From the NCBI GenBank assembly GCA_958296135.2, contig CATQHZ020000002.1, positions 1 through 64,000 on the forward strand: 64,000 nt of DNA. The letters run 5' to 3'. Within the stretch, counting starts at the first letter, position 1; the number at the start of each line of letters is the position of its first letter. The position numbers were made by a program, and so were the translations under genes. This DNA comes from an uncultured Poribacteria bacterium (GTDB lineage: Bacteria; Poribacteria; WGA-4E; WGA-3G). The notes beneath the pieces were generated by a model, which was not told the DNA's origin, ran no database searches, and saw only the letters and a list, made by a program, of their open reading frames with translations. Positions 1-64,000 of the stretch are shown piece by piece.

Positions 1-318
1 TTGCTTCCATTTTTGGTGTTTGATTTCGAGGTGAAACTGAACTAGAATCGTAAATTTTGAAATTTCCTTCTGGTTCACATATATGATCATATTGGACCCC
101 ACTTATATAATTATACCCGTAAAACTTATTATTATCTTGAAGGATCCAATAATTTTTTTGCCCATCCATATATATATTATCCTTCACATGTTTAATTAAC
201 GTCTTCATGATCTGCTCTCCTTAAACGCTCTACCTTTGCTTTTAAAAAATTAAACTGGTTATCGTCGACAATCGTTTTATTTTTCTTGCCCACAATACCA
301 GCCATTCCTTTTGCTATT

Positions 319-996
319 TTATTTAGTTCTCGTTCCCGATATCGGCGTTGCTGTCTTGTCATCTTTTTCTAGCTCCTTTGCAATTCGTTCATATCTAGAT
401 TTAGCCTGAACATAAGCTAATGAGTTTCTAACCTGTTTCGCAGCTTCCTTAAAATCGTGTTTCCTAATAGCGGCTATACATTTTTTAAACTTTTTAAACT
501 TTGGCAATCCCAAATTGAATATCATATCTAAAATAGGAACTTTTTTCTGAGATGGAATATTAGACCAATCTTCTCCAAATAGTTCTCGAGCGTCGCCTTC
601 TGCAATTAAAACTGATGTCTCTAATAAGTATTCAGCATCAGATTGAGTAAGTGGGGTAGTCCGCCAAATATCAGACATTTGGTTGATATTAAGCGGATAT
701 GGTTTCCCTGGAAATAACCTGATGTGTTCCTCTCTCGACAGGTTCCGAGACCCGATGTTCCAACCATACCCAATAGTCAGATTATTCAACGAATCTCGGT
801 ACGGCATGTCCCTGTACCCTTCCTCCATTCTAAGTTGCTTTAATAAAGTTCCTTCTGTGGACATATTATTACCCTCTGCAACAAATACAAACATTGACAC
901 GATACCTATTATTAATAATGATACAAAAATTATTACTAATATCGGTATAAAGTCTTCTGGTCTATTTTGTTTTATCATTATCCTGATCCTGACCAA
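319..996 (-). CDS. T4-type (GH24) lysozyme/endolysin with N-terminal transmembrane segment
   Basis: EEGYRDMPYRDSLNNLTIGYG matches the E-x8-D-x5-T catalytic motif; DMIFNLG..KFKK..AAI helix typical of T4-like lysozymes; hydrophobic N-terminal stretch; possible internal start at 864 (GAGGGT RBS). Confidence 0.85.
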   Translation of the reverse strand: MVRIRIMIKQNRPEDFIPILVIIFVSLLIIGIVSMFVFVAEGNNMSTEGTLLKQLRMEEGYRDMPYRDSLNNLTIGYGWNIGSRNLSREEHIRLFPGKPYPLNINQMSDIWRTTPLTQSDAEYLLETSVLIAEGDARELFGEDWSNIPSQKKVPILDMIFNLGLPKFKKFKKCIAAIRKHDFKEAAKQVRNSLAYVQAKSRYERIAKELEKDDKTATPISGTRTK

Positions 997-1165
997 TATT
1001 TTTTAATGATCTAGCCCCAACTAAACTCCCAGCTAGTCCGACTATCAATCCTACGTCAGTTATTTCTTTATCGTATATCGCTTCAAGTAATCCAAAGAAA
1101 ATTGCTAATATAGTCAGAACTATAAGTCCAATTAAATGTAATACGAATTCTTTGTCTTTAAACAT
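962..1165 (-). CDS. small two-TM membrane protein, holin candidate
   Basis: Two hydrophobic segments and a charged C-terminal tail; directly upstream of and overlapping the lysozyme gene. Confidence 0.45.
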   Translation of the reverse strand: MFKDKEFVLHLIGLIVLTILAIFFGLLEAIYDKEITDVGLIVGLAGSLVGARSLKNIGQDQDNDKTK

Positions 1166-1288
1166 GATTATTTAAATATTAGAAATGCTGCCAATCCAAC
1201 TGATAGAAAAAAAACTAATCCTAGAAGTAAATTAATAAAATTTGCTAGTGCGCCCATTCCAAAATCCATGATTAACCTCCATATAGAA

Positions 1289-1360
1289 TCTGGGTGGAGA
1301 GATTCGCACTCCCGACCTCTCGCACCCAAAACGAGCGTTCTGCTCCTGAACTACACCCAG
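1289..1360 (-). tRNA. tRNA-Pro(TGG)
   Basis: Cloverleaf on the minus strand: acceptor CTGGGTG/CACCCAG, anticodon arm CTCGT-TTTGGGT-GCGAG; T-loop is the non-canonical TGCGAAT. Confidence 0.85.
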
Positions 1361-1439
1361 ATAATTAGATGGCCACAAATCAAAAGGATTATTGTTGTGG
1401 CCAATAAGATTGTTGCTCCCAATATAATTCGATTCATTA

Positions 1440-1835
1440 TTAATTCTCCAGAACCGCTTCAGAAATAGTAAGTCTATTTTCTTCAACGATTGTAAGATAA
1501 CCAGCAAAAACTTTTGGATTATCTTTTGAATTATCCTTTAAATTATCTAATTGATCTTTACTATAATTATCTTTTAGTAGTACGATAACCAATTCTTCAT
1601 GTTCTTCAACCTTTACCCAAATCTCATTAATATGCGAAAATACCTGCACGACAATACCAGTTACGATAACTCGTTCGTCTATATGTTCTCGCCTATTACG
1701 TTCGCTTTCATTTAAGAATGAAGAATCAATTCCTGCTGGAATTCCTACTGGAAACGATACCTTTTCGCATCCTGTGCTAAATAAAGCTAAAATACCAATA
1801 ACCGCTATAAATAATCCTTCTTTTAAGTTTAACAT
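1440..1835 (-). CDS. lipoprotein, probable OB-fold
   Basis: Signal peptide ending LFSTGC (lipobox); beta-rich VIVTGIVVQV pattern. Confidence 0.55.
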   Translation of the reverse strand: MLNLKEGLFIAVIGILALFSTGCEKVSFPVGIPAGIDSSFLNESERNRREHIDERVIVTGIVVQVFSHINEIWVKVEEHEELVIVLLKDNYSKDQLDNLKDNSKDNPKVFAGYLTIVEENRLTISEAVLEN

Positions 1836-1854
1836 TGTTTTTAATCCCCTATTA

Positions 1855-2034
1855 TTAATTCCTTTTAAGTGCTTGTTCTAATTGAGTTGTCGGATAGAAC
1901 TTATACTCGTCCGTTTCTTTATTATATTGAAGCGTTCCAAATCCGGTAATTGTGACTTTGCCATCTCTTTTTAAATCTTCAGTCGCCTTTTGTGCTATGC
2001 GCGCCATGACCTCGCCTTTACTAATTCCAAACAT
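1855..2034 (-). CDS. 59-aa HU/IHF-like protein lacking the DNA-binding arms (not in ORF track)
   Basis: Hand translation MFGISKGEVMARIAQKATEDLKRDGKVTITGFGTLQYNKETDEYKFYPTTQLEQALKRN; has the HU motifs GKVxIxGFGT and F-x-P. Confidence 0.55.
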   Translation of the reverse strand: MFGISKGEVMARIAQKATEDLKRDGKVTITGFGTLQYNKETDEYKFYPTTQLEQALKRN

Positions 2035-2454
2035 TTAGTATGATCTCCTTTGCCATTTTGATGGACCAATCATTTTATTAATAGTTTTTGATACTAATCC
2101 AAAATCAGCTAAACCCCGCTGAACTGTTTTCAGATATTCTACTGTTGGTTCCATAAGCGGATACTTATCTTTTATCATCTGATAAGTCAACATTCCGTCA
2201 ATGTATATTTTGTCATAAAGATCTGGATAAACTTCAATGTAATCCAAACATTCTTCAGCTTTGGCATCGATTGCCCAACAACCACCCCAAACACAATCCT
2301 CCGGCTCCGATTCTACGATGTTCGCAAAGCATCGATATTCAACCCGATACCCATCGATCCTTCGAGGTCCAATTGGAATGGCTGTAGGACAAGCCTCTCT
2401 CATATGATCATAATCAAGATTCATTCCGTAAGCAAAATAAAGTTTTGTTTTCAT
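2035..2454 (-). CDS. gamma-glutamylcyclotransferase (AIG2-like) family protein
   Basis: LYFAYGMNL N-terminal motif, ANIV, VWG and LDxxE-YP motifs. Confidence 0.8.
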   Translation of the reverse strand: MKTKLYFAYGMNLDYDHMREACPTAIPIGPRRIDGYRVEYRCFANIVESEPEDCVWGGCWAIDAKAEECLDYIEVYPDLYDKIYIDGMLTYQMIKDKYPLMEPTVEYLKTVQRGLADFGLVSKTINKMIGPSKWQRRSY

Positions 2455-2455
2455 A

Positions 2456-2950
2456 TTATTTACAGTCGGTTAATCCAACCCAATCAAATTTTAAAGTTTG
2501 AATTTCGCCTTCAATAGTTACTATTTCACCTTCATCATATTTATCATTTTGAGTTAGATCTTCTCCAGATCTAAAATTATAACCAGTTACCGATAATACA
2601 GATAAACCATTATCATCAGAAATAAGAAGTGCTACCTCTTTATCTGTTCTAGCTTTTACTATTCCAGTAAATGATTTTCTATTAAACTTACTTGGAAGTA
2701 TTTCAATAGAATCTATATCGGATTTTGTCATATCGATTCGAACTTTTACATTTTCTAAATTTACATGTTTTGAAAGAAATCTTATATCTATAGGTTGGCC
2801 ATTTATTTCAAGCCTAGTAAAATCATTATATCTTACTTGATTTTCTACATAACCAGTAATACTAGATTCAACTTCTTCATTATTTACGCTTTCAGAACAG
2901 CCAATAATAAGCAAACATAAACTGAACGCTAAAATGTTTTTAAGATTCAA
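2456..2950 (-). CDS. lipoprotein, hypothetical
   Basis: Signal peptide with lipobox LIIGC. Confidence 0.55.
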   Translation of the reverse strand: MNLKNILAFSLCLLIIGCSESVNNEEVESSITGYVENQVRYNDFTRLEINGQPIDIRFLSKHVNLENVKVRIDMTKSDIDSIEILPSKFNRKSFTGIVKARTDKEVALLISDDNGLSVLSVTGYNFRSGEDLTQNDKYDEGEIVTIEGEIQTLKFDWVGLTDCK

Positions 2951-3150
2951 AATACTCTCCTATCTATTTTTTCAAAATAATCTTTATAAGATCGATTAAT
3001 TAATTCTAGAATACTATATTTAAGATCAGTTATGAAGCCTCTAATCTCTTCATCACTCTTAACCCAAGATTGTAATTGCTCTTCGCTTGGGTCTTCCGGC
3101 CAAAAATGAGCATCTTCAGCAAATTCTGTATCGCGTCCTGAATGTTTCAT
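2947..3150 (-). CDS. hypothetical protein
   Basis: Co-oriented ORF with a GAGGT RBS. Confidence 0.6.
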   Translation of the reverse strand: MKHSGRDTEFAEDAHFWPEDPSEEQLQSWVKSDEEIRGFITDLKYSILELINRSYKDYFEKIDRRVF

Positions 3151-3168
3151 GTTACTACCTCAAAAAGT

Positions 3169-3420
3169 TTATGAAGGACTTTTTATCTTATCTGATTTCA
3201 TAGGTGGCGGTTCCCAAAGATATTGCTCGTCTAAATACTCTTGAATTGTAGCCTCAGCAACATCTAATTCAGCCTTTGCTTGCTTATATTCATTTTCATA
3301 TATGTCATTGATCTTAGCGGTTACCAGTTTATATTTGATAACCGCTTTTTCATATTCCAGATATTTAGCTTTAACTTTTTGGTCGCAAAAGCGATCCCAT
3401 TTTTCATATACTTCGTTCAT
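3169..3420 (-). CDS. hypothetical helical protein
   Basis: Co-oriented ORF with an AGGA RBS. Confidence 0.6.
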   Translation of the reverse strand: MNEVYEKWDRFCDQKVKAKYLEYEKAVIKYKLVTAKINDIYENEYKQAKAELDVAEATIQEYLDEQYLWEPPPMKSDKIKSPS

Positions 3421-3585
3421 TTAGTTTCCTTTTTAATAAAGATAAAAATACAATATCTTTTTTAAACTTCTCGAAAACATCATAAATAAGTTTAGTATTA
3501 TGTAGTCCGCATAAATTATCAAAATTATTCATTAAAAGAAATGTAATAATTTTCGATTCTTGATCAGTAGCATATTTTATTTTTG

Positions 3586-3840
3586 TCACTTGACTACCTT
3601 AATTTCCAAATCTTTATAGCTTTGAAGTTCGTCCAAAGAAATGTTTAGTACTTCTTCTACATCCTTAACCAAATCGCTTAATGGATGAATAGCAATATTT
3701 GGATTTAAAGTATCTACTGTTGCTGGTTCTCCATCTATTTTAGTAACTTTATATTCAGATTCGCCCATCCAACGCTCTTCGTCTTCTGTATCCGTATAAT
3801 CAACATACAAATTCATTCTGAACTTTTTTACGATAGCCAT
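3586..3840 (-). CDS. hypothetical protein (start revised to MAIVKK)
   Basis: AAGGAAG RBS precedes the ATG at 3840. Confidence 0.55.
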   Translation of the reverse strand: MAIVKKFRMNLYVDYTDTEDEERWMGESEYKVTKIDGEPATVDTLNPNIAIHPLSDLVKDVEEVLNISLDELQSYKDLEIKVVK

Positions 3841-3865
3841 TTTAACTTCCTTTTTGATGTAATTT

Positions 3866-4153
3866 TTAGTAATGTAATGTATAACCCGAAAAAATTCGAT
3901 TAACAATATAATTTATTCTTTCATTATTTAAAACTTGCGGTTTTTTAAATAATTCTAATTCTAATTGAGCGGAACGAAATTCTGATTGTTTTCTTAAACG
4001 TTGTATTTTACGATTATTATCTATTAGATTTGCGGTTTTCGGATATAGTTTTCTTTGTTCATCTAGTTCCAATTGTAATGCTTTAGCTTCATTAGAAACC
4101 ATATCTTCATGTTCCCATTTATCTAATTGAGTTTGTATGTCTTTAAGATTCAT
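3866..4153 (-). CDS. hypothetical coiled-coil protein
   Basis: Co-oriented ORF with an AGGA RBS. Confidence 0.55.
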   Translation of the reverse strand: MNLKDIQTQLDKWEHEDMVSNEAKALQLELDEQRKLYPKTANLIDNNRKIQRLRKQSEFRSAQLELELFKKPQVLNNERINYIVNRIFSGYTLHY

Positions 4154-4167
4154 ATTATTCCTAATAA

Positions 4168-4920
4168 TTAATCTAACTGATATTCTCTTTTATTTCCAGT
4201 TCTTAAAACGTTCGCATAGCGATGAAATCGGTTTTTATCTAAACGTCTAAATGTTTTAGAGTAAACTGATTCGCGAGTCATAGCTTTAAGTATTTCATCA
4301 GCAGCAATTTGAAGATTATTTACCTTAAACGCTTCATCAGCAGCAATTTGAAGATTATTTACCTTAAACGCTTCATCAGCCGCAATTTTAAGATTATTTG
4401 CCTTAAATGCTGCAAATACCGGAATTTGAAGATAATTTACCTTAAACGCTTCAATTACTTTCTCAAACTCATTAAATCTATATGCATCCAAAGTAAATAT
4501 TATCTGAATTAGCACTTCTTGTGCATATCCAGGTAAGAAATTAAGATTACGAACATTACCCATCTTCTTTTTTGCTCTATAATAAGCTATATCAATATCT
4601 CGTTCGAGTAACTCAGATATTATCTTATCAGATAAGGATTTATTATTAGTAAAATCTTGCCAACTTCTAAGATTATCAAAACAAATACCACTACACGTAA
4701 TATCTTCTAGATTAATATCATCACGTAGATTGAGTGAACGTAATACCCCAAGTATGTCTCTAAAAGATAATCCTCTTGTTTTAAGATTTCTACCAATTCC
4801 AATCATAGGTATACCTTCGCTATTAAGATAAGCATAACCTTTTTTAGCCTCGTTCGGTGCACCCCTTCTCTCATCTCTAATCAGAACTTTCTCTATAAAA
4901 TTCATATCAGCGGATTTCAT
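4168..4920 (-). CDS. second T4-type lysozyme-like protein with divergent catalytic motif and internal tandem repeat
   Basis: LIRDE...AYLNSEGIPMIGIGRNL and C-terminal IAADEIL...NRFHRYANVLRTG resemble T4 lysozyme. Confidence 0.7.
   Translation of the reverse strand: MKSADMNFIEKVLIRDERRGAPNEAKKGYAYLNSEGIPMIGIGRNLKTRGLSFRDILGVLRSLNLRDDINLEDITCSGICFDNLRSWQDFTNNKSLSDKIISELLERDIDIAYYRAKKKMGNVRNLNFLPGYAQEVLIQIIFTLDAYRFNEFEKVIEAFKVNYLQIPVFAAFKANNLKIAADEAFKVNNLQIAADEAFKVNNLQIAADEILKAMTRESVYSKTFRRLDKNRFHRYANVLRTGNKREYQLD
4294..4452. repeat. 39-bp tandem repeat (13-aa unit AFKVNNLQIAADE), three copies plus a partial copy
   Basis: TTCATCAGCAGCAATTTGAAGATTATTTACCTTAAACGC at 4294 and 4333, a variant at 4372, partial copy at 4423. 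Confidence 0.95.
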
Positions 4921-4923
4921 TAT

Positions 4924-6879
4924 TTACCTTTTTAATATTTGTAAAAGACTTCCGTCTTTATGACATAATTTTAATTCTTCAGCGAATTTATTCCAAGTAT
5001 CAGAACCCCAAGTTTCGGGTTCGGTTCCAACCATCGATTTAAACGCTTCATAAACATCAGCAACATAAAGATCTAAGTTATCTAAGAACCAATCTTGCAT
5101 ACTCATTAATGTTGCACGAGCATCATTCTTAGCGGTTTCAATTAGTTTTGCAGTATCAGATATTTTCCAGTCTTGAACTGAAATTCTAAGTTCATTCTTA
5201 CCTCGCCAAGTATTAAGTTCAGGATAATAAAGCATATTAAACGATAAATCTTTTGTGTCTAGCGTTTGCTTATATTCGCGACTACGCCATTGTAATCCAG
5301 ATACTTCAGATCCCTTTTGCGTCGCAAAGAATTTTAGATGCTCTTTTGTTGCACCATAGAAATCCGTTCCTTCTTCCAATGTTATTCCTGATGTCTGAAT
5401 TAATGGATACCGATTTTTTTGACCACAAGGTTCGAGAAGATTAATTTCTTTTAATAAGTCTCGATCAATATCAGAGAAATCTAGTTCATAATCAATATCA
5501 AATCCAGACTCGATCTTTTCAGTGTCAATATTTGATGTCGCATACTTATTTAGTTTATCTCTGAATTCGTCAACATCGCTTTTATTAAGTGATAATCCAG
5601 CTGCCGCAGCATGACCACCATGCGTTAATAAAACGTCAGAACAGTTTAAAAGGGCTTCCGATAAATTTAAACTATCATCACCTCTACCTGATCCTGAAGC
5701 TTTGTCATCATTAACGGTTAATAGGACTACTGGTTTACCAAACTTTTCCATGAGTTGCGACGCTACAATTCCAACAACGCCTTTAGCTCTATCACCCCAA
5801 TCATGTGCTACAACAATCGCATTATCATTCTCTAATTTATCTTGCTTAATAACTTTGACAGCATCCTCATAAATCGATTTCTGATATTGCTTTCGTTGAG
5901 CATTCATAGCGTCTAGTTCGCCAGCAATCTTTTCGGCTCTGTTGTAAGATGATTCCATAAGTAAACCAACAACAACTTCAGCTCTTCCCATTCTGCCAGC
6001 TGCATTAATTCGAGGTCCAAGCCCAAACGAAAAATCATAACCAGTTAATGCCTTTTGAGTTCCTTGATTAGCAACAGCACATAACGCCCGAATACCTGGT
6101 CTCCTTGGTTTACCATTATTAAGTTGATCTAAACCCATCTTCGTCAAAATTCTATTTTCACCATTTAAAGGAGCAACATCAACAATAGTTCCCACTGTGA
6201 CCAAATCAAGCAATGAATACAAATATTTATTATTATCAATAAATGCAGATGCCAATTTAAAAGATAAGCCAACCCCAGCAAGATCCTTATATGGATAATC
6301 GTTCTCTACTGCATGCGGAGTAATAAGCGCAAGAGCATCAGGAACCCGATTTTGATCTGGTAAATGATGATCTGTGATTATAACATCCATTCCCAAGAAG
6401 TTAGCATAAGCAACTTCATTAATTGCTGTAACCCCACAATCCACAGTAATGATAAGGGTATATCCTTTCTTTCTAATCTGAGTTAAGCTTTCTTTATTAG
6501 GACCATAACCCTCAGTAAATCTATTTGGAATATAATATCCAACCTTCGCAGCACCTTTTAGTTCAAGAGCGTTTAAGAGAACCGCTATTGCAGTTGTTCC
6601 ATCAGAATCATAATCACCATAAATTAGTATTGATTCTTGATCTTTAATAGCTCGCTCAATTCGATCTACAGCTTTATTCATATTGGGAAGCAAGAACGGA
6701 TCATGCAAATCAGCAAACTTTGGAAATAAATATTTGCGCGCCGCTTCCAAATCTTCAATACCTCTATTAATTAGTAAGGAGCTAAGAAATGAACTAATTC
6801 CTAATTCCTTACTAAACTGATTAACCAAGTTTTTATCTGGAGTTTTGACATTCCACGGTTTCTGTTTCGGTAGATTCAT
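4924..6879 (-). CDS. recJ: single-stranded DNA exonuclease RecJ
   Basis: GDYDSDG, ITVDCG, TDHH, GPRINAAGRM and GGHAAAAG motifs of the DHH/DHHA1 family. Confidence 0.95.
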   Translation of the reverse strand: MNLPKQKPWNVKTPDKNLVNQFSKELGISSFLSSLLINRGIEDLEAARKYLFPKFADLHDPFLLPNMNKAVDRIERAIKDQESILIYGDYDSDGTTAIAVLLNALELKGAAKVGYYIPNRFTEGYGPNKESLTQIRKKGYTLIITVDCGVTAINEVAYANFLGMDVIITDHHLPDQNRVPDALALITPHAVENDYPYKDLAGVGLSFKLASAFIDNNKYLYSLLDLVTVGTIVDVAPLNGENRILTKMGLDQLNNGKPRRPGIRALCAVANQGTQKALTGYDFSFGLGPRINAAGRMGRAEVVVGLLMESSYNRAEKIAGELDAMNAQRKQYQKSIYEDAVKVIKQDKLENDNAIVVAHDWGDRAKGVVGIVASQLMEKFGKPVVLLTVNDDKASGSGRGDDSLNLSEALLNCSDVLLTHGGHAAAAGLSLNKSDVDEFRDKLNKYATSNIDTEKIESGFDIDYELDFSDIDRDLLKEINLLEPCGQKNRYPLIQTSGITLEEGTDFYGATKEHLKFFATQKGSEVSGLQWRSREYKQTLDTKDLSFNMLYYPELNTWRGKNELRISVQDWKISDTAKLIETAKNDARATLMSMQDWFLDNLDLYVADVYEAFKSMVGTEPETWGSDTWNKFAEELKLCHKDGSLLQILKR

Positions 6880-6880
6880 A

Positions 6881-7213
6881 TTACCCTCGCATGATTATTT
6901 CGGCTACCTTTTCACATTCATCTCTTGTCCCTCTAAATACATCTCGTCGTTGCTGATCATTAATTTGCCGATAAAATTTACTAATATCACTCGGTTTTAT
7001 CTTTTCTTCTGGCAAAGGACCAGGCAACCAAAGATCGTTTATATTTAATAATATTACAACTTCCCAATCATCATCATCATAACCATCGCGCCCTTGATAT
7101 TCAAAACTAATTTCTGCAATTGCACTTCGGGCTACCCAAGAATTATCTGTCGTTTTAACCCAACCCTCAAATATCAATTCATATGGATTATTCATTCTAT
7201 CTCCTATTTCCAT
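6881..7213 (-). CDS. hypothetical protein
   Basis: ORF directly downstream of a conserved AT-rich promoter motif. Confidence 0.6.
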   Translation of the reverse strand: MEIGDRMNNPYELIFEGWVKTTDNSWVARSAIAEISFEYQGRDGYDDDDWEVVILLNINDLWLPGPLPEEKIKPSDISKFYRQINDQQRRDVFRGTRDECEKVAEIIMRG

Positions 7214-7220
7214 TAGGCTA

Positions 7221-7261
7221 TATTATTAAAATATTAAATTTTCAACAAGATTTAAATCCAA
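7221..7261 (-). promoter_or_regulatory. 41-bp conserved phage promoter motif, class M, copy 1 of 5
   Basis: Minus strand TTGGATTTAAA-N5-TTGAAAATTTAATATTTTAwTAATA; copies at 7221, 11366, 14832, 18689 and 50504, all intergenic and upstream of minus-strand genes. Confidence 0.8.
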
Positions 7262-7270
7262 TGAAAAATT

Positions 7271-7344
7271 TGCTGGCGAAAGGAATTTCACCTTTGACCC
7301 CTTGAATTGTTACTTCAAGATTCTAATAACTGAACTACACCAGC
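7271..7344 (-). tRNA. atypical tRNA-like gene, apparent anticodon AAC (Val?), possibly a pseudo-tRNA
   Basis: Acceptor GCTGGTG/CGCCAGC-A, D-arm GTTC/GAAT, anticodon arm TTGAA-GTAACAA-TTCAA, T-arm AAAGG-TGAAATT-CCTTT. Confidence 0.55.
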
Positions 7345-7346
7345 TA

Positions 7347-7431
7347 CATCGGTGGTGTGATTCGAACACACATTGTCATAAAAAAGACACGGATTAACAG
7401 TCCGTTGCATTACCAAGTCTGCCACACCGAT
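7347..7431 (-). tRNA. tRNA with Asn anticodon (GTT) and a long variable arm
   Basis: ATCGGTG/CACCGAT-G acceptor, ACGGA-CTGTTAA-TCCGT anticodon arm, GTC-TTTTTTAT-GAC variable arm, GTGTG-TTCGAAT-CACAC T-arm. Confidence 0.85.
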
Positions 7432-8122
7432 ATGCATTCCTATCTCTAAGCTTAACTTTCTCTTTTAAAAGAATATTTCTAATAAGAATATGACTACAAT
7501 TATATTTTCTAGATAAAGACCCAAGAGATAATCCAGATTTATATTCATTAACAATAATATTTGATTTATTCCAAAGATCAGGTCTTCCTGTTTTAAACTG
7601 AATTCCTGCTTCTTTAAGAATTTTTCTAATAAGGCCAATACTACAGTCATATTCTTTAGCTATAAGTTTTGTAGATAACCCAGATTTATATTTATTGACA
7701 ATAGATTCTTTATCGTTCCAAATATTATAGATCTTACTATGGACTAATTGTTTAGTTTTTATTCCTTCTTCACTACCATGATATTTCAATAATGATTTGC
7801 TAATTTTTCTTTTAGTTTCTTCGCTCTGCAACCCATTACTTCCGCCATACTTTAAATTATACCCATTTGGTGCCAAAGTATTCCAAATTAATATACAATG
7901 CTTTTCTAGCCATTCTAAATCTTTAAGATCAACATTTTCATGAAGTTTTATTACTTCAAATTTATCCCATCCATGTTCTTTAATCGAACTATGAAGATAT
8001 TGATATTTACTATTAGCTTTTTTATGTTGTCGCATCCTATCTTTAAAATCGGTCGTTTGCCCAATATATTCTTTTTTGGTCACAGTGTTAGTGATCTTAT
8101 AAACTATTCCAGTCGTAATCAT
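7394..8122 (-). CDS. free-standing GIY-YIG homing endonuclease (Seg-like) with C-terminal HTH repeats
   Basis: GIVYKITN...EYIGQT, R..QH, LEK..I and NGYN motifs; NUMOD3-like SEETKRKIS; two YxSGLS..LxxxYxCS HTH repeats. Confidence 0.9.
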   Translation of the reverse strand: MITTGIVYKITNTVTKKEYIGQTTDFKDRMRQHKKANSKYQYLHSSIKEHGWDKFEVIKLHENVDLKDLEWLEKHCILIWNTLAPNGYNLKYGGSNGLQSEETKRKISKSLLKYHGSEEGIKTKQLVHSKIYNIWNDKESIVNKYKSGLSTKLIAKEYDCSIGLIRKILKEAGIQFKTGRPDLWNKSNIIVNEYKSGLSLGSLSRKYNCSHILIRNILLKEKVKLRDRNAYRCGRLGNATDC

Positions 8123-8143
8123 TATTAATTATACTCCAATAAA

Positions 8144-8234
8144 CGGGAACGTTGGGATTTGAACCCAAGAAGGATCTTTCGATCCTTGGTAGATTTCAAA
8201 TCTACTGCGTTAAGCCGGACTCCGCCACATTCCC
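8144..8234 (-). tRNA. tRNA-Ser(TGA)
   Basis: GGGAATG/CGTTCCC-G acceptor, GTAGA-TTTGAAA-TCTAC anticodon arm, long variable arm AAGGATC-GAAA-GATCCTT, TTCAAAT T-loop. Confidence 0.92.
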
Positions 8235-8238
8235 AAAG

Positions 8239-8310
8239 TGGATCCGCTGGAATTTGCATCCAGGTAATTTCGTTTATGAGACGAATGCCTTACTAGTCAG
8301 CCACGGATCC
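8239..8310 (-). tRNA. tRNA with CAT anticodon (Met or Ile2)
   Basis: GGATCCG/CGGATCC-A acceptor, TTCGT-CTCATAA-ACGAA anticodon arm; non-canonical T-loop TGCAAAT. Confidence 0.8.
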
Positions 8311-8553
8311 AATAACTTTAATTCCCGATTTCTCGGTTTCCTTAATTAATCCTAATTCTTTTTCAAGTAAATATTTTGCGGTATGAATTTCAAACCAAAG
8401 CATTCTACTTTGCACATCATCATATTTACCTGAGTCGAGCATTTCGTCTAATACGCTATCTAAGCGAGCTATCGCAATTTCTATTGGCCTAATGAAAGGA
8501 ATTATATTTGACATAATAGATGTGAAGGGAGCCAAAAAAGGCTCCCAATAAAT

Positions 8554-8862
8554 TTAACCGCTATACGTATTACTTGAAGTACCGCACGTAATTCTATATG
8601 GCGGATAATTAGGCGGACGAACGATTTCTGCAAAACCTCTTGGCGTTATCCATATAGGAGATGGCCAGGTTCTTAAATCATAAATATCAGAATCGGTAAT
8701 TCTACGACGTATAATTGGTCTACCTTGATCTACTTCGTCCTTAGTTTCGATTCCAACATCCTTAAGATCTTGAATCATAGAATCCTTAATTTCCTGAAAT
8801 TCTTTTTCTGCAGCTTCTAATTTAGCTTTCGCTTCCTTTAGTTTCGTAGTTTCAATAGCCAT
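8554..8862 (-). CDS. hypothetical protein with N-terminal coiled coil
   Basis: GAGGAG RBS; followed by hairpin GGGAGCC-N6-GGCTCCC at 8527-8546. Confidence 0.65.
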   Translation of the reverse strand: MAIETTKLKEAKAKLEAAEKEFQEIKDSMIQDLKDVGIETKDEVDQGRPIIRRRITDSDIYDLRTWPSPIWITPRGFAEIVRPPNYPPYRITCGTSSNTYSG

Positions 8863-9020
8863 TTCTTATCTCCTCTCTAGATTTTGTAAGTTATCTGCGG
8901 ATGTCGTAGTTCCATTAGTTTTCCTAGATAATTTCTTAACTAGTTCTTTCACCTCTTGCGGACTTCTTGGAACATATTCTTTAAAATCCTTTTTGAGATC
9001 TTTCTTCTTTATTTTGCTCA

Positions 9021-10871
9021 TTAATCCTCCTCTATATCGACTATATCGATTTCTGGTTCAGAATTAATATTTTCGTATAGTTTGGCTGATATTTCATACC
9101 AAGAATTATTTAATTCTTCTAGAGCTTCTTTTAGAACTTCTATGTCTTCACCTTCTAAAGCTTTATTTACTTGATCCATAGCCACTTCAATTTTTTCTTT
9201 GTCGGCATCGTCAACTTTTTCTCCAAATTCTTCTATTTGTTTTTCGGTCTGATATACTAAAGAACTTGCTCCGTTTCGCAATTCAACTTCTTCTCGAGCT
9301 TTCTTATCATCTTCAGCATAGTTTTCAGCATCTTTAATCATTTCTTCAATTTCTTCTGGAGAAAGACCTTCTGGATCAGTAATCGTAATTTTCTGTTCTT
9401 TACCAGTACCTAGATCCTTAGCTGATACTTCTAAAATTCCATTAGCATTTATATTAAAAGTAACCTCAATCTGAGGAACACCTCTTAAAGCCGGTGGAAT
9501 ATTATCTAATCTAAATCTGCCAATAACTTTATTATAGACCGCTAATTCTCTTTCACCTTGAAGGACATGAACATCAACTGCTGATTGATTATTTTCAGCC
9601 GTTGAAAATGTTTCTGATTTAGTGATCGGAATTGTGCTATTCTTTTCAATTATTCTGGTAAAGACTCCGCCAAGAGTTTCTATTCCAAGAGATAATGGTG
9701 TTACATCTAATAGAACTATATCTTCTACGTCTTTATCACCCGATAAAATTCCACCTTGAATAGCGGCTCCAATCGCAACAACCTCATCTGGATTGACTCC
9801 TTTATGAGGTTTCCTTCCAAATAGCTCCTCAACCTTTTCTTGAACCTTTGGCATCCGAGTCTGACCACCAACTAAGATAACTTCATCAATTTCATTAGCC
9901 TGTATATCAGCATCATCTAGAGCGGTTTTGCAAGGAACTAATGTTCTACCGATAAGATCATCTGACATCTGTTCAAGCTTAGCTCGTGTCAAGGTTAAAT
10001 TTAAATGTTTAGGACCATTAGAGTCTACCGTAACAAAAGGTAAATTAATATTAGATTGAAGATTACTAGAGAGTTCGCACTTTGCTGTTTCTGCAGCATC
10101 TTTCAATCGTTGCAAAGCCATTTCGTCTTCCGTTAAATCGACACCATCACTTTTCAGAAATTCCTGACCAAGCCAATCAATAATAACTTGATCAAAATCA
10201 TCACCGCCTAACTTAGTATCGCCATTAGTACTTTTAACTTCAAAAACACCATCTCCTAATTCTAGAATGGAAATATCAAAAGTACCGCCACCTAAATCAT
10301 ATACAGCAATTGTTTTATTAGTATCATCTCCTAAACCATAAGCTAATGAAGCCGCTGTAGGTTCATTAATAATTCTAAGAATTTCTAATCCAGCAATTTC
10401 TCCGGCTTGTTCTGTAGCCTTTCTTTGAGCATCATCAAAATAAGCAGGAACAGTGATAATAGCCTGCGTTACTTTTTCACCCAAATAATCTTCTGCTGTT
10501 TGTTTCATCTTTTGAAGAACCATTGCAGAAATTTCTGGCGGAGTATAAGTTTTATCACCAACCGATATTACAATATTTCCATTTTTATCGCTTTTAAGAT
10601 CATAAGGAACTTGTTTCTTATCTTGATCAGTTAGTTGATCATATTTCTTTCCAATAAATCTTTTAATTGACGAAATAGTGCTTTTCGGATTTGTAATAAT
10701 TTGTCTTTTGGCAGTCTGGCCTACTGATCTATCGCCTTCTTTTAAAGATACAATAGAAGGTGTAGTTCTATTTCCTTCTAAGTTCTCAATAACTTTACCG
10801 TTTCCACTTTCTAAAACAGCTACGCATGAATTCGTAGTTCCCAAATCGATTCCAATTACTTTACTCATCAT
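9021..10871 (-). CDS. dnaK: Hsp70 chaperone DnaK
   Basis: [44 protein letters not shown] and PQIEVTF motifs; start revised to the ATG at 10871. Confidence 0.97.
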
Positions 10872-11080
10872 TTCTCCCATGATTTATCAATTCGGATTGT
10901 TCCAATAGCAACCGCATCGCCATCATCATCAATTAGCCATCCATGTTCGGTTTGCATTCCATATTCATAGAAGCTAATTACTTTTCCAAATTTATCTACT
11001 CGTAAATGTGAAATTTTTGTTTTAGGAAGCTTCTTAAAAGCTCGCTCTTTCATTTTTCTATTTACCTTTCTTTTCGCCAT
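10868..11080 (-). CDS. hypothetical basic protein
   Basis: Stop codon overlaps the dnaK start (ATGA). Confidence 0.55.
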
Positions 11081-11355
11081 TTGTTTAAAAAATGAACTCC
11101 TGTATAAATTAATCCGGTTGCCATCGCACTAACCCAAAAGTTTTCAAAGTCAGCACTTGCATTATCATTAATCTGCCACTTTTCTGTTATCTCATATGTT
11201 GCAAACGCTATTGTTATTAATAGCGCGCATAAGACATCAGAAACTTCTTTATGAAGAATTGATCTCGCACCAAGAACCCCAACAAGAATTCCTTGGCTTG
11301 CATGACTCAATTCGCTAAATGGATAAATTATCCAACCCTGCAAAAATTCAAACAT
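11062..11355 (-). CDS. small membrane protein
   Basis: Two or three hydrophobic segments; directly downstream of a class M promoter. Confidence 0.55.
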   Translation of the reverse strand: MFEFLQGWIIYPFSELSHASQGILVGVLGARSILHKEVSDVLCALLITIAFATYEITEKWQINDNASADFENFWVSAMATGLIYTGVHFLNKWRKER

Positions 11356-11365
11356 AATCGCCTTA

Positions 11366-11406
11366 TATTAATAAAATATTAAATTTTCAACCCATTTTAA
11401 ATCCAA
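11366..11406 (-). promoter_or_regulatory. class M promoter motif, copy 2
   Basis: TATTAATAAAATATTAAATTTTCAACCCATTTTAAATCCAA on the plus strand. Confidence 0.8.
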
Positions 11407-11481
11407 GGAAAATTTTGACCTTGAAATTTTTTCGCCTTGTTTTTCCCAATCGCCGATTTAACGCCGCTCAAATTATCCCTC

Positions 11482-11553
11482 CCTTGCCATATATCTAAAA
11501 TTTAATTGGAACCCCATATAGACCCCTTTGGGCGGCTTTTAGACCCCTTTGGG
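11482..11553 (+). repeat. 72-bp dispersed element, copy A
   Basis: Ungapped similarity to 12349-12420 (reverse), 36768-36839 and 48288-48359. Confidence 0.75.
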
Positions 11554-11617
11554 TGGCATCCCAATACCCCGATATCCACAATAGGAGTGGGTTATTTTTA
11601 TGGCTTTGGCTCCCAAT

Positions 11618-11960
11618 TCCTTGCGAAGCCCTCGACCGCACAAGTCCGCTAAGTCAGACGCAAGTTGTGTTGCAAGTTGCAGCCCTCGACCGCACAAGTT
11701 CGCTAAGTTTTCGTGGTTTTTCCTATATCCCCAGCGGCTGGGAGCCCAAAGTATACCCAAATCCCGCTTTTTTTAGTCACAGAGTCAAGGCTATGAGGGC
11801 TTTGCTCCGTGAGAGGTGACCATGAGCATAAGAAATTATATAAAACCATTTTATAAGTCAGTAAGGGATTTATAGGTAAACTTGCCCTACTTGTGCGGCT
11901 GAGGGCTGCAACTTGCACCACAACTTGCTTCGAACTTGCACAACTTGTGCGGCTGAGGGG
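11618..11960. repeat. iteron-like inverted repeat array around an AT-rich core (origin candidate 1)
   Basis: GCCCTC(GA/AG)CCGCACAAGT and multiple CAAGTT on the left, their reverse complements on the right; CCCAG-CGG-CTGGG hairpin; AGCATAAGAAATTATATA core; homologous to 48453-48730. Confidence 0.8.
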
Positions 11961-11978
11961 TTGTCGACGATTTTTCAT

Positions 11979-12305
11979 TTAAAATGATATGGTAAAATGG
12001 ACATTTCCATGCTCATCAACGGTTTGTTGGACATTTGCTCCATCTGGAACATTAACATTAAATCCGCCAAAGTCGACATGAAATCCTGGAATGGTTGGCT
12101 GGTGCACTACTGGGTTCTTGATAAACTCAGTAATAGCATTGTAAGCATCGGTTACTTGCGAAAACTGATTTGCAGTATCAGTATTCCCTGTTTTGTCGGG
12201 ATGTAGCTCCTTTGCTAACTTTCTGTATGCTTTCTTTGCCGTATTCTCGAGATCCATATCGTTTACATTAACTCCTAAAATTTGACATGCTTGTTCTATA
12301 AACAT
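11979..12305 (-). CDS. small J-domain (DnaJ-like) co-chaperone
   Basis: ILGV...KKAYRKLAKELHPDK...FSQVTDAY with intact HPD. Confidence 0.9.
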   Translation of the reverse strand: MFIEQACQILGVNVNDMDLENTAKKAYRKLAKELHPDKTGNTDTANQFSQVTDAYNAITEFIKNPVVHQPTIPGFHVDFGGFNVNVPDGANVQQTVDEHGNVHFTISF

Positions 12306-12348
12306 AAATCCTCTTTCCTTTTGTGACTATCGAGTAGCGAAAATTACA

Positions 12349-12420
12349 CTAGGACAGGTCTAAAAACCGCCCAGCGGTGTCTATATGGTGATCCAATCCA
12401 AATTGAGACATATGATAGGG
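12349..12420 (-). repeat. 72-bp dispersed element, copy B (inverted)
   Basis: Reverse complement is CCCTATCATATGTCTCAATTTGGATTGGATCACCATATAGACACCGCTGGGCGGTTTTTAGACCTGTCCTAG. Confidence 0.75.
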
Positions 12421-12445
12421 CGACCCCAAATAGAGCCGCCTTAAA

Positions 12446-12790
12446 TTAAAGATTTTGGAAAAATCCAAGCTTCCACGCTGTCGCAATTAAACCAACAATT
12501 ACGCTCAGGACCCCAAGACCTTTTACAATCCATTTCCAAAGATGATCTCGTTTCATATGATGCTCTTCCAAATACTTAACCCGCTTATCGATCTCGTTAA
12601 CAGTTTCCTTGATTTCCTTTTGTCCTTCTTCCAAATTATCAAATCGCTTCTCATTAACATTTCGTTCAGAAAACAGAACATGGATCTCTGTTAGCATCTG
12701 ATCGATCTTTTTATTGAGCATATCATGATCGCGTTCGTTTTGTTCTTGGTATTGTTGTAATTGCTTACTTAAAAGTTCCATAGGATCCAT
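12446..12790 (-). CDS. coiled-coil protein with C-terminal TM helix (XhlA-like or holin-associated)
   Basis: Heptad pattern followed by WIVKGLGVLSVIVGLIATAW. Confidence 0.6.
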   Translation of the reverse strand: MDPMELLSKQLQQYQEQNERDHDMLNKKIDQMLTEIHVLFSERNVNEKRFDNLEEGQKEIKETVNEIDKRVKYLEEHHMKRDHLWKWIVKGLGVLSVIVGLIATAWKLGFFQNL

Positions 12791-12799
12791 GGCGTGCTC

Positions 12800-13033
12800 C
12801 TACTTATTAATTTGTTTCTTGTAATGCATTATATCCTGATAAAAAGCCCGTATAATTTTTTTATGTTCTTTTTCCAAATTATCGGATGGCATTTCATTAA
12901 CATTTTGTTCAGAAAATATCTCGTGGATATTTTGCATTGTCCGATCAATAGTTTTACAGATTATATCGTGACTGCGATAAGTTTGTTCTTGATATTCATG
13001 TAATGGACTACTTAAAATTTCTTTAGGATCCAT
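12800..13033 (-). CDS. truncated paralog of 12446-12790 lacking the TM helix
   Basis: MDPKEILS..YQEQ..HD...IH.IFSEQNVNE...DNLE aligns with MDPMELLS..YQEQ..HD...IH.LFSERNVNE...DNLE. Confidence 0.7.
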   Translation of the reverse strand: MDPKEILSSPLHEYQEQTYRSHDIICKTIDRTMQNIHEIFSEQNVNEMPSDNLEKEHKKIIRAFYQDIMHYKKQINK

Positions 13034-13200
13034 ATTGTATGCTTACCTATTAACTCGTTCCTTAACCCGATCTGGATGATCTGGATGTTGTTCACTTAAA
13101 TCTAATAGATCGTCCAATACTACTTTATGTTTTACGTAATGATGATAAGCTCGCATAATCGCTTTTCTATTATGCCAAGCATATTTCGCTACGTCAACAC

Positions 13201-13551
13201 CTAATGATAATCCGGCCATAAATGCTCCCACGATTGAAGAACTGGAGGAACTTCTTTAAAAGCTGGACCACGCCTGATCCTTTTAAATGATTCATATGTT
13301 AATGCTGGACTTTTTTCTGCAAGCATCCACCCAGTTTTTGATCGTTCAAATTTATACAAGTTACCTTTCGTTTTCTTTCCTTTAAATTTATTAACCCAGA
13401 AATATTGAGCTTCTTTTGGAATACTATCTTCAATTAAATATCGTTCGCATTCATAATCTTCGGTCCAAACAAATACGAATCTGTATACTAATTCAGATAA
13501 CGCAATATTTGGACCAAGTTCTTTAACAATGTCAAGAAACGTTTCCTTCAT
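13201..13551 (-). CDS. hypothetical protein
   Basis: Co-oriented ORF in operon. Confidence 0.55.
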   Translation of the reverse strand: MKETFLDIVKELGPNIALSELVYRFVFVWTEDYECERYLIEDSIPKEAQYFWVNKFKGKKTKGNLYKFERSKTGWMLAEKSPALTYESFKRIRRGPAFKEVPPVLQSWEHLWPDYH

Positions 13552-13555
13552 AATT

Positions 13556-13924
13556 CTAAACTTCCTTTTGTAAGAATTGAATCAGATCATATTCACTAGC
13601 AAAAATTGCAAACTTAATATTACTATCGACTTTCTTAACTACTTTCTTTCTCGAGTAAAAAGCTAATACATCACGATCATTTACTTGTAAATATTTGCAC
13701 AAGATATCTTCAAAAAGCTTTACACAATTACTATTGTCAACTCTATTTGTAATTGACCATTCATAATAAACGCAGAATTTTTCTTTTTGGAGAATTTTTG
13801 GAAGATCCAATGTCTTGAAGTAACCCATCAGCTTTTTTTCGTATTGTTTATAGTCCGCAGTCTTGTATCTCTTACCTGCATAAGCTTGATTAATTGATAA
13901 TGGTTGCATTTCTATTTCAAACAT
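13556..13924 (-). CDS. RusA-like Holliday junction resolvase
   Basis: PLSINQAY, DNSNCVKLFEDIL and NDRDV match the RusA D-x-D-N-x2-K-x3-D and DD pattern. Confidence 0.8.
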   Translation of the reverse strand: MFEIEMQPLSINQAYAGKRYKTADYKQYEKKLMGYFKTLDLPKILQKEKFCVYYEWSITNRVDNSNCVKLFEDILCKYLQVNDRDVLAFYSRKKVVKKVDSNIKFAIFASEYDLIQFLQKEV

Positions 13925-13981
13925 ATAGTACCCTTTCTATATTGTTATTTATTTATAGGGTACCACAAGTAATCCATTTTT

Positions 13982-14803
13982 TCAAATTTTTGTTCTTGAT
14001 TTAAGTATTCGCCTTATAGTAGAAGTTCCTGTATCATATATCTTAGCTAAACTATCTATTGACTCTCCATTATCATATCGATCAATAATTTCTCTTGAAT
14101 AAGACCATACTTTTGATTTTGGTCTTCCAGGCTTCTGTTTATATCCTTCTGATCGAAGAATTCTTTGCATTGTATACACGCTGTATCCATATATTTCTGT
14201 AAGCTCGCTCATATTTTTCCCGTCTAAAAAATCTTTCACGATTTCATCTTTTCTTTCCCATAGTTCACTATTTTTATATTGAGTTGATCTAGTAACCCCT
14301 CCGCAAGATTTTACTATAACGCAAATAGTGCTTGAATCACAATTATACTCAATCGCTAACTGATTAGCATGTTCTCCATTAATATACCTGTTTGCAATCT
14401 CGTATTTATTATCCCAAAGATCTTTTCTATATGTAGGATGATTTTCTCCTCTCCTACAATTCTCTTTAGTCCTTTCGGATATTATTTTTCTAATTTCTGG
14501 AGTGTGTTTGGTAATCTTACCACCTTTTGTTCTATTATATCCATTTGGAATTACAGTGTCATATTGTAGGATTAAATGTTTTTCCCACATTCCTAATTCG
14601 TCTTGAGTAAGTCCATTTCTTAAACATTCCCATTCTATTATATCTATACCATACTCACTTACCTCATTAAAAATATCTTTATTTCCATCACCTCTTAAAT
14701 GATTCCTTGGTCTAGACATCCAATCAGTTCCGTAATGACATCCAATATAACGCATGCCATCTAAAATATTTCTACCGCAATAAATAAAACCTTGTTTAAT
14801 CAT
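13982..14803 (-). CDS. free-standing GIY-YIG endonuclease with three HTH repeats
   Basis: GFIY...RYIG, WEK..I, NGYN and HTPEIRKIIS motifs; three Y/F-x-x-G-x-S...L-x-x-x-Y HTH units; paralogous to 7394-8122. Confidence 0.85.
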   Translation of the reverse strand: MIKQGFIYCGRNILDGMRYIGCHYGTDWMSRPRNHLRGDGNKDIFNEVSEYGIDIIEWECLRNGLTQDELGMWEKHLILQYDTVIPNGYNRTKGGKITKHTPEIRKIISERTKENCRRGENHPTYRKDLWDNKYEIANRYINGEHANQLAIEYNCDSSTICVIVKSCGGVTRSTQYKNSELWERKDEIVKDFLDGKNMSELTEIYGYSVYTMQRILRSEGYKQKPGRPKSKVWSYSREIIDRYDNGESIDSLAKIYDTGTSTIRRILKSRTKI

Positions 14804-14831
14804 TTACTCCTCCCAATATTTTATCCCATTT

Positions 14832-14872
14832 TATTAATAAAATATTAAATTTTCAAAGGCTTTTAAATCCAA
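14832..14872 (-). promoter_or_regulatory. class M promoter motif, copy 3
   Basis: TATTAATAAAATATTAAATTTTCAAAGGCTTTTAAATCCAA. Confidence 0.8.
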
Positions 14873-14877
14873 GCAAA

Positions 14878-14902
14878 TAAAAAGGCGGTGTAAGAACCGC
14901 CC
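14878..14902 (-). terminator. intrinsic terminator
   Basis: Minus strand GGCGGT-TCTTAC-ACCGCC-TTTTT after the thermonuclease stop. Confidence 0.7.
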
Positions 14903-14908
14903 TTTAGA

Positions 14909-15400
14909 TTATGCCCAACTCTCCTTCTTTCCTCCGAAATATGGACGAGCAAAGCCTTTACAACACATATAGTCAGCCACACTTAATAGCGTTCCATTAG
15001 AAGCCTTGACGAATATAGCGGAAACGAATCGCCCAGCATACTTTCCATCAAACGCATCTTGAATATAGATTGTATTATCATATTTTGCCAGATAATCTAT
15101 TAGACCTTGTCTGGACTTTTCTGCTAGTTTCTTTTCTTTATTTAGAGATCGCTGAGTCCGAACCACACCTTCACTAGTCACATGGTGAGGATGCATTTCT
15201 GGCGCATCAATACCATAAAGTCTAAGCGAGAATCGGCATACTAAACCGTCTTCTGTTAAATAAAGATTCGGCCAAATCTCTTGTTCTTCACCTTTCCAAT
15301 CATATCCGCAAAGCACAACTGACACATCTTCAATTGTATCGCCATCGTGAACCTGATCCGGTGTAATCTGAACGTGATACATCCATCTTTTAGTCATCAT
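14909..15400 (-). CDS. thermonuclease (SNase-like)
   Basis: VHDGDTI, RLYGIDAPE, GKYAGRF and GFARPYFGG motifs. Confidence 0.9.
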   Translation of the reverse strand: MMTKRWMYHVQITPDQVHDGDTIEDVSVVLCGYDWKGEEQEIWPNLYLTEDGLVCRFSLRLYGIDAPEMHPHHVTSEGVVRTQRSLNKEKKLAEKSRQGLIDYLAKYDNTIYIQDAFDGKYAGRFVSAIFVKASNGTLLSVADYMCCKGFARPYFGGKKESWA

Positions 15401-15593
15401 TTAAATCTGCTCCCATAGATTTAAGAATCCCAATAATTCCTTCAACTGTATTTCCATATTTAACTGCTAAATTTTCTATGGATACTCCTTTCTCGTATTC
15501 CACAAAAATGTTATCAGCAACCATAATATCACCCATAGACATTTCTTTATCTACCATTTCAGAAAGTTTTTGATAAGCTTTTACTTCTTTCAT
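15390..15593 (-). CDS. small HTH protein
   Basis: EYEKGVSIENLAVKYGNTVEGIIGILKSMG resembles the HTH units of the two GIY-YIG proteins. Confidence 0.55.
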   Translation of the reverse strand: MKEVKAYQKLSEMVDKEMSMGDIMVADNIFVEYEKGVSIENLAVKYGNTVEGIIGILKSMGADLNDD

Positions 15594-15600
15594 AATCCTC

Positions 15601-16074
15601 CTAAGCTGTCACAGCAAAACCGCTAGTTGCAGCATATGCACCATCCGGAGCTGTAACTGTAACTTCTTTTGATATATCTTCCAAGAATAAATCTGCTTGC
15701 GGTTCAACTCGTAACCAAGAGCAAGTAGTTCCATCATCACAAACTAAAACGGCATTATATGAATGATGACCACTTATATCAAGAACCCTACAAATTCCAT
15801 TGATCTCGAAATCGTAAGCGACCAACCCCATAAGGGCTGCGGCAAAACTATCGCAGTCAAAGAACTCAGGCACATATTTATGAATTGATAAATGCTCTGC
15901 TAGAATCTGATCCCAAACTGACTTTGGAAGTGCTCTGTAACTTTTATTTGTACTAATAAATTGTAAATGCGAGAGCTTGGATTTTGTCCAAGCATCTCTA
16001 ACTTGATCGCCGTCGAATACGACAGCTTGTTTAACTACATTGTCTCTATTTAAATCACTCATTTGTTCCTCCAA
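15601..16074 (-). CDS. papain/transglutaminase-like cysteine hydrolase domain protein
   Basis: FDCDSFA...HSYN...VEPQ, a Cys-His-Glu arrangement. Confidence 0.6.
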   Translation of the reverse strand: MEEQMSDLNRDNVVKQAVVFDGDQVRDAWTKSKLSHLQFISTNKSYRALPKSVWDQILAEHLSIHKYVPEFFDCDSFAAALMGLVAYDFEINGICRVLDISGHHSYNAVLVCDDGTTCSWLRVEPQADLFLEDISKEVTVTAPDGAYAATSGFAVTA

Positions 16075-18637
16075 ATTCTTTTTCTAACCATCTGAAAATA
16101 TAATCGATTATAGAATCAGCAACTGGAATATCTTCATTCTCAGTAAACCCGCTTGGCTCGAATTTCTTCCCAGTAAATTTATCCACAAGCGATTGAAGTG
16201 GCACGCCAATTTGTAATACGATTGATGTTAATATTCCGATAGTATCAAATGTTCCTGAGATAGTCGATCCCTCTTTATTCATGCGAATAAATACTTCGCC
16301 TGGTCGCCCATCATCATATAAGCCAACATGCACATATCCTTTGTGACCATCAACAGAAAATTTATGAGCTATCGCCGGTCTTTTATCCGGCAATTTCTTT
16401 CTTTCCGGAATTGATTGATCTGTTCTTTTATCGGTTATAATAATATTATCCTCATCGACTTCTTCTTTTGTATTAAGTGGTTGACTGCTTTTACAGTTGT
16501 CTCTATATACTGCTAAACATTTTACACCACGGTTCCACGCTTCAACATAAAGCTGTTTAATTTCTTCCTTCGTAATATCTTCTGGTAAATTACATGTTTT
16601 AGATATACCACCAGAAATTAAAGGCTGAACACTACCTAGCATTCTAACATGAGCCATATAATCGATAACTCGGTTTGATCCTTCTGGAGCGACAGCGCAA
16701 TCAAATATAGCATAATGTTCCGGTTTCACAAAAGGAGCGTTTTCAATTGTTCCATTCTCCAAAACATATTCTTTAATTTCGTCTATATGATACGGAGTAT
16801 AATGTAACATCTTTAATGCTGGTTCTAGCGATTGATTGACAATCTTCAAATTACCTCCACCAGCCAAAACCTTATATTTAACTAATGAAAAATCAGGTTC
16901 TATGCCAAGCGTGTCGCAATCCATTAAAAAGCTAATCGTCCCAGTTGGAGCAATAACAGAAATCTGAGAATTTCGATAACCATAATCAGAAGCTAAATTT
17001 TGAGCATCCCACCAACAATGAATAGGAGTTTCCTTATCTTTTAATATCGGAGTAAAATTACCTTTCTTTGAATGCTCAGTATTAAGCGCATAAGTTTTAT
17101 GCATCTTAATAACATGCTTCATATCAGTAGCGTTCCAATTATAGCCAGCAAAGCATCCTTTAACTTGAGCAATCAGCGCACTTGTCTTATATCCATGCCC
17201 AGTTAATAGACTAGTAATATAAGCCGCAATATTTCTTCCTTCTTCACTATCGTAAGGAACACCCAATCTCATTAATAGCGCACCCAAGTTCGCATAACCA
17301 AGCCCAAGCGGTCTAAAATCATGTGTCTCCTTTGCTATCTTTGCTTGTGGATAACTTGACATATCGACAATAATATCCATTGCGGTAATTAATACCTTAA
17401 CGGTTTGAGCGAATTTCTCCACATTAAACCGATAACCAGATCCTTCTAAGAACTTGACTAAATTAATCGATGCCAAATTACATGCAGTATTATCTAGGAA
17501 TAGGAATTCTGCACATGGATTACTTGCATTAATTTTGCCGCTTGATCGACAAGTATGCCAATTTTGAATCATATCGTCAAATTGAACACCTGGATCACCA
17601 CATTGCCAAGCCGATTCAGCAATCATATCCATTAAATCTGCAGCTTCATATTTCTTAGCAACTTCCCCAGAAACTCTATATTTCGTATCCCATGTTAATC
17701 CTTCCTCAAACGCCTGCATAAAGCTATCCGGAACTCGCACAGAATTATTACTATTCTGTCCACTGACCGTCGAATAAGCCTCTCCATTAAAATTCGAATC
17801 ATATCCAGCTCCTATTAATGATTTTGCTTTATCTTCTTCCTTAACTTTCCATTTAATAAAATCTTCAATTTCTGGATGATCCATATCCAGAATAACCATT
17901 TTAGCAGAACGCCTTGTTGTTCCACCGCTTTTAATACAACCAGCCCAAGTATCAAATCCTTCCAAGAACGAAAGAACCCCAGATCCTTCACCACCACTTG
18001 TCAGCGGTTCGCCAGCAGCTCTAATCTTACTAAAGTTTGTTCCTGTTCCTGAACCATGTTTAAATAACTTAATTTCAGATTCCTGTAAGGCAACCATCGA
18101 ATCAATACTATCTTCAACACTCTGAATAAAACATGCGCTATTTTGAGGTTGTTTATATCCTTCAGATTCCTTAACCTTAAGTTGATCTAAATCATAATAA
18201 TAATTTCCCTCGTTCCCAGTAATCCCATACTGAAACCAAAGTCCACAATTAAACCAAACTGGCGAATTAAACGCTGCGATCTGATTTATCAATATATGAG
18301 TTAATTCATCTTGGAATACTCGTTGATCTTCTTTTCTAGCAAAATATCCGCCTTGTTCTTCACCGGATGCTGTTATCGACTTAGCCACACGATCAACTAA
18401 TTGCTTCGCACTAGTCTCGCGTTCGCTTTCTGGTATCCCAGCTCGTCTCATATATTTCGATGCCGCAATATCAGTTGCTAATTGTGACCAATTTTTCGGA
18501 ACCTCTACTTCGTTTTGCTCAAAAGCAACATTTCCTTTATGATCAACAATTTTTACGTCTCGCTTATCCCATTCTAGTTTATCGTATGGGTGAACATCCT
18601 CTTCTGTAAAAACTCTAGTAAATACTAATCCCTTCAT
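16055..18637 (-). CDS. nrdJ: class II (B12-dependent) ribonucleotide reductase with C-terminal TSCPD domain
   Basis: FNSPVWFN, SACFI, GSGTG, GGTTRRSAKM, NPCAE, CNLASINL, APTGTIS, ISKTCN and YRD motifs. Confidence 0.95.
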   Translation of the reverse strand: MKGLVFTRVFTEEDVHPYDKLEWDKRDVKIVDHKGNVAFEQNEVEVPKNWSQLATDIAASKYMRRAGIPESERETSAKQLVDRVAKSITASGEEQGGYFARKEDQRVFQDELTHILINQIAAFNSPVWFNCGLWFQYGITGNEGNYYYDLDQLKVKESEGYKQPQNSACFIQSVEDSIDSMVALQESEIKLFKHGSGTGTNFSKIRAAGEPLTSGGEGSGVLSFLEGFDTWAGCIKSGGTTRRSAKMVILDMDHPEIEDFIKWKVKEEDKAKSLIGAGYDSNFNGEAYSTVSGQNSNNSVRVPDSFMQAFEEGLTWDTKYRVSGEVAKKYEAADLMDMIAESAWQCGDPGVQFDDMIQNWHTCRSSGKINASNPCAEFLFLDNTACNLASINLVKFLEGSGYRFNVEKFAQTVKVLITAMDIIVDMSSYPQAKIAKETHDFRPLGLGYANLGALLMRLGVPYDSEEGRNIAAYITSLLTGHGYKTSALIAQVKGCFAGYNWNATDMKHVIKMHKTYALNTEHSKKGNFTPILKDKETPIHCWWDAQNLASDYGYRNSQISVIAPTGTISFLMDCDTLGIEPDFSLVKYKVLAGGGNLKIVNQSLEPALKMLHYTPYHIDEIKEYVLENGTIENAPFVKPEHYAIFDCAVAPEGSNRVIDYMAHVRMLGSVQPLISGGISKTCNLPEDITKEEIKQLYVEAWNRGVKCLAVYRDNCKSSQPLNTKEEVDEDNIIITDKRTDQSIPERKKLPDKRPAIAHKFSVDGHKGYVHVGLYDDGRPGEVFIRMNKEGSTISGTFDTIGILTSIVLQIGVPLQSLVDKFTGKKFEPSGFTENEDIPVADSIIDYIFRWLEKEFGGTNE

Positions 18638-18688
18638 AAATCCCCCTTACATGAAAAATCTTGCATCCAATTTAATAGTTTAACCTTA

Positions 18689-18729
18689 TATTATTAAAAT
18701 ATTAAATTTTCAACAAGATTTAAATCCAA
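18689..18729 (-). promoter_or_regulatory. class M promoter motif, copy 4 (upstream of nrdJ)
   Basis: TATTATTAAAATATTAAATTTTCAACAAGATTTAAATCCAA, identical to the copy at 7221. Confidence 0.8.
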
Positions 18730-18749
18730 TAAAATTTTATTTTTTTCAA

Positions 18750-19724
18750 TTATGATCTTAGCCAAGGCACCCAATCTAATGTACCAGCACCAATTGCATT
18801 AGCTGTTCTTAAGTCGATTCCATTAGTAATAGTATGATCATATCTCTGAGGAGTCCAACTAGGACCAGTAGGTGGACTATATGTCCATGGAGTATTTGCA
18901 CCAATCGAACCTAATCTTTGATACCGCCAACCATTTCTACTAGAACTGCCATTATAAATTTGGCTTCCAGTTAATGAATTTGCTTTAGTTATTACTTCTA
19001 CTCCATCTAAACCACATTCTCCCGATAAAAAATTAAATTTTTGTTCTGTTGCTAAATTTATATCAATTGAAATTGATCTTGTAAGCATCTCTAACCAATA
19101 AATTAACGTTTCTTGTCTTTGTCCGTGCTCTAATAAATGATCTGCTGTAGTAGCTGGAGCAAGTAAAGGCCTTGATATCCATATTGGAAAGAGCGGATTA
19201 TTAATATTATCTAATATTTTTTGCTTTAAATAATTTCTTCTATTTTCTGTACTAGCTAAACTAGTATAAAGGCTTGGCGTTGGAATAACTTGATCTGTAT
19301 AAGAACCTGGAAAAGCCACAGTTGGAGAAGATGGAGTTCCACCACTAGTCCAGAAAGCATTAATAGGAAAAGTTTGTGCCGCAGTACTACTTGGAGCCTC
19401 ATCTGATTTAGTTTTATAATCATACCATAAAAATCTTTCTTGAGGTATATTTTCACCAACTAGGGTAGGATCATAAAACTCATTTACTGTAATAATAAAC
19501 CTAGCATCAGCCCCAATCTTTTGTGAACTAACCGAGACAACTGGTTCATTATTAATCTCACGAAATGTTCCTTCTGCATTCGCTGAAAAATTAAATTGTT
19601 TATCAGTAGCAGTTCCCACTGGATCTTCTATACGCGTTCTAATAATACCATCATTAGTTAGAATGATACCAGTCGTCCTTTTTGTAGCATGTGTTTTAGG
19701 AATCATTTTAATAATTGTTGACAT
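18750..19724 (-). CDS. hypothetical protein, last gene of the structural operon
   Basis: GGGGGAGG RBS; follows the fiber-like genes. Confidence 0.65.
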   Translation of the reverse strand: MSTIIKMIPKTHATKRTTGIILTNDGIIRTRIEDPVGTATDKQFNFSANAEGTFREINNEPVVSVSSQKIGADARFIITVNEFYDPTLVGENIPQERFLWYDYKTKSDEAPSSTAAQTFPINAFWTSGGTPSSPTVAFPGSYTDQVIPTPSLYTSLASTENRRNYLKQKILDNINNPLFPIWISRPLLAPATTADHLLEHGQRQETLIYWLEMLTRSISIDINLATEQKFNFLSGECGLDGVEVITKANSLTGSQIYNGSSSRNGWRYQRLGSIGANTPWTYSPPTGPSWTPQRYDHTITNGIDLRTANAIGAGTLDWVPWLRS

Positions 19725-19735
19725 ATTTCCTCCCC

Positions 19736-22700
19736 CTATGGAATTCCATAAATCCTTCTAATGCCAACATTAGAAGATCCTTCATAAATTCTAAAGGTTG
19801 TTTGAGTAACTGGCTTAATCAACTTATATGTATTAAACGCTTCTAATATAATTAGACCTGCTCTTCCACCAGTCCCGTGATTAGTTATCATATCAGATAC
19901 TGCAGGTTCCGGAACATAAGAAAATAGACCAGATCCAGCAGCTCCATCAGAATCATACCAAATACCAATGCTTCTATACTGATCAAATCGCCTACCTGAA
20001 ATTAATGAATAATTGGTACTGGCTGAAGTTGCGGTTGTTCTATCACTTATACTAGGACCAGATTGCCAAATAACTTCTGGTTCCGCAGTAGCCTCCCCAC
20101 CACCACTTCCAGCTGAAACTTCCATATAAACAAACCCATCACTAAATTGCGCTGTAGCTCCATTATTTACAGTTCGTAAAAACCTAATTCTAAATCTTGC
20201 ATTAGCTGCGACTTCCATTACTGAAAGAACTCTTTCAAAGTTAATATAGTCTCCAACAGATAAATCAGTTCCTGAAAGGGCTTCATCTGAACTTGGAGTT
20301 CCAATTGTAGCTGAATTTGCTTCATTTCTTAATGAAGCGGTACCGGTAAAATTTGATCCTATAGGATTAGGACCAACTTGAGCTCGAATACGAATAACAA
20401 TAGGAGTTTCTAATTCTCTTAATTCATTGGGAATATCAATTGCATTTGAAAGAGCCGATGTTGATCCAACGTCAAATGTGTCTACTGTCCGATCTACAAC
20501 AAATCTATCTAAATTTTGAGTGCGCTGATATGGATTATAGGCTTGCTGAAACAAATAATCTGCTTTTGCTGCTAATTGTTGAACATTTGCTGGAGTATTA
20601 GGAACGCCAGAGACTCCGGTAACTTCTCGTAATCCACCAATAAAGTCAACAGGATTAGCCATTGTATCTTCTGGTATTATAATATTCTCTGATGGAATAG
20701 AGCCTACTAAATCTCGTTCAGCATACATTATACCATTAGTTAAGCTAATAGCATAAGCCTGTGGCTGCACTGCTATTTGAAGAATAATATAAAAGGTATT
20801 AGGAATATTAGCAGAGTGGGGAAGTATCGCATTAATATTAATAGTATTGCCTGAAGTAACCCCACTTATATCTTGCTGTGCATAAGTAACTCCAGCATTT
20901 TCTGAATTATTAACCGATCTTATAAATAAGGTTCCAACATTACCTGATAATGCCGGTGGTAAAGTAATTGTATAACCTACTGTTATAGCAATTGGATTAT
21001 TTAATCTTTCGCCGCCTTCATCAACTAATCTTGAAGATAACGTTATCTGCTCACTAACTAAATCAACAGTCTCAATAGTGTTGGCGGCTCTATTAATATT
21101 GTTTAATGTTGTTCGCTGACTATAAGTAGATCCACTAGCACCAGCACCAACCGTTAAATCATCTAGTTTTTGAGCAACCTTTTGAACATTATCATCAGTT
21201 GTGGCTAAATTTCCATTAAAACTGGATGTATCAACCGTAACCAAATTAGCACCTACTCTTTCAACAATATCCAAATCATACTCTGTAATTAGCAATCTGG
21301 CATCTGCTTGACCTGTTGGTACAATAAATCCAATTCTAATACTAGCAGCATTACTTGGAAGATCTACTTCTATATTTCTAGTAGTAGCTGTAGCTGTTTG
21401 ACCGCTATAAGATGTAGTACTAAGAGCAGTACTAGAAACATTAGTATAAACATTATGAGTAAAATCTACATCACTTCTTCCATCAGTTGGAGATCCTGTA
21501 AATGCTGATTTAAATGAGATTTTTGCATAGAAAGTTCTATTCGGCCTATTCATAACATTTTGAATATTTCTATGAATCATAATTACAGGTGATCTTTCTT
21601 CGTTTCCATCATCATCTATTCCAGAAGGAGCCGCAGGCCATTCTAGATCTTCAAAATCAGATGGCTGAATCGGAAACTCATCTACTTGACCAATAAACTG
21701 ATCTAATGTTACTAAACCGGAAGGATTTATATTATTTCCTATAACTCCATGATTAACAAGAATTTCATCACTCTTAATATCTGGACGTAATTCAGCCCTA
21801 AAATTATCAACGCCCGCTAATAAATTTGTGGATGAATCTTGAGTTACGGTAACTCTTAATTGAATTGAAGTCGTTCCTCGAGGAATATTTCCAGCACCGC
21901 GAGCATATCCAGATACTTCGTTATTATTAGTTGGAAAATTAACTGTTCCGCGAGCTGGAGTTTGAAATGTATTTCCAGATCCAGTTCTAGCATCAAGGGC
22001 GTAATGTCCAGTTCCTACAGTTCCTGGTTCGATTGTTATTTTAGCGTTAGTTTCAATAAAAATATCTGTATTATAAGTTGACGAGAAATTTACTAAATCT
22101 TGATTAATATTAAAACTAACAATCGCATAATCCCCAACTTGACTTAACCCACCAATTGAAGTTGGTTGATTAGCGGGATTAGCAGCAGGACGAAGATATC
22201 TGGTATTTGTTAATTCTACAATTTGAGGTACTATTGGTTTATTAAGAATTCGGGTTGGTCCAGTAGCAGCATTCCAATCTGATGGTTGTTGAGTAAAACT
22301 GCCACCTCCTCCTAACGTCGCATTATGAAATACATCAAGGGCTTCATCTACATTGTCCACAGAAGAAGGGATGTTACCATTTCCGGTTGGCGTATAAGAT
22401 ATATCTTCTGCAGTTGGATTACCAATTCTAATATTTGGGGTTGAACGATAAGCATTAGAAGTTGCCGGTAAAATTAATATTCTAAACCATTTTGCACCAG
22501 CAACACTAAGTGCCCAAAGAGTCTGTCCTCCAAAATCTAAATTATTATTAAGCGCGTTCCAACTAATAACAGGATTTCCAGGATTATCATCAGCACTATA
22601 AATAATACGAGATTGATAATCTCCAAAGAAGAGTGGATCTGACCAGGAATAGGTACTTCCACTAGTTCTTTTTACTCTAACACTATTTTCATCAGTTCTA

Positions 22701-22930
22701 ATCCAAATAAAAGGACTATTAGCATCGGGAACTGGAGTTGTAGTTCCAGATCCAACAATATTTGAAGCTTCTAGTTTTCTATTAAGAACTGTTAACGCAT
22801 CTTCTCCAGAACTTGATGGATCAGCCGATGCCATAATATCTGCTAAATAAGCTAGAGCTTTATCTGTTCCAATTGGAAATAAAGTTTTTCTAACGCTTTG
22901 GTTCCGCGTTTGAGGAGTTAATGTTGCCAT
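19736..22930 (-). CDS. tail fiber/receptor-binding-like protein
   Basis: 1064 aa, T/S/N/G-rich beta domains separated by short NVDEALD, NVQKVAQKLD and NVQQLAAKAD helical units typical of trimeric fibers. Confidence 0.6.
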   Translation of the reverse strand: MATLTPQTRNQSVRKTLFPIGTDKALAYLADIMASADPSSSGEDALTVLNRKLEASNIVGSGTTTPVPDANSPFIWIRTDENSVRVKRTSGSTYSWSDPLFFGDYQSRIIYSADDNPGNPVISWNALNNNLDFGGQTLWALSVAGAKWFRILILPATSNAYRSTPNIRIGNPTAEDISYTPTGNGNIPSSVDNVDEALDVFHNATLGGGGSFTQQPSDWNAATGPTRILNKPIVPQIVELTNTRYLRPAANPANQPTSIGGLSQVGDYAIVSFNINQDLVNFSSTYNTDIFIETNAKITIEPGTVGTGHYALDARTGSGNTFQTPARGTVNFPTNNNEVSGYARGAGNIPRGTTSIQLRVTVTQDSSTNLLAGVDNFRAELRPDIKSDEILVNHGVIGNNINPSGLVTLDQFIGQVDEFPIQPSDFEDLEWPAAPSGIDDDGNEERSPVIMIHRNIQNVMNRPNRTFYAKISFKSAFTGSPTDGRSDVDFTHNVYTNVSSTALSTTSYSGQTATATTRNIEVDLPSNAASIRIGFIVPTGQADARLLITEYDLDIVERVGANLVTVDTSSFNGNLATTDDNVQKVAQKLDDLTVGAGASGSTYSQRTTLNNINRAANTIETVDLVSEQITLSSRLVDEGGERLNNPIAITVGYTITLPPALSGNVGTLFIRSVNNSENAGVTYAQQDISGVTSGNTININAILPHSANIPNTFYIILQIAVQPQAYAISLTNGIMYAERDLVGSIPSENIIIPEDTMANPVDFIGGLREVTGVSGVPNTPANVQQLAAKADYLFQQAYNPYQRTQNLDRFVVDRTVDTFDVGSTSALSNAIDIPNELRELETPIVIRIRAQVGPNPIGSNFTGTASLRNEANSATIGTPSSDEALSGTDLSVGDYINFERVLSVMEVAANARFRIRFLRTVNNGATAQFSDGFVYMEVSAGSGGGEATAEPEVIWQSGPSISDRTTATSASTNYSLISGRRFDQYRSIGIWYDSDGAAGSGLFSYVPEPAVSDMITNHGTGGRAGLIILEAFNTYKLIKPVTQTTFRIYEGSSNVGIRRIYGIP

Positions 22931-22939
22931 ATCATACCT

Positions 22940-25900
22940 CTATGGATTTCTTCTTATTGTTATAGTAAAGTTATTTTGATTATTAGCTCTTCCAATATTA
23001 TAGAACCATCTTTGTCCTGTATTTGTCCAAGCATAAAAGATATCACCATCTAATGGATCCGTAGCACCTGTCATCATAAACCCAGTTGGAAGTTCCACAT
23101 AATAATTAATTCCAGTGCTAGTAGTTACTGGCATAGCAACTGAGAATGTATGACTTTGACCAGCCGCCAATTGAATAGGAGCTGTCATTTCAGCTGTACC
23201 AGTAGGAGCATTAGTAGATGTAGCTAAACCATAAGTTAATCTAACTGATGTTGTTGATGGTGCAACTGCCATCGGTAATCCTTTTAGATAAATAGTAGGA
23301 TCAAGAGTAACTCCAGAAATATCTTCTCGATATGTAGCGGTCATTGCATAAAGGTTTTGATTTGATGGTGTTGCTGGTATAGTTCTTGACCATAAACCAA
23401 GTCCACCAAATGCGGATCCATTATAAGTTAAAGTTGGTGCTGTTGGTGCTGTTGTTCCCCTTTGATAAATTTCAACAATACTAATACCATTTACAGCATT
23501 ATATCTGACTACTCCCGTAACAACCGCAGATCCATTTCTTCCAGTAATATAAGCAACATCTGCTTGCCAAATATAATCTCCTCCTGAAGGTGGAACTTGC
23601 AGTGGTGCCCAAGGATCTGGATCGCTAAAGAATGATCCATTATAAGTTAAAACTGGACCTGGTGGCACTGGCAGCGCAGTCATTGTTCTACGATAATAAA
23701 CTCTAACTCCCCCTCCTCCTGGACCAGTAGGACCTGCTGGACCGGTAGCACCATCAGTTCCATCAGTTCCATCAGCACCTCTTGGACCTGTTGGACCAGT
23801 TGCACCCGTACCTCCTGCTGCACCCGCTGGACCTGCAGGACCTGCTGCACCCGTACCTCCTGCTGGACCTTGTGGTCCTTCTGGACCTATTTCTCCTGTT
23901 TGTTTTATAGGCGCACTAAACATAATAACTCCTACTCCAGTAATAGTTGCTATTGAAATATAAAGCGGATCAGTTCCACCAGGTTCAGAAAGACTCCAAT
24001 TTGTAGGAGCATTATTTAATTGACCGCCAGTTGCCGTAATACCAGTGTTTGATGGAATCCCACTTAAATTAGTTGCTGATCTTCTATAAATAATATCGAA
24101 TGATGTTCCGTCAGAACCGTTAGAACCGTTAGACCCATTTGTTCCATTAGTGCCATCAGTGCCATTTGCACCTGCTGGTCCCGCTGGTCCTCGCGCACCT
24201 GTAGTTCCATCACGATATGGAGTTCCGAGGATTGTTACTACATTGGTCCCGCCATTAATAAGAATCTCTTGTCCCCACAATGAATCTGAACCTGCTGGAG
24301 GACTAAGTGACCATGTAACACCGCCTGAAGTTAATCCGCTAAAAGTTGTTCCATCATATGTAATACCTGCTGGAGTTGTAGGAGTAGCCGCTTGTCGTGT
24401 ATAAAGTGTCCTTTGAGTATCTCCCATTGCTGCCGCAGTGCCAGGCATTCCTTGTAGACCTTGTTCACCTTGAGGACCAGTTGCTAAATATGGAAGTCCA
24501 ATCGTATTCACAGTAGCTTGGTTAATAATTTCTACTTCCTGAGCATATAAAGGATTAGTTCCAGTAGCAAGATTTGGTAATTCAGTCCAACCACTTAAAT
24601 TTGTAATTCTTCCATTTGTGAACGTCAATCCTGTTGGCGCACTTGTTGGAGCTGTTGCAAATCGTTGCCATATTAATCGAACACTATCTCCTTTTGGTCC
24701 TGCAGCACCATCCGTACCATCTGTTCCATTAGTTCCATCCGTACCATTTGATCCATCTGCTCCAGGTGGACCTCGAGGACCAATCGCTCCTGCGGTACCA
24801 TCTGCTCCTGGTGGTCCAGAAGATTCATATACGGTCTGCACAAAGGTTGTATTATCTGCATTAATTCTTACATTAGCAGCCCAAAGTTTTTCTGTATTAT
24901 TTTCTCTGTCACGTGGATCAAAGGACCATTCCAAGAGACCATTAATATTTCCACCAGAGTAAGTTCCAAAGCGAGGTTGACTTGGTATTGTATTTGCCCA
25001 CAAATAAACTGTTAAATTACTTCTTCCATCAGTTCCTGGAGGTCCTGCGACCGTTGATGGTGATCCTGGTAATCCTCGCTCACCACGATCTCCTTTGTCT
25101 CCTTTTACCGAATCGCCTTTTGGACCAGTAGCACCTCGTGGTCCTTGTGGGCCAGTCATTCTAATTGGATGACTATAAGCATTAATCGAATCAGCAGTCC
25201 CACTTAAATAGACAGCCGCAGTATAAATTGGATCGCCAGCAGTTCCAGCGGCTTCAGCTTCCGCATAAGTATTATACCAATTAGCAGGTGGAGTAAAAGT
25301 ATTGGCTGAATGATCCCAAGTTCCTCCAGTTGGAATAGTTCTTAGAGCATTACTAGTAGCCTGAAACATAAAGGTTACAGAACTACCATCATTTGCCATT
25401 CCACCAGTTCCTGGCGTTCCCATTGGACCAACGGCACCTCGTTGACCAGCCGGTCCTTCCATTTGAAATGGAGCTGAATAAGTTAGAGTTGGAATTCCTT
25501 CTGAATTATATTGCCACGCAAGACCATATAGAGTTCCAGATCCAGTATTTGGATCGCTTCCCCAACCACCAGATACAACCACAGTATTTGTGGTAGCGAA
25601 AAATTGACCAGTTCCTCCAGCCGGAGAGGTTGGAATAGAACTTGATCTCTGATATAGGAATCCTTGAGACGCTCCTCTTGCACCCTGACTACCAGCGGCA
25701 CCTGCTGCACCAGCGGCTCCTGTATCTCCCTTCAAATTTAACTGAACTGGTAAGTCATAAGAAATCGTGTTTGCCTCACCATGTAATGTCACAACTGACA
25801 TATACACAAATCTATTATTTAACGGATCCGGAATATCTGAGAGCCAGTCGGTGGGTACCGTAAAGGCATTTGTCGTATGATCCCAAGTTCCACCTGTAGG

Positions 25901-28582
25901 ACGAGTTCCTATGATCGTAGAATCTTGACTCGTAGTTGAAACTCGATAAATCGCCGCTAGAGAGTCACCATCTTCTCCGGAACCTGTCGTTCCACCAGAA
26001 ACTCCTGGAGGTCCTCTCTCACCTACTGCACCTTTTAAACCATTCAATCTAAATACGTCACCATAAGTTTCTGTATTAGATGTGCCAGGTAATGTTACCT
26101 TGACTGCATATAAGTTCTGAGTTCCCGTATAAGTTCCATTATTTAAAGTCCACCCGCTAGGAGGAGTATAAGCATCCGTTTCTGCATCCCAAATTCCTGA
26201 TCCAGATGTTGGGCGGACAGGCATCGTACTAGAAACTTGAAAGATTATTTCGTTTCCAATACCTCTAAATCCCATTAATCCTCTATCGCCAGCTTCTCCT
26301 TTTTCACCATTTAATTGATAAATACCTGTATAAGTGACTGTGCCACCACCACTTGGTAATTCAACCCCACTAGCATATAAGTTTTCTGGATCGTTTACTG
26401 ATCTAGTTGGCGAATTACGCAACCAACCAGAAGGCGCTCTAAATGTTGATCCATCCCAAGTTCCACCAGTTGGTATACTTGGTTCATTCATTGCCTCGCG
26501 AAAAATAATAGTAAACCCAATTCCAGCAGGACCTGGCACAGTACTACCAGCACCTTGTGGACCTTGTTCACCCTGAATACCACGAGGACCTTGTTCACCG
26601 CGAGGAACGCGAAATGGTGTCTTATAATTAATTCTTACAGTAGGACTAGTTCCTTCTCCTGGTAATGCGGCTTCTGAAAGATAAAGATCTTCACCTGATA
26701 CTAGAGTTCGAGATACATTAAGTTCCCAATCAGGTGGCGGAGTAAATGTTCCAGATATAAATGTACCGCCTGATGGGGCTGGTGGTAAAGTTCCGCTAAT
26801 TCGATAAACAAAAGCAGTAGAATCGCCTGGTGGTCCTCTTGGACCAGTAATCTTGACAGGATTTCCATAACTAATAATAGTTGAACCATCACCATCTAAT
26901 TTAACAACAGATAAATATAAATCGCCATCTCCAGTTAAATGAGCTTCTGCAGCCGATGCAGTCAAATGCCAATCATTAGGAGCTGTATTAAAATTACCTC
27001 CAACATATGATCCTTCAGTTCTAGGAGGAGTTGTTGGAGTAGCACCGCCTGACATAACTTCACGAAAAATAAATGTTACTGAATTTCCATTCGTGCCAGC
27101 AGTTCCAGAACCACCTCCGCCACCCGATATAACTGTTATTTCTCCTTCGCTTCCAATAGTTCTTCTAGCAGTCATCCAAAACGCATTTGATTCTGTTACA
27201 TCAAATGGACTATCTTCTTGTATAAATAATGCCGAACTCCATAAAGTATTTTGAGGATTATAGAATCGATGAATAGTATTATTCATCAGAGTAAATAATT
27301 CAAATTCTGATAATGCGATTCCAATAGAATTAACTTCCAGATTAAACTCAAGGCTAGTATATCTTCGTTCTGGATCAGCTTTTCCATACGCATAAATTTT
27401 ATCATCAGTTCCATCTAATACATATAAAAAAGAATCAGTTGATCCAATTGCTATAGGATTACTATTCACATCTGGTAAAACATCTCTTCCAAGTGCTATT
27501 TGTTCAACGCCTTGTAAATTAAATACTCTTATTGCTTTTGTGGTTATATTTGTACTAGCAAGAATAGCCGAGACAAGATAAATGTTAGAACCATTAATAG
27601 TAATAGCTCTCGGTATTTGATGATTTAGTGGAGTAGTTACAGAATGTCGAGTTTGAAAACCTCCATCATCCTTATTATAAACATAAATGTAGTTTAAGTA
27701 AGGATCAAGCGAACCCGCCTGATTAGCATCATCGAATACATAAATTCTACTCCCAGAAATAGCTATTGATACTGGAGAAGTATTCGCACTATTTAAATTC
27801 CAATTTGGATTAGTGTTGGCAGGAGTTCCATTAAAATTATATCTATAAATGGAACCAAGTTGCATAACGTAAATAATATTCGTATCTGGATCAACTACTA
27901 TGTCACGCCCATTAGATATACCAATAGCAGTATTAGTATCATGCATCCGAGAAACATATGGATCTAGTGACCATTGATTAGATAACGTTAAAGAAGTTGA
28001 GTCTGCTGGTCTAGTCCCATTATAAGTCACAACAGGACGAGTATAAGTAGTACCAAAATAAGACGCACCATAATCAAATACAGGAACTTTTCTATAAATA
28101 AATCTGGTTGAATATCCATCTAGGCCTGCGGCACCAGCAACACCTATTGGACCTTGTAATCCTCTTATACCTTGTAATCCTCTTGGACCTTGCGAACCAG
28201 TAGCGCCTATCGGACCTCTTGGACCAATAGCGCCATCAGTTCCATCTGTTCCATCAGAACCAGTTGGACCAGTCAAACCTATTGGACCTTGCTGCCCTCT
28301 TGGACCAACTGGAACTACAATAGCACCAAGATTTGCCCAATAACGCGTAGAACCTACTGGATTAGTATTAACTGGAATAGTATCTTCTACGGCAAGATAA
28401 GAAATTCCATCAGTTCCTAATACTATGTCTCCACCACTATAAATCGCTGTGCTAGACCAATTTCCCTTATAACTAAATTTATAGTCACCTTGTGAAAAAA
28501 TAGCTTGACTATAGACAGATTCTACAGGCGTAAAAGTCAAGCTAAATAATAATAAAAATAAGATTATGGAAAATCGTCTCAT
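22940..28582 (-). CDS. 1880-aa collagen-like protein: signal-peptide-like N-terminus, CBM5/12-like module, beta-propeller and repeated globular units
   Basis: Many Gly-X-Y runs alternating with ~70-aa FIYR...P..G.W...LY repeats; [17 protein letters not shown] module; NHL-like IYV repeats. Confidence 0.8.
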
Positions 28583-28594
28583 TTTTCCGCCCCC

Positions 28595-28915
28595 TTAGTT
28601 ATAAATTGATCTTAATGATGTAACATGATCCCAATAAAATATAGTGCCAGTTCTAGCACCTGATCCAGCAGTTCGATTAACCCTATATCTAAATCCAGGA
28701 GATCCGTTAACACCAGTCATTGGTTCGGTACCAGTTAAATCTTCTGATCCGCGAACTTGCGTCCAAGTTGAATTAGTTGCGAGATTTGTTGGCTGACATT
28801 CAACTTGATATGTATCTCCTGTTTCTATTACTGATCCCATAACAATAAATGTTGTTTGCGGAACAAACGTAGAAGATCGATGATTTGTTTCGTCATATTC
28901 TAATTGGCGTGCCAT
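28595..28915 (-). CDS. small beta-rich virion-associated protein
   Basis: GGAGGA RBS; position in the structural operon. Confidence 0.55.
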   Translation of the reverse strand: MARQLEYDETNHRSSTFVPQTTFIVMGSVIETGDTYQVECQPTNLATNSTWTQVRGSEDLTGTEPMTGVNGSPGFRYRVNRTAGSGARTGTIFYWDHVTSLRSIYN

Positions 28916-28923
28916 AATTCCTC

Positions 28924-29757
28924 CTAAAATGCTGTATATTGATTAACTTGTCCAAATATAGCTTGCGCATCAGTAAATACTATTGCGTCTGGTACTTCGT
29001 CTTCAATAGCATTTACATATTCTGCTTGATAAAGCTCTATACGTCTTTCCCAATCAATATCCTGATATCGAATTCGTTCGCGCAAAATCTGTTCTTCTAA
29101 AAGTTGTGGAATTGCTGGGATAAGTCGGATTGCTGTTGCATATTGAACTGCTAATCTTACTCGTTCTTCTGTCAATTTCTGAGCCGCTGTTTGAATTACT
29201 TCTTGAATTTGTACCCAATCTCCAATTACTCTTGTTGATGGAGCTGAAGTTATTGCTTTGTTCGCATAATAAAGATTACCGCTGTCATCAACAATATCAT
29301 ATTGCCGATAATTTTCTGCAGTTGTATAAACTCCTTTAAATTGAACTGGGATTTGTGTCCAATCATCGGCATCCAAAATTGCCGGAGCTGACGCTATTGC
29401 TTTGTTCGCATAATAAAGAGTTGTCCCACTATAAACTATGTCGTTTTCCTGATAGGCTGTTCCAATAGTATAAGAACCTTCATAATTAAACATTCTTGGG
29501 AATTCATAGGTCACACGATTAAAACCAATGGCTGATAAATATGCATCGTCATTAGCATATCCAAGCTGTTTATAAGCTTGCAGTTCGGCAGCTCGTTCAA
29601 AAACTGGACTATCGATCAAAGAATCCGGAAGATCTTGAGTAGTAAGATATCCGGATACTAGTTGTCGTATTCCATTTAGTGATCCTGAATCGGAAAGTCG
29701 AATGACATATCCCATAATTCTACCCATCATGAAATGGGGAGAGATAAACTCTCCCAA
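28924..29757 (-). CDS. head-tail connector-like protein with two inserted CBM5/12-like repeats (start may be 29715)
   Basis: IRQLVSGYLTTQDLPDSLID and RLAVQYATAIRLIP helical parts flank two YxGxY...YxxxDIV...LYYANKAI.SAP...DWxQI repeats. Confidence 0.6.
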   Translation of the reverse strand: MGEFISPHFMMGRIMGYVIRLSDSGSLNGIRQLVSGYLTTQDLPDSLIDSPVFERAAELQAYKQLGYANDDAYLSAIGFNRVTYEFPRMFNYEGSYTIGTAYQENDIVYSGTTLYYANKAIASAPAILDADDWTQIPVQFKGVYTTAENYRQYDIVDDSGNLYYANKAITSAPSTRVIGDWVQIQEVIQTAAQKLTEERVRLAVQYATAIRLIPAIPQLLEEQILRERIRYQDIDWERRIELYQAEYVNAIEDEVPDAIVFTDAQAIFGQVNQYTAF

Positions 29758-29765
29758 TGCTGATA

Positions 29766-30059
29766 TTACTTTTTAGGTTCTGGAGTTTCCGGAGCAGGCG
29801 CTTTTGCTTTCGGCTTCGGGCCAGGCTTCTTAACTTTCCAATAACCAACATCTTTTCTTACATCATAAACTTTTAAATCAGTTCCAGAAGCATCTACTAT
29901 GTCATTAAATCTTGCTAATGCTTCTTCTGAAGTATCATAATTTGCAATAACAGAACTAGAATTATAATCTAAAACCTGTTTATCAAGAAGAGCAAATGTT
30001 CCAATTAAATCTAAATTCTTAGAAAAAAGAACATCTCCAGTATTATATACAATAAACAT
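29766..30059 (-). CDS. hypothetical protein
   Basis: ORF downstream of the major capsid gene; K/P-rich tail. Confidence 0.6.
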   Translation of the reverse strand: MFIVYNTGDVLFSKNLDLIGTFALLDKQVLDYNSSSVIANYDTSEEALARFNDIVDASGTDLKVYDVRKDVGYWKVKKPGPKPKAKAPAPETPEPKK

Positions 30060-30082
30060 AAAAAATCCTTTAATAATGAAAT

Positions 30083-30110
30083 AAAAGGGGAAAATAAATT
30101 CCCCTTTTTT
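30083..30110. terminator. intrinsic terminator after the major capsid gene
   Basis: AAAAGGGGAA-AATAAA-TTCCCCTTTTTT. Confidence 0.7.
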
Positions 30111-30122
30111 AATCGGTTTAGT

Positions 30123-31385
30123 TTAAGCTACAGTAAATACAACTCTTGAATTAATATCTTCAAGCATAAACCCATAACGTTCAGTCATATATCTAGCTTC
30201 GATTTGCTGACTAGCAATTCTTTCTCTTTCATTCACGCTTCCGCGAGCATGCCGATACATAACTAAAGTAACTCTTGAATCAATACCAAGCATTTCGTTA
30301 GTACCAAGACCATGAGTTCCGCCATCTGTTAGATAACCTAATCTCGTTGGCGCACTATTCTGATTAATAAGAGTAATTGGTGAGAAAAGGCCGCTAAATC
30401 TTCCAGCCGCATATGGCTGAAAATCTCCGGAAGTTACATTAGTACCAGAATTAGCAACACCGGTTAAATTAGACTGAACAACCGCCTGGATCCATTTTTG
30501 AGCTGTGGTTTTATTAGCAATTAAAAGATCCAACATGTAAGGCTCTTCAAAATAAGTATTAACTTCGATAATACCTTTTAAATTTGATCCAACGTTTGCA
30601 GTAGGAGCCGGAGTATTTCCTCCTCCAACAGCCGCACCAGTACCATCTTCTATTACTGCAATACCTTCATTAACAATAGTTCTTTCGTGATTAACAGCTA
30701 CTCTTTCAACCCAAGTCTGAACTGCAGAAACCCGAATATTATTACTATTAAATTCATCAGTCACAGCAACCCCAACGCCAACTTTCTTCAATTCGGCTGT
30801 CCGTGAACCAAGACTAATAATAGTAGTCGGGATTCTACCGCCTGGAGCGATTGGAACCATTGATTCCTCTGCATTACCCGCATCAGTAGCAGTAGTATAT
30901 TCTGGTTGTCTAATTAAATCTTCTGTAACAGTTTCAACTCTAGCTACGATATCGCCAATTCTGATTTGAGGAGCAATCATTTTTCTCTGTGTAATTGGAC
31001 GCTCCATATATGGACGATAAACCTGACCAGCCAAATAACCAGTTTCATCAATACCAGTACTGCCTGAATCGGCAGCTCTAATACCTAATAAAGTATTTTC
31101 GTAACAGCGATCCAACCAATCAAATAACAAATAATGCCCATAATCACTTCTAGTAAAATCACCAAGAGTTGAACTTGGGTAATTTCTATTTGATTCCACT
31201 CGAAGTCCTGATTTCTGAATCATATCTAAAAGAGGATCGTCATGATCAGTTTTATCTGCAATTGGAGCCTCGATCCGAAAAACTTCACTTAATGGAATAC
31301 CTTCCTGTTTCGCAGTCTTTAAAAAGAACTCTGGTTCCTTGCGAAACTTTTCAAATACATTTGATCTACTTGTAATATCACGCAT
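30123..31385 (-). CDS. major capsid protein (HK97 fold)
   Basis: 420 aa, downstream of protease and decoration genes; IAPGGRIP...ELKKVGVGVAVTDE and C-terminal ERERIASQQIEARYMTERYGF patterns. Confidence 0.8.
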   Translation of the reverse strand: MRDITSRSNVFEKFRKEPEFFLKTAKQEGIPLSEVFRIEAPIADKTDHDDPLLDMIQKSGLRVESNRNYPSSTLGDFTRSDYGHYLLFDWLDRCYENTLLGIRAADSGSTGIDETGYLAGQVYRPYMERPITQRKMIAPQIRIGDIVARVETVTEDLIRQPEYTTATDAGNAEESMVPIAPGGRIPTTIISLGSRTAELKKVGVGVAVTDEFNSNNIRVSAVQTWVERVAVNHERTIVNEGIAVIEDGTGAAVGGGNTPAPTANVGSNLKGIIEVNTYFEEPYMLDLLIANKTTAQKWIQAVVQSNLTGVANSGTNVTSGDFQPYAAGRFSGLFSPITLINQNSAPTRLGYLTDGGTHGLGTNEMLGIDSRVTLVMYRHARGSVNERERIASQQIEARYMTERYGFMLEDINSRVVFTVA

Positions 31386-31409
31386 TTTTTTCTCCTGTAT
31401 TAATTTTTA

Positions 31410-31877
31410 TTACGATACAGATATATTACTAACACTGTCTAAATCAACAAATAAAACTTCAGATGAATCTCCGCCACGACCAACAATTCTTCCTGTACCT
31501 TCCGTTGTTGCGCCTGAAGCAGCAACTTGACCATTACCTCCATCACCTTTAATACCAACTGGTTGATTAGCTAGATCGCTAACCTGCGAATTTCCATTCT
31601 TCTGAAATGGTACAATCCCACTTCTAACAACACTGCATCTGTTTGTCGCAGCATTAACAGATATAACAGCACCATAAACTACTCCATCAGCAGCAGTCAA
31701 ACCAACTAAAGGCGTTGGATCACTAGTAACATTATCGGCAGTCGCGCTTATATTAAGCGATACGGCTAAATATCCAGTTGATGGATTAGTATTTCTAATA
31801 GCCTGAATAGTACCAGTGGCACCGGAAGTAAAAGTACCATCATACTTACAGGTAATAAGTTTATCTAATAATTGCAT
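31410..31877 (-). CDS. capsid decoration/cement-like protein, paralog 3
   Basis: CKYD, VYGAV, RCSVVRSGIVPF and GTGRIVG...LFVDL shared with the two upstream genes. Confidence 0.6.
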   Translation of the reverse strand: MQLLDKLITCKYDGTFTSGATGTIQAIRNTNPSTGYLAVSLNISATADNVTSDPTPLVGLTAADGVVYGAVISVNAATNRCSVVRSGIVPFQKNGNSQVSDLANQPVGIKGDGGNGQVAASGATTEGTGRIVGRGGDSSEVLFVDLDSVSNISVS

Positions 31878-31895
31878 TATTTTTTTCTCCTAAAT

Positions 31896-32510
31896 CTACG
31901 AGTATAATAATCCTGGTCTTTGTAAAGCATTTCCTTCCAATTGAACTAATACATAATTACCAATTCCACCTAAAATGACACCAGCACCAACAATAGAAGG
32001 AAAAGTAGTAATGGCAGCTTGAACAGCTCCATCAAGAACATGATCTCCAACAATACTATTTGATGTAGGGCCAGTAATTCCACAACCAAGTGCTGTATCT
32101 GGAAGAGTTCTAAAAGTACTAGAAGCTGCAGGACCTAGACCAGTATTTCTAAAAAGAACTACGCCTTTAGTAAGAACTCCGCATCTTTGAGTTCCAGTAT
32201 TAACTGTTTCTAACGCACCATAAATAGGAAACGAATTAGGAGGAGTAGATTGTCGTACTACTTGCACTGTTCCAATTCCGTCATTCATATTAGTTAATCT
32301 AGTACTATCTGCATCATCTTGACCTATAGCAGTATCGGAAGTTAAAGTAACTGCGGTATGGACTTTTCTGCCATTTTCTTGAGATGGAAGTACCGAAACC
32401 AAATTTCTAGGTCTAGCTGAAGCGTCATAAACTTCTTGTATAACTCCATTAGCATCAGCAATAGAATCATCATATTGACAAGTTCGAATCTCTTTTAATA
32501 TATTTGGCAT
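31896..32510 (-). CDS. capsid decoration/cement-like protein, paralog 2
   Basis: CQYDD, IYGALETVNTGTQRCGVLTKGVVLFR and GAGVILG...YVLV. Confidence 0.6.
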   Translation of the reverse strand: MPNILKEIRTCQYDDSIADANGVIQEVYDASARPRNLVSVLPSQENGRKVHTAVTLTSDTAIGQDDADSTRLTNMNDGIGTVQVVRQSTPPNSFPIYGALETVNTGTQRCGVLTKGVVLFRNTGLGPAASSTFRTLPDTALGCGITGPTSNSIVGDHVLDGAVQAAITTFPSIVGAGVILGGIGNYVLVQLEGNALQRPGLLYS

Positions 32511-32524
32511 AATATCTCCTCGTA

Positions 32525-33058
32525 TTATCTACTTAAATCAACTAATAGATATGGTCCAACATATGATAAAATTATTCCTTTGCCAACGCCAGTAGTAGCA
32601 CTAACAGCCACCGTTCCATTGTTAAAACCCATTTCACCACTATTTGTATTAGCCGGAGCTTTTTCTACAGATTTACCAATATCTCCAGTTACTCCATCGG
32701 CGGCTCCAGTAGCAGCAGTTTTTCTAAAAACTACTACCCCGCTAGTTAAAACCCCACATCTTTGAGTCTTAGTATTAATTGTTTCTAATGCGCCATAAAT
32801 ATTTGTGCCAGCACCTTCTAGAGCAACCCTAACAAGTGGTGCAACTTCAGCTATCGAAGCGGTTCGTTGAGTTCCAGATGCTTCTATTAATTCGACCGCA
32901 GTATAAACTTTTCTATTACTAGTTCCTTCTTGAACTGGAGTTACATCAACATCCGCTCTTGGAGATTCTACGCTCTTAACTGTTCGTATATTACCATCAG
33001 AATCCACAATGGTATCATCATACTGGCAATTCTGAATATTATCTAATATATTTGCCAT
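32525..33058 (-). CDS. capsid decoration/cement-like protein, paralog 1
   Basis: CQYDD, IYGALETINTKTQRCGVLTSGVVVFR and GKGIILS...YLLVDL. Confidence 0.6.
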   Translation of the reverse strand: MANILDNIQNCQYDDTIVDSDGNIRTVKSVESPRADVDVTPVQEGTSNRKVYTAVELIEASGTQRTASIAEVAPLVRVALEGAGTNIYGALETINTKTQRCGVLTSGVVVFRKTAATGAADGVTGDIGKSVEKAPANTNSGEMGFNNGTVAVSATTGVGKGIILSYVGPYLLVDLSR

Positions 33059-33076
33059 TATGTCTCCTTAGAACTA

Positions 33077-34417
33077 TTAAGCAGTAACTCTAGCTCTTCT
33101 ATATTTATTTTCTTTTTCAGAATCTGTTCTATCTTCAAAAGAATCTTTAGTTCTACGGGCACTATATCTGTATAAAGCATCCGCTGAATCTTTCCAAGCA
33201 TCACGCAAAGCGATAATTGCATCATGTGAAATCTCTCCTTCTAGGCGCTGCTCCATCTGCTCGCGTTCAACTGGGGAAGCCTGATGACTATGTTTTCTGT
33301 CGAATTGTTTCATAGCCTCTGATCTAGCAGTTCTAAGAATTTGGTTATATTGTTTTACGATTACAGCATTCTTTGAACCGTCAACTTTTAATTCATCAAT
33401 TCGTTCATTTAATTTAATAAACGTCTGATCAATATCACCATTATCATCACCATACTCGTTACGCAAACGTTCTAATTCGACAAAATACTCATCTCTTTCT
33501 TCAGCTAACTGATCAAGAGCGTCAGCCTGATCCGTATTCTTCTCTTCAACAGCCCGATCAATCAGATCCTGAATATGTTCGTTGTGAATACTCATTCGAT
33601 TTTCTCCATTTTTAGGTTTGGTCGGTTTTCGACCTATTGATTTTAAGAATTCATCCACTAGAGGTTTTGATGATCTAGTGTCGAATCGCATTTCATATTC
33701 TGAATTTAGTTGGATTCGGTGCTTATCTTCCAGTTTACCTGATTTATAAGCACGCATTGCATTTTGAGCGATTTCCGCTCCTGGGGTAGCACCAAATGGT
33801 ACAACCGAAAACTCTTTTAAATCTGCTTCGTTAATGGTGCTAGTTATAGTAACTTCTTTTAAACCTTTTTTAGGCTCTTTAACTTCTTTACCCTTTTTGT
33901 CAACATAAATTGTTTGACCAGGATAATGACCATTTTCGTCTTCACTAAAAGACATACCAAAAAAACTATAACGTTTCATTTCTGAATCACAATAATCACA
34001 TGTTTCCTGTGTGGGAACAAATCCTACTGATAAATCTCTCATTGTTCCCTCGTCCACAGCGTCAATATAAGCGTTTGATGAACCATAACCTGGTCCATTA
34101 AGTGGAAGATCACGCTGAATATAGAATTTTGAATTAACATTCTTTTCAGTTGAACTATATGTTCCACCAGTACTACGACCAATCTGAGTAAATCGATCAT
34201 GCTGAGCTAATACTGGAACGCCTTTACGTGCCGATCTAGCAAAAGATCGTAATGCGTTTTCACCAATATGAGTATTATATGAATCCAGATTTGTATTACT
34301 TATGGTACCATCGAATTCTTCACGCCTTGACATTCCTTTGCGTTTCTTCTTCTTCTTTCCACCTTTACCATAATTTTTATTAATTGTAAATGCTGGTTTA
34401 TATCTTACATCACTCAT
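33077..34417 (-). CDS. prohead protease fused to a scaffold-like coiled coil
   Basis: LDSY, VLAQHD, LSVGF and EFSVVPFGA motifs of HK97-type proteases; helical C-terminal half. Confidence 0.85.
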   Translation of the reverse strand: MSDVRYKPAFTINKNYGKGGKKKKKRKGMSRREEFDGTISNTNLDSYNTHIGENALRSFARSARKGVPVLAQHDRFTQIGRSTGGTYSSTEKNVNSKFYIQRDLPLNGPGYGSSNAYIDAVDEGTMRDLSVGFVPTQETCDYCDSEMKRYSFFGMSFSEDENGHYPGQTIYVDKKGKEVKEPKKGLKEVTITSTINEADLKEFSVVPFGATPGAEIAQNAMRAYKSGKLEDKHRIQLNSEYEMRFDTRSSKPLVDEFLKSIGRKPTKPKNGENRMSIHNEHIQDLIDRAVEEKNTDQADALDQLAEERDEYFVELERLRNEYGDDNGDIDQTFIKLNERIDELKVDGSKNAVIVKQYNQILRTARSEAMKQFDRKHSHQASPVEREQMEQRLEGEISHDAIIALRDAWKDSADALYRYSARRTKDSFEDRTDSEKENKYRRARVTA

Positions 34418-34418
34418 A

Positions 34419-35912
34419 TTAGGCTCCTATCGCTGGTTGTGGCTCTGGTTCTGGCTCTGGTGCTTGAGGGCTTAATGATTCGAATTCTTCGTTATATCCT
34501 CGCAATAAATTTCGAGCGTCTTGAGCATCTATAACTCCACTTGTAATTAATTGAGTTATATCTGATATACTCATTGTAATTGGTGGTTCATCAGGCAAAA
34601 TATCTAATTGTTTACTAAATGATTTTAGAAGTAGTCTTCCTTCGTAGCGGCTAATAACCCGATCTTCAATTAATTTAGAAATTGATGTAACTTCATTTAA
34701 TAATGTTTCAGCCCTTCTATGCCGAACTAGGGAATTAACTCTTTCTAATTTAAATTTTGGATATAGATTTGGATAACCTGCCGCATTTAGTATTAATTGA
34801 AATTGTCGATTTAGCATCTTTTCGATGCCGCTTTGAAATGATTCAATAAAAATCGTATGCGCTTCTAATTGAATATCGGAATTATCTGAAAGTCCAGAAT
34901 TACTATTGATTCCAAATAAAATTGGATATTGCTTTAGTCCACGTGTAACCCATGTGTCCAATAATTTCTGTATAGATTCAACCGCACCAAAATTTGATCG
35001 ATTAATTCCTCCAATCATTTCGTTTAACACTTCTGATCCAACTACTGGCTGTTTCGCCTTTTGAAGATTCGAGTTTTGCATATATTGTTCGATCTTCTTA
35101 GCATTCTCATCTATAATGGCTTGCTGCTTCTTTGGATCAATACCAATCTCATGAAGTAATTCGCGATCAATCTTCCAAACTTGTCGAGGCCACGCTTGAG
35201 TTTCAATAACTTGCCGTAAGCTTTTCAATAGACCTAATTGAAATACAATTCCAAATAGTGCTGAATTCACCATTGGTCTACCAAAAGGTTTATCTGGAAT
35301 TGGATTAATTGCCTTATAGATAATCGTTGGATCTGTTAAAGCAACAAATCTACCTTTTTCCTCTTGACCTAGTTGCCAATATTGACCTCGCACTGGATCA
35401 TCATCTCGTCTTTGATATCGTGCCTGTGTTGGACTGATAATAACTAAGTCCACAAAATCACGACCATTTAGTTCGAATACTGATTCAGTATAAAAAGCGC
35501 CCCATAAGAATCCTGATGCTATTAATGAATTTACCTTATCGTCTAAATCTTGACCATTATCTTCCATCATTTTTTGAGCGTTATCTAGAATTCTTTGACC
35601 TATTGGATCTTCACATTCTAATGTCCATCCAATATTACAGAATTGATACATATCATGTAATGCTCTATCTAGATCTGGACTACTATTTATAAATATCTCG
35701 ATTAATGCCGCAGCTTTCTGACTACTTAATTGTGATTCGTCAATTGAGTTTAGTTTCCAGTCGTTTTCATTATCAGGACTAATATATGCGAAACCAGTAG
35801 AAAATGGCGTTAAATAATATTCGTCATATGTGGCTCTTCCATCAGCCCTAGTTAAAATTGGAACATAATCTCTTTCTGATACTAATGGATTACCATATTG
35901 ATCTACTAACAT
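34419..35912 (-). CDS. portal protein
   Basis: 497 aa directly before the protease; LVDQYGNP N-terminus, GAFYTE, PFGRPMV and FQSGIEKMLN..F patterns. Confidence 0.8.
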   Translation of the reverse strand: MLVDQYGNPLVSERDYVPILTRADGRATYDEYYLTPFSTGFAYISPDNENDWKLNSIDESQLSSQKAAALIEIFINSSPDLDRALHDMYQFCNIGWTLECEDPIGQRILDNAQKMMEDNGQDLDDKVNSLIASGFLWGAFYTESVFELNGRDFVDLVIISPTQARYQRRDDDPVRGQYWQLGQEEKGRFVALTDPTIIYKAINPIPDKPFGRPMVNSALFGIVFQLGLLKSLRQVIETQAWPRQVWKIDRELLHEIGIDPKKQQAIIDENAKKIEQYMQNSNLQKAKQPVVGSEVLNEMIGGINRSNFGAVESIQKLLDTWVTRGLKQYPILFGINSNSGLSDNSDIQLEAHTIFIESFQSGIEKMLNRQFQLILNAAGYPNLYPKFKLERVNSLVRHRRAETLLNEVTSISKLIEDRVISRYEGRLLLKSFSKQLDILPDEPPITMSISDITQLITSGVIDAQDARNLLRGYNEEFESLSPQAPEPEPEPQPAIGA

Positions 35913-35981
35913 AATTCCTCCTGATTTATTGATTTATATAAGGAGTACCAAGAGTATTTCATAATTTCAAATAAATCTTAT

Positions 35982-36776
35982 TTATTGCTCTTCTACTGAA
36001 AACGCATAAGAAATTGCTTGAGTTCCCTGTAATAATTCCGTAAAAGAATTAGGAACCCAGAATGCTGGGAACACAGATTCGTAATCTTGAGAATTTGGTT
36101 CATCTAGATCCCATAAAGTAAAGTTTGGATTTTGTCTCTGTATATCGTAAACTCGATTTAATTCGGATCTAGCCTCTGATAATGTATTAGCATTTTGCCA
36201 CATTTGATAATTAATAGTTTTTTTAGCATGATTTATATTGCCAACCTGTAAAGTTCTAGTTCCATAAAGATCTTCTTGAATAAACGAATTTCGTATTTGA
36301 CGCGTGGTATTAAATCTTGTAATAGCTCTAGTATCAGATTGATTTAAATCTAAAAGATGACTCATAACTAATATTTGATAAAGACGCATATCTGTAGCAC
36401 CAGATGCTCTTGTGCATTGTAATGTAAGAGTTTGGGCTGAAATTGGAGATACTATGGTTCCTAAGAATGCTACCCTATTATCAAATGTAGAATTAGCCGC
36501 ATAATCACATCCAAATTCATCGATTCTAGCAATAGAAATATTTTGCCCTATTAAATAAATAGTATCAACAGTTTCTGTATTTACAAGATTAATAACAAAT
36601 TCTAATACCCCACTAGTACCCGCTGAATCTGTTTGATAAAATGTATATTTAGTGCCATCAAATATATTTGATAGATTACCTTCAGTAGTCGCCCCTGTCC
36701 TTTGGCTATCTGTTATTAATCTAATTTGAGATGGATTAGTATAAATTTTGGGCATTATGGTCACCTCCCCTGCCAT
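35982..36776 (-). CDS. distal tail-like protein (start probably 36755)
   Basis: Directly after the tape measure; ends YAFSVEEQ; GGAGGTG RBS before MPKIY. Confidence 0.55.
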   Translation of the reverse strand: MAGEVTIMPKIYTNPSQIRLITDSQRTGATTEGNLSNIFDGTKYTFYQTDSAGTSGVLEFVINLVNTETVDTIYLIGQNISIARIDEFGCDYAANSTFDNRVAFLGTIVSPISAQTLTLQCTRASGATDMRLYQILVMSHLLDLNQSDTRAITRFNTTRQIRNSFIQEDLYGTRTLQVGNINHAKKTINYQMWQNANTLSEARSELNRVYDIQRQNPNFTLWDLDEPNSQDYESVFPAFWVPNSFTELLQGTQAISYAFSVEEQ

Positions 36777-36839
36777 ATATCTAAAATTTTATTTGGGCAG
36801 TAAATAGACCCATCCTAGCGGTTTTTTGGGCTGTCCTAG
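36768..36839 (+). repeat. 72-bp dispersed element, copy C
   Basis: CCCTGCCATATATCTAAAATTTTATTTGGGCAGTAAATAGACCCATCCTAGCGGTTTTTTGGGCTGTCCTAG. Confidence 0.7.
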
Positions 36840-39800
36840 AGCCTCCCATCGGCTGCCAATTCGTCCATCGTAAAACTGATTTCTTTGACTATACGATTAT
36901 TTATCTCGAATGGTATATTTATAGTAGCATCACCCGAAACGGTATAAGTATTTCCATCTTGCTGTGAAATAGAAGAATTAATTTGATTCCCTTCTCGAAC
37001 TCCATCACTATAATTCCTAACGATATCTCGCGCACTATCGCGTCCTAGATTGTAAGCCATTCGTTGAGATTCCATTCTTCCTGCGGCATTTGCAAGCTGA
37101 TCATTTAACGGATTATTAAAATGTAATCCTTCAAAGAATGAAGTTACACTGTTAATAATTGGAAGATTAGCAAAATCCTTACCAAGATCATCAAATAAAC
37201 CTTCTTGAATTCCAGTTCCAATATTATGAGCAGCTAATGCACCGGATATAACTACTCCTGCTGTTGCTGCCGAAGCCGCTAAACCAGCACCAGATGCTCC
37301 GCTAGCACCCGCCCCTCCCGCTCCTCCAGCACCTCCGCCACCAAATAATGATCCTAATCCACCGCCACCACCAATACCTGGACCTGTAATTGGAATATTA
37401 CTACCTAATCCTAATGAATTTAAAATAAAGTTAGTTGCTCGTGCCGCTAACTGTAAATTTAATTGCTGAAAAATTAGTTTTGGGAAATCAGTTAACTGTT
37501 GACGAACCCAATTAGCCCAAGCATCAGAACGTTCTTCTTCGTATTGTCGTTCTAGCGCTCGTTTCTCTTCTTGATATTCTCGATCGATTTCTAATAATTG
37601 TTCAGCTTGCTGCCGAGCATTTAATCTATCGTTGTTCCGAACAGCCTCTCTTTGGCGTTCAACATCCTCTGATAATCTTTCTAGTGATCTTTCTTGAGCT
37701 CTTGATTGACCTGATCCTATGCCCACAGCATCAAGAATGCTTGGTGCTAAGAATTGATCATATAATGATTCCGCAGAACCGGCAAAATAATCAGAAAATG
37801 CTTGAGATCTTGATAATTGTCTCTGCCTAAAGATTTCGCGTCCTCGTGGAGCGTCTATAGTAGTTCCTAAAAGATCTCCGAATTGTCTTCCAAATGCTCG
37901 AATACCTGTATCTTCGTTTCTTCCACCTAAAACTGATGCGCTAATTCTGTTTAATGAATCTCGTAAATTCCTTAATAGTAAACCAGAAGAACTTAGATTT
38001 GTTATTTCTTCACGTAATTGCATTATTCTTCTAGTCAAATCATCTAGTGGTACATCAATTAAACGTTCTAATTCTTGCCGTAATGGATTATTTTCTGGAA
38101 GAGCATTAATTGATGCCTGAACTGCTGGACGTAATGATTCGAATTGCTGTCGTAAATTGTCTAATTGAGCTATTAATAAACCTATTTCTCGTATTCTTGC
38201 TGGCCTAGTAAAATCAAGTAAACCACGTTGACGATTAAAATCCTCTGATACTCCTAATACCTCTTGCCACGCTTCACCTAATCGCTGTAATGCTTGTCTA
38301 TTAGCATTAATATCGTCGGCAGTTCTAGTATCTGGTAATTGATCGGTCACAGGAAGTGGTTGAGGAATAATTGGAATTGACGGAACATCACGAATTCCAG
38401 TACTTGGTCTTCCTGGCGTATTAAATCCGGTTCTTCCACTTAATATTGGAATTGGTAAAATTCCAGTAGGATTATTTGGATCTGGTGGCGCGCCACCTTC
38501 AACTTCAGCCCTTATAGTCCTATAAGATTCAATAGCACCATTTATTGCTTGTCGAGCAGTATTAGCACTCACGCCTAATCTATCAAGTAAATTCGACCTC
38601 GTAGATACAACTTCTCTGCGACCAGTATCAGTAACATCAATCGGAGATCCTGGAGTAAATTCAGCACCTTGTGGTAAATTTCTTCCGCCTGGTGGAATAA
38701 TTCCGCCAATTAATTGATCAATAGCTGGAGCGCGAGTTCCGGCTGTTGGGCCAGTTAATACGTTTACATCTCCTAATCCAGTTCGCAATTCTCGAAAAGC
38801 TAATCTCCCAACATTTGCAACCTCTTGAAACGTTGCTGATATTCTCCTGAAATTTGTATCAACCTGACCAGATATTCTTAATGCGGTATTTAAGCGTGCT
38901 AAGTCCTCTTCCGAAAAGATTTGACCCAAATTTAATTCTCTGGGAGAAACAGATTGAATTTTACCAATAAAATCTTCAACTCGAAGTAATCTAATAGCAC
39001 TCTCTCTTCCTACTTCATCATATTGATCTCTTAATCTTTGAGTAATTCCAACTAATATTTCTTCTTGATCATTAATTTTTTGTAAATTCGCTTCTTGTTC
39101 CGTAAGAGCTTTATTAATTTCTTGAAGTCGGTCATATCGTTCTCGTTCATCATCATAAAAAATTAATTCGCCACTTCTTCCATAAAATATTGGTGGCCGT
39201 TCTATCTCTAATCGTGATTGTTCTAATCTTCGTATATTACCAATAATATTTGATCTTTCGGTAGCCGCTTGCTCAGTAGCTTGTTCTATTACGGCTTGTG
39301 TCTCCTGTAATGAACCAAAACTGCTTATTACCCGTTGCCTTACATCAGATCTCTCAAAATTAGCACTAATATTAGGATCTCCTACCTCTCTTATAAGAGA
39401 TTCTAATACTGGATTACCTGCAACTAATTGAGCTTGAGTACGGGTTAATGTACCATCTCTTTGTAAAACACGTAATCCAGCGTCTTCAAATTGTGTTCTA
39501 ATACCAGAAGTTGATGTAGATAACTGAGATATTAAAGCGTCAAAATTTTCAATGCCACCAGTAAATAGATTTCGAACCCGATCAGATAATTGATTAAATT
39601 GACCAGTTAATCTACCTGTAGATACTCGCAATTGTTCTTGATTATCAGTTACCCTAGCAATTATATCGCCAGCTCCTTCCGCACCACTGAGAATTGTTTG
39701 ACTTAAAAGAGTCGGTTGTTCGTTTCTTCCAGCTCTTTCATATGCACTTCGTGCTAATGATACTCCACCAAAAAGTGCGGCTCCAACACCAAGTAGTGCT

Positions 39801-41992
39801 AATGGGCTAAGAAAAGCAGATGCAGCCCCACCAGCAACCGCAAGACCACCAGTAACAAAAGGTGATCTAAGACCTCTAAATAATCCGCCAAGACGACCAC
39901 CAACACCACGAACAGCACCACGAACACCACGAGCACCAGGATCTGAAGCTCTAGAAGCACTACGGCCAGCACGATCTTCAGCCGCTTGATAGCGCCTATC
40001 ATCAGCGTTAACAAAAGGACTTCGTAAACCTCGTATTCCAAAGAAATGTCTTTCGCCTGGACGCCCAATTATAGATGAAAGAAATCTTCGACCTCTTGAT
40101 GGTTGTCCAGCAGCGTTTAATAAAAGAGCATCTCGAATAAAATTGTCTCTAGCAGTAAGTCCAGCTAACTGAAATGATTGTTGTCTGGTTATTGTTGGTC
40201 GTCCTCGCTGAAATGAATCTCGATATCGTTGATCCGCATCGGTTAATCTATCTTGAGTGTTGCTAATTTGTCGGCTGGCGAATTCTGGATCATCTAGAAA
40301 TCTTTGAATAAAACGTGAGTTTGATGTAATACCTTCTACCCGAAGCCCTCTAGTTATACCAGAATCCCTTGCAGTCTTAATTCCATATAGAAGTTGTGTT
40401 GATGCTACGGCTAAATCAATTTGTCGCTGTCTACGCCCACCGGATTGACCTGCTAAACGATTATAACCAGTTTGACTTAAATAATCTGTTGGACGCCTTC
40501 TACTAATAATATCTCCAATTAAACCAATACCACCTAATAAAAGCCCGCCACCTATAGCACTTGATGTCACCTGACCAGCTGGAGTTTGACCAAATCTTAG
40601 CACCTCGGTAAAAGTATTAATAGCATCACGAAGTGCTGGTTCGAGTTGGCGACCTAATTCGTTTCTAAATAGAATTAACTCGTTTCTAACGTTATCGAGA
40701 GCGTTCTGAAGTGTTGTTGGATCGGCAATCGGACCTTGAGCTAATCGTTCTGCAATAGCTAAAATACCTTCTGTTGCTGTTTGACCTCGTGATTCAAGAA
40801 CCTGCTGAATATCACCACCTATCTGAGTTCCAAATTCCTCTTGGATAACTCTTCTGATAAATGGAGCCCTTTCTAAGATTGGACGCAAATTTTCCTGATC
40901 AAATCGGCCTCGAGCTTGAATCTGAATGAACTGTCGCAAGACCTCGTTCGTATCTTCAATTGACCCTTGCGATAATGCTACAGCATTTCTAATCTGATTA
41001 ATAAGACGTAATGATTGCTGATCTGTAAAACCACCACTTATCGCCCTTGTGAACGCCTGAGTAGCAGTCACATAATCAAGACCTGGTAATAATGCTATTT
41101 CTTGTAATCTGGGTATAATTGCTTGTTGTCGGAGATCATCTGTTAAATCTCGGATACCTGTTTCTAATCGCTGAACTCGAGCTCTGTCTCGAACAATACT
41201 AGTAAATGCTTGATGAAATGCGTAAATACCACCAGAAAATAATGCTAATTGACCAGCAACCCGCTGAAACGCACCAATAAGTCCAGCACCAGCACCAGCA
41301 CCAAAAAATGATGATCCACCACCAGTCTGACGAACAAAGTTTTCTCGGGCAATCCTTTCTTGAGTTCTATGCTCGCGTGCAGCTTCCCGATTTCGTTCTC
41401 GTGATGTTTCTAGTTGTAATCGGGCTTGAGTATCTAACTCTTTTGTTGTTTTGCTAATTTCTAACTGTTTTGTTCTTTCAGCAGATACAAATCTCTGAGC
41501 TGATGTTCTTGCAGCTGTAGCATTAGCTGAAATCTGTTTTCCTTGTAAATTAATCGCGGCTGTTGATTTTGAAATTTCACGTTGGCGAGTTCTTTGATTA
41601 GCTAGATGTCTTCTTGTAAAATTATTATCAGCTCTACCAGCTTCATTAATATCAGCACGAAGAGCATCCCATTCAGCTTGCTCAGCACGAGATCGAGCTT
41701 GTCTGGCTCTAGCATTTGCTTGTAAACGACGACTTCTATTAGTATCAACCCTGTTAGTTTCTTTGATTTCTTCCTGAATAGCTCGCCATCCAGCCGCTTC
41801 TGCTTTCTGAGCAGCTTCACGAGCACGAGCATTTGCTTCTAAATGACGCCGCCTAGCAATTTCTGCCTGGTTAGCTTGATCGTTAACTCTTTCTTCTAAA
41901 CGACCTAGTTCTAGAAGTTCTCGTTTTATTTCTTCAAAAGCGTCTGCGGTTAAGTCATCAGCTTTTAGTGTTAAAATAATATCTGGAGGCAT
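36836..41992 (-). CDS. tape measure protein
   Basis: 1718 aa, helical and A/R/Q/G-rich; tape-measure domain GFT...NAVALSQGS..D...VLRQFIQI..RGR...ENLRPILE; follows the chaperone gene. Confidence 0.9.
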   Translation of the reverse strand: MPPDIILTLKADDLTADAFEEIKRELLELGRLEERVNDQANQAEIARRRHLEANARAREAAQKAEAAGWRAIQEEIKETNRVDTNRSRRLQANARARQARSRAEQAEWDALRADINEAGRADNNFTRRHLANQRTRQREISKSTAAINLQGKQISANATAARTSAQRFVSAERTKQLEISKTTKELDTQARLQLETSRERNREAAREHRTQERIARENFVRQTGGGSSFFGAGAGAGLIGAFQRVAGQLALFSGGIYAFHQAFTSIVRDRARVQRLETGIRDLTDDLRQQAIIPRLQEIALLPGLDYVTATQAFTRAISGGFTDQQSLRLINQIRNAVALSQGSIEDTNEVLRQFIQIQARGRFDQENLRPILERAPFIRRVIQEEFGTQIGGDIQQVLESRGQTATEGILAIAERLAQGPIADPTTLQNALDNVRNELILFRNELGRQLEPALRDAINTFTEVLRFGQTPAGQVTSSAIGGGLLLGGIGLIGDIISRRRPTDYLSQTGYNRLAGQSGGRRQRQIDLAVASTQLLYGIKTARDSGITRGLRVEGITSNSRFIQRFLDDPEFASRQISNTQDRLTDADQRYRDSFQRGRPTITRQQSFQLAGLTARDNFIRDALLLNAAGQPSRGRRFLSSIIGRPGERHFFGIRGLRSPFVNADDRRYQAAEDRAGRSASRASDPGARGVRGAVRGVGGRLGGLFRGLRSPFVTGGLAVAGGAASAFLSPLALLGVGAALFGGVSLARSAYERAGRNEQPTLLSQTILSGAEGAGDIIARVTDNQEQLRVSTGRLTGQFNQLSDRVRNLFTGGIENFDALISQLSTSTSGIRTQFEDAGLRVLQRDGTLTRTQAQLVAGNPVLESLIREVGDPNISANFERSDVRQRVISSFGSLQETQAVIEQATEQAATERSNIIGNIRRLEQSRLEIERPPIFYGRSGELIFYDDERERYDRLQEINKALTEQEANLQKINDQEEILVGITQRLRDQYDEVGRESAIRLLRVEDFIGKIQSVSPRELNLGQIFSEEDLARLNTALRISGQVDTNFRRISATFQEVANVGRLAFRELRTGLGDVNVLTGPTAGTRAPAIDQLIGGIIPPGGRNLPQGAEFTPGSPIDVTDTGRREVVSTRSNLLDRLGVSANTARQAINGAIESYRTIRAEVEGGAPPDPNNPTGILPIPILSGRTGFNTPGRPSTGIRDVPSIPIIPQPLPVTDQLPDTRTADDINANRQALQRLGEAWQEVLGVSEDFNRQRGLLDFTRPARIREIGLLIAQLDNLRQQFESLRPAVQASINALPENNPLRQELERLIDVPLDDLTRRIMQLREEITNLSSSGLLLRNLRDSLNRISASVLGGRNEDTGIRAFGRQFGDLLGTTIDAPRGREIFRQRQLSRSQAFSDYFAGSAESLYDQFLAPSILDAVGIGSGQSRAQERSLERLSEDVERQREAVRNNDRLNARQQAEQLLEIDREYQEEKRALERQYEEERSDAWANWVRQQLTDFPKLIFQQLNLQLAARATNFILNSLGLGSNIPITGPGIGGGGGLGSLFGGGGAGGAGGAGASGASGAGLAASAATAGVVISGALAAHNIGTGIQEGLFDDLGKDFANLPIINSVTSFFEGLHFNNPLNDQLANAAGRMESQRMAYNLGRDSARDIVRNYSDGVREGNQINSSISQQDGNTYTVSGDATINIPFEINNRIVKEISFTMDELAADGRL

Positions 41993-41995
41993 ATG

Positions 41996-42220
41996 TCACC
42001 TTTTTAGTGCTGAACCCATTCCGGATACTTGTGCTAATTCGTTTTCTCGCTTAATTTGTGCTGGTCGGCCTGCTTCATAAACAAATAAGTTAAATGTATG
42101 ACGTAAAACATGTGATTTCATTCCAGGATAATGAACATCCGATGGATGAACTCCTATGCATGTACAATAATCCCATAAAGTTTCGTAGTATTGTTTATTA
42201 TTATCAATGAGGTTCCTGAA
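41996..42220 (-). CDS. tail assembly chaperone C-terminal extension, reached by frameshift
   Basis: Open +1 frame FRNLIDNNKQYYETLWDYCTCIGVHPSD...SALKR* with no suitable start; fills the gap up to the tape measure. Confidence 0.7.
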   Translation of the reverse strand, partial: FRNLIDNNKQYYETLWDYCTCIGVHPSDVHYPGMKSHVLRHTFNLFVYEAGRPAQIKRENELAQVSGMGSALKR

Positions 42221-42737
42221 ATCGAGCCACTAAGTTATCTCCTATAGCACCCCTAGTAATTTCGTCATAAAGTTCCATTTGTAAACTTACCGGAAGAATT
42301 TTTTTAATTTGATCTACTGATTCGAATTGTGGATCTATTACACATGCTTGAAGCACTTCATAACGAATATCAGCTTCTGTCTTTGAATTTTTTAAACGAT
42401 CTTGAACCGCTTTTCTAATAATTTCTTCGACTTGTTCTTGATTTAAACTTTTATCTTCTGGTAAATCGTATGCTAATGGAGTATTTAATATCTCTTGAAA
42501 TGTTCCTGGATCGATATAGCGACATGTAAATTCAATTAAATCCTCCGCAGGAATCGAATCTACATCGAAAGTTCCATCTTCCTGTTCATATTTCGTTATG
42601 TCCACAGAAGGATCGGGCCAGTAAATATAGAATTCCTCTTGAAATAATTGTGAGGATTTACCTAAATCAAGCTTTTTTGCACCTGATTTTCTTTCTTGTC
42701 TTTTTCTTCCATTAAATACTTTAACTTCTTTACTCAT
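42204..42737 (-). CDS. tail assembly chaperone
   Basis: Acidic 177 aa upstream of the tape measure; CVIDPQF motif; ends at candidate slip site CGA TTT CAG. Confidence 0.75.
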   Translation of the reverse strand: MSKEVKVFNGRKRQERKSGAKKLDLGKSSQLFQEEFYIYWPDPSVDITKYEQEDGTFDVDSIPAEDLIEFTCRYIDPGTFQEILNTPLAYDLPEDKSLNQEQVEEIIRKAVQDRLKNSKTEADIRYEVLQACVIDPQFESVDQIKKILPVSLQMELYDEITRGAIGDNLVARFQEPH

Positions 42738-42759
42738 TTTGGTTGCTCCCTTATAAGTA

Positions 42760-43677
42760 TTAACCTAAACTATAAATTTTTGGATAATGAATTTCTAAAT
42801 CGAATATACATCTTATTGTATCTGTTGGCGAGTTTTCCGCATCTGGTAACATTCCCCATCGCGGTAAATTTACATTTCGTACGTCTGCTTGATATTTTCC
42901 CATTTCACCAAATGTGAATGCTTGACCAGGTTGTGGTGGCATGCCAGAAGGAGTATCTGATCTAGTTCGTATATCGCTTGGATCTAGTAATGATTCTAGA
43001 TCTTGAACAAAACCTGTAGCTAACTGATTAATAGTTTTATGATATTCTGGTTGATAATCTGATGGTAAACCAGTTAATCCGTTTATATTAATTGGTTGTA
43101 TAACATTACATAATTTCTTTTGATCTTCCCAATATTGTCCATTTCCAAGCCATGATTTTGGCATTTCCCCATCATTAACAGTCGGTCTCATTGGTAACTC
43201 TGGTTGTGGTTCTGATAAATCTCGAAATACGCAATCAATATTAACTCTTAAGTATTCTACCTGATAACCAAGCCTTGTTTCAGCTGGTCTAGTTCTTTGT
43301 GGCCAATAAAGATCTTTTTCACCACCATTTATATGTAAAAATGCAGATGGAGTTTTAAATATTGGATTTTTATCATCAAAAGTTCCGATACTACCCAAAA
43401 TTCCTGTAACATCAGAATTCTTAATTGGACGACAATATAATCGTCGGAGTGGAGTACTAAAATGACCATTTGATCTACGTGGTGCTAAGTATGATGTTTC
43501 ATCGTAAGTATTAGTTCCTATTGCAGCTAAAGCCGTATTTGATCCTATATCACGCAATCTATTTAAATCTTCATACCCAGCAATCTGATTCTGAAATGGT
43601 ACATCTGGTTCATCTATAATTAGATTGTCACAAAGTTGCTTTTCAATAAATAGAAGTATTGCTTCTCTAAATCCCAT
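42760..43677 (-). CDS. tail completion/terminator-like protein
   Basis: Position in the tail module; C-terminal FDLEIHY strand. Confidence 0.45.
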   Translation of the reverse strand: MGFREAILLFIEKQLCDNLIIDEPDVPFQNQIAGYEDLNRLRDIGSNTALAAIGTNTYDETSYLAPRRSNGHFSTPLRRLYCRPIKNSDVTGILGSIGTFDDKNPIFKTPSAFLHINGGEKDLYWPQRTRPAETRLGYQVEYLRVNIDCVFRDLSEPQPELPMRPTVNDGEMPKSWLGNGQYWEDQKKLCNVIQPININGLTGLPSDYQPEYHKTINQLATGFVQDLESLLDPSDIRTRSDTPSGMPPQPGQAFTFGEMGKYQADVRNVNLPRWGMLPDAENSPTDTIRCIFDLEIHYPKIYSLG

Positions 43678-43716
43678 TTAGTATCTCCTAGTAACAGTAT
43701 GCTTGCCATATCCTGT

Positions 43717-44169
43717 TCAAACTCGACGGTTAATTTGACGTGCGATATATTGTATGTATTCAGATTGGATTTCATTTATAGCTTCTCGAATTGCTGGCCG
43801 TAAGAATGGACGTGCTGGCATTCTACGAGTACCATGTTCGTGATATGGTGCGTATGGATTATTTGTTCCAAATAGTAACTCGTTTCTTGAAATTTGTAAT
43901 ACTGGATCATCTAGAAGTGACGCTTTTAAATCTCCTGTTTGTTCTAATATTGGAAGACCTTGATAACGCCGAGATCTTAAGGTTGATTCCTCTAATGGAG
44001 CCCAACCTGGACCCTCTTGTAGAAAAATATCACGTAATTTTCCCTTAATTATTGGAACAGCAACGGATCTCCAAAAGGGAGCAGTATTGGAGATCCGCGC
44101 GTCTATACGATCTAACTCCCTTCGGACTTCGTTTATTCCATCTATTGATATACGTATACTTAATGGCAT
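43717..44169 (-). CDS. phage virion morphogenesis (neck, Mu gpG/P2 gpS-like) protein
   Basis: WAPL..ST, ILEQTGDL and GTNNPYAPYHEHGTRRMPARPFL motifs. Confidence 0.85.
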   Translation of the reverse strand: MPLSIRISIDGINEVRRELDRIDARISNTAPFWRSVAVPIIKGKLRDIFLQEGPGWAPLEESTLRSRRYQGLPILEQTGDLKASLLDDPVLQISRNELLFGTNNPYAPYHEHGTRRMPARPFLRPAIREAINEIQSEYIQYIARQINRRV

Positions 44170-44184
44170 ATGAACTACCTACTA

Positions 44185-45693
44185 CTATGATAAATTAGCC
44201 AAAGATAAACTGGATGGTGTATGCCCAGTGCCGCCATAAGTAGTAATTTTTATAGCGTCGGTTTCACTTCCGCCTGATGGCAAGATTCTTCCCCGAACTG
44301 TTTGGCGAACGAAATCGTCACTTTCAACTGGAGTTGATGGATATTCAGTTAATTGAATTTTTGGAAAAGCGAATTTAGTTTCGCTTAGACCACCAACACC
44401 TACTAACGATAATTCTACATCTGTCCACGAATCAGCTTGCAAATAAGCCCTCGCAAAATCTGTATCGCTGCTATGATATTCTAAAGTAAGTTCAACTGTT
44501 GCTGTTCTTTGACGATTATAGACAACACCTGGATAAATATTTCCTAAACGATCGGTAAACTGAGTATTGTTATCAAAAGTTAATGAAATTCCAGTAACCT
44601 GATTAAAAACAGCTGGTGTTGAGCCATTGTCTGCTCGTAATGATGCATTATAACCAGCATATGGAGTGTTATCATCTTGTAATGTAGCGAAATTGCCAGT
44701 TCCATAAGGACCTGTAGCACTACCTCCTCTGGAATTATCAGCAAATGGAGCCGCATTGCCAGCCGGATTTATATTTGGTTCGAATAATCGTCCGACTACC
44801 CCAAACGTACTAGTTACAATCTCTTCACGAGTCGCGCTAAATTCAAATGAACTAATATAAGCATCTGTTACAGTATTAACTGTTCCACCATTACCAGCCG
44901 AATCTAGCCTTCCAGTAACAACTTCCATAGTCATTCCTGGCGTAATTCTATAGTCTGGATCCGATGAAATTTCAACACCTTTTCTGTTTGAAGTTCCAGT
45001 AATTGTAAACCCTCCAGCACCAGCAGTAGCACCTGGCGGATAACTGACAGTCACAGAATTAACTTTATAGAAATAACCACTAGTAGTTGCATCAGTACCA
45101 ATAGCACTCGCAGTAATAGCAACAGATTCTGTGAATACGGCACCGCCATAATCTTCACCAGTTATAGTCACAGTAAGAGGGTTAGTAGGTCCTAAAGTAA
45201 CTCCTGTTAAACTAGCAGCGGTGGCTGCTACAGTAACAGTTAATTGAATTGGACCTTGATCTTGATCAATTTGAGTACTAGCTGGAATACTAGTTCTAAC
45301 AGAAAAATCGCCAGACGCTACAATAGTTTGTGGAGTTCCATCTCCAATTCCAAGTCCACTTGCAGGCTGAATTCCTGATGTTGGAGCGTTTAATAATTGT
45401 CGAAAAAATAGTTCCTGTCTTAATGGTAATGCGTCAATGACGAAATTACCCGCAATACTTAATGGTCCTGGAACCCCTTCAAATTGTTCAATCGTAGTTG
45501 GAATAACTCCTGGCTCTAATAGTGTGCTTGTGGGAACAATTGTCATTGAGTTCACTGCAACCTTATATTTAGAAAAGTCGTCAGCATCAGTAATTTTTAT
45601 TCCTGAAATTAATTGTTCAGCCATCTTAAGATGAGATCCTATTCCAAATGTAAGGGTTGAAGCTAAACCAGCACCTGATACATTAATTGGCAT
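44185..45693 (-). CDS. major tail tube protein with an inserted beta domain
   Basis: 502 aa, beta-rich; ISSFEFSA, GISLTFDNN, RTATVELTLEY and FPKIQL patterns. Confidence 0.7.
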   Translation of the reverse strand: MPINVSGAGLASTLTFGIGSHLKMAEQLISGIKITDADDFSKYKVAVNSMTIVPTSTLLEPGVIPTTIEQFEGVPGPLSIAGNFVIDALPLRQELFFRQLLNAPTSGIQPASGLGIGDGTPQTIVASGDFSVRTSIPASTQIDQDQGPIQLTVTVAATAASLTGVTLGPTNPLTVTITGEDYGGAVFTESVAITASAIGTDATTSGYFYKVNSVTVSYPPGATAGAGGFTITGTSNRKGVEISSDPDYRITPGMTMEVVTGRLDSAGNGGTVNTVTDAYISSFEFSATREEIVTSTFGVVGRLFEPNINPAGNAAPFADNSRGGSATGPYGTGNFATLQDDNTPYAGYNASLRADNGSTPAVFNQVTGISLTFDNNTQFTDRLGNIYPGVVYNRQRTATVELTLEYHSSDTDFARAYLQADSWTDVELSLVGVGGLSETKFAFPKIQLTEYPSTPVESDDFVRQTVRGRILPSGGSETDAIKITTYGGTGHTPSSLSLANLS

Positions 45694-45716
45694 TTGTTTG
45701 TCTCTCCATTTTATAT

Positions 45717-46070
45717 TTATCGGACCGGTCTATTTTGGTCCTTAAGTTGTAATTGTTGTTTTCCAGCAACAACCGCTATGTTTTCAACTGTCAATACCTG
45801 CAGTTGTCCACTTGAAGCACCACGTTGCGTAGTCGCATTAAGTGGCTGACGCGTTATTAAATCGTTTATCTGAATGTCAAAATTAGGTGGATCAATATTG
45901 CCAATGTAACGAAGATCTTGGGCAACAAATCCTTCTGGCTCAAGACGGGGTCGTAGATCTTCTAGTATAATTATTCGCTGATCCGTCTTTTCATAGTCAG
46001 GATCTGGGTTGCGCGAACCTGTTATAAGAACTATTTCTTCTAATTGACGGAGAAATCGACCTCGTCTCAT
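45717..46070 (-). CDS. head-closure-like protein
   Basis: 117 aa; DIQINDLI and C-terminal strands typical of head-tail joining proteins. Confidence 0.45.
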   Translation of the reverse strand: MRRGRFLRQLEEIVLITGSRNPDPDYEKTDQRIIILEDLRPRLEPEGFVAQDLRYIGNIDPPNFDIQINDLITRQPLNATTQRGASSGQLQVLTVENIAVVAGKQQLQLKDQNRPVR

Positions 46071-46136
46071 AATTATTACCGTTTTAAGTAGTCGGGCTGA
46101 TATAATCAGCGTTTCAAATAATCTGGCGGCTATAAA

Positions 46137-47561
46137 TTACCGTTTTAAATAGTCTGGCAAATTATTTGCCGGTGATATTGATCCTGTTATTGAAATATAA
46201 GGAACATAATCGGTTTGTTTAATCACGTAGCGTACAACATCAAGTCCATCATCATGTAACTTAATTGGAATTTCGTCTTGTAGCGATCCGTTATGTTTAT
46301 CGGGATCTTTGTGGACATAACGTTCGATCTCTTCTGTAGTTCTTGTCGGAAAGTTTTTCTCTACTTGAGAGTAATCGGGTTCGTGATCACGAGAATTCTT
46401 GTTAAAAAATAACTGATTTGCTGAAAACCGTTTTTTTGTTAAGTTAATTCCTGGTAGAACTTCTTTATCAGCATTCTTTATTGGAAGCCCCATTTTTGCT
46501 AATGATTTATTAACTTCCGGCTTATGATCTGCGACTACCCATTCTAAGTCCTCACCTTCTGGTATGTATGAAGCGTTTAACTCGAAGATTTCCTCTCGCA
46601 TTTGGTCAACATCGAGTCCGGTCTTATAGATCTCTTTGTATAAGTAGATCTCTGAATAATCTTCTGGACCACAAAAAAGACTGTAAACGAATGGATGACG
46701 CTCACCATAATCGATTCCACCATACCAAATCCAGTCTTGATCTGATTCGAATCTGCGTCTGTCTATTTCTTCTTCTTCTAAATCATGTAATTCTGGAACG
46801 TAGTAGTCACCATAAACAGTGCCTTCTGCTGAACACCATTCTCCTAAATATCCTCTTCGATATTCGATTCCTACCAAGTTATTCTTTAAATCTTCTATTG
46901 TTTGTAATCCCAACGCTGTCCATTTGCCATCGTAAAATAATGTTGGGTTATCACTGTGAGTTACAGTGATCATTTCTAAAAGACCATCTGCTTGAAGACG
47001 CTTTAAAAAATGTTTTCGATAACTTGGATTACATTCACCTAGTAAAAGTCCTCGTTGAATACCATTATCGATCCAGCCACCACGCCGACCATTACATCGA
47101 CGACCTAAGCGTTGCCAAAATTCAAAATCCGCTTGCTCACATTGACTGTAGAAAGCTACATCCCATTCTGTACCTAGCACTTTTCCACTATCGTCCTCGC
47201 CACCGAAAACCATTTTACCACCATTGAAATATTCTAGATGTGTTGGCGTTCGACGACCATTATGTGGATGAACTGGGTTTGCTGATCGATTGTCTAACCC
47301 AAATGGTAAGATTTTATCTGCAAATTGCGGTAATATTGAATTATACACCGTTGTTTTTTCTTTACGCAAGATAATACTTTGTAAACCTGGTATCTTCATG
47401 TGGAGCGCGTGAACGTATGCCATACACGAAAATGTTTTCGCACACTGATATGGCGAATCCAAAACGACTGTTCTGCTCTTTGTCCGAAACATTTGCTTGA
47501 TCTTTTCGCTTTGAACTGGTATAACAGAAGGATGAAACATTGGATACCGAGATTTATTCAT
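46137..47561 (-). CDS. terminase large subunit
   Basis: ILRK, FGGEDD..KVLGTEWD, ECNPS, DNP, GEW..AEG, GIDYG..HP and DDGLDVVRY motifs. Confidence 0.9.
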   Translation of the reverse strand: MNKSRYPMFHPSVIPVQSEKIKQMFRTKSRTVVLDSPYQCAKTFSCMAYVHALHMKIPGLQSIILRKEKTTVYNSILPQFADKILPFGLDNRSANPVHPHNGRRTPTHLEYFNGGKMVFGGEDDSGKVLGTEWDVAFYSQCEQADFEFWQRLGRRCNGRRGGWIDNGIQRGLLLGECNPSYRKHFLKRLQADGLLEMITVTHSDNPTLFYDGKWTALGLQTIEDLKNNLVGIEYRRGYLGEWCSAEGTVYGDYYVPELHDLEEEEIDRRRFESDQDWIWYGGIDYGERHPFVYSLFCGPEDYSEIYLYKEIYKTGLDVDQMREEIFELNASYIPEGEDLEWVVADHKPEVNKSLAKMGLPIKNADKEVLPGINLTKKRFSANQLFFNKNSRDHEPDYSQVEKNFPTRTTEEIERYVHKDPDKHNGSLQDEIPIKLHDDGLDVVRYVIKQTDYVPYISITGSISPANNLPDYLKR

Positions 47562-48057
47562 CTAAGAAATCCCCCATCTGCTTTTCTGCGTCTGTTTCTG
47601 GCATATTAAACCCATCATCACCTATATTGTGATTAAGATTTGATGTATTAACTGTATAACCTAAGTTTTTTGCAATTTGTAGAAATGTCGGTATATCGAT
47701 CAATGGAACATCCGTTTCTAGAGTTTCGTCTTGCTCAATGCGCTTATTAACTAGTCCTTCTAAATATTCACGAGAACGTTTATCTGTTCCTTTTAATAAG
47801 TCACAAGGATTGACTTCTAGTGCTCGAGCTAGTTTTACTAGCTTCTTTGCTGTAATCTGAGATTTTCCATTGACCCAACGATTAATCATTACTGATGAAC
47901 ATGGAACCATTGCCGCTAATGATTTTTGAGTTAATCCTTTGTTTTTAATTATACGTTTAAGATAACTTCGATTAACACTATAAGCTTTTATCATAGAATG
48001 ATCCTCCATGTTTAATAAAATGATATATTCTTTTGTAATAAAGAGTACCTGGATCAC
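47554..48057 (-). CDS. XRE-type HTH protein, probable terminase small subunit
   Basis: LTQKSLAAMV..S..MINRWVNG...KLARALEV HTH; stop codon overlaps the terL start. Confidence 0.6.
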   Translation of the reverse strand: MIQVLFITKEYIILLNMEDHSMIKAYSVNRSYLKRIIKNKGLTQKSLAAMVPCSSVMINRWVNGKSQITAKKLVKLARALEVNPCDLLKGTDKRSREYLEGLVNKRIEQDETLETDVPLIDIPTFLQIAKNLGYTVNTSNLNHNIGDDGFNMPETDAEKQMGDFLDE

Positions 48058-48287
48058 GCAGAAAATTCAAAATAAATTAAAATTGGTAGTTTTGAAAGAG
48101 TGTACCATGAAAATCTGGTTTCTTAAAAAAAATATAGAATCTTGGTTACAAGAACATGATTGAAAATTAGAAATTGGCAACAAAAATATGTTAAAATTAA
48201 AAAAAGGCAAGAAAAAAGGGAGAAATCCGCAAATTAATGCAGACTTCTCCCTGAATCGGTGATTAACGCCACCCCAAAACTCCGTTC

Positions 48288-48359
48288 CCCTGTCATACGC
48301 CTCAATTTGGATTGGATCACCAAATAATGCCACCCTGGCAGTTTTTAGACCGATTTAAG
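48288..48359 (+). repeat. 72-bp dispersed element, copy D
   Basis: CCCTGTCATACGCCTCAATTTGGATTGGATCACCAAATAATGCCACCCTGGCAGTTTTTAGACC; shares CTCAATTTGGATTGGATCACCA with copy B. Confidence 0.75.
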
Positions 48360-48452
48360 TGACATCTAGATATCCCAATTTCGCTAATTTTTTTGGGCTT
48401 ATTATTTATTGGTCACAAAAAAGAGGTTGTATTTGGGTTTTTGACTCCAAAA

Positions 48453-48730
48453 TCCTTGCGAAGCCCTCAGCCGCACAAGTTGTGCAAGTTCGTTTAAGTC
48501 GTGGTGCAAGTTGCAGCCCTCAGCCGCACAAGTAGGGCAAGTTTTCTAAGTTTTTCCGTATCTCCCCAGCGGCTGGGATATTTTTGTGAGAGGAGCCCAC
48601 AAGCATAAGAAATTATATATTATATATTTTTTAAAAGCTATATATATACTTGCAAACTTGCACAACTTGTGCGGCTGAGGGCTCCAACTTGCTTCGAACT
48701 TGCACAACCTTTGCGCTCGAGGGCTTCGCA
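48453..48730. repeat. iteron-like inverted repeat array around an AT-rich core (origin or pac candidate 2)
   Basis: GCCCTCAGCCGCACAAGT x2 plus CAAGTT repeats, CCCCAGCGGCTGGG, AGCATAAGAAATTATATA core, then inverted ACTTGTGCGGCTGAGGG and AACTTG repeats. Confidence 0.8.
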
Positions 48731-48965
48731 GTGCTTTTTTTCATCAAAATTTCAGAGTTAACTCCAAAATCAACAGGATTTTCATTGGAGTTAACATGAT
48801 TTTGTGAAAATTTTCTCCAAAAATTTGAAAAGTTTTCATACAACGACCTGTTTTTTAACGCCCTTGATTAGACTTTGTGGCTGAGGGTCCCGACAACCTC
48901 TTTAAAAAAACATCCCCCTACAGAAAAGTGTTCCCAAATCGACGATTTTTTCAAGATATCAAGTT

Positions 48966-49370
48966 TCATTCAAAGTCGTATAACTTGAAATTTTCGTCTA
49001 ACTTGAAATTAAGATACGGCTTTGGATCAACTTCAACTAAGCCATGAAAATCATGAATTTTGGTATAACCAGGCTTGAAAAGAACTTGAACTTTTCCAAA
49101 TCCTTTTAGTTCGATAATTTTGCGATCGAGTAAGTGATTTGTAATTTGATTGTAGTCTTCTTTTTTGCGTGTTGAATCAAAATAGAAGATATCCCAGATA
49201 ATATTTTTAAGATCTATGTCTGGTTCGAATTCAATTGTTCCGTTAACAAGAGAAAAACGACCTAGATCGTCAAATCTAGCCCGCTTTCCTTCCAGTAATA
49301 CTCGTTTTAGTTGATTTGGATCAACCATTCTGTATGTGACTTTTCTATTCATTATTATAATTCCTCGCAA
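48966..49370 (-). CDS. hypothetical protein
   Basis: Co-oriented ORF. Confidence 0.6.
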   Translation of the reverse strand: MRGIIIMNRKVTYRMVDPNQLKRVLLEGKRARFDDLGRFSLVNGTIEFEPDIDLKNIIWDIFYFDSTRKKEDYNQITNHLLDRKIIELKGFGKVQVLFKPGYTKIHDFHGLVEVDPKPYLNFKLDENFKLYDFE

Positions 49371-49647
49371 ATTCTATTATTTTGTCAAATGTATCTTTAG
49401 TGAGCCAAGGTGAATTACAGCAACCGCAATTTGTTCCTTTTAATATAAGGAGAAGTTTTATTATGCCAGCAGTTTGAAGATCTGTTATCTTCAAAGATCC
49501 AGCACTTGTAACTTCATATTCTTTTTTCTGACGCTTAAGTTCAAGAATTCTTTGATCGATATTTTCAACCTTCTGCAATTCGTAATGAAAGCCGTCAATT
49601 AGTTCGTGCCAGTTATCTTCAATTTTTATAAATAGTTTCTTACTCAT
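49345..49647 (-). CDS. hypothetical protein
   Basis: AAGGAG RBS; CGCC motif. Confidence 0.6.
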   Translation of the reverse strand: MSKKLFIKIEDNWHELIDGFHYELQKVENIDQRILELKRQKKEYEVTSAGSLKITDLQTAGIIKLLLILKGTNCGCCNSPWLTKDTFDKIIEFARNYNNE

Positions 49648-49814
49648 TTTTATTTTTCTCCTTCAAGTTCTTTATCGCCTTCTTCACTTTTCTGTGATCA
49701 TAATAAGCTAATGCTGCTCCAACTAAAGAGCTAATGATACCCACTACAATAAGTATCGCAAACGACCAATAAACTAATTTTAGTGACATGATATGACCTC
49801 CATGATCCTTTGGA

Positions 49815-50060
49815 TCAATACGTATGACGTTTCATTGTTCCTTGAATACCTTGAGATTTTCTACGCTTATTTCGGCATTCTTCCCAATGAATCGCCCGTT
49901 GTAAATGATATATTACGCATTCGTTCTCGTAACATGGTAATACCTCATTCAAATATCTAACTCTATCAAGAGTTTCTTGAATTACATCTTCTACTCGAAG
50001 TCCCTTCCGTTCAACTTTATTCCAGTCAGTTAAGTTTTGTTCAGCAAGTTTTTTATTCAT
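49815..50060 (-). CDS. Tad1-like immune-signal sponge protein
   Basis: GLRVEDVIQETLDRVRYLN...PCYENECVIYHLQRAIHW...R..RR..QGIQGT matches the Tad1 C-terminal pattern G...DL....DRL..F.....REN..A.THVEEAL.W..RR...R...V.GT as I recall it. Confidence 0.7.
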   Translation of the reverse strand: MNKKLAEQNLTDWNKVERKGLRVEDVIQETLDRVRYLNEVLPCYENECVIYHLQRAIHWEECRNKRRKSQGIQGTMKRHTY

Positions 50061-50478
50061 GATTCCACTCCAAATCGCCAGCGAACGTTAATCCTAGTTC
50101 TTTAGCCCATGCACGAGCATAGTTGTCTGCTATTTGAAATACGATTTCTTTTAGAGCCTCATTATAATTATCAACATCTTCTTTTGTGACTACTGTTCGG
50201 CCCCAAAGATTGTGACCAATGAAGATCAGCTTCACATGATCTTCCGACACTTTTTCAGCTTCGGAAACATGTCTATTATATTTACGATAGAAATTTTCAT
50301 GCATTCCAACTGTAATCTCGTTCCACGCGTCCTCGAACCCCAAACACCCAATTGAAAATTCCATTGATTTCGGATCTGTCATTTCCATGAACTCGATCCC
50401 GTCCGCCAAAAGTTGGTGAGTATTACTGCTTACCCAATCTTCGTTTATAGTTGGCAGATGTATAAATAAATCTGTCAT
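50053..50478 (-). CDS. hypothetical acidic protein
   Basis: AAGGAG RBS; first gene after class M promoter copy 5. Confidence 0.65.
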   Translation of the reverse strand: MTDLFIHLPTINEDWVSSNTHQLLADGIEFMEMTDPKSMEFSIGCLGFEDAWNEITVGMHENFYRKYNRHVSEAEKVSEDHVKLIFIGHNLWGRTVVTKEDVDNYNEALKEIVFQIADNYARAWAKELGLTFAGDLEWNHE

Positions 50479-50503
50479 TATTTTGCTCCTTTTTGTTCCT
50501 TTA

Positions 50504-50544
50504 TATTATTAAAATATTAAATTTTCAAGGGCATTTAAATCCAA
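50504..50544 (-). promoter_or_regulatory. class M promoter motif, copy 5
   Basis: TATTATTAAAATATTAAATTTTCAAGGGCATTTAAATCCAA; further TTTAAATCCAA at 50584 and 50634. Confidence 0.8.
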
Positions 50545-50961
50545 ATAAATAAATATTTAATATTGAAAATATATTTCTGGTCGTTTAAATCCAAGCGACC
50601 AATATTTTTTATTGAAATGTTTTCAATTGGCGATTTAAATCCAATAAAATGTTTCATTGAAAAAAGTTGAAAAATTTGTTTGCAAAAATTTGGGATCCTG
50701 GTTTATATTATACAAGTAAATGTTTTTCGTCGGATATATCAAGATTGAATTAGATATATTGGATTGATCTCAAAAAGTTGATTTAGGATTTTTACAGGCA
50801 AATTACTAACCGGATTAGGAGTCCCACGTTTTCAAATAGGATTATAACAACATCATCAATGGCAGATGTCTGATCCAACAGCCCATGTTATTGATCTTGA
50901 TTAACATCTTGATTGTAAGGATCATAACCCTGATGGATGTTAGACAATCGATCCCTGTTAA

Positions 50962-50995
50962 CAAAAAATAAAGGACCGGAATCCGCTCCGGCCCT
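50962..50995 (-). terminator. GCGGAT-loop hairpin with U-tract closing the early gene array
   Basis: Minus strand AGGGCCGGA-GCGGAT-TCCGGTCCT-TTATTTTTT. Confidence 0.7.
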
Positions 50996-51027
50996 CTACT
51001 CTGATCGTTATGATCAATCACTCCCTG

Positions 51028-51525
51028 TTAGCAGACTATGGTCACCTCCTGATCTTCGCCGAACAACACCTCCCTGATGATCATGCCAGCCATCTCGATA
51101 TGATAGCCAACAACCTTGTCAGACTCATAATAGCAACAGGGCTTGATGATCCCTAAGAACTGAAGCTGATTGATCGCACAATCCATCGCCTGATAATAAG
51201 TCGGGAGATTCGGATCGACCTTATCATCAAAGTCCTTGATTGTATATCGACATAACCGGTTAAGATCCCGATCATCCCTGTCGGTCGCCTTGATCAACTC
51301 CTCCTCTAGTTCGCGCGGGCTGACCAGATCGGATCCTAATTTAGTCACCGCCTGGACGATATATCCCACAAGATCGGTTGGATTTTTCACATCCCTGATC
51401 CAGTGGGGGAGCTCATCTATCAATGTTGCCGCTTGATCCGCTTTGATGATCGCATTGACGATCCGCTGATCTTCGGTCACAATTATCAACTCGTTGCTCT
51501 TGTGATCAAATATTGGGGTTGTCAT
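51028..51525 (-). CDS. early protein, paralog family A (winged-helix-like C-terminus)
   Basis: AINQLQFLGII...AGMIIREVLFG..QEVTI shared with 51608, 56319, 57904 and 61426. Confidence 0.7.
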   Translation of the reverse strand: MTTPIFDHKSNELIIVTEDQRIVNAIIKADQAATLIDELPHWIRDVKNPTDLVGYIVQAVTKLGSDLVSPRELEEELIKATDRDDRDLNRLCRYTIKDFDDKVDPNLPTYYQAMDCAINQLQFLGIIKPCCYYESDKVVGYHIEMAGMIIREVLFGEDQEVTIVC

Positions 51526-51607
51526 TATATTCTCCTGTCGGACTCTAAATTTTAGGGCTTGATTGGGAGAGGATCAACATCCGCGCTGATCCCCTCCGAC
51601 ATCATGA

Positions 51608-52141
51608 TTAGGCTCTTATTGTGACCTCTTGAGCTGTCCCAAAGGACAACTCCTTGAGGACACGGCCAGCTATCAGGAGCCTGACGCCTGTCGCCTCATA
51701 TCGATAGCGATCATGGGGGACAGGATCGGATAGCTCCTCAAAATCAGTCCTGATCAACTCCTGGATATCAAGCAAGGATAGTCCGTGCAAGACAGCCTGA
51801 TCGATCGGATCATCATAGATCTGAGGTTCCTCATATAGATCCTCAAGATCTTGGGACGCCAACTGGGATAGCAGATCCATTCGACCCTGATAGCGAGCCT
51901 CAAGATCAGCCTTGATCTCATCGACGGTGACAAGATCCTGATCGCTTTGGAGGACAACGCTTGTTAGAACGTCATGGAACAGCTCCGGATTGATCATCGC
52001 AGCCACCGTTGTGGGATCTGCAACATCCTCAATGTTTTTGACATCAAACTCATCAACGCTGTTGACGGTGACGAGTCTATTGCTGTTGGGAGGGCTGATC
52101 CTCATTTGAAAGAGAGGATCAACATTGATTTGATAAGACAT
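51608..52141 (-). CDS. early protein, family A (start revised to MSYQINV)
   Basis: CAGGAG RBS before the ATG at 52141; AGRVLKELSFG..QEVTI; very acidic. Confidence 0.75.
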   Translation of the reverse strand: MSYQINVDPLFQMRISPPNSNRLVTVNSVDEFDVKNIEDVADPTTVAAMINPELFHDVLTSVVLQSDQDLVTVDEIKADLEARYQGRMDLLSQLASQDLEDLYEEPQIYDDPIDQAVLHGLSLLDIQELIRTDFEELSDPVPHDRYRYEATGVRLLIAGRVLKELSFGTAQEVTIRA

Positions 52142-52385
52142 TATATACTCCTGCTTGATTGGATCTTTATGATCCTTTATTGATTTGTTTGATCTATCAT
52201 ATGTTGGATCAATTATTTGATCCGTCAGGAGAGCGACTCCTTGCCGCCCCCCTCCTATATATAATATAGGCGATCGACCGTTGATTTCAGATCGAACATC
52301 CAATTTTTTTTGGAGCGGACATCCGATCCAGCTGATTGTGATGAGAGGACCGGATCCGCCCGATCCCCTCAACAGCTTGATGATC

Positions 52386-52721
52386 TTAAGCAAGGACATG
52401 ATCGATCCAATTATGAACCCAGCGGACATATTGACGCCGCCAGACCTCAATACGCAATCCGTAATGGTTGCCAACGGTGGGATCCTGATCATATATGCGA
52501 CGCTGGGAGTTGATCGCAGACTCAATATCAGCTCTGAGTTTGCCCATAAACAACCAGACCTCAAGATCCGATCTGAACTTGATCACATATCGCAATCTGA
52601 ACAGATCTTTTTTTAGCGACCGGCAGCCGCTTTTGATCCACTGGTTATCAGACTCTATCATCTCGGTGTGGAGCTGCTCGATCTGCTCCTCGATCGGTTT
52701 GACAACATTTTTGATCGACAT
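52386..52721 (-). CDS. early protein, family B (start revised to MSIKNVV)
   Basis: GAGGA RBS; KDLFRLRYVIKF resembles KDLSRIQYHVHV of the upstream gene. Confidence 0.65.
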   Translation of the reverse strand: MSIKNVVKPIEEQIEQLHTEMIESDNQWIKSGCRSLKKDLFRLRYVIKFRSDLEVWLFMGKLRADIESAINSQRRIYDQDPTVGNHYGLRIEVWRRQYVRWVHNWIDHVLA

Positions 52722-52837
52722 TATATAATCCTCTATTGGCTCAATTATTATTGAACCGTCTTGATTTGTGGGCAAGGGACCGGATCCGCTCCGATCCCAT
52801 CAGCCCGATTGATTTTTATTGAACAGCTTGTCTCAAT

Positions 52838-53512
52838 CTATAGATCCTCTTGTCCTGTAAGGACATCTTTGAGTCGACTTAGATCAGCAATCCGTTGGCG
52901 TTCTAGCTTCTCATCCGTCTGATCGCACTCCTTGATCCAATTGATCCGTTGATCGATAACAACGACTGCTCGATCTGCGTTCCGGTTCATATTGATGTCG
53001 GCGTACAATCTGCTTAGATCGTCAATCCGCGTCTGGACCGCCCAATCATCATAGCTGTCGGGATCTATCGCATCAAGATCCTGGATCAGCCCCTCATATC
53101 GAGCGTGGATTGCTCCAATATATTTATCGGTGAACATTTTTTTGATCTCCTCGTTGATTGTGACGACGGGACCGGATCCGCCCGATCCATCATCATCTGT
53201 TAGCAAGATCGATCTCGCCTTGTTAAGATTATCGATCCGCTCCTGTTTGTGCTCATCATCAGGGACCAGTCGCCTGATCGTCCTCAACAGTTGATCGACT
53301 CGCTCAACCGTCCTTGTCGGATTATCATCGACATGGACATGATATTGGATCCGCGACAGATCCTTGATTTGATCCCTTAGGATCCGGCATGTGAACAACG
53401 ACGGGACCGATGTTTGCTCGATCCCATCAAGATCGGTGTTGAGATCATCGATCATGACCTCAATTGCCTTATATGCTTGTCGGACATTTGGGCTAACAAA
53501 TTTGATTGTCAA
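52838..53512 (-). CDS. early protein, family B, two domains fused in frame (probable TTG start at 53512; internal RBS and ATG for MFTDKY)
   Basis: GAGGA-TAAAAAA-TTG start; linker DGSGGSGP is encoded by a GCGGAT hairpin; GAGGAG-N9-ATG inside the ORF. Confidence 0.65.
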   Translation of the reverse strand: MTIKFVSPNVRQAYKAIEVMIDDLNTDLDGIEQTSVPSLFTCRILRDQIKDLSRIQYHVHVDDNPTRTVERVDQLLRTIRRLVPDDEHKQERIDNLNKARSILLTDDDGSGGSGPVVTINEEIKKMFTDKYIGAIHARYEGLIQDLDAIDPDSYDDWAVQTRIDDLSRLYADINMNRNADRAVVVIDQRINWIKECDQTDEKLERQRIADLSRLKDVLTGQEDL

Positions 53513-53779
53513 TTTTTTATCCTCATTGATTGGATCTTTATGATCCTTTATTGATTGATCTGATCTATCATATGTTGGATCAATTATTTGATCCGTCTGG
53601 GAGCCGCTCATTGCCGCCCCCCCTCCTATATATAATATAGGCGATCGGAGCCTGATATCAGATCAGACATCCAAAAAAGTGGGATCAATTATTTGATCCA
53701 TCATTTGGGTTCAACATCTATCAGGCTGATTGTGACGAGAGGACCGGATCCGCCCGATCCCCTCAACAGCTTGATGATC

Positions 53780-54439
53780 TTAGGCATCGACCTGATAATG
53801 ATCTTTTAGGATCTGCTTGAGGCGGACTATATGATCCTCGCTGTCCTTAATTTGCTGCCGGATCATGTCCTCAACGCTCAATCCTGTTGTTTTAGCGACG
53901 ACATCATCGATTGTTGCTGTCACAACCTCTGCTGTTGCCGGTTTGACATCCTGAGCCGCGATTGGTTCAGGGACATCAACTCTGATCGCTTCGACAATCG
54001 CATGGATTGGAGCCTTGACATCAACTCTATGATCGCGAGCTTTGATCATGATGTTAAGGACCTCGACACAACGTGGAGTGCAATATCTCTCGCTGGCTTG
54101 ATCGAGCCCGCCATCAATATAGCTCCAAAGTCCGGTGACCGGATCTTTGTCGATCCAACCCCGTCCCATGCCCTTGTCACAACTCCAGATCCTTTTGACC
54201 ATCCGGAGCGGGCTGTTGGGATAGCCACCGGTCTGATTGACGACATGATCATGAACCGGATCGGTTAGCTGCTGCATATCATGGAGCAGATCGCGGAGAG
54301 CAATCGGGCTCCCGTCGCTCGGCATGGACGCCAACATTGCGATATGGACTGTCATCCGCTCTGTTGTTCTGCCGAGGATCAGCAGATCGCTATTATTGAG
54401 GACCGGAGACGCATTGGGTTCAAACATTTGATTGTTCAA
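53780..54439 (-). CDS. early protein, family C (winged-helix-like domain plus C-terminal coiled coil)
   Basis: GRGWID...GLWS and TTGLSVEDMIRQQI..S.D.I.RL.QILK.HYQ shared with 54655. Confidence 0.7.
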   Translation of the reverse strand: MNNQMFEPNASPVLNNSDLLILGRTTERMTVHIAMLASMPSDGSPIALRDLLHDMQQLTDPVHDHVVNQTGGYPNSPLRMVKRIWSCDKGMGRGWIDKDPVTGLWSYIDGGLDQASERYCTPRCVEVLNIMIKARDHRVDVKAPIHAIVEAIRVDVPEPIAAQDVKPATAEVVTATIDDVVAKTTGLSVEDMIRQQIKDSEDHIVRLKQILKDHYQVDA

Positions 54440-54654
54440 TTTATTTCTCCTGTTGGATCTTATGATCCGTCTTGATTGAGTTGATCAATCATATTATTTT
54501 GGGGAGCCAACCCATCGTCGGCTCCTATATATAATATAACGCATTTGGCCTTGATATCAGATCAGACATCCAAAAAATTTTGGCTTTAGACATCCAACCA
54601 ATTTGATGTTGGGAGGGGACCGGCATCCGCGCTGATCCCCTCCGGCTGTTGATT

Positions 54655-55230
54655 TTAAGCAACATCCTGATAATGATTTTTTAAGATCTGCTCCAGTCGA
54701 TCAATATAATCATGCGAGCTTTGGATCTGCTGCCTGATTATAGACTCTAGACTCAGATCTGTTGTCGCCTTGACATCAGGCTTGACCTCTTTGTCCACAA
54801 CAATCGGATCAATGACCTCATCCTGCTCTTGATCGCTATCATTTTGATCCTTGACTTTGTTAAGGACATCCATAAATTGCTCCAGATCCACACCATGATA
54901 GCCCAAATTGCTTTCAACATAGCGTCGGATCTCAACAATGGACGCATCGGTCGCAATCCAGCGGCCAGATTGACATTTGATCCACTGTTTTGCGGACGAC
55001 CACACGGATGTGATCCCAGCGAACTGGTTCTTAGATTTATATTGAGTTTCAAGGAGGTGATTGATCGGGATCAACAGCTCCTGGATAGCAGTCCATATAT
55101 CAGATCTGAACGCTTGATTATCATTATTGATCATGATGTCCAAAGCAACAGCCTGCATCGCGGGACCGATCTTGGTGTGATTTAAGATCATCACATCGTC
55201 GGTTGTCAAAACTCTTTCAGGTGCGAACAT
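54655..55230 (-). CDS. early protein, family C
   Basis: TTDLSLESIIRQQIQSSHDYIDRLEQILKNHYQ; WI...SGRWIAT wing-like segment. Confidence 0.7.
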   Translation of the reverse strand: MFAPERVLTTDDVMILNHTKIGPAMQAVALDIMINNDNQAFRSDIWTAIQELLIPINHLLETQYKSKNQFAGITSVWSSAKQWIKCQSGRWIATDASIVEIRRYVESNLGYHGVDLEQFMDVLNKVKDQNDSDQEQDEVIDPIVVDKEVKPDVKATTDLSLESIIRQQIQSSHDYIDRLEQILKNHYQDVA

Positions 55231-55321
55231 TTTATATACTCCATTAGCGGATAACTTACGCTATCCTATTTGATTGCGATGGGAGGACCGGCATCCGCGC
55301 CAGCCCTCCATCCGGTTAGCA

Positions 55322-55693
55322 TTAAATATCAATTTCGCCTGTCAATATTTCAACAACATAGCGCAGATCCGCCTCAAGATCCGGATATTGACCGTCATCC
55401 GTCCAGCGGCTATAGACGACGCTGATCAGCCTGATTGTCTTGACGCGATCCTTATAGACTGTCAAATGACTCAAGACGCGGCTCAGGACCTCAACCCGAT
55501 CGGTTAGCCGATCATAGACGCCCATCTGTTTGACCGTCATATCATCGATGTTGTCCGTCATGGGTTCCAGCTCGTCCTCGATCTGTTCCAATTGAGTGAT
55601 CATCGCACCGATGGCGAAGTCGACTCTAACGACAGGATCTTGTTGATCGATCAGATCCAAGATCGGCGTTTGATCTATCTTTGCGGTTGTCAT
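55322..55693 (-). CDS. early protein, family B
   Basis: DQT.ILD...Q.D...RVD.AI...LSRVL...YKD..KT...QYPDL..D..YV..ILTG shared with 55887. Confidence 0.75.
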   Translation of the reverse strand: MTTAKIDQTPILDLIDQQDPVVRVDFAIGAMITQLEQIEDELEPMTDNIDDMTVKQMGVYDRLTDRVEVLSRVLSHLTVYKDRVKTIRLISVVYSRWTDDGQYPDLEADLRYVVEILTGEIDI

Positions 55694-55886
55694 TTTTATT
55701 TATCCCCTTGTTGAGTTGATCCAAACAATTATTGGGAGCCGCTCATTGCCGCCCCCTCCTATATATAATATAACGCATTTGGCCTTGTTATCAGATCAGA
55801 CATCCAAAAAATTTTGGATCCAGACATCCGACAGCCTGATCGGTTGGGAGAGGACCGGCATCCGCGCCGATCCCCTCAACTGATTA

Positions 55887-56252
55887 TTAAATAATTTCAA
55901 AATTGCCTGTCAATATATCTCTGACATAATTGATGTCGAACACCAGATCCGGATATTGATCCTCCCAAAATCCGTAGGTTGTATCAATCATCTTGACGGT
56001 TTTATCAGGATCCTTATAGATCCTAATATAATTCAAGACTCGACTCAACATCTCAATCAGAGCTGTTTGAGCGTCTAGCGACCGTTGTAATCCTAGAGTC
56101 ATATCAGGATGCTTGTCGACAAACACCTCCAGATCGTTCTCTCTTTCCTCTAATGTTGGCTCTAACGTTCTGATGGCGAGATCGACTCTAAATTCCGCAT
56201 CTGTTTGCTCAAGCCGATCCAATATTGTTGTTTGATCTAATCTGACTGTCAT
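55887..56252 (-). CDS. early protein, family B
   Basis: Tandem paralog of 55322-55693. Confidence 0.75.
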   Translation of the reverse strand: MTVRLDQTTILDRLEQTDAEFRVDLAIRTLEPTLEERENDLEVFVDKHPDMTLGLQRSLDAQTALIEMLSRVLNYIRIYKDPDKTVKMIDTTYGFWEDQYPDLVFDINYVRDILTGNFEII

Positions 56253-56318
56253 TTTTTATTTATCCTTATTGATTGTGGACAAGGGACCGGATCCGCTCCG
56301 ATCCCTATCCGGTTATTA

Positions 56319-56846
56319 TTAAGCATCCACGCCACGGTTGGCTCTAACGGTCGCCATATGATCGCTCCCAAACGCCAACTCCTTGAGGACTCTGCCCACA
56401 AGAGTCAGCTTATATTGGGCTTGATCAAGTTCGCAAGTCGGATCAACCTCATTGATTAGATTTATATCAACAAGCTGCTCCAGAGTGGATCCAATCGACT
56501 CCTCGATAACTCGCTCCATCATTGGGATGTCAAAAATATCGACCACCCGATCTAAGCTGTCAATCAGAGCCTCCTGATCGTCAAGATCAAGCCGTCCAAA
56601 CCGAGCCTCGACATCCGCGTCGATCTCGTCACGGCTAACAGGATCCTGATCGCTTTGGGCAATCGATCCCAGAACGATCTCATAAAGATCCTCTTGATTG
56701 CGAAGGGACTCAACACTCATGGGAGTGCAGACATCCTCAATATCCTCGATGTCGCTGACATCCAGATCTGTGACCGTAATATATCGACCTTGATCTGCGA
56801 TGACGACTGTCCTTGTCTCATTTTTGCGATCAAATTTGATTGCCAT
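56319..56846 (-). CDS. early protein, family A (start revised to MAIKFD)
   Basis: IEDV..P...QSDQD.V..DEI.AD.EAR and GRVLKELAFG shared with 51608; highly acidic. Confidence 0.75.
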   Translation of the reverse strand: MAIKFDRKNETRTVVIADQGRYITVTDLDVSDIEDIEDVCTPMSVESLRNQEDLYEIVLGSIAQSDQDPVSRDEIDADVEARFGRLDLDDQEALIDSLDRVVDIFDIPMMERVIEESIGSTLEQLVDINLINEVDPTCELDQAQYKLTLVGRVLKELAFGSDHMATVRANRGVDA

Positions 56847-57062
56847 TATATACTCCATCTTGATTTGTTTGATCCAATCATCTCAATTTGGGAGCCAACC
56901 CATCGTCGGCTCCTATATATAATATAACGCATTTGGCCCTGTTATCAGATCAGACATCCAAAAAAGTGGGATCAATTATTTGATCCATCATTTGGGTTCT
57001 GACATCCGACAGCCTGATTGTCTTGGAGAGGACCGGATCCGCCCGATCCCCTCCGATCATTG

Positions 57063-57581
57063 TTATTCAGATGCATACTTTGATATGATCTGCTCCAACT
57101 GCGTAAAGAGTTGATCAATCCTCTTTTTAGATTTCTCCATAGGACTGCCAGTACTGTCAATAACATCAACGGTTGATAGATCCTCTACTTCTTTTGTGAC
57201 AATTTCTTCAACAACATCGTTGTTATTATATCCATAATCGATGTTATCAAAGAACATCAACCCAAGATCGAAATCCGCTTCAATCTTAGCCTGTTCGATT
57301 GCTCCATCATTGAATGATAGCATGCCGTTAATACCATCGGTTTGACGATCGAGCCAACCCCTGCCGTTCCCATTATCATATCCATAGAACTGAGCAAGCG
57401 ATCCGATCCGATCGATCATACGACCAGTCAACGTGTTGTCGACTATCAACAGCTCCAGATTTGAATCTAAAACCGACTCGATTTCTCTCATCAATTCGCA
57501 CTTGCGGCGAACGCCATCCCGCTCTAGGATAGCGATCCATAACCACTTGGCGGCGTCTCTTTCTCTAACACGGATTGTCAT
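57063..57581 (-). CDS. early protein, distant family C member
   Basis: GNGRGWLDR...GMLSF.DG versus GMGRGWIDK...GLWSY.DG; C-terminal ..LEQII.KY. Confidence 0.65.
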   Translation of the reverse strand: MTIRVRERDAAKWLWIAILERDGVRRKCELMREIESVLDSNLELLIVDNTLTGRMIDRIGSLAQFYGYDNGNGRGWLDRQTDGINGMLSFNDGAIEQAKIEADFDLGLMFFDNIDYGYNNNDVVEEIVTKEVEDLSTVDVIDSTGSPMEKSKKRIDQLFTQLEQIISKYASE

Positions 57582-57727
57582 TTTTTATTTATCCTCTTGT
57601 TGCGTTGATCCAATCATCTCAATTTGGGAACCAACCCATCGTCGGCTCCTATATATAATATAACGCATTTGGCCCTGTTATCAGATCGGACAACCAAAAA
57701 ATTTTGGTTCCGACATCCATCAGGACC

Positions 57728-57826
57728 TCAGACCTCATAACCGAGCAGATAAAGAAATATGCTCACAATGATAATGAAAGTCAAATAGATCCCGATATTC
57801 ATTAACAATCTTTTATATGTGTCCAT
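57728..57826 (-). CDS. 32-aa single-TM peptide (not in ORF track)
   Basis: MDTYKRLLMNIGIYLTFIIIVSIFLYLLGYEV, preceded by AAAGGT. Confidence 0.5.
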   Translation of the reverse strand: MDTYKRLLMNIGIYLTFIIIVSIFLYLLGYEV

Positions 57827-57903
57827 AAAATCAACCTTTGATATGTCTCCATATGAACAAGAAAGGAGAGCTAGCATCCGCGCCAGCCCTCCTAACATCA
57901 ATC

Positions 57904-58332
57904 CTAGTTGTCAAACAGCAAATCCAATATGATGTGGCCAACCTTTGTCGGCTTGACTCCTTGTTTATTACAACGATGGATGACTCCCATAAGTATCATA
58001 TCATGGACGACATCATAAAACGCTCGATCGAACGCGCTTCTCCTTCGAACCTTGATATCTTGATCATCATCAGGCTGATATGGTTCAAACGATCTGGCGG
58101 TATAATGCTTTAGATCAGATATATGGATCCAATCAAGAGGTCCAAGTTGACTCAACTCCTCACATAGATGGCGTCGGAGCCTCAGATCCTTGAAATCCTT
58201 AAGGACCTCCACGTTGCATAAATATTGCAAATCATTGAACTGATCATCCGTCAATCCGCTGGCGGTGACCGTTTTGACATTATCATTGATTGTGATGGTT
58301 ATCGCTACGCTATGTTCAAATTGGACATCCAT
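57904..58332 (-). CDS. early protein, distant family A member (start revised to MDVQFE)
   Basis: GGAGGT RBS; MILMGVI...PTKVGHIILDLLFD. Confidence 0.6.
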   Translation of the reverse strand: MDVQFEHSVAITITINDNVKTVTASGLTDDQFNDLQYLCNVEVLKDFKDLRLRRHLCEELSQLGPLDWIHISDLKHYTARSFEPYQPDDDQDIKVRRRSAFDRAFYDVVHDMILMGVIHRCNKQGVKPTKVGHIILDLLFDN

Positions 58333-58333
58333 G

Positions 58334-58522
58334 CTATTGAACCTCCGATCCATCAAAGCTGGCTTGAAAGCGGATCAAAACCAGCTTGAGTTGTTCTTCA
58401 AAAACATCCTGCTCGGCCTCTATCATATCAGACCAATGATCATGCTCCGGAACCCAGTCCTCAGGGCTTACATCAAGCTCCTGATTAGTCTCCACGTTAT
58501 CGGTTAACAATGCGGCTTTCAT
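58334..58522 (-). CDS. small acidic protein
   Basis: AAGGAG RBS; D/E-rich. Confidence 0.6.
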   Translation of the reverse strand: MKAALLTDNVETNQELDVSPEDWVPEHDHWSDMIEAEQDVFEEQLKLVLIRFQASFDGSEVQ

Positions 58523-58536
58523 ATTGTTCTCCTTGC

Positions 58537-58662
58537 CTATCTATTTATGTTGGATCTAAAAATCTGAGCAAAGACTCCAACTCCAATTACCATGATTTTG
58601 AACCCAACAGGAGCCTCTTGAAAGAGAAAGATTGCGATGGCGGCTGCTAAAGCTACAAACAT
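58537..58662 (-). CDS. 41-aa hydrophobic peptide (not in ORF track)
   Basis: GGAGGA RBS; MFVALAAAIAIFLFQEAPVGFKIMVIGVGVFAQIFRSNINR. Confidence 0.55.
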   Translation of the reverse strand: MFVALAAAIAIFLFQEAPVGFKIMVIGVGVFAQIFRSNINR

Positions 58663-58744
58663 TGATTGATCCTCCAAAAAGACAGGTGGGGACCAAAGCC
58701 CCCACCTTGATTATGAGACATCCGCGTCTCATTAATGTTTGCAA

Positions 58745-59377
58745 CTAAGAGACCTGTTCTGCAACAACAGCCTTGACTCGTCCACGCCCATTCCGCTGGA
58801 CGCCAGACTCTTTCAAGTGAGCATTGATCGTCGCGGAGTTGATCCCTTTAAGCTCACCAATGGCGGATCCGCTCATTCCCTTTTCGGTGTGCAGATGACG
58901 CCATTCAGCCTTGTCATCATCGCTATGCTTCCGACGGTTGTTGCTCTTAGTCGGCAACAGCTTGACCGCATCCTCCCTCAACTTATCGAGTCCAGGAACA
59001 TCTGTCCCTCGCTCCTGAGCAAGGACACTCTTAACGATGTTGTCTTTGACGATCAGCCCCTTGAACTTGCCGTGGATCTTGAACGGGATAAGCTTAAGAT
59101 CCATGTTGTCGTTGACAAATTTTTCGTGGATGAACTTAACGACATCCGCTGCCAGCTCGACCTTGCGTCCACGAGCCTTCGGTTTGAGCAAGACAGCTGC
59201 CGACTCGGCGTTGAGCGGAGCAATCCATGTTTGCTTGTCCTCTTTCAACTTGAGGACCTTATTAAGTTCCGCCTGAACGTTGGCGGGGCTATCAGTCTCG
59301 GTGTTGAGTTCAATCGATCCGGCGGCAACGGTTCCGGCATCCGTCTGTTTGTAAAGATCAAATTTATATGCGGACAT
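58745..59377 (-). CDS. early protein, family D, C-terminal HTH (start revised to MSAYKF)
   Basis: AAGGAG RBS; SDDDKAEWRHLH..GMSG.AIG...GINSATINAHLK HTH. Confidence 0.75.
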   Translation of the reverse strand: MSAYKFDLYKQTDAGTVAAGSIELNTETDSPANVQAELNKVLKLKEDKQTWIAPLNAESAAVLLKPKARGRKVELAADVVKFIHEKFVNDNMDLKLIPFKIHGKFKGLIVKDNIVKSVLAQERGTDVPGLDKLREDAVKLLPTKSNNRRKHSDDDKAEWRHLHTEKGMSGSAIGELKGINSATINAHLKESGVQRNGRGRVKAVVAEQVS

Positions 59378-59597
59378 TATATAATCTCCTTGACGGCCTG
59401 ACACAATCAAGCCATAAATTAAAATTACAATCAATTTTTATAGGAGCCAACCCATCGTCGGCTCCTATATATAATATAGCCGACTCTTTGTTGTTATCAG
59501 ATCGGACAACCGATAAATTTTCGCTTTGGACAACCAACCGACCTTGGAGAGCTGACATCCGCGCCAGCTCTCCAATAATCGACATCCTGTCCTGATC

Positions 59598-60248
59598 TTA
59601 ATAATTATCAAGATCGCACTCCATCCATGCTTTGGGATTGAGCCTGCAAACTTGATTATATTTCGCATAAACAGCTTTGAGGAGTCCAACAACACCAATA
59701 ACGGTTTGCGGATCAACATTATGTTTTTGTGCGACCGGTTCAACCCATGCGGTATCGCCTTTTGCAGTCCGGAACCAAGAGTCCGGCGTCTGGTGAGCAA
59801 GGAACGACCGCCAGATATAATGGACCATAAAATCAATCAGCGGATATTCGACATAAACCCGATTGACATTTGCGATCCTGAACGGATGACTCATTTCGCC
59901 GCCGGCAGCCATGACTTGATCCAGATCAGGATCAGCCCACAACTCGCCCAGAAAGCCTTCAACATCGACCATTGGGATATCGATTACAATCCCGTTGGCC
60001 TCATTAATGACTTCAAGTTCGCAGAACTTAACGCTGACATCCATAGGATCGATCCCATAATCATCAACGATTTCGCCAAAGCCATCAAAGACTCCATTGA
60101 ACTCCATCCGGTTATCGGGCAACGCCAACCGACGGGGGAACCCAACCATAACCGAGAGCTTGTCGCTTGTCGCTTCAAAGACCTCGATTTTGGGAGTCAA
60201 TCTATAAGGAGGGACGATATCAACACCTTCAATCAAATTGCTTAACAT
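59598..60248 (-). CDS. hypothetical early protein (start revised to MLSNLI)
   Basis: TAGGAG RBS downstream of a class E promoter. Confidence 0.7.
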   Translation of the reverse strand: MLSNLIEGVDIVPPYRLTPKIEVFEATSDKLSVMVGFPRRLALPDNRMEFNGVFDGFGEIVDDYGIDPMDVSVKFCELEVINEANGIVIDIPMVDVEGFLGELWADPDLDQVMAAGGEMSHPFRIANVNRVYVEYPLIDFMVHYIWRSFLAHQTPDSWFRTAKGDTAWVEPVAQKHNVDPQTVIGVVGLLKAVYAKYNQVCRLNPKAWMECDLDNY

Positions 60249-60431
60249 TATATTGTCTCCTAAATTTACAATCATCCATAATTGGGAGCCAACCCATCGT
60301 CGGCTCCATATATATAATATAACGCATTTGGCCTTGTTATCAGATCGGACAACCAAAAAATTTTGGCTCCGACATCCAACCGGTGGGGACGAGCCGACAT
60401 CCGCGCCAGCTCGTCCTTTATTGTCATCCGG

Positions 60432-61058
60432 TTATGCATTTGTGACAACAGCCTTGACTCGTCCACGCCCATTCCGCTGGACGCCAGACTCTTTCAAGTG
60501 AGCATTGATCGTCGCGGAGTTGATTCCAAGCTCCTTACCGATCCTGAAGCCACTCCAACCGTCTTCGGTGTGCATGCGACGCCATTCAGCCTTGTCATCA
60601 TCGCTATACTTCCGACGATTGTTGCTCTGAGCCGGCAACAGCTTGACCGCTTGCTCCCTCAACTCATCGATGCCAGCAACATCCGTTCCACGTTCCTGAG
60701 CAAGGACACTCTTAACGATGTTGTCCTTAACCAACAGGCCCTCGAACTTATTATGAACCTTAAAGGGGATTACTTTAAGATCCACATTGTCGTTGACAAA
60801 TTTTTCGTGGATGAACTTAACGACATCCGGTTCCAGCTCGACTTTGCGTCCACCGACCTTCGGTTTGAGCAAAACTGCTGCTGTCTCGACGTTGAGTGCA
60901 GCAACATGATACTTTTTGTTCTTGTTCAGCTCGATCATATCATTAACAGCCGCCTGAACGATGGCGGGGCTATGAGTCTCGGTGCTAAGATCAACAGATC
61001 CGGCTGCGACCACTCCATCATCGTTGCGCTCATAAAGATCATATTTGACGGTTAACAT
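60432..61058 (-). CDS. early protein, family D (close paralog of 58745-59377)
   Basis: Long near-identical stretches, e.g. DVVKFIHEKFVNDN, VKDNIVKSVLAQERGTDV, GINSATINAHLKESGVQRNGRGRVKAVV. Confidence 0.75.
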   Translation of the reverse strand: MLTVKYDLYERNDDGVVAAGSVDLSTETHSPAIVQAAVNDMIELNKNKKYHVAALNVETAAVLLKPKVGGRKVELEPDVVKFIHEKFVNDNVDLKVIPFKVHNKFEGLLVKDNIVKSVLAQERGTDVAGIDELREQAVKLLPAQSNNRRKYSDDDKAEWRRMHTEDGWSGFRIGKELGINSATINAHLKESGVQRNGRGRVKAVVTNA

Positions 61059-61231
61059 TTTAAATGTCTCCTTGACGACTTGACGCATCAAGCCATAAAT
61101 TAAAATTACAATCAATTTTTATAGGAGCCAACCCATCGTCGGCTCCTATATATAATATAGCCGACTCTTTGTTGTTATCAGATCGGACAACCGATAAATT
61201 TTCGCCCAAGACAACCAACCGACTGTGCGGT

Positions 61232-61321
61232 TTATTTTTTATCGCTGTTGCCAAGTACTACTATCCATATTGTTATTATATTCGCCATTACAGCGATTAA
61301 CATAAGATCTATGTTATCCAT
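61232..61321 (-). CDS. 29-aa single-TM peptide (not in ORF track)
   Basis: GGGAGGG RBS; MDNIDLMLIAVMANIITIWIVVLGNSDKK. Confidence 0.5.
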   Translation of the reverse strand: MDNIDLMLIAVMANIITIWIVVLGNSDKK

Positions 61322-61425
61322 TTGATCATCCCTCCCTGATTGTGACTAATGGGACTGGATCCGCCCAACCCCATCAGCCCGTTCGCTCCATAAGATCCGA
61401 TCTAATGGATCAGATCTGATACGAT

Positions 61426-62058
61426 CTAATAGATATCTGTGATACCTTTAAGATCGAATACAATTGCCATCAGGACTCGTCCCGCCTTTGTGACAGAGAC
61501 TGCTCTTAGTTCTGTGTCATCCTGAACGCGGAGTCCATCAAAGAGCTGTTCCATGATAAACTGATCCATAAGGCTCCAGAACTGATATCCGACCACGTCT
61601 GGCATATGATCAATCTCGTCTGGACTCATTTGACCATCATCAAGGATGGCTTCCGCAGCCAATCCCCTCAGATTGTGTTGATCATCCTCATCATGACTCC
61701 AAACCAACTGGTTCAAGATATCTTGAGGGGTGACCACAATATTTTGATCAAATTCAACCGAGGATAGCAGAGCCTCTTCAAACTCAGACTCCCAAACTCC
61801 ATCGGGGTTGTCATCGATCATGCGTTTCATAGCAGCGACCGATATGTTAACGATCCGAGCTGCGTCCAAGACCTCATGATTGAAGCTGTTAACACGCCAC
61901 CGATCGGTTTTGGCAACATCTTCAACAAGATAATCTAAATATGTCCTTTCAACGGGATTGACATTGTGAACAACAACGGTTTTGATCGATCCATCATTGT
62001 TCTCGATTTTGATTTCAACACCCTGTCGCTCTTTGATCGACACATTTTTGATCGACAT
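61426..62058 (-). CDS. early protein, distant family A member (start revised to MSIKNVS)
   Basis: GAGGAG RBS; C-terminal VTKAGRVLMAIVFD; acidic. Confidence 0.65.
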   Translation of the reverse strand: MSIKNVSIKERQGVEIKIENNDGSIKTVVVHNVNPVERTYLDYLVEDVAKTDRWRVNSFNHEVLDAARIVNISVAAMKRMIDDNPDGVWESEFEEALLSSVEFDQNIVVTPQDILNQLVWSHDEDDQHNLRGLAAEAILDDGQMSPDEIDHMPDVVGYQFWSLMDQFIMEQLFDGLRVQDDTELRAVSVTKAGRVLMAIVFDLKGITDIY

Positions 62059-62250
62059 TTTATATCTCCTCTTAATTGTCACAATCAATCAATTATTTGG
62101 GAGCCAACCCATCGTCGGCTCCATATATATAATATAGCCGACTCTTTGTTGTTATCAGATCAGACAACCGATAAATTTTCGCTTTGGACAACCAACCGAC
62201 CGTGAAGGGCTGACATCCGCGTCGGCCCTCCAATTTAGATCAAGATCTTG

Positions 62251-62661
62251 TTAATCCAATTTGTTTATGATATATTCAAGATCATCTTTTGTTATATTGT
62301 CTTTTCCAGATTTCTCCACGCCATCCAATCTGTTTTCAATATAATAGATCAACTCAGAACGAACATCCATCAGAGTCTCATAAAGCTTATCTTTAGCCTC
62401 GTTAAGCTTCTCCATAACAACGGCTTCCTCAAGCTCATACCACTCGATTGCGTCTGCCAACGTCGGCAGTTCCCAGACATCTGTTCTAGTGATATCGCAT
62501 ACAATCTCAGCCGCTTGTTTTGGACCATAATCAGCGTCCTGAGCCAACGGCGATTCAGGCTCCGCAAGAACCTCAATTGCTTGATGTTCCGCAACGATTT
62601 CATTATACTCTTGTTCAATCAACGCAACGTTGTATACTTCCTTATGAACTTGGCTTATCAT
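62251..62661 (-). CDS. acidic helical early protein (start revised to MISQVH)
   Basis: GGAGGAG RBS; start overlaps the upstream stop (TAATG). Confidence 0.65.
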   Translation of the reverse strand: MISQVHKEVYNVALIEQEYNEIVAEHQAIEVLAEPESPLAQDADYGPKQAAEIVCDITRTDVWELPTLADAIEWYELEEAVVMEKLNEAKDKLYETLMDVRSELIYYIENRLDGVEKSGKDNITKDDLEYIINKLD

Positions 62662-63056
62662 TATACTCCTCCCAAAAAGATGGTTGCCAACCAATCGACA
62701 ACTTTGATTGTGACATATGCTATTGTCGCCAAACCAATTACGGCTAGGCAGCCAGAACAACCATCATTATCATCATCGTCGTCGTCATCATTATTGTCAA
62801 CTTTTACTTTCAATTTGACGGTTGTATTTGTTCTAAGCACTTTGAGTGTGGTGACAAACGCCGCCTCGATAGCTTCAACATCATCAGGATCATGATCATC
62901 ATAGACTTCCTCAAAGATGTCCATAAAATCAGATCCAATATTTTCATAAACATCAGTTTGATCATCCGCGATCACGAACCTGAGTTCATAAGCTAATTCC
63001 TTTGGATCTACTCTATCGTCACCATTTAGATATGCGAACAAATTATACTTGATCAT
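62661..63056 (-). CDS. acidic early protein with poly-Asp linker and C-terminal TM helix
   Basis: GGAG RBS before MIKYNL; DNNDDDDDDDND then a hydrophobic tail. Confidence 0.65.
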   Translation of the reverse strand: MIKYNLFAYLNGDDRVDPKELAYELRFVIADDQTDVYENIGSDFMDIFEEVYDDHDPDDVEAIEAAFVTTLKVLRTNTTVKLKVKVDNNDDDDDDDNDGCSGCLAVIGLATIAYVTIKVVDWLATIFLGGV

Positions 63057-63189
63057 TTTATGGTCTCCAATAACATTAAATTTACAATCATTTTTTATAG
63101 GAACCAACCCAGCGTTGGCTCCTATATATAATATAGCCGACTCTTTGCTGTTATCAGATCAGACAACCGATAAATTTTTCGCTTGGCGA

Positions 63190-63540
63190 TCAATCCGACC
63201 GATTTGTTTTGACATCTGGGTTAAGTTCGATCATATGATTTACCCAGTTTACAAGTTCATCAATATCGGTTTTGGGTTCATATAAACTTTCGCTGATCTC
63301 CATATATGTCCATATGAATTTCTCCATAAGGTTACCCTGCGGATTTGGTCTTATGTTCTTTAATGTCCACAAATATAACCGGTATGGCATCCATTTAATC
63401 ATATGGCGAAACCGGTTACCAAACCGTGGTTCTTCAGACCCTTTCAACAAATTGCGGGAATCATTAAAAACTTTCCACTCTTCGATATCGATCAACGCTG
63501 CTCCATAATCTTCTTCAAGACTGTCTTTTAATTCAATCAT
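63190..63540 (-). CDS. hypothetical protein
   Basis: AAGGAG RBS. Confidence 0.6.
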   Translation of the reverse strand: MIELKDSLEEDYGAALIDIEEWKVFNDSRNLLKGSEEPRFGNRFRHMIKWMPYRLYLWTLKNIRPNPQGNLMEKFIWTYMEISESLYEPKTDIDELVNWVNHMIELNPDVKTNRSD

Positions 63541-63551
63541 GATAGCTCCTT

Positions 63552-63998
63552 TTAACTGAAGATGATATCTTCATTTAAGTCCATATCATATGCTGCGAAC
63601 CGCATCTTGAGACAAGCTCGTTCAAAGATGTTAGTTATAGCGGCATTTGTATATGGTTTTTTGGTTAATTCTTGATCAGCAAGTTCTGCAGCAACCTCAG
63701 ATCCACTCAGATTACCGAGAAATCCTCTATTGTAATTCAGGACGACAAATCTCTCCATATCATCTAGATTGACGAGGAGGCTATCAAACAGATCTTTATA
63801 TTCAACTTCTGCGATATAGTCTCGCGCTCCGGTGAGCAAATTCGATCCATCGTCAGGAATTGTGTCCATAACCTCCGCATAATCAAATTCATCATCATTG
63901 ATAACTTGATTTAACGAAGATGTGTGCCTAATTTCAAGCATTGCTATTTCGGGAGCCTCTAACATTGTTGTTATGCCAATATCATACTCTTCAGATCT
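63552..63998 (-). CDS. sigma70-family factor, region 4-like C-terminus (5' end outside the window)
   Basis: LLVNLDDMERFVV...LSGSEVAAEL...TNAAITNIFERACLKMR; the frame stays open to the window edge. Confidence 0.6.
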   Translation of the reverse strand, partial: RSEEYDIGITTMLEAPEIAMLEIRHTSSLNQVINDDEFDYAEVMDTIPDDGSNLLTGARDYIAEVEYKDLFDSLLVNLDDMERFVVLNYNRGFLGNLSGSEVAAELADQELTKKPYTNAAITNIFERACLKMRFAAYDMDLNEDIIFS

Positions 63999-64000
63999 AA

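What the first reader, a model, noticed from the sequence alone, without database searches (positions are those of the whole stretch)
50850..64000. GATC-saturated segment with a sharp left edge
Seen (hand counts): 21 GATC in 51001-51600 and 26 in 52861-53460, versus 5 in 23461-24060 and about 2-3 expected per 600 bp. GATC occurs in all reading frames, in intergenic DNA, in every class E promoter and in many hairpin stems. The bias looks weaker toward 64 kb. Established: GATC is the Dam m6A site, one Dnd phosphorothioate site, and the target of SeqA, MutH and DpnI. Inference: the first-injected DNA is selected to carry dense host-type modification marks (self-mimicry or blocking of overlapping restriction sites) or to recruit or titrate a GATC-binding protein. 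I know of no described phage system with such a localized GATC load.
Basis: partly seen in the sequence, partly recalled or inferred. Interest (0 to 1): 0.9.

Follow-up and report, generated by a model that had tools for sequence, protein, structure and literature searches.

The report
GATC-saturated early-gene island in a phage
A 15.6-kb block of small unknown genes in a new 144-kb phage carries the four-letter word GATC at up to ten times the chance rate, placed there by selection on the DNA itself, probably as a dense array of sites for the phage's own DNA-modifying enzymes.

Summary
GATC runs at 31.9 per kb in 50851-57000 and 13.4 per kb in 57001-67000, against 5.7-7.0 per kb elsewhere on the contig. 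The left change-point is at 50,870.

The enrichment survives every codon and amino-acid control. Coding and non-coding DNA are equally dense. In the core, 162 of 232 positions that could encode GATC synonymously do so.

The segment is a native island, contig 50,870-66,470, in a novel tailed phage:
- about 24 small genes of unknown function;
- ten repeated sigma-70-like promoters and hairpin terminators;
- GC3 of 0.52 against 0.22 in the rest of the phage.

It is not a chimeric join.

The phage encodes five DNA methyltransferases, the preQ0 pathway and a DpdA-like DNA transglycosylase. The chromosome binned with it avoids GATC (O/E 0.24).

Best reading (about 0.4): a selected, very dense load of GATC modification sites on the first-expressed genes. 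GATC specificity of any of these enzymes, the host link and "first-injected" are all unproven. DNA of related phages could not be reached. I found no report of a localized GATC load like this.

The parts
50870..57600 (-). GATC-saturated core of the island: 10 small ORFs plus their spacers
   Evidence: About 32 GATC per kb. Per-gene density is 19-43 per kb with GC3 0.42-0.60. 162 of 232 synonymous opportunities are used. No Pfam hit reaches its cut-off for any of the 10 ORFs, and only 1 of the 8 scanned against PHROGs has a weak hit.
57601..64000 (-). Moderately enriched half of the same island; it continues past the window to contig position about 66,470
   Evidence: 13.4 GATC per kb. Per-gene density is 5-18 per kb with GC3 0.33-0.58. 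78 of 165 opportunities are used. No Pfam family at E <= 0.01 for the ORFs inside the window; two ORFs beyond it have weak helix-turn-helix hits below cut-off.
52252..52290 (-). E-class promoter-like element (CTGAAA, 16 nt, TATATT, then ATATAGGAG)
53623..53661 (-). E-class promoter-like element (CTGATA, 16 nt, TATATT)
54522..54560 (-). E-class promoter-like element
55756..55794 (-). E-class promoter-like element
56910..56948 (-). E-class promoter-like element
57646..57684 (-). E-class promoter-like element
59462..59500 (-). E-class promoter-like element (upstream limit set by analogy with the six scanned copies)
61143..61181 (-). E-class promoter-like element (upstream limit by analogy)
63119..63157 (-). 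E-class promoter-like element (upstream limit by analogy)
51028..51525 (-). ORF of 165 aa, family 1 (acidic, pI 4.5); last gene of the island
51608..52141 (-). ORF of 177 aa, family 1 (pI 4.2). AF2 model has mean pLDDT 89.8 with a winged-helix-like core
52386..52721 (-). ORF of 111 aa (basic, pI 9.2)
52838..53611 (-). ORF of 257 aa; densest gene, 42.6 GATC per kb
53780..54439 (-). ORF of 219 aa, family 3. Only 3 homologues found in 5.8 billion proteins
54655..55230 (-). ORF of 191 aa, family 3 paralogue
55322..55693 (-). ORF of 123 aa, family 2
55887..56252 (-). ORF of 121 aa, family 2 paralogue
56319..56858 (-). ORF of 179 aa, family 1 paralogue
57063..57581 (-). ORF of 172 aa
50961..50996 (-). 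Last hairpin followed by a T-run; terminator-like end of the island's final gene
   Evidence: Read directly from the sequence. GATC density stays high for about 100 bp beyond it, down to 50,872.
50497..50644 (-). Three TTGGATTTAAA boxes and the second-class promoter (TTGAAA, 17 nt, TATAAA) that opens the structural and packaging operon. This is the GATC-poor side of the edge.

Best explanation
What it is (shown). The segment is a native compositional island, contig 50,870-66,470 on the minus strand, in a novel 143.9-kb tailed phage. It holds about 24 small genes of unknown function, including at least four old paralogue pairs. The genes are arranged as short units, many with their own sigma-70-like promoter and a hairpin terminator. 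Codon usage is unlike the rest of the phage: GC3 is 0.52 against 0.22.

On this island GATC has been driven close to saturation by selection at the nucleic-acid level. Three layers add up. Amino-acid sequences are shifted toward Asp followed by Leu, Pro, His, Gln or Arg. Synonymous choices create GATC whenever possible (Asp is GAT in 92 of 92 cases before a C). Spacers are as dense as genes. A weaker pull of the same direction acts on the whole phage genome.

How it most likely works (inferred). The island is the immediate-early, host-takeover gene set. It would be transcribed by host RNA polymerase and translated with host tRNAs before the phage's own tRNAs and defences exist. GATC would be the target of one of the phage's own DNA-modifying enzymes. 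The phage has five methyltransferases, two of them D12 class, plus a preQ0 pathway and a DpdA-like transglycosylase.

Virion DNA would then enter the next cell with a modified site on both strands about every 31 bp of the island. In the core, 64% of 32-nt windows hold at least one site. That would shield the DNA that must work first from sequence-reading nucleases. Because 12 of 13 early promoters hold a GATC, the marks could also let loss of full modification after replication switch the early genes off.
For: - Reality and specificity.
- Context-dependent synonymous choice in the core: Asp is GAT 92/92 before C against 77/108 otherwise. Leu and Arg codons start with C 44/45 after GAT against 130/221 otherwise. 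Four-fold codons end in G 36/69 before Ile against 129/598 otherwise.
- The same biases hold genome-wide: 465/480 against 1687/2021, and 185/330 against 1930/4733.
- Opportunities realised: 162/232 in the core, 78/165 in the outer half, 777/3176 in the rest.
- Old paralogues (nucleotide identity 0.48-0.60) keep GATC at aligned positions 21-50% of the time, against 9-21% for other 4-mers. Most of their GATCs sit at non-shared positions.
- GATC is the only one of 16 four-base palindromes strongly enriched. GTAC, GGCC, TGCA and AGCT are avoided, as expected under restriction pressure.
- Native, not imported: 13 copies of one promoter type span 52-84 kb. The GGCC, GCGC and GTAC avoidance is shared with the rest of the phage. 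An exact Logan contig spans 50499-52184 in X1 and X2, with shorter exact pieces in X3 and X4.
- Early-gene reading: unknown genes with sigma-70-like promoters, codon usage closer to a GC-rich host (RSCU r +0.36 against -0.55 for the rest), and phage tRNAs for A/T-ending codons.
- Modification toolkit.
- Short-motif phage DNA modification that blocks restriction enzymes and Cas9 is established for DpdA phages (passages read in PMC10484667, PMC7544227 and PMC6884629).
- The binned chromosome and its near genera purge GATC (O/E 0.10-0.39). This is consistent with long-standing GATC-directed pressure in that clade.
Against: - No enzyme here is shown to act on GATC. Both D12-class methyltransferases score 62.2 and 49.6 bits against a Dam subfamily cut-off of 114.85. 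Their best solved relative is M.CbeI, an N4-cytosine enzyme. The three N6_N4 enzymes resemble MboIIA, EcoP15I Mod and unnamed methylases.
- Known DpdA motifs are GA and GGC, not GATC. GA outside GATC is not enriched.
- Protection by modification does not by itself require more sites.
- The synonymous-shuffle O/E is similar in the core (1.47), the outer half (1.63) and the rest (1.31). Part of the local excess therefore comes from the island's own composition. Its GC3 is 0.52 even in the 1385 codons that do not touch GATC.
- The host link rests on binning of a metagenome only. There is no CRISPR spacer match.
- Timing of expression, modification state and genome ends are all unmeasured.
- DNA of related phages could not be obtained, so conservation of the island is unknown.
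Confidence: 0.4

Rival explanations
1. Reader array. The GATC sites are binding sites for a GATC-recognising protein of phage or host. Binding could sequester or compact the early region after replication, as SeqA does, and so shut off early genes. Alternatively it could titrate a host GATC-binding defence protein.
For: The density (median spacing 23 bp) resembles known protein-covered GATC clusters such as oriC, with 11 GATC in 256 bp (passage in PMC11447400). 12 of 13 E promoters carry a GATC next to the -35 hexamer. Island family 1 has a confident winged-helix-like core whose tied top matches include the Gm6ATC-binding domain of DpnI (Z 7.8, rmsd 2.6, 70 aligned).
Against: No SeqA, MutH/Sau3AI, DpnI or DpnII family gene was found in any of the four contigs. 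The winged-helix matches are generic: Z is about 8 or less and tied with kleisin, histone H1 and Fur. The proteins are very acidic (pI 4.1-4.5), which argues against DNA binding. No helical-phase periodicity is evident; spacings mostly follow the codon phase.
Confidence: 0.2
2. No island-specific function. A genome-wide GATC-favouring bias, from selection or from a mutation or repair bias linked to the phage's modification, is simply amplified in the island. The amplification would come from acidic, Asp- and Ile-rich proteins and GC3-rich, host-like codons that offer about four times more opportunities.
For: The synonymous-shuffle O/E is about the same everywhere: 1.47 in the core, 1.63 in the outer half and 1.31 in the rest. 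Synonymous shuffling still leaves 110 of 162 GATC, about 21 per kb. GC3 is 0.52 in codons that do not touch GATC. Family 1 homologues from other sources are also Asp-rich (10.5% Asp, 4.2 D-[LPHQR] per 100 aa).
Against: The residue after Asp is Leu, Pro, His, Gln or Arg in 94/200 cases in the core, against 48/182 in the outer half and 645/2501 in the rest. Opportunities are realised 70% against 24%. Non-coding DNA is as dense as coding DNA and 2.5 times its Markov-1 expectation. At similar GC3, the two halves of the island differ 2-3 fold in GATC. The shuffle O/E is capped in the core because codon composition there is already shaped by GATC.
Confidence: 0.2
3. RNA-level signal. GAUC is selected in the early transcripts as the cleavage site of a sequence-specific endoribonuclease, so that early mRNAs are removed at the switch to later genes. 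This is analogous in logic to T4 RegB (recalled, not checked in a paper here).
For: All island genes are on one strand and transcribed as short units. Density is equal in 5' leaders and coding parts. A host that purges the same word would fit a cellular GAUC-cutting RNase.
Against: The word is a palindrome, which fits recognition by a symmetric double-stranded-DNA reader. GATC stays dense for about 100 bp after the final terminator with its T-run, and also between terminators and promoters. No candidate RNase was identified.
Confidence: 0.1
4. Mosaic import. The island was acquired recently from another phage or genome that is GC-richer and GATC-rich throughout.
For: There is a sharp compositional step at both ends. 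GC is 0.47 against 0.34. GC3 is 0.52 against 0.22, and RSCU is uncorrelated with the rest of the phage (r about 0). Genome-wide fourfold GATC excess exists in subcluster B3 mycobacteriophages (passage in PMC4841201).
Against: The island uses the same promoter family as genes at 66-84 kb that have ordinary phage composition. It shares the phage's GGCC, GCGC and GTAC avoidance. The rest of the phage shows the same GATC-favouring codon-context biases. Paralogues about 50% diverged have each kept or gained GATC. The edges coincide with transcription-unit boundaries.
Confidence: 0.07
5. Assembly artefact or chimeric join.
For: The genome is a metagenome bin. Contig depth dips over 52-60 kb.
Against: Logan contigs from the runs match exactly across the left edge: 50499-52184 in X1 and X2, 50499-51795 in X4, with 0 differences. 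Promoter repeats tie the island to the rest of the contig.
Confidence: 0.01

Closest known systems
Genome-wide GATC (and GGATCC) over-representation in subcluster B3 mycobacteriophages (PMC4841201; passages read)
   Same: A phage carries several-fold more GATC than expected, against the usual avoidance of palindromes. The cause is unexplained.
   Different: There the excess is about fourfold, uniform along the genome and extends to GGATCC. Here it is about 8-fold by base composition, confined to a 6.7-kb core and a 15.6-kb island with a sharp edge, and has no flank preference.
Dam-site clusters read by proteins: E. coli oriC (11 GATC in 256 bp; passage in PMC11447400) and the P1 pac site (recalled)
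   Same: Local GATC density is of the same order, and the methylation state of clustered GATC controls a DNA transaction.
   Different: Those clusters span 0.15-0.25 kb of non-coding DNA. This one spans 6.7-15.6 kb, mostly coding. No SeqA gene was found. There is no fixed hexamer such as the pac repeats.
Phage DNA hypermodification at short motifs: 7-deazaguanine inserted by DpdA at GA (phage iggy) or GA and GGC (CAjan) (PMC10484667, PMC7544227, PMC6884629; passages read)
   Same: This phage encodes FolE, QueD, QueE, QueC and a DpdA-like enzyme. In those systems the density of protection is set by the density of the motif in the DNA.
   Different: No motif enrichment is reported in the passages I read. 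Here the enriched word is the full GATC, not GA. The chemistry of this phage's DNA is unknown.
Pre-early (first-step-transfer) region of T5-like phages, whose restriction-site content decides sensitivity before anti-restriction genes act (recalled; only the listing and abstract start of PMC10644984 were seen)
   Same: A block of small early genes whose oligonucleotide content is under special selection because it must function before counter-defences exist.
   Different: In T5 the block lies in a terminal repeat and sites are removed. Here no terminal repeat is seen, there are no homologous genes, and a site is added to saturation.
T1/TLS-type phages with their own Dam and fully methylated GATC (PMC11447400; passages read)
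   Same: A virulent phage encodes an adenine methyltransferase and keeps many GATC sites.
   Different: TLS has 254 GATC in 49.9 kb, about 5 per kb, with no island.

Membership tests
Dam-type (GATC) adenine methylation system | D12-class methyltransferase domain present | tested here: met
   PF02086 scores 82.3 and 86.5 bits against a cut-off of 22 for contig ORFs 79552-80364 and 92781-93641.
Dam-type (GATC) adenine methylation system | Membership of the Dam subfamily proper (TIGR00571 above cut-off) | tested here: not met
   62.2 and 49.6 bits against a cut-off of 114.85. The best solved relative of both is 7m6b, M.CbeI, an N4-cytosine methyltransferase. DpnM is second for one of them (E 8.7e-10).
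Dam-type (GATC) adenine methylation system | Methylation of the A in GATC on phage DNA | not testable with these tools
   Needs SMRT or nanopore kinetics, DpnI/DpnII digestion or LC-MS.
SeqA / oriC-type GATC cluster | Clustered GATC far above expectation | tested here: met
SeqA / oriC-type GATC cluster | A SeqA (or MutH) reader encoded by phage or binned host | tested here: not met
   PF03925 and PF02976 give 0 matches in the four contigs. The bin is 94.7% complete.
P1-type pac site | Short array (about 0.16 kb) of a fixed GATC-containing hexamer next to the terminase genes | tested here: not met
   The feature spans 6.7-15.6 kb. The flanks of GATC are unconstrained, with all 16 hexamers used. 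It lies 3.3 kb from TerL.
T5-like first-step-transfer pre-early region | Lies in a long terminal repeat at the entering end | tested here: inconclusive
   Words from the contig ends do not recur elsewhere. Contigs cannot show molecule ends.
T5-like first-step-transfer pre-early region | Homologues of the T5 pre-early genes | tested here: not met
   The Pfam scans returned only hits far below cut-off or none. Of 10 ORFs scanned against PHROGs, 2 have a hit, both weak and of unknown function.
Phage 7-deazaguanine DNA modification (DpdA plus preQ0 pathway) | FolE, QueD, QueE and QueC encoded | tested here: met
   PF01227 253.9 bits, PF01242 108.8, PF04055 51.4 and PF06508 245.6.
Phage 7-deazaguanine DNA modification (DpdA plus preQ0 pathway) | DpdA (TGT-like DNA transglycosylase) with catalytic Asp and zinc ligands | tested here: met
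   Contig ORF 84266-85414. D90-S91-G92-G93, Q95, D262, H310, C312, C315 and H339 are invariant in 20 sequences. hhalign against the host Tgt gives probability 75.6%, E 2.4e-5. The profile hits 7ui4, 'DNA-guanine transglycosylase', at E 4.6e-4. One homologue carries PF01702. 22 of 30 atlas hits are TGT clusters. Pfam TGT itself does not hit the phage ORF.
Phage 7-deazaguanine DNA modification (DpdA plus preQ0 pathway) | Modified G present in virion DNA, and its sequence motif | not testable with these tools
   Needs LC-MS/MS and nanopore comparison with amplified DNA.

The most novel reading that the evidence does not exclude
A phage writes the target word of its own DNA-modification enzyme into its immediate-early genes until almost every possible position is used. 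The first DNA to be expressed in a new cell would then be an epigenetically armoured, or methylation-timed, segment. This would be a localized, sequence-encoded 'modification density' strategy, evolved against a host clade that purges the same word from its own chromosome.
Probability: 0.35. Interest if true: 0.85.

Novelty: new variant of a known kind. Interest (0 to 1): 0.7.

Why it matters
Phage genomes are known for removing restriction-site palindromes. Here one palindrome is instead driven to near-saturation in one functional block, down to the choice of neighbouring amino acids. If the sites are modified, motif density itself would be an evolvable counter-defence parameter that can be tuned region by region. 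That would add to the two established strategies, site avoidance and genome-wide base replacement.

The case is directly testable. The phage has a defined island, a rich set of candidate enzymes, and relatives that exist in public assemblies. It also offers a clean natural example of nucleic-acid-level selection reshaping protein sequences, with Asp-X dipeptides at three times the background rate.

Tried and rejected
Searches for relatives that found nothing usable:
- Megablast of 8 kb and 15 kb against 50,697 phage records gave no match.
- TerL by tblastn is at most 28% identical to known phages.
- TerL, a TerL alignment and the family 1 alignment found no relative in IMG/VR.
- The TerL alignment found none in JGI metagenomes.
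- It found only relatives at 25-29% in GTDB genome contigs.
- In 159 genomes of the host's order the best match is 33% identical.
- The promoter pattern gave 0 hits in metagenome contigs and viral contigs.
- A shorter promoter core gave 7 viral contigs with ordinary GATC content, taken as chance hits.
- Close relatives (TerL 78-96% identical) exist only as ENA or Logan proteins.

Other steps that led nowhere:
- Sequencing runs: only four runs of one sample hold the stretch, and no RNA holder is listed.
- Contig depth dips to 0.25-0.5 of the flanks over 52-60 kb. It tracks GATC only weakly: Spearman -0.09 to -0.52 within the island. The tool warns that contig depth is no measure, so I do not use it as evidence.
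- Rfam found no family at E <= 0.1 in 50000-64000.
- The C1 CRISPR-like array has no spacer-like match to the phage.
- No DpnII, MutH/Sau3AI, SeqA or DpnI family was found in the bin.
- Foldseek on the family 1 model gave nothing at E <= 0.001.
- The family 3 AF2 model was poor (pLDDT 59.8), so I did not search with it.
- The maximal-order Markov O/E (1.33 in the core) understates the excess, because GAT and ATC are themselves inflated by GATC.

Ideas rejected:
- 'Other palindromes are more strongly avoided in the island.' After synonymous-shuffle control the extra depletion is not clearly beyond that in the rest of the phage.
- 'GA-motif (DpdA-type) enrichment.' GA outside GATC is flat across segments.

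Full report
OBSERVATION

Counted per kb, GATC is 0-11 in all 51 bins of 1-51000. It is 36, 36, 38, 26, 28, 28 in 51-57 kb and 9-20 in 57-64 kb, where base composition predicts 2.6-3.9. A two-rate likelihood scan places the left edge at 50,870.

The window is the first 64 kb of contig C2 (143,886 bp, GC 0.368) of a four-contig bin. On the whole contig the density is:
- 5.7 per kb in 1-50850;
- 31.9 per kb in 50851-57000;
- 13.4 per kb in 57001-67000;
- 7.0 per kb beyond.

The feature therefore runs past the window's end, to about 66,470.

IS IT MORE THAN CODON AND AMINO-ACID USAGE?

Yes. In the 10 ORFs of the core there are 162 GATC, against 110.2 +/- 5.4 after shuffling synonymous codons within each gene (z 9.6).

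An earlier version used 9 ORFs, one of them over-long. It gave 165 observed. Resampling codons from the rest of the phage gave 70.4 +/- 4.6. Permuting codons gave 63.9 +/- 6.7. None of 300 shuffles reached the observed value.

Non-coding DNA is as dense as coding DNA: 49 GATC in 1675 bp (29.3 per kb) against 162 in 5175 bp (31.3 per kb). It exceeds all 1000 Markov-1 simulations (19.4 +/- 4.1, maximum 34).

The word is exactly GATC:
- No flanking base is constrained, and all 16 NGATCN hexamers occur.
- GA outside GATC is flat at 115-126 per kb in all segments.
- 61% of GAT is followed by C in the core, against 25% in 1-50850.

Context-dependent synonymous choice is extreme in the core:
- Asp is GAT in 92 of 92 cases when the next base is C, against 77 of 108 otherwise.
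- Leu and Arg codons begin with C in 44 of 45 cases after GAT, against 130 of 221 otherwise.
- Four-fold codons end in G in 36 of 69 cases before Ile, against 129 of 598 otherwise.
- Protein sequence is bent too. The residue after Asp is Leu, Pro, His, Gln or Arg in 94 of 200 cases, against 351 of 1495 after other residues.

Of all dipeptide positions that could encode GATC synonymously, 162 of 232 do so in the core. The figures are 78 of 165 in the outer half and 777 of 3176 in the rest of the phage. "Saturated" is a fair word.

The same biases exist more weakly across the whole phage. GATC is the only one of the 16 four-base palindromes that is strongly enriched anywhere. GTAC, GGCC, TGCA and AGCT are avoided.

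WHAT THE SEGMENT IS

C2 is a tailed phage with no close known relative:
- Structural and packaging genes are recognisable: terminase, portal, protease, major head protein, tape-measure-like protein and fibres.
- 160 of 173 heuristic ORFs lie on the minus strand.
- TerL is at most 28% identical to known phages.

The island is an array of about 24 small ORFs. None reaches a Pfam cut-off, and there are two weak PHROG hits of unknown function.

The ORFs include at least four old paralogue pairs:
- Three pairs in the core have amino-acid identity 0.33-0.45.
- One pair in the outer half has amino-acid identity 0.70.

Many units have their own promoter-like element of one conserved type: CTGATA, 16 nt, TATATT, followed by ATATAGGAG. 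There are 13 copies on the contig between 52,268 and 83,884, ten of them in the island, and 12 of the 13 hold a GATC beside the -35 hexamer. The units also carry a leader hairpin and a G+C-rich hairpin after the gene.

The left edge coincides with the last terminator-like hairpin, at 50961-50996. Next comes a second promoter class: TTGGATTTAAA, 5 nt, TTGAAA, 17 nt, TATAAA, with about 16 copies. The copy at 50,544 opens the structural operon. The right edge coincides with the E promoter at 66,468, just downstream of a phage sigma-factor gene.

Nine of the ten core proteins are acidic (pI 4.1-5.4), with 11.7% Asp. An AF2 model of family 1 (pLDDT 89.8) shows a winged-helix-like core. Its structural matches are generic: top Z is 8.3, with the DpnI DNA-binding domain tied among them at Z 7.8. 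I draw no function from this.

A SECOND, INDEPENDENT PECULIARITY

The island's codon usage is unlike the rest of the phage. GC3 is 0.52 in the core and 0.40 in the outer half, against 0.20-0.22 elsewhere. It is still 0.52 in the 1385 core codons that do not touch a GATC.

Relative synonymous codon usage of the core correlates +0.36 with long ORFs of the binned chromosome C1 and about 0 with the rest of the phage. The rest of the phage correlates -0.52 to -0.56 with C1. The phage carries tRNAs for A/T-ending codons and its own tmRNA.

My inference is that these are immediate-early genes tuned to the tRNA pool of a GC-richer host. They would be expressed before the phage's own tRNAs accumulate. 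Timing itself is not measured.

At similar GC3, the two halves of the island differ two- to three-fold in GATC. GC3 therefore does not explain the saturation.

NATIVE OR IMPORTED? ARTEFACT?

The island looks native:
- It uses the same promoter family as ordinary-composition genes at 66-84 kb.
- It shares the phage's avoidance of GGCC, GCGC and GTAC.
- It shows the same GATC-favouring context biases as the rest of the genome.
- Paralogues about 50% diverged at the nucleotide level keep GATC at aligned positions 21-50% of the time, against 9-21% for other 4-mers. Most of their GATCs are at non-shared positions.

This points to continuing maintenance and gain, not inheritance from one GATC-rich ancestor.

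It is not an assembly artefact. Logan contigs from the four runs of the one sample that holds the sequence match exactly across the left edge: 50499-52184 in X1 and X2, and 50499-51795 in X4. Those runs each hold 3.6-3.8 million contigs, so the bin comes from a metagenome.

THE SURROUNDINGS

The phage has an unusually large DNA-modification kit:
- two D12-class and three N6_N4-class methyltransferases;
- FolE, QueD, QueC and QueE of the preQ0 pathway;
- a 382-aa ORF at contig 84266-85414 that is a divergent TGT/DpdA homologue.

For the last of these, the DSGGFQ motif, a second Asp and an H/C/C/H set are invariant in 20 sequences. hhalign against the host Tgt gives probability 75.6%. The family profile hits the solved 'DNA-guanine transglycosylase' 7ui4 at E 4.6e-4. 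One homologue carries PF01702.

None of these enzymes can be assigned to GATC. Both D12 enzymes fall below the Dam subfamily cut-off, and their best solved relative is M.CbeI, an N4-cytosine enzyme. The others resemble MboIIA, EcoP15I Mod and unnamed methylases. Published DpdA motifs are GA and GGC.

The binned chromosome C1 (5.01 Mb, GC 0.544) avoids GATC more than any other 4-mer (1.31 per kb, O/E 0.24, z -257). In 6.8-20 kb samples of related genomes:
- O/E is 0.10-0.39 in 6 genomes of the four nearest genera;
- 0.56-0.77 in 6 genomes of two further genera of the family;
- 0.72-0.86 in 3 genomes of another family.

C1 has an orphan-looking D12 methyltransferase. No DpnII, MutH/Sau3AI, SeqA or DpnI family was found in the bin.

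The phage-host link is binning only. No CRISPR spacer of C1 matches C2.

HOW IT MOST LIKELY WORKS

Shown: selection, or a directional process that behaves like it, acts on the double-stranded word GATC. It is weak genome-wide and near-saturating on the island. It acts at three levels: amino-acid sequence, synonymous sites and spacers.

Inferred:
- GATC is the target of a phage-encoded modification.
- The island is the first-expressed DNA.
- A modified site about every 31 bp on both strands shields that DNA, or times its promoters. Median spacing is 23 bp, and 64% of 32-nt windows in the core contain a site, against 15-19% elsewhere.

I put this at about 0.4. The rivals are:
- a GATC-reading protein array (0.2);
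- a genome-wide bias amplified by the island's composition, with no local function (0.2);
- an RNA-level GAUC signal (0.1);
- mosaic import (0.07);
- artefact (0.01).

The strongest point for the 'no local function' rival is that the synonymous-shuffle O/E is similar in the core (1.47), the outer half (1.63) and the rest (1.31). The strongest points against it are the amino-acid-level shift, the equal density of spacers and the 70% against 24% use of opportunities.

'First-injected' is neither supported nor excluded. The island lies 35-46% along the contig, the contig ends do not repeat, and contigs cannot show molecule ends.

COMPARISON WITH WHAT IS KNOWN

- Genome-wide fourfold GATC excess is described for subcluster B3 mycobacteriophages, without explanation (PMC4841201, passages).
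- GATC is said to be often over-represented in haloarchaeal genomes that carry the cognate methylase, while HF1-type viruses lack it entirely (PMC7230728, passages).
- T1/TLS phages keep about 5 methylated GATC per kb (PMC11447400, passages).
- Short GATC clusters at oriC are read by proteins (same paper).
- Motif-limited 7-deazaguanine modification protects phage DNA from restriction enzymes and Cas9 (PMC10484667, PMC7544227 and PMC6884629, passages).

In five full-text searches I found no report of a localized, multi-kilobase GATC saturation of an early-gene block. Supplementary files were not consulted.

I therefore rate it a new variant of a known kind: selection on restriction or modification words in phage genomes, unusual in sign, strength and localization.

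LIMITS

- Gene calls are my own longest-ORF heuristic.
- DNA of related phages was unreachable, so conservation is untested. Only the Asp-rich composition of 19 family 1 homologues could be seen.
- Modification state, expression timing, host and genome ends are all unmeasured.

Noticed in passing
L011:12571-12916 (contig C2 113571-113916, minus strand): The phage encodes its own tmRNA with tag peptide EDNFEYALAA. Its 3' end matches the tmRNA of chromosome C1 (tag ADEELALAA) in 29 of 30 bases.
   Followed up: partly
L009:6046-6795, L010:14705-15256, L010:17012-17692, L011:4438-5142, L010:2266-3414 (all minus strand): A complete preQ0 pathway (QueD, FolE, QueC, QueE) plus a divergent DpdA-like DNA-guanine transglycosylase. 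The phage probably replaces some guanines with a 7-deazaguanine.
   Followed up: yes
L009:12352-13644, L009:16552-17364, L010:7509-9071, L010:10781-11641, L011:14143-14958 (minus strand): Five DNA methyltransferase genes in one phage. One is fused to an Mrr_cat / inactive-restriction-endonuclease-like domain.
   Followed up: partly
window 7261, 11406, 14872, 18729, 50544 and about 11 more sites on C2 (minus strand): A second, highly conserved promoter class (TTGGATTTAAA, 5 nt, TTGAAA, 17 nt, TATAAA) precedes the structural, nucleotide-metabolism and replication genes. A phage sigma factor is encoded at C2 66558-67454.
   Followed up: partly
window 52000-60000: Logan-contig depth falls to 0.25-0.5 of the flanks in all four runs of the one sample. 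A second haplotype is visible at 48.4-50.2 kb. This suggests the island varies between co-existing strains, but contig depth is a poor measure.
   Followed up: partly
G000:C1 (whole chromosome) and L041-L055: The binned chromosome avoids GATC (O/E 0.24), GACC/GGTC (0.42), GTAC (0.37), CTAG (0.55) and GGCC (0.59). GATC avoidance is shared by the four nearest genera and fades with distance.
   Followed up: partly
G000:C1:2716812-2718752 and C1:951488-952576: Two extra TGT-like ORFs (646 and 362 aa) sit beside the canonical tgt gene. They may be a host DNA-deazaguanine (Dpd-like) system. Their neighbourhoods were not examined.
   Followed up: no
G073:C1 and G085:C1: Chromosomes of one related genus carry 6-7 dispersed copies of a terminase-large-subunit-like ORF of 600-700 aa, 27-29% identical to the phage TerL.
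   Followed up: no
L012 / C2 125876-140839 and 119091-125864 (minus strand): Giant ORFs of 4987 and 2257 aa, with internal repeats of about 0.9-1.8 kb at 72-87% identity. They are probably fibre or adhesin proteins.
   Followed up: no
window 9021-10880, 4924-6879, 16055-18637; L010:3501-6962; L011:5962-7074: The phage encodes DnaK (Hsp70), RecJ, the ribonucleotide reductase large subunit, the Pol III alpha subunit and a beta clamp.
   Followed up: no
G000:C1 about 3642843-3643728: A CRISPR-like array of at least 16 repeats with spacing 72-77 bp. No spacer-like match to the phage contig.
   Followed up: partly

Follow-up and report, generated by a model that had tools for sequence, protein, structure and literature searches.

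What might a phage gain from a single six-base loop, GCGGAU, that recurs on differing stems along one of its gene arrays? The window (the whole stretch of DNA analyzed, 64,000 nucleotides) is part of a 143.9-kb phage contig, accompanied in the same assembly by a 5-Mb chromosome, and the array appears to be the early (host-takeover) region of a large phage. The array proteins are mostly acidic ORFans; none was assigned a Pfam family, and PHROGs gave weak matches only (E > 1e-4). The hairpins that carry the loop are probably docking sites at which a putative RNA-binding factor influences how early messages end or how stable they are. The fuller reading, in which they act as RNA modules at cistron ends and a putative factor recognizes the loop to control 3'-end formation or stability, is advanced tentatively, at a probability of roughly 40%.

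A hairpin family with an invariant loop

The hexamer GCGGAT is present in 58 copies across the window (expected 23.1, sd 5.0); none of 100 shuffles yielded as many. On the minus strand its matches are concentrated in 50981-62220. That strand forms, between 50968 and 62233, 17 sense-strand hairpins whose hexaloop is GCGGAU, every one folding as a single hairpin with the hexamer in its loop (a GCGGA pentaloop in 2/17). The number and the loop are those of the original prediction, and the three stems that it quoted were found at 52354, 58720, and 59557. The copies are listed below with the start of the loop in plus-strand coordinates, the covariance model score in bits, and the folding energy in kcal/mol with its z score, together with two neighboring features.

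50968..50999, minus strand: hairpin 1, last in transcription order, loop 50981; 36.7 bits; -23.1, z -5.9
51566..51597, minus strand: hairpin after ORF 52141-51608, before promoter-less ORF 51525-51028, loop 51579; 35.5 bits; -23.0, z -4.5
52341..52372, minus strand: hairpin after ORF 52721-52386, straight into promoter cassette 52268, loop 52354; 39.4 bits; -22.1, z -3.9
52771..52802, minus strand: hairpin after a 224-aa ORF, before promoter-less ORF 52721-52386, loop 52784; 29.3 bits; -25.0, z -4.1
53163..53194, minus strand: hairpin within an ORF, in frame as DGSGGSGPV by translation, loop 53176; 28.1 bits
53735..53766, minus strand: hairpin after ORF 54439-53780, straight into promoter cassette 53639, loop 53748; 37.5 bits; -20.9, z -3.5
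54612..54643, minus strand: hairpin after ORF 55230-54655, straight into promoter cassette 54538, loop 54625; 36.2 bits; -23.1, z -3.1
55280..55311, minus strand: hairpin after ORF 55693-55322, before promoter-less ORF 55230-54655, loop 55293; 38.4 bits; -24.8, z -2.7
55847..55878, minus strand: hairpin after ORF 56252-55887, straight into promoter cassette 55772, loop 55860; 39.4 bits; -22.7, z -3.5
56278..56309, minus strand: hairpin after ORF 56858-56319, before promoter-less ORF 56252-55887, loop 56291; 29.5 bits; -23.4, z -4.6
57024..57055, minus strand: hairpin after ORF 57581-57063, loop 57037, followed 3' by a small U-tract hairpin (56986-56969), then promoter cassette 56926; 38.2 bits; -23.3, z -3.2
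57260..57291, minus strand: possible 18th copy within ORF 57581-57063, AU-rich stem, perhaps due to chance; 18.3 bits, E 0.053
57863..57894, minus strand: hairpin after ORF 58332-57904, U-rich tail, flagged terminator-like, loop 57876, followed 3' by a 32-aa hydrophobic ORF, then cassette 57662; 35.8 bits; -22.5, z -4.3
58684..58707, minus strand: separate canonical terminator-like hairpin with U-tract, directly 3' of the hairpin with loop 58720
58707..58738, minus strand: weakest GCGGAU hairpin, 7-bp stem, after ORF 59377-58745, loop 58720; 28.5 bits; -8.9, z -2.0
59544..59575, minus strand: hairpin after ORF 60248-59598, straight into promoter cassette 59478, loop 59557; 39.3 bits; -25.9, z -6.2
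60386..60417, minus strand: hairpin after ORF 61058-60432, straight into promoter cassette 60321, loop 60399; 39.2 bits; -22.8, z -4.8
61346..61377, minus strand: hairpin after ORF 62058-61426, loop 61359, followed 3' by a 29-aa hydrophobic ORF, then cassette 61159; 33.5 bits; -21.9, z -4.7
62202..62233, minus strand: hairpin after ORF 62661-62251 (the array's first), straight into promoter cassette 62136, loop 62215; 38.6 bits; -17.4, z -2.6

Contiguous stems measure 7-17 bp, mostly 11-13 bp, and minimum free energies range from -8.9 to -25.9 kcal/mol (z -2.0 to -6.2, n = 17). In a loop-anchored, gap-free alignment of the 17 copies, all six loop columns are invariant as against 0/26 others; the loop bases are unchanged in 102 of 102 instances, and stems and flanks have diverged. 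Stem positions pair in 89.7% of 204 cells (65.4% in shuffles; 36-57% only in slid registers), both sides have changed in 11 of the 12 stem pairs, and the covariation score of 0.805 (0.338 shuffled) was attained by 0 of 500 shuffles; a separate manual count gave 169 of 187 cells paired, 29 of the 169 being G·U. These results support a sequence constraint on the loop and, on the stems, a constraint on pairing only. The closing pair (C-G in 9 copies, G-C in 5, A-U in 1, unpaired in 2) flips around a fixed loop, a pattern that favors recognition of the loop over a special closing-pair/loop stability motif.

The prediction of greatly differing, covarying stems must nevertheless be tempered: three copies (52341 site, 53737, 57026) are identical over 28 nt, distinct 11-bp stems number 15, a register shift of one pair beside the loop accounts for some of the apparent covariation, and the stems are not free in composition (5' arms G-rich, 3' arms C/U-rich). 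The 17 copies share a single genome and trade sequence with one another, so they cannot be counted as independent, and gene conversion could help to hold the loop uniform. A covariance model search of the 143.9-kb contig, a check that the original prediction had proposed, returned no member with a variant loop and added two weak intragenic matches, both with GCGGAT (57260-57291, listed above, and 56600-56630, 13.7 bits). No Rfam family matched the hairpins (48000-64000, E <= 1); the sole match in that interval was a sub-threshold plant miRNA at 48505-48693.

In 15/17 copies the sense strand folds more stably than its complement (mean -21.8 vs -15.4 kcal/mol). Because of the G·U pairs the fold is strand-specific and therefore most simply an RNA structure, as had been predicted from those pairs. 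Single-stranded DNA also accommodates G·T pairs, however, so that the structure is compatible with a role at the DNA level on this strand, and the directions of transcription and of the replication fork are indistinguishable because all genes lie on one strand. If a hairpin in this DNA strand exposed a loop at which nicking, priming, or recombination takes place, by analogy with REP elements, attC sites, or HUH-endonuclease origins, it would have the classic anatomy of a rolling-circle origin, an invariant loop on variable stems, and the cassettes described below look mobile. Such an element is accorded the slimmest chance of the readings weighed here: the cognate HUH/Y1 enzyme appears to be lacking, as the Y1 transposase family (PF01797) has no match on the phage contig and two elsewhere, both chromosomal; Pfam scans recognized no integrase or Rep family; and a transcript signal better suits both the onset of the hairpins ~8-15 nt beyond the stop codon (copies read by eye) and their confinement to one gene array.

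Probable promoter cassettes, placement, and termination

The window contains eleven near-identical sigma70-like cassettes, and a 5' stem-loop comes after every one. They agree with sigma70 at 9/12 positions and are presumably promoters; four representative 5' stem-loops have folding energies between -15.7 and -22.2 kcal/mol (z -3.6 to -8.0).

63099..63180, minus strand: cassette (A/T-rich upstream stretch, CTGATA-N16-TATATT) with 5' stem-loop
62100..62181, minus strand: cassette with 5' stem-loop
61123..61204, minus strand: cassette with 5' stem-loop
60285..60366, minus strand: cassette with 5' stem-loop
59442..59523, minus strand: cassette with 5' stem-loop (-22.2 kcal/mol, z -8.0)
57626..57707, minus strand: cassette with 5' stem-loop
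56890..56971, minus strand: cassette with 5' stem-loop
55736..55817, minus strand: cassette with variant 5' stem-loop
54502..54583, minus strand: cassette with 5' stem-loop
53603..53684, minus strand: cassette with variant 5' stem-loop
52232..52313, minus strand: cassette with variant 5' stem-loop

Two aspects of this organization were absent from the original prediction, namely the composite hairpin-promoter cassette system, of which the hairpins are one half, and the conserved 5' stem-loop that opens every unit.

Of the 20 ORFs called from 62661 to 51028, 16 have a hairpin 3' of them, in keeping with the expectation of one after most early genes. The intercistronic location holds in general, the exception being the copy at 53176, in frame inside a conserved ORF, whose segment is retained in 2/2 metagenomic homologues. 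Eight hairpins run straight into a cassette (loop to -10, 78-111 nt) and nine have no promoter directly 3'; each promoter unit contains up to three, all after ORFs. At seven sites the ORF that follows has an SD and lacks a cassette, which makes read-through necessary there; of the eight or more promoter-less genes claimed to follow hairpins, these seven stand, and the eighth hairpin is the one inside the ORF.

The stable, G+C-rich hairpin of an intrinsic terminator is present in 16/17 copies (-17.4 to -25.9 kcal/mol). A U-rich tail, in contrast, is found only at 50981 and 57876, the other 15 having <=3 T among the first 8 tail bases, and a terminator consensus scan flags 1/17. Because 15/17 fail the U-tract test, the hairpins are not ordinary terminators, and ordinary intrinsic (Rho-independent) termination is rejected for most copies, as originally proposed. 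The array's last hairpin (50968..50999) probably terminates the array because its stem runs into a U-tract. That it alone has a U-tract was too strict a claim, given the U-rich tail at 57876 and the separate U-tract hairpin after 58720; a separate small U-tract hairpin lies 3' of three GCGGAU hairpins in all. Canonical hairpin and U-tract terminators of the phage are found at 48252-48217 and 58707-58684 and as hairpins at 30098 and 14895. These use loops other than GCGGAU.

It is possible but doubtful that the hairpins are weak terminators or 3' stabilizers that spread with the promoter cassette by recombination and engage no specific factor, the identical loop being a by-product of copying or gene conversion, or a favorable loop fold as in T4 CUUCGG. 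The fixed hairpin-promoter composite in 8/17 and the mosaic blocks with three identical copies speak for such spread. Hairpin modules move independently of genes: paralogous array genes with 86% DNA identity bear unlike hairpins, and hairpin blocks 91% identical are found after unrelated genes. Spread alone nevertheless sits poorly with 102 unchanged loop bases beside 0/26 other invariant columns, with the variable closing pair, with the other loops of the phage's remaining terminators, and with the U-tracts missing in 15/17.

Candidate readers of the loop

A distributed CsrA-type sponge, as first proposed, is unsupported because CsrA is encoded nowhere in the genome: PF02599 gave 0 matches across all reading frames of the genome (94.7% complete, with the phage contig among the sequences scanned) and did match the control genomes expected to carry it (E. 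coli, B. subtilis, T. maritima). The loop contains GGA in 17/17, with G rather than the A of ANGGA two positions ahead. Abundant early RNAs, with 17 sites per array, might instead titrate a non-CsrA host RNA-binding protein (a regulator, RNase, or defense sensor). The many copies on RNAs from 11 strong-looking promoters would suit a decoy, as would the loop shared with a handful of host gene-end hairpins; the host search proposed earlier found it in 6 of 1022 strong hexaloop hairpins of the chromosome. These host hairpins are few, however, and follow unrelated genes; one of those at gene ends is a canonical terminator, and the occurrence of the loop there also fits generic cassette hairpins. 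With no candidate host protein and host CRISPR repeats unlike the hairpin, a decoy is very improbable. Mimicry of a CRISPR repeat (an RNA anti-CRISPR) finds no support either, as the host's CRISPR arrays, three in number with 38, 19-20, and 70-72 repeats, have repeats unrelated in sequence to the hairpin.

Antitermination of the nut/boxB or LoaP type, in which the loop would recruit a phage factor and the polymerase would resist downstream terminators, Rho included, is improbable. Loop-specific hairpins on nascent RNA are a known loading route for such factors, GCGGA appears to fit the G-N-R-N-A pattern, the host encodes Rho, and the seven read-through sites would call for such an activity. 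Nevertheless, the seventeen sites lie at cistron 3' ends rather than at one promoter-proximal position per operon, a fresh promoter immediately follows eight of them, and no N-like or NusG-like family was recognized in Pfam scans. Neither Pfam nor PHROGs named an RNA-binding domain among the phage ORFs scanned.

From the observed structure, strand specificity, loop invariance, positions, and lack of U-tracts, we infer the binding of a factor at the loop and the effect of that binding on message ends or stability. Every transcription unit would start at a near-identical sigma70-like cassette, its RNA opening with a strong 5' stem-loop, and a GCGGAU hairpin would form in the mRNA 3' of an ORF and shield the 3' end of the cistron before it, so that transcripts may be protected at both ends. 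The invariant hexaloop would be offered to a sequence-specific trans-acting factor. This factor, perhaps an early protein of the phage or else a termination factor or RNase of the host, would determine whether the RNA ends or is cleaved at the hairpin or transcription continues into the following cistron. Only the array end, where termination should be complete, would receive a U-tract.

Comparison with known systems

Several systems share parts of this arrangement. In boxB/nut of lambdoid phages and in LoaP leader hairpins, a transcription factor reads the loop rather than the stem, and the likeness lies in a small RNA hairpin with the loop sequence as the recognized part; those elements, however, occur once per operon near the promoter and act with boxA and an N-like protein in the case of boxB/nut, whereas here <=3 hairpins per unit, 17 overall, stand at cistron ends with no cognate protein found. 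CsrB/RsmZ sponges likewise carry multiple hairpins with GGA in the loop but are dedicated small RNAs, unlike the present sites in mRNAs. The T7 early RNase III sites, roughly two helical turns of duplex, are also hairpins set between the cistrons of a polycistronic early RNA, and the conserved loop recalls that read by Rnt1p, the loop-specific RNase III of yeast; judged by sequence, contiguous stems of 7-17 bp seem too short for the ~20-bp duplex of T7 type.

The closest known systems are the PeSL terminator/promoter cassettes and the CUUCGG hairpins, both of T4-type phages. As the cited accounts describe them, promoter-early stem-loops (PeSLs) join a stem-loop to a sigma70-like promoter, itself conserved, in regions of ORFan early genes, the conserved part of the stem-loop being the stem (a G-run, the loop, and a C-run, or with A/T runs), and termination by the stem-loop was demonstrated (PMC2839356; PMC4122927). 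The repeated stem-loop and sigma70-like promoter between small ORFan early genes, in mosaic, recombining blocks, are common to both, eight of the 17 hairpins here running straight into one of the 11 cassettes, and this precedent favors generic cassette spread. The phage is unrelated to those of T4 type, however (terminase <=28.0% identical to GenBank phages, among the matches listed), and the constraint is reversed relative to PeSLs as so described: 0/24 stem columns are invariant and the loop is fixed, most copies lack the U-tract that would make them effective terminators by sequence, and 9/17 have no promoter directly 3'. Conservation of stem rather than loop in PeSLs (PMC4122927) thus also counts against generic spread.

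The T4 CUUCGG hairpins (Tuerk et al., 1988), as summarized in a later account, are numerous and intergenic, with variable, G·U-tolerant stems and a fixed six-base core (PMC8948821), features that recur here and that again lend themselves to a generic reading. In that account the T4 core is a UUCG tetraloop with its C-G closing pair, explained by exceptional stability; the present hairpins, in contrast, have a different loop, all six of their fixed bases lie within it, and the closing pair varies.

A hairpin family with a constant loop

The hexamer GCGGAT occurs 58 times in the window against 23.1 expected, a 2.5-fold excess (0/100 shuffles reach 58) that lies in the 50981-62220 interval of the minus strand. 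At 17 of the sites a strong hairpin presents the hexamer as its loop, and as 42-mers all of these adopt one architecture (-8.9 to -25.9 kcal/mol; z -2.0 to -6.2). In a gap-free, loop-anchored alignment of 32 columns, none but the six of the loop is invariant: the loop bases are unchanged in 102/102 cases, despite divergence of the stems and flanks and a closing pair that changes orientation. Across the 12 stem pairs, 89.7% of 204 cells pair (65.4% when shuffled), both sides change in 11 of the 12, and the covariation score of 0.805, compared with 0.338 for shuffled alignments, is reached by 0/500 shuffles, in a set whose 17 copies are paralogous repeats of one genome (three of them identical) and in which some double changes are a register shift from one extra C-G pair beside the loop. 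True compensatory exchanges persist: counted from the loop, pair four occurs as U·G, C-G, U-A or A-U, and pair five in six different types. Pairing is only 36-57% once the partner is slid by 1-3 columns.

A covariance model built from the 17 and run on the whole phage contig recovers them along with two weak intragenic matches, which also carry the hexamer; as the search adds only hexamer-bearing matches, the loop invariance is probably no artefact of a loop-based search. The original observation of seventeen hairpins with covarying stems and a fixed GCGGAU loop, for which a covariance model and covariation analysis had been suggested as the check, is upheld by the folds, the alignment, the shuffles and the model. 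Six frozen bases between arms whose pairing is maintained by compensatory change are what a specific contact between RNA and protein would be expected to leave in the sequence. Loop uniformity might instead be a product of copying, or of a fold that is favourable in itself, the hairpins then being generic cassette elements; this is the most credible of four rival explanations, having the paralogy of the copies on its side and the divergence of everything but the loop against it. A coding-sequence hairpin near 53417 on the minus strand has family-like arms (tgatgggatcga / tcggtcccgtcg) and the loop GCAAACA; absent from the model's matches, it may be a decayed family copy or a chance occurrence.

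G·U accounts for 29 of the 169 paired cells, and accordingly 15 of the 17 hairpins are more stable on the sense than on the antisense strand (mean -21.8 vs -15.4 kcal/mol), in agreement with the original remark that such pairs work on the mRNA strand. In the least probable of the four rivals, the hairpins would be single-stranded-DNA sites; a Y1/HUH transposase is encoded on the chromosome only, not on the phage contig.

Hairpin 53176 (window 53163-53194) lies within an ORF (53521-52838) for a 224-aa protein and is translated as a Gly/Ser linker, DGSGGSGPV, between two protein halves. Both metagenomic homologues of this protein (72% and 65% identical) keep the DGSGGS segment and its flanks, and both have D where the window protein has G, a change that maps to the hairpin's 3' arm. 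The homologues show the in-frame arrangement to be conserved in protein sequence, a likeness that does not imply the RNA structure.

Array layout, promoter-like cassettes and the terminator question

The hairpin stretch is compositionally distinct, at 41-47% G+C in 2-kb bins as against 31-45% in the other bins of the window, and a hairpin follows 16 of the 20 ORFs called between 62661 and 51028. The array ORFs are small, lack a Pfam or meaningful PHROG family, group into several old paralogous families and mostly encode very acidic products (pI 4.1-4.7). Four helix-turn-helix-like paralogues of about 200 aa, scattered across the array, constitute one family. Near-identical cassettes of about 80 nt number 15 on the phage contig, 11 of them in the window (63135-52268):

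Window 52232-63180: eleven cassettes
Phage contig 64678, 66468, 80400 and 83884: the other four cassettes

The cassettes comprise an A/T-rich upstream stretch and CTGATA-N16-TATATT, which fits the sigma70 consensus at 9/12 positions in the nine cassettes that the scan lists. A strong stem-loop at or near the predicted RNA 5' end, of the type GGAGCC...GGCUCC or a G-rich variant, is present only in the 11 window cassettes of the 15; its folding energy in four representatives is -15.7 to -22.2 kcal/mol (z -3.6 to -8.0). Given the sigma70 match and the gene content, we infer that the cassettes are probably promoters and the region early. Genes behind the cassettes further upstream (66.4-62.7 kb) carry no GCGGAU hairpin. 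Just upstream of the array lie two sigma70-family-like genes, whose products are 28% identical over 227 aa.

Eight of the 17 hairpins lead directly into a cassette, the distance from loop to -10 being 78-111 nt. Behind another seven comes an ORF with a Shine-Dalgarno sequence and no cassette. Three of these seven ORFs encode hydrophobic peptides and span only 29-41 codons:

Window 61321-61232, minus strand: ORF of 29 codons with Shine-Dalgarno sequence
Window 58662-58537, minus strand: ORF of 41 codons with Shine-Dalgarno sequence
Window 57826-57728, minus strand: ORF of 32 codons with Shine-Dalgarno sequence

Each of the three lies just 3' of a GCGGAU hairpin, in an A/T-richer island. The claim that at least eight hairpins precede promoter-less genes holds for seven, the eighth candidate, 53176, being inside an ORF.

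In place of a U-tract, 15 of the 17 hairpins have a C/A-rich tail, often CACAAUCA. The last hairpin, 50981, does continue into a U-tract, as had been noted; it is not the only one with a U-rich tail, since 57876 has one too and is the sole member of the 17 flagged by a terminator consensus scan. Three of the GCGGAU hairpins have a further small hairpin with a U-tract behind them, and canonical terminators of hairpin and U-tract occur elsewhere on the phage (48252-48217, 58707-58684, and hairpins listed at 30098 and 14895). The seven hairpins ahead of cassette-less ORFs precede genes that would need read-through. Taken together, the C/A-rich tails, the canonical terminators elsewhere and the read-through-dependent ORFs point to a role other than, or besides, stopping polymerase; plain terminators are disfavoured, and the original view that these are not ordinary terminators is borne out. 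A nut-like antitermination signal, second in credibility among the rivals, would suit the genes that depend on read-through; the eight hairpins leading directly into a cassette have no such gene immediately behind them.

The phage, its relatives and its host

The phage contig (143,886 bp, 36.8% G+C, the window being its first 64 kb) shares its assembly with a 5.01-Mb chromosome of 54.4% G+C and two small contigs. Judged by its genes for terminase, portal, major head protein and tape-measure protein, it is a tailed phage. It also encodes Hsp70/DnaK, a DnaJ-domain protein, DNA polymerase III alpha and beta, ribonucleotide reductase, RecJ, several DNA methylases, a sigma70-family protein (66558-67454) and a second, 28%-identical sigma-like protein (64595-63552), and 163 of its 178 crude ORF calls are on the minus strand. 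Two giant ORFs encode 4987 aa, with nine He_PIG Ig-like repeats (contig 125876-140839; L005:876-15839, L001 to L005 being pieces of the contig), and 2257 aa (119091-125864; L004:4091-10864). A 7-deazaguanine (preQ0) synthesis set, comprising a QueD-like PTPS, GTP cyclohydrolase I, QueC and a radical-SAM QueE-like protein, lies at four loci:

L001:9046-9795, preQ0 synthesis gene
L002:16705-17256, preQ0 synthesis gene
L002:19012-19692, preQ0 synthesis gene
L003:5438-6142, preQ0 synthesis gene

This set and the DNA methylase genes, of which there are at least five, together suggest that the phage DNA is modified. GATC is very dense from window position 50900 to 64000 and on to contig position 66500 (128 sites in 52-56 kb), at 5.6 times what base composition predicts for 50.9-66.5 kb and 2.0 times in the rest of the phage; the coding DNA there is as dense, mostly in the GAT-C and G-ATC codon phases. 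GATC is strongly depleted on the host chromosome (0.34 times expectation), and the phage encodes a D12-class (Dam-like) methylase. Between the array and a helix-turn-helix regulator gene lie tandem and inverted repeats (window 48505-48740) that may serve as an operator or an origin; their sub-threshold match to a plant microRNA model (41 bits, cut-off 85) is surely spurious.

Megablast against phages finds no DNA relative. In IMG/VR the hairpin pattern has one match, a chance one in a 70% G+C contig; the 17-nt promoter core occurs in 117 stretches (a single match in each of the 80 listed), and the promoter-core stretches retrieved contain no hairpin with a GCGGAT loop whose stem reaches 6. The 38-nt cassette pattern is found in 0 viral and 0 genome contigs. 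Scans with the terminase and with paralogue alignments yield no close relative, only metagenome matches of 28-31% identity; by tblastn the terminase reaches at most 28.0% in phages and 28.8% in plasmids, and the capsid protein matches nothing in either and is also missing from the host family's 111 other genomes. Close relatives do exist as proteins, ENA metagenome assemblies encoding some that are 78-96% identical to the terminase. The phage belongs to a lineage without cultured relatives in the collections searched. Four sequencing runs contain the stretch, all from one sample, with no RNA run among those listed.

Neither the whole contig nor its 48-69 kb part alone has a blastn match to the chromosome or the two small contigs, and a host origin of the cassettes is rejected on that count. 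The host encodes Rho, uses Shine-Dalgarno sequences, has 14 matches to the type-IX-secretion sorting domain (none in any control genome) and carries many dispersed REP-like short repeats. Its three CRISPR arrays (3642843-3645579, 3819950-3821165 and 4396603-4401217, with 38, 19-20 and 70-72 repeats) have repeats unlike the hairpin, against CRISPR-repeat mimicry; CRISPR targeting is rejected as well, since of 127 spacers 0 match the phage contig beyond 19 nt with 2 mismatches. The CsrA-type sponge originally proposed is rejected: the 94.7%-complete genome encodes no CsrA, positive controls being detected, and GCGGAU lacks the A of ANGGA. No Rfam family matches the hairpins, a partial by-eye resemblance to the 16S rRNA 3' helix in one stem type is absent from the others, and a start codon in the loop (GCGG-AUG) occurs in only 9 of the 17.

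Hairpins with a GCGGAU loop and a stem of at least 7 number 13 on the host chromosome, where 6 of 1022 strong hexaloop hairpins have this loop and the covariance model gives four weak matches. A few host hairpins with the loop stand at gene ends:

Chromosome 3777204-3777235, gene-end GCGGAU hairpin
Chromosome 385990-386021, gene-end GCGGAU hairpin
Chromosome 251319-251342, gene-end GCGGAU hairpin
Chromosome 3205646, gene-end GCGGAU hairpin
Chromosome 1877523, gene-end GCGGAU hairpin
Chromosome 1878391, gene-end GCGGAU hairpin

Among these host hairpins are one canonical terminator with a U-tract and two copies of a single repeat; a widespread host motif is dismissed, the loop ranking about 18th among strong host hexaloop hairpins and the preceding genes being unrelated. 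A decoy for a host protein, third among the rivals, would have these gene-end hairpins as possible counterparts; they are few, and their genes unrelated. In the search for a binding partner, the protein atlas offers nothing usable on a basic 111-aa phage ORF and only weak helix-turn-helix leads for the 210-aa family.

A possible mechanism and its place among known systems

Transcription units appear protected at both ends, by the 5' stem-loop and by the hairpin after the ORFs. Protection alone needs no fixed loop, yet all 102 loop bases are frozen while the stems have diverged, and a loop-specific trans-acting factor is thus favoured: at each cistron end it would influence either how 3' ends form, by processing or assisted termination, or how the message decays, a reading to which we give a probability of about 0.4. 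Less likely is a system of RNA punctuation in which a putative phage or host protein reads GCGGAU at each early cistron and, by being present or not, switches the U-tract-less hairpins between 3'-end formation and read-through, which, if true, would time or balance how some twenty host-takeover genes are expressed from the eleven identical promoters; in a bolder form, the array would be a high-copy decoy draining the host factor from its own mRNAs.

Repeated intergenic hairpins of phage early regions are usually classed as terminators and taken no further. Text searches of the literature for a GCGGAU hairpin and for phage intergenic stem-loops with an invariant loop gave no description among the matches listed. 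The nearest architecture is the promoter-early stem-loop (PeSL) cassette of T4-type phages, a terminator/promoter unit whose stems are conserved and for which termination has been shown (PMC2839356, PMC4122927). The CUUCGG hairpins of T4 likewise join a variable stem to six fixed bases, although there the closing pair belongs to the fixed bases, and stability is the explanation given (PMC8948821, citing Tuerk 1988). The GCGGAU array combines the two patterns, yet differs from both; its anatomy separates structure (the pairing) from sequence (the six loop bases), in a host that lacks CsrA. Should a binding factor exist, phage early expression would have a new regulator, acting post-transcriptionally or on termination, and the hairpin/protein pair would be a compact, portable one for synthetic operon control; should there be none, the PeSL idea of mobile terminator/promoter cassettes would still be extended beyond the T4-type phages.

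What the first reader, a model, noticed from the sequence alone, without database searches (positions are those of the whole stretch)
53007..55236. Near-total avoidance of GTA/TAC and GAA[A/G/T] in the early segment
Seen: by eye there is no GTA or TAC in about 2.2 kb (53007-55236) or in 51601-52140; roughly 70 would be expected in the former, and the structural region can have five in one 60-bp line. Of about 17 GAA/TTC in the same 2.2 kb, about 12 are GAAC/GTTC. Avoidance covers both strands and all frames, so it acts at the DNA level; several exceptions fall in RBS spacers. It relaxes toward 64 kb. Established: leading DNA of T5 and T7 must survive before anti-restriction proteins are made; TTC is the type I-C PAM; type I RM sites have 3-bp half-sites; GAAC/GTTC and GATC are Dnd phosphorothioate motifs. 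Inference: the region is purged of short target words of a host defence and keeps the words the host itself modifies.
Basis: partly seen in the sequence, partly recalled or inferred. Interest (0 to 1): 0.85.

Follow-up and report, generated by a model that had tools for sequence, protein, structure and literature searches.

The report
Phage gene array with skewed DNA words
A 15-kb run of small genes in an uncultured 144-kb phage almost lacks the DNA words GTA/TAC and GAA/TTC and is packed with GATC, a bias acting on the DNA itself that probably helps this stretch survive or pass as marked DNA in the host.

Summary
The stretch 53007-55236 has 0 GTA/TAC, against 24.7 expected from dinucleotide-preserving shuffles (minimum 11 of 1000). 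It has 17 GAA/TTC, of which 12 are GAAC/GTTC.

Under a first-order Markov model only GAA/TTC (O/E 0.23) and GTA/TAC (0.24) stand out, that is G-W-A/T-W-C. Synonymous shuffles, recoding and intergenic counts rule out codon bias.

The bias is graded over 15 cassettes from 50.7 to 69.8 kb (|rho| 0.76-0.92). It is strongest next to the packaging genes. The array is built of repeated promoter-leader-ORFan units.

The phage encodes:
- two Dam-family methyltransferases, one behind the array's own promoter type;
- a sigma factor;
- preQ0 (7-deazaguanine) synthesis genes.

My best reading (0.4): a host-takeover array, probably entering the cell first, purged of a short defence-target word and loaded with self-methylatable GATC. 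Not shown: the physical DNA ends, expression timing, methylation and the host. The co-binned chromosome carries dndCDE, but 0 of 127 CRISPR spacers match the phage.

The parts
50700..57000 (.). Core of the word-biased segment: GTA/TAC 3.2 per kb, GAA/TTC 9.8 per kb, GATC 31 per kb, 45-49% G+C
57001..64000 (.). Graded zone where the bias relaxes. It continues outside the window to about 66.5-69.8 kb of the contig
   Evidence: (set B)
53007..55236 (.). The reported stretch: 0 GTA/TAC, 17 GAA/TTC (12 of them GAAC/GTTC), 71 GATC
51601..52140 (.). Second reported stretch: 0 GTA/TAC, not significant alone
51028..51525 (-). ORFan gene, 165 aa, pI 4.5
51608..52141 (-). ORFan gene, 177 aa, pI 4.2
52386..52721 (-). 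ORFan gene, 111 aa
52838..53512 (-). ORFan gene, 224 aa, TTG start behind GAGGA
53780..54439 (-). ORFan gene, 219 aa. Only 3 homologues (93, 56 and 47% identity) among 5.8 billion proteins
54655..55230 (-). ORFan gene, 191 aa
55322..55693 (-). ORFan gene, 123 aa
55887..56252 (-). ORFan gene, 121 aa
56319..56858 (-). ORFan gene, 179 aa, pI 4.05
57063..63540 (-). Ten further small ORFan genes of the array: 57063-57581, 57728-57901, 57904-58356, 58556-58744, 58745-59434, 59598-60356, 60432-61115, 61426-62088, 62251-62760, 63190-63540. Two cassettes are paralogous (58764-59542 and 60445-61223, 84% identity)
52251..52306 (-). Class-2 promoter-like unit, copy 1 of 11 in the window. On the coding strand it reads GGWTGTCYGATCTGATAAC - 13 nt - TATATTATATATAGGAG, followed by a leader hairpin
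53622..63173 (-). Ten more class-2 units, with cores at 53627, 54526, 55760, 56914, 57650, 59466, 60309, 61147, 62124 and 63123. Four further copies lie outside the window at contig 64666, 66456, 80388 and 83872
50499..50645 (-). Left border of the biased segment. It holds one class-1 sigma-70-like promoter (TTGGATTTAAA - 5 nt - TTGAAA - 17 nt - TATAAA) and three TTGGATTTAAA boxes spaced 50 bp apart. The promoter drives gene 50053-50478
52343..52370 (.). GC-rich palindromic repeat GAGAGGACCGGATCCGCCCGATCCCCTC found between cassettes. Other copies: 53165, 53737, 56280, 57026 and 61348. A related family occurs at 51562, 52767, 54608, 55276 and 55843
48409..48959 (.). Non-coding element with direct and inverted CCCTCAGCCGCACAAGTT iterons and an AT-rich centre. 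An inverted 80% identical copy lies at contig 69818-70368. The pair brackets the array
46137..47561 (-). Large terminase subunit. The packaging and structural genes lie on the lower-coordinate side of the array and are read after it on the minus strand

Best explanation
The window is part of a 143.9-kb tailed-phage genome in which nearly every gene is read on the minus strand. From about 66.5 kb down to 50.7 kb lies an array of 13 near-identical promoter-leader units. Each drives one or two small genes that belong to no known family, and most of these genes encode acidic proteins. This looks like a host-takeover or early module.

The array has been shaped by selection on the double-stranded DNA, in two ways:
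- The trinucleotide G-W-A/T-W-C (GAA, GTA and their complements) is purged.
- GATC is loaded to one site per 32 bp. The load is heavy enough to have changed the proteins themselves.

Both effects are strongest at the end of the array next to the packaging genes and decay inwards.

Inferred: this end is the DNA that enters the cell first, or is exposed there longest, before protective phage functions exist. G-W-A would then be a word needed by some DNA-targeting agent in the cell. GATC would be the substrate of the phage's own Dam-family methyltransferases, so that the packaged array arrives densely pre-methylated. Dense methylation could shield it or make it pass as marked self DNA. One example is phosphorothioate (Dnd) immunity, where methylated GATC is reported to stand in for the sulphur mark.
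For: Shown:
- The depletion and the enrichment are far beyond composition, dinucleotide content and codon usage. They occur on both strands, in all frames and in intergenic DNA.
- Under a first-order Markov model, GAA/TTC (O/E 0.23) and GTA/TAC (0.24) are the only strong outliers among the 32 trinucleotide pairs. The next lowest is 0.53, and both pairs are near 1.05-1.08 in the rest of the genome.
- TAC falls from 0.12 to 0.06 of Tyr codons, against the general rise of C-ending codons.
- The proteins are bent to fit. Asp is 11.4% of residues against 6.4%. Asp is followed by L/P/H/Q/R (which allows GAT-C) in 85 of 178 cases, against 616 of 2392 elsewhere.
- Homologous non-coding leaders differ in the predicted direction. 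The distal copies read ...TGATTGGATCAA, while five of the six inner copies between 59466 and 63123 read ...TGATTGTAA.
- The bias is monotonic over 15 cassettes: Spearman GATC -0.88, GTA/TAC +0.83, GAAD +0.88. The border at 50.7 kb is abrupt.
- Cassettes with the same promoter elsewhere in the genome (80.4 and 83.9 kb) carry ordinary word counts, so the bias follows position, not promoter class.
- The phage encodes two PF02086 methyltransferases. One lies directly behind a class-2 promoter and the other behind a class-1 promoter.
- GATC is not avoided in the rest of the phage genome (O/E 1.24).

Established elsewhere:
- Defences act on first-injected DNA only (passages of PMC10644984, and PMC12455610).
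- Methylated GATC substitutes for the phosphorothioate mark against DndFGH (PMC6435447, section 17 read in full).
Against: - The physical ends are unknown. The contig has no terminal repeat, and no long frame spans its end-to-start junction (longest 84 aa). The reads available were contigs, which cannot show molecule ends.
- If the packaging cut lies in the non-coding element at 48.1-49.0 kb, the first 2 kb to enter (49.0-50.5 kb) would be ordinary DNA, with 27 and 14 GTA/TAC per kb.
- Timing is unknown. Class-2 promoters do not look like sigma-70 sites, and a phage sigma-factor gene sits at the head of the array. The array could therefore be a middle class, while the canonical sigma-70-like class-1 promoters serve the DNA-metabolism genes.
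- The specificity of the two methyltransferases is unknown. Both score below the Dam-subfamily cut-off.
- I know of no defence that reads G-W-A.
- No relative's DNA could be fetched to test conservation.
- No host is established.
Confidence: 0.4

Rival explanations
1. Immunity to the phage's own weapon. As in T5, early products would destroy host DNA with a nuclease that needs a very short word (G-W-A). The only phage DNA in the cell at that time, or the DNA encoding the nuclease, must lack that word.
For: - A trinucleotide is too short for any classical restriction site but fits a shredding nuclease or nickase.
- The co-binned chromosome has GTA/TAC at 16 per kb and GAA/TTC at 39 per kb.
- T5 first-step genes destroy host DNA, and how the phage spares itself is stated to be unclear (passage of PMC10644984).
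- A weak BstXI-endonuclease-like match (E 8.5e-4, below the cut-off) lies in the operon upstream of the array.
Against: - No nuclease was identified among the 20 array ORFs scanned: 20 against Pfam and 10 against PHROGs.
- It does not explain the GATC enrichment or the sparing of GAAC.
- It needs two-step DNA entry, which is not shown.
Confidence: 0.12
2. Mosaic origin. The segment was acquired from a phage lineage with a different genome-wide composition (richer in G+C and GATC, poor in GTA and GAA) and is slowly converging on its new genome. On this reading the bias says nothing about position.
For: - G+C jumps from 34% to 45-49% at 50.7 kb.
- Inverted 550-bp repeats bracket 49.0-69.8 kb.
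- Early regions of phages are known to be highly variable (passage of PMC12455610).
- Array proteins diverge fast: 47-93% identity, against 78-99% for the closest terminases.
Against: - The bias is graded over 15 cassettes rather than a block.
- The cassettes share promoters with genes elsewhere in the genome.
- Even a donor would need a reason for GATC at 31 per kb. No 1-kb window of the 5-Mb chromosome exceeds 16.
- Nothing similar was found in 50,697 phage records.
Confidence: 0.15
3. An epigenetic timer. The GATC load exists for regulation. The incoming, fully methylated array is transcribed. After replication the hemi-methylated or unmethylated copies are silenced, or the reverse. This would confine takeover genes to the infecting genome.
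For: - 14 of 15 class-2 promoters carry an invariant GATC in their upstream box GTCYGATCTGATAAC.
- One methyltransferase gene is itself under a class-2 promoter.
Against: - GATC is spread evenly through coding DNA, with only a 3-nt periodicity and no helical phasing or clustering at promoters.
- It does not explain the G-W-A purge.
- Sequestration by SeqA is known only in the Dam clade, and the host here is unknown.
Confidence: 0.1
4. PAM avoidance. GAA/TTC, and perhaps GTA/TAC, are protospacer-adjacent motifs of CRISPR systems common in the host population. Type I-C and I-B use TTC (recalled, not checked in any call). Purging them stops both interference and spacer uptake from the first-entering DNA.
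For: - Three-base words depleted on both strands are what a PAM would give.
Against: - GTTC/GAAC is spared (35 against 14.5 expected), which a TTC PAM does not predict.
- I know of no system with a TAC/GTA PAM.
- No Cas8c was found in the co-binned chromosome, but the control search rang in no genome.
- 0 of 127 spacers match the phage.
- GATC enrichment is left unexplained.
Confidence: 0.1
5. Chance, codon bias or amino-acid composition of a few paralogous proteins.
For: Some cassettes are paralogues, and the proteins are Asp-rich.
Against: - Observed GTA/TAC and GAA/TTC counts lie below the minimum, and GATC above the maximum, of all 500 synonymous, recoding and codon-order shuffles and of all 1000 dinucleotide shuffles of 50700-57000 and 53007-55236. 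The short stretch 51601-52140 is the exception for GTA/TAC.
- Intergenic DNA shows the same bias.
- Control genes show none.
Confidence: 0.02

Closest known systems
First-step-transfer region of T5-like phages (Tequintavirus)
   Same: - A block of about 8-10% of the genome, made of small genes of unknown function.
- In T5, defence recognition sites must be absent from this block while being tolerated elsewhere.
- Long non-coding stretches rich in direct and inverted repeats lie at its border.
(Passages of PMC10644984. Here.)
   Different: - There is no terminal direct repeat holding the block.
- None of the 20 array ORFs scanned against Pfam, nor the 10 of them also scanned against PHROGs, matched any family above threshold, so no A1, A2 or dmp relatives were seen.
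- No protein kinship was found: the terminase is at most 28% identical to any phage record.
- The depleted units are trinucleotides rather than specific sites.
- A 5-fold GATC enrichment is not described for T5 in what I read.
Leading-region motif avoidance in Autographiviridae (T7; Murciavirus and the Mme2I type I system)
   Same: Selection by DNA-targeting defence is concentrated on the segment injected first, which also carries variable anti-defence genes (abstract and discussion passages of PMC12455610).
   Different: - In those phages a single 13-bp bipartite motif is lost by point mutation or deletion.
- Here two trinucleotides are removed wholesale, with a gradient and with changes to protein composition.
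- Injection order is not known here.
Genome-wide avoidance of palindromic type II restriction sites by phages
   Same: DNA-level under-representation of short words. The rest of this phage genome shows it for GGCC (O/E 0.42), GTAC (0.51), CGCG (0.55) and GCGC (0.57).
   Different: The words purged in the array are not palindromes, are only 3 bp long and are purged regionally. One palindrome, GATC, is enriched.
Phage self-methylation by Dam-family enzymes (for example T4 Dam; recalled)
   Same: The phage encodes D12-class adenine methyltransferases.
   Different: There are two distant copies of untested specificity. To my knowledge, and in three literature searches, no phage is reported to concentrate GATC in one region.
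7-deazaguanine-modified phages (CAjan, iggy, Campylobacter Firehammervirus phages)
   Same: The phage encodes FolE, a QueD-like enzyme, QueC and a radical-SAM protein of QueE size. The modification is inserted at short motifs (GA; GA and GGC) and protects against restriction and Cas9 in vitro (passages of PMC10484667).
   Different: No DpdA or TGT relative was found on the contig. The modification itself is untested. GA density alone does not explain the word pattern: GAA is purged while GAT, GAC and GAG rise.

Membership tests
T5-type first-step-transfer region | Lies at the DNA end that enters the cell first | not testable with these tools
   Only contigs of the four runs could be laid, and these cannot show molecule ends. 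The contig has no terminal repeat.
T5-type first-step-transfer region | Contained in long terminal direct repeats | tested here: not met
   A self-comparison of the 143.9-kb contig finds no second copy of the segment and no end repeat.
T5-type first-step-transfer region | Homologues of the pre-early genes A1, A2 and dmp | tested here: not met
   None of the 20 array ORFs scanned matched any Pfam family above threshold, and none of the 10 also scanned matched an annotated PHROG. The only PHROG match was to an unannotated family at E 4e-4.
T5-type first-step-transfer region | Target words of defences absent in the block but present elsewhere | tested here: met
   GTA/TAC run at 3.2 per kb against 26.9 per kb. 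GAA/TTC run at 9.8 per kb against 46.7 per kb.
Classical restriction-site avoidance | Under-representation of 4-6-bp, mostly palindromic sites | tested here: not met
   The outliers are two non-palindromic trinucleotides. Among the 16 palindromic 4-mers in the core, none falls below O/E 0.38, and GATC is 1.33.
CRISPR type I-C/I-B PAM (TTC) avoidance | TTC/GAA depleted irrespective of the neighbouring base, on both strands | tested here: not met
   Both strands are depleted, but GTTC/GAAC is spared (35 observed, 14.5 expected).
CRISPR type I-C/I-B PAM (TTC) avoidance | A host with such a system and spacers against the phage | tested here: inconclusive
   No Cas8c (PF09709) hit was found, but the control search rang in no genome. 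0 of 127 spacers from the three arrays of C1 match the phage. The host is not established.
Dnd phosphorothioate system as the selecting agent | The host carries dnd genes | tested here: inconclusive
   The co-binned chromosome has DndC (569 bits), DndD (540 bits) and DndE (84 bits), all above their cut-offs. None of the 5 other neighbouring proteins scanned matched a Dnd or Pbe restriction model; one matched mad2. The link between the phage contig and this chromosome is unsupported.
Dnd phosphorothioate system as the selecting agent | The Dnd consensus words (GAAC/GTTC, GATC) are retained in the region | tested here: inconclusive
   GATC is enriched 4.9-fold. GAAC/GTTC falls to 0.57 of the genome density and is spared only relative to GAAD. 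The motif of this particular Dnd system is unknown.
Dam-family self-methylation of GATC | The phage encodes a D12-class N6-adenine methyltransferase | tested here: met
   Two PF02086 matches lie on the contig, at 86.7 and 79.5 bits.
Dam-family self-methylation of GATC | The enzyme recognises GATC and virion DNA is methylated there | not testable with these tools
   Both score below the TIGR00571 cut-off (49.6 and 62.2 bits against 114.85). The nearest solved chains are 7m6b and DpnM 2dpm. No kinetic or signal-level read data were available.
7-deazaguanine DNA modification | preQ0 synthesis genes FolE, QueD, QueE and QueC | tested here: met
   FolE E 2.5e-75, QueC E 1.1e-72, QueD-like PTPS E 2.2e-31, and a radical-SAM domain in a 235-aa frame at E 3.4e-13. 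Calling the last one QueE is an inference.
7-deazaguanine DNA modification | A DpdA transglycosylase that inserts the base into DNA | tested here: not met
   PF01702 hits only the chromosome. An iterated search with the three chromosomal TGT-like proteins against 263 open frames of the contig found nothing. Phages lacking an identified DpdA but carrying fully substituted DNA are reported (passage of PMC10484667).

The most novel reading that the evidence does not exclude
The array is 'armoured' leading DNA. It is saturated with GATC so that the phage's own Dam-family enzymes deliver it densely pre-marked. It would then pass as modified self to an immunity that senses the density of marks, such as Dnd-type phosphorothioate defence, for which methylated GATC is reported to substitute. 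The purged word G-W-A/T-W-C would be the recognition word of a DNA-targeting agent not yet described, either a host defence or the phage's own host-DNA shredder. On this reading the sequence would reveal both a new counter-defence principle and the specificity of an unknown nuclease.
Probability: 0.17. Interest if true: 0.9.

Novelty: new variant of a known kind. Interest (0 to 1): 0.72.

Why it matters
That selection acts on the first-injected DNA of phages has only recently been shown by experiment, and only for single restriction motifs. Here the imprint is far stronger:
- two trinucleotides are almost erased;
- a methylatable tetranucleotide is raised five-fold;
- both effects are graded over 15 kb and strong enough to reshape the encoded proteins.

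If the reading holds, it gives two things. The first is a purely computational way to find leading or takeover modules, and the words that defences read, in uncultured phages. The second is a concrete pair of testable targets: G-W-A as a target word, and GATC density as protection. The phage also combines adenine methyltransferases with a 7-deazaguanine pathway, so it is a candidate for layered DNA modification.

Tried and rejected
Searches for relatives whose DNA could be compared all failed:
- A megablast of 51-57 kb against 50,697 phage records found no match.
- The terminase finds at most 28% identity, and the capsid protein finds nothing.
- IMG/VR searched with the terminase found nothing. 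Searched with a terminase alignment it gave one locus at 24% identity.
- The class-2 promoter pattern had 0 hits in IMG/VR. It had one hit in JGI metagenomes (L009), an unrelated contig of 9-27% G+C with no similarity to the phage, so I take it as chance.
- GTDB genomes searched with the alignment gave 280 pattern hits, none confirmed.
- 159 genomes of the chromosome's order hold only terminase-like genes of 33% identity or less.
- Closer relatives do exist as proteins in ENA assemblies: 10 of the 34 terminase hits are 78-99% identical.

Other tests that led nowhere:
- Host link by CRISPR: 0 of 127 spacers match. The longest match is 19 nt with 2 mismatches.
- GATC phasing: no 10-11-bp periodicity, only period 3. 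I therefore dropped the idea of a phased protein-binding array.
- Chi-like oriented words: the asymmetric words found (AATCAA 26:0, GATCAA 39:18) lie in repeated leaders and gene starts, so I did not pursue them.
- T7-like RNA polymerase (PF00940): no hit, but the control rang in no genome, so this is uninformative.
- ESM Atlas for the 219-aa protein: no usable hit.
- No RNA holder was listed among the public runs, so there are no expression data.
- The loose ends at 50489-50499 in the laid contigs looked at first like strain variants or a molecule end. At least one is explained by the 45-nt class-1 promoter repeated about 16 times in the genome: one loose sequence equals the copy at 79.26 kb.

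Tools and files not available:
- I did not ask for the supplementary files of the papers. They may hold motif maps for deazaguanine phages that bear on the comparison.


Full report
**What the window is**

The window is the first 64 kb of contig C2 of a four-contig assembly. C2 is 143,886 bp at 36.8% G+C. The other contigs are a 5.01-Mb chromosome C1 (54.4% G+C) and two small contigs at 67% and 60%. The bin is estimated 94.7% complete with 3.6% contamination.

C2 is a tailed-phage genome:
- It encodes a large terminase, a portal protein, a capsid protein, a head protease and a 1718-aa tape-measure protein.
- It also encodes a 1880-aa collagen-repeat fibre, ribonucleotide reductase, DnaK and a RecJ-like nuclease.
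- My rough gene call placed nearly all of 178 ORFs on the minus strand.
- It has no close relative among 50,697 phage records.

- 53007-55236 contains no GTA and no TAC. 51601-52140 contains none either.
- The 2.2-kb stretch has 17 GAA/TTC, of which 12 are GAAC/GTTC.
- Dinucleotide-preserving shuffles of the 2.2 kb give 24.7 GTA/TAC (minimum 11 of 1000) and 94.1 GAA/TTC (minimum 74).
- For 50700-57000 the figures are 20 against 84.6, and 62 against 272.7.
- The 540-bp stretch is not significant alone (0 against 5.1).

In the 10 ORFs of the core:
- Synonymous shuffling within genes gives 46.8 GTA/TAC, against 13 seen.
- Fifteen control genes from the rest of the genome show nothing.

All frames, both strands and 1422 nt of intergenic DNA are affected. 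TAC falls among Tyr codons (0.06 against 0.12) even though C-ending codons rise in general. Three of the 20 surviving GTA/TAC lie in the spacer GGAGTATATAATG before start codons.

GATC occurs 197 times in 50700-57000. That is 31 per kb, against 6.4 per kb in the rest of the contig and 1.3 per kb in C1.
- The count is 152 in coding DNA. Shuffles give 103.9 (synonymous), 60.5 (recoded) and 60.7 (codon order).
- Intergenic DNA holds 41 sites in 1422 nt.
- The flanks of GATC are unspecific.
- The sites show only the 3-nt period of coding DNA and no helical phasing.

The proteins have been bent to carry it. Asp makes up 11.4% of residues against 6.4% elsewhere. Asp is followed by L/P/H/Q/R, which allows GAT-C, in 85 of 178 cases against 616 of 2392. 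The three known homologues of one array protein (47-93% identity) are likewise Asp-rich and Phe-poor.

**Which words are really avoided**

Against the rest of the genome many AT-rich words are rarer, because the segment is 45-49% G+C. Given dinucleotide content, however, only GAA/TTC (O/E 0.23) and GTA/TAC (0.24) stand out among the 32 trinucleotide pairs. The next lowest is 0.53, and both pairs are 1.05-1.08 elsewhere in the genome.

The avoided unit can be written G-W-A/T-W-C. G-W-T/A-W-C (GAT, GTT) is over-represented. GAAC/GTTC is spared relative to the other GAA contexts (35 against 14.5 expected) but is still at 0.57 of the genome density.

**Anatomy**

The biased DNA is an array.

*Class-2 promoter-like units.* Fifteen copies of one unit exist. 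On the coding strand it reads GGWTGTCYGATCTGATAAC, 13 nt, TATATTATATATAGGAG, and in most array copies a leader hairpin follows.
- Thirteen copies lie between 52.26 and 66.46 kb.
- One lies directly upstream of a methyltransferase gene at 80.4 kb, and one at 83.9 kb.
- Each unit drives one or two small ORFs. Across 20 of these ORFs, Pfam gave no match above its cut-offs. Ten of them were also scanned against PHROGs, which gave only one weak match to an unannotated family.
- Eight of the 10 ORFs in the core have pI below 5.5.
- GC-rich palindromic repeats separate the cassettes.

*Genes at the head of the array.* These are a sigma-70-family factor with regions 2, 3 and 4 (contig 66558-67454), two weak helix-turn-helix proteins and a QueD-like enzyme.

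*Class-1 promoters.* A second, canonical sigma-70-like class reads TTGGATTTAAA, 5 nt, TTGAAA, 17 nt, TATAAW.
- About 16 copies precede DNA-metabolism genes across the genome and the other methyltransferase gene.
- One copy, together with three upstream boxes spaced 50 bp apart, forms the sharp left border of the array at 50.50-50.65 kb.

*Bracketing repeats.* Two non-coding 550-bp elements with iterons are inverted relative to each other and 80% identical. They bracket 49.0-69.8 kb.

**The gradient**

Over 15 cassettes from 50.7 to 69.8 kb:
- GATC falls from 31-39 to 9 per kb.
- GTA/TAC rises from 0-5 to 26 per kb.
- GAAD rises from 1.5-8 to 45 per kb.
- Spearman coefficients are -0.88, +0.83 and +0.88.

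Cassettes with the same promoter at 80.4 and 83.9 kb have ordinary GTA and GAA counts. The bias therefore follows position, not promoter class. Homologous leaders differ in the expected direction: GGATC in the distal copies where five of the six inner copies have GTAA.

**DNA-modification genes of the phage**

- Two PF02086 (Dam-family) methyltransferases lie on the contig. Both are distant from characterised Dam enzymes.
- FolE, QueC, a QueD-like enzyme and a radical-SAM protein of QueE size are present.
- No TGT or DpdA relative was found.
- In the rest of the phage genome GATC is not avoided (O/E 1.24), while GGCC, GTAC, CGCG and GCGC are.

**The putative host**

C1 is strongly depleted in GATC (O/E 0.24) and GTAC (0.35). 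It carries:
- a Dam-family type II-like methyltransferase;
- type I specificity-subunit genes;
- three CRISPR arrays;
- a dndCDE phosphorothioation cluster.

None of the 127 spacers matches the phage. G+C differs by 18 points. The two small contigs clearly come from other organisms. I therefore treat C1 as a candidate host only.

**Interpretation**

The pattern needs selection on double-stranded DNA that depends on position along the array. The best-documented cause of that kind is exposure of first-entering DNA to nucleases before phage counter-measures are made.
- T5-like phages resist restriction, CRISPR and Ssp systems provided the sites are absent from the first-step region (passage of PMC10644984).
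- In Murciavirus only motifs in the leading region matter (passages of PMC12455610).

The array's strongest bias lies at its end next to the packaging genes. This is where the last-packaged, first-ejected DNA would be if packaging starts there and runs into the terminase genes, as in lambda (recalled). That placement is inference.

For GATC I propose that the phage's own methyltransferases mark it, so that the array arrives densely methylated. One reported benefit is that methylated GATC substitutes for the phosphorothioate mark against DndFGH (PMC6435447, section 17 read in full).

Weak points:
- The DNA ends, the timing and the methylation state are untested.
- The phage sigma factor could make the array a middle class.
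- If the packaging cut lies at 48.1-49.0 kb, the first 2 kb to enter are unbiased.
- No known system reads G-W-A.

Rivals, with my odds:
- immunity to the phage's own host-DNA nuclease (0.12);
- mosaic origin (0.15);
- a methylation timer (0.10);
- PAM avoidance (0.10);
- codon bias or chance (0.02, refuted).

**Read depth, unexplained**

In four runs of one sample, the word depth of short-read contigs over 52.6-56.8 kb is 0.34-0.65 of that over 46-48.4 kb. It correlates negatively with both GATC density and G+C. Possible causes are strain heterogeneity of a fast-evolving module or a bias from modified DNA. Contig depth is a weak measure, and I draw no conclusion from it.

**Novelty**

Site avoidance in leading DNA is known. 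Three full-text searches listed no paper whose title or abstract describes a regional purge of trinucleotides or a GATC-rich phage region. I rate this a new variant of a known kind.

Noticed in passing
contig C2:66558-67454 (outside the window; L018:6558-7454, minus strand): The phage encodes a sigma-70-family factor with regions 2, 3 and 4. It sits at the head of the cassette array and may be what reads the class-2 promoters.
   Followed up: partly
window 7250, 11395, 14861, 18718 and 50533; contig 73655, 79255, 85483, 93692, 100992, 108511, 111217, 113540, 115101 and 116035: About 16 copies of a 45-nt canonical sigma-70-like promoter (TTGGATTTAAA - 5 nt - TTGAAA - 17 nt - TATAAW) precede DNA-metabolism genes. 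Three of the upstream boxes sit 50 bp apart at 50533, 50583 and 50633.
   Followed up: partly
contig C2:69046-69795, 96711-97238, 99042-99683, 105807-106061: A QueD-like enzyme, FolE, QueC and a radical-SAM (QueE-sized) gene suggest a preQ0 / 7-deazaguanine pathway. No DpdA or TGT relative was found on the contig.
   Followed up: partly
window 48409-48959 and contig 69818-70368: A pair of inverted non-coding elements, 80% identical, with direct and inverted CCCTCAGCCGCACAAGTT iterons, a hairpin and an AT-rich centre. They bracket the 21 kb that hold the array. They could be an origin, a packaging site or borders of an invertible or mobile module.
   Followed up: partly
window 52600-58000: Short-read contig word depth falls to 0.34-0.65 of the flank in all four runs of one sample. 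It correlates negatively with both GATC density and G+C. The cause is unknown.
   Followed up: partly
chromosome C1:3049865-3053684 (L020:6865-10684): A dndC-dndD-dndE phosphorothioation cluster lies in the co-binned chromosome. None of the 5 other neighbouring proteins scanned matched a Dnd or Pbe restriction model.
   Followed up: partly
chromosome C1, whole: GATC is strongly under-represented (1.31 per kb, O/E 0.24), and so is GTAC (O/E 0.35). There are three CRISPR arrays of 38, 20 and 72 repeats near 3.64, 3.82 and 4.40 Mb.
   Followed up: partly
window 58739-62895: Long antisense open frames (for example 58739-59401, 59652-60245, 60363-61055 and 62248-62895 on the plus strand) mirror the minus-strand genes. 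This is probably a by-product of the rarity of TTA and CTA on the coding strand.
   Followed up: no
contig C2:125876-140839 and 119091-125864: Two giant ORFs of 4987 and 2257 aa. The first has internal repeats 73-87% identical, in units of about 880 bp. They are probably fibres or adhesins.
   Followed up: no
contig C2:68445-68837 (L018:8445-8837, minus strand): A weak match to the BstXI restriction endonuclease family (E 8.5e-4, below the cut-off) lies in the operon upstream of the array.
   Followed up: no
contigs C3 and C4: These two contigs are 17 and 15 kb, at 67% and 60% G+C, with ordinary GATC frequency. They differ from both C1 and C2, so the bin is heterogeneous.
   Followed up: no
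window 57063-64000: By my longest-ORF gene call, TTG start codons are frequent in the inner part of the array: 8 of 11 ORFs, against 20 of 138 elsewhere. The starts were not refined.
   Followed up: no
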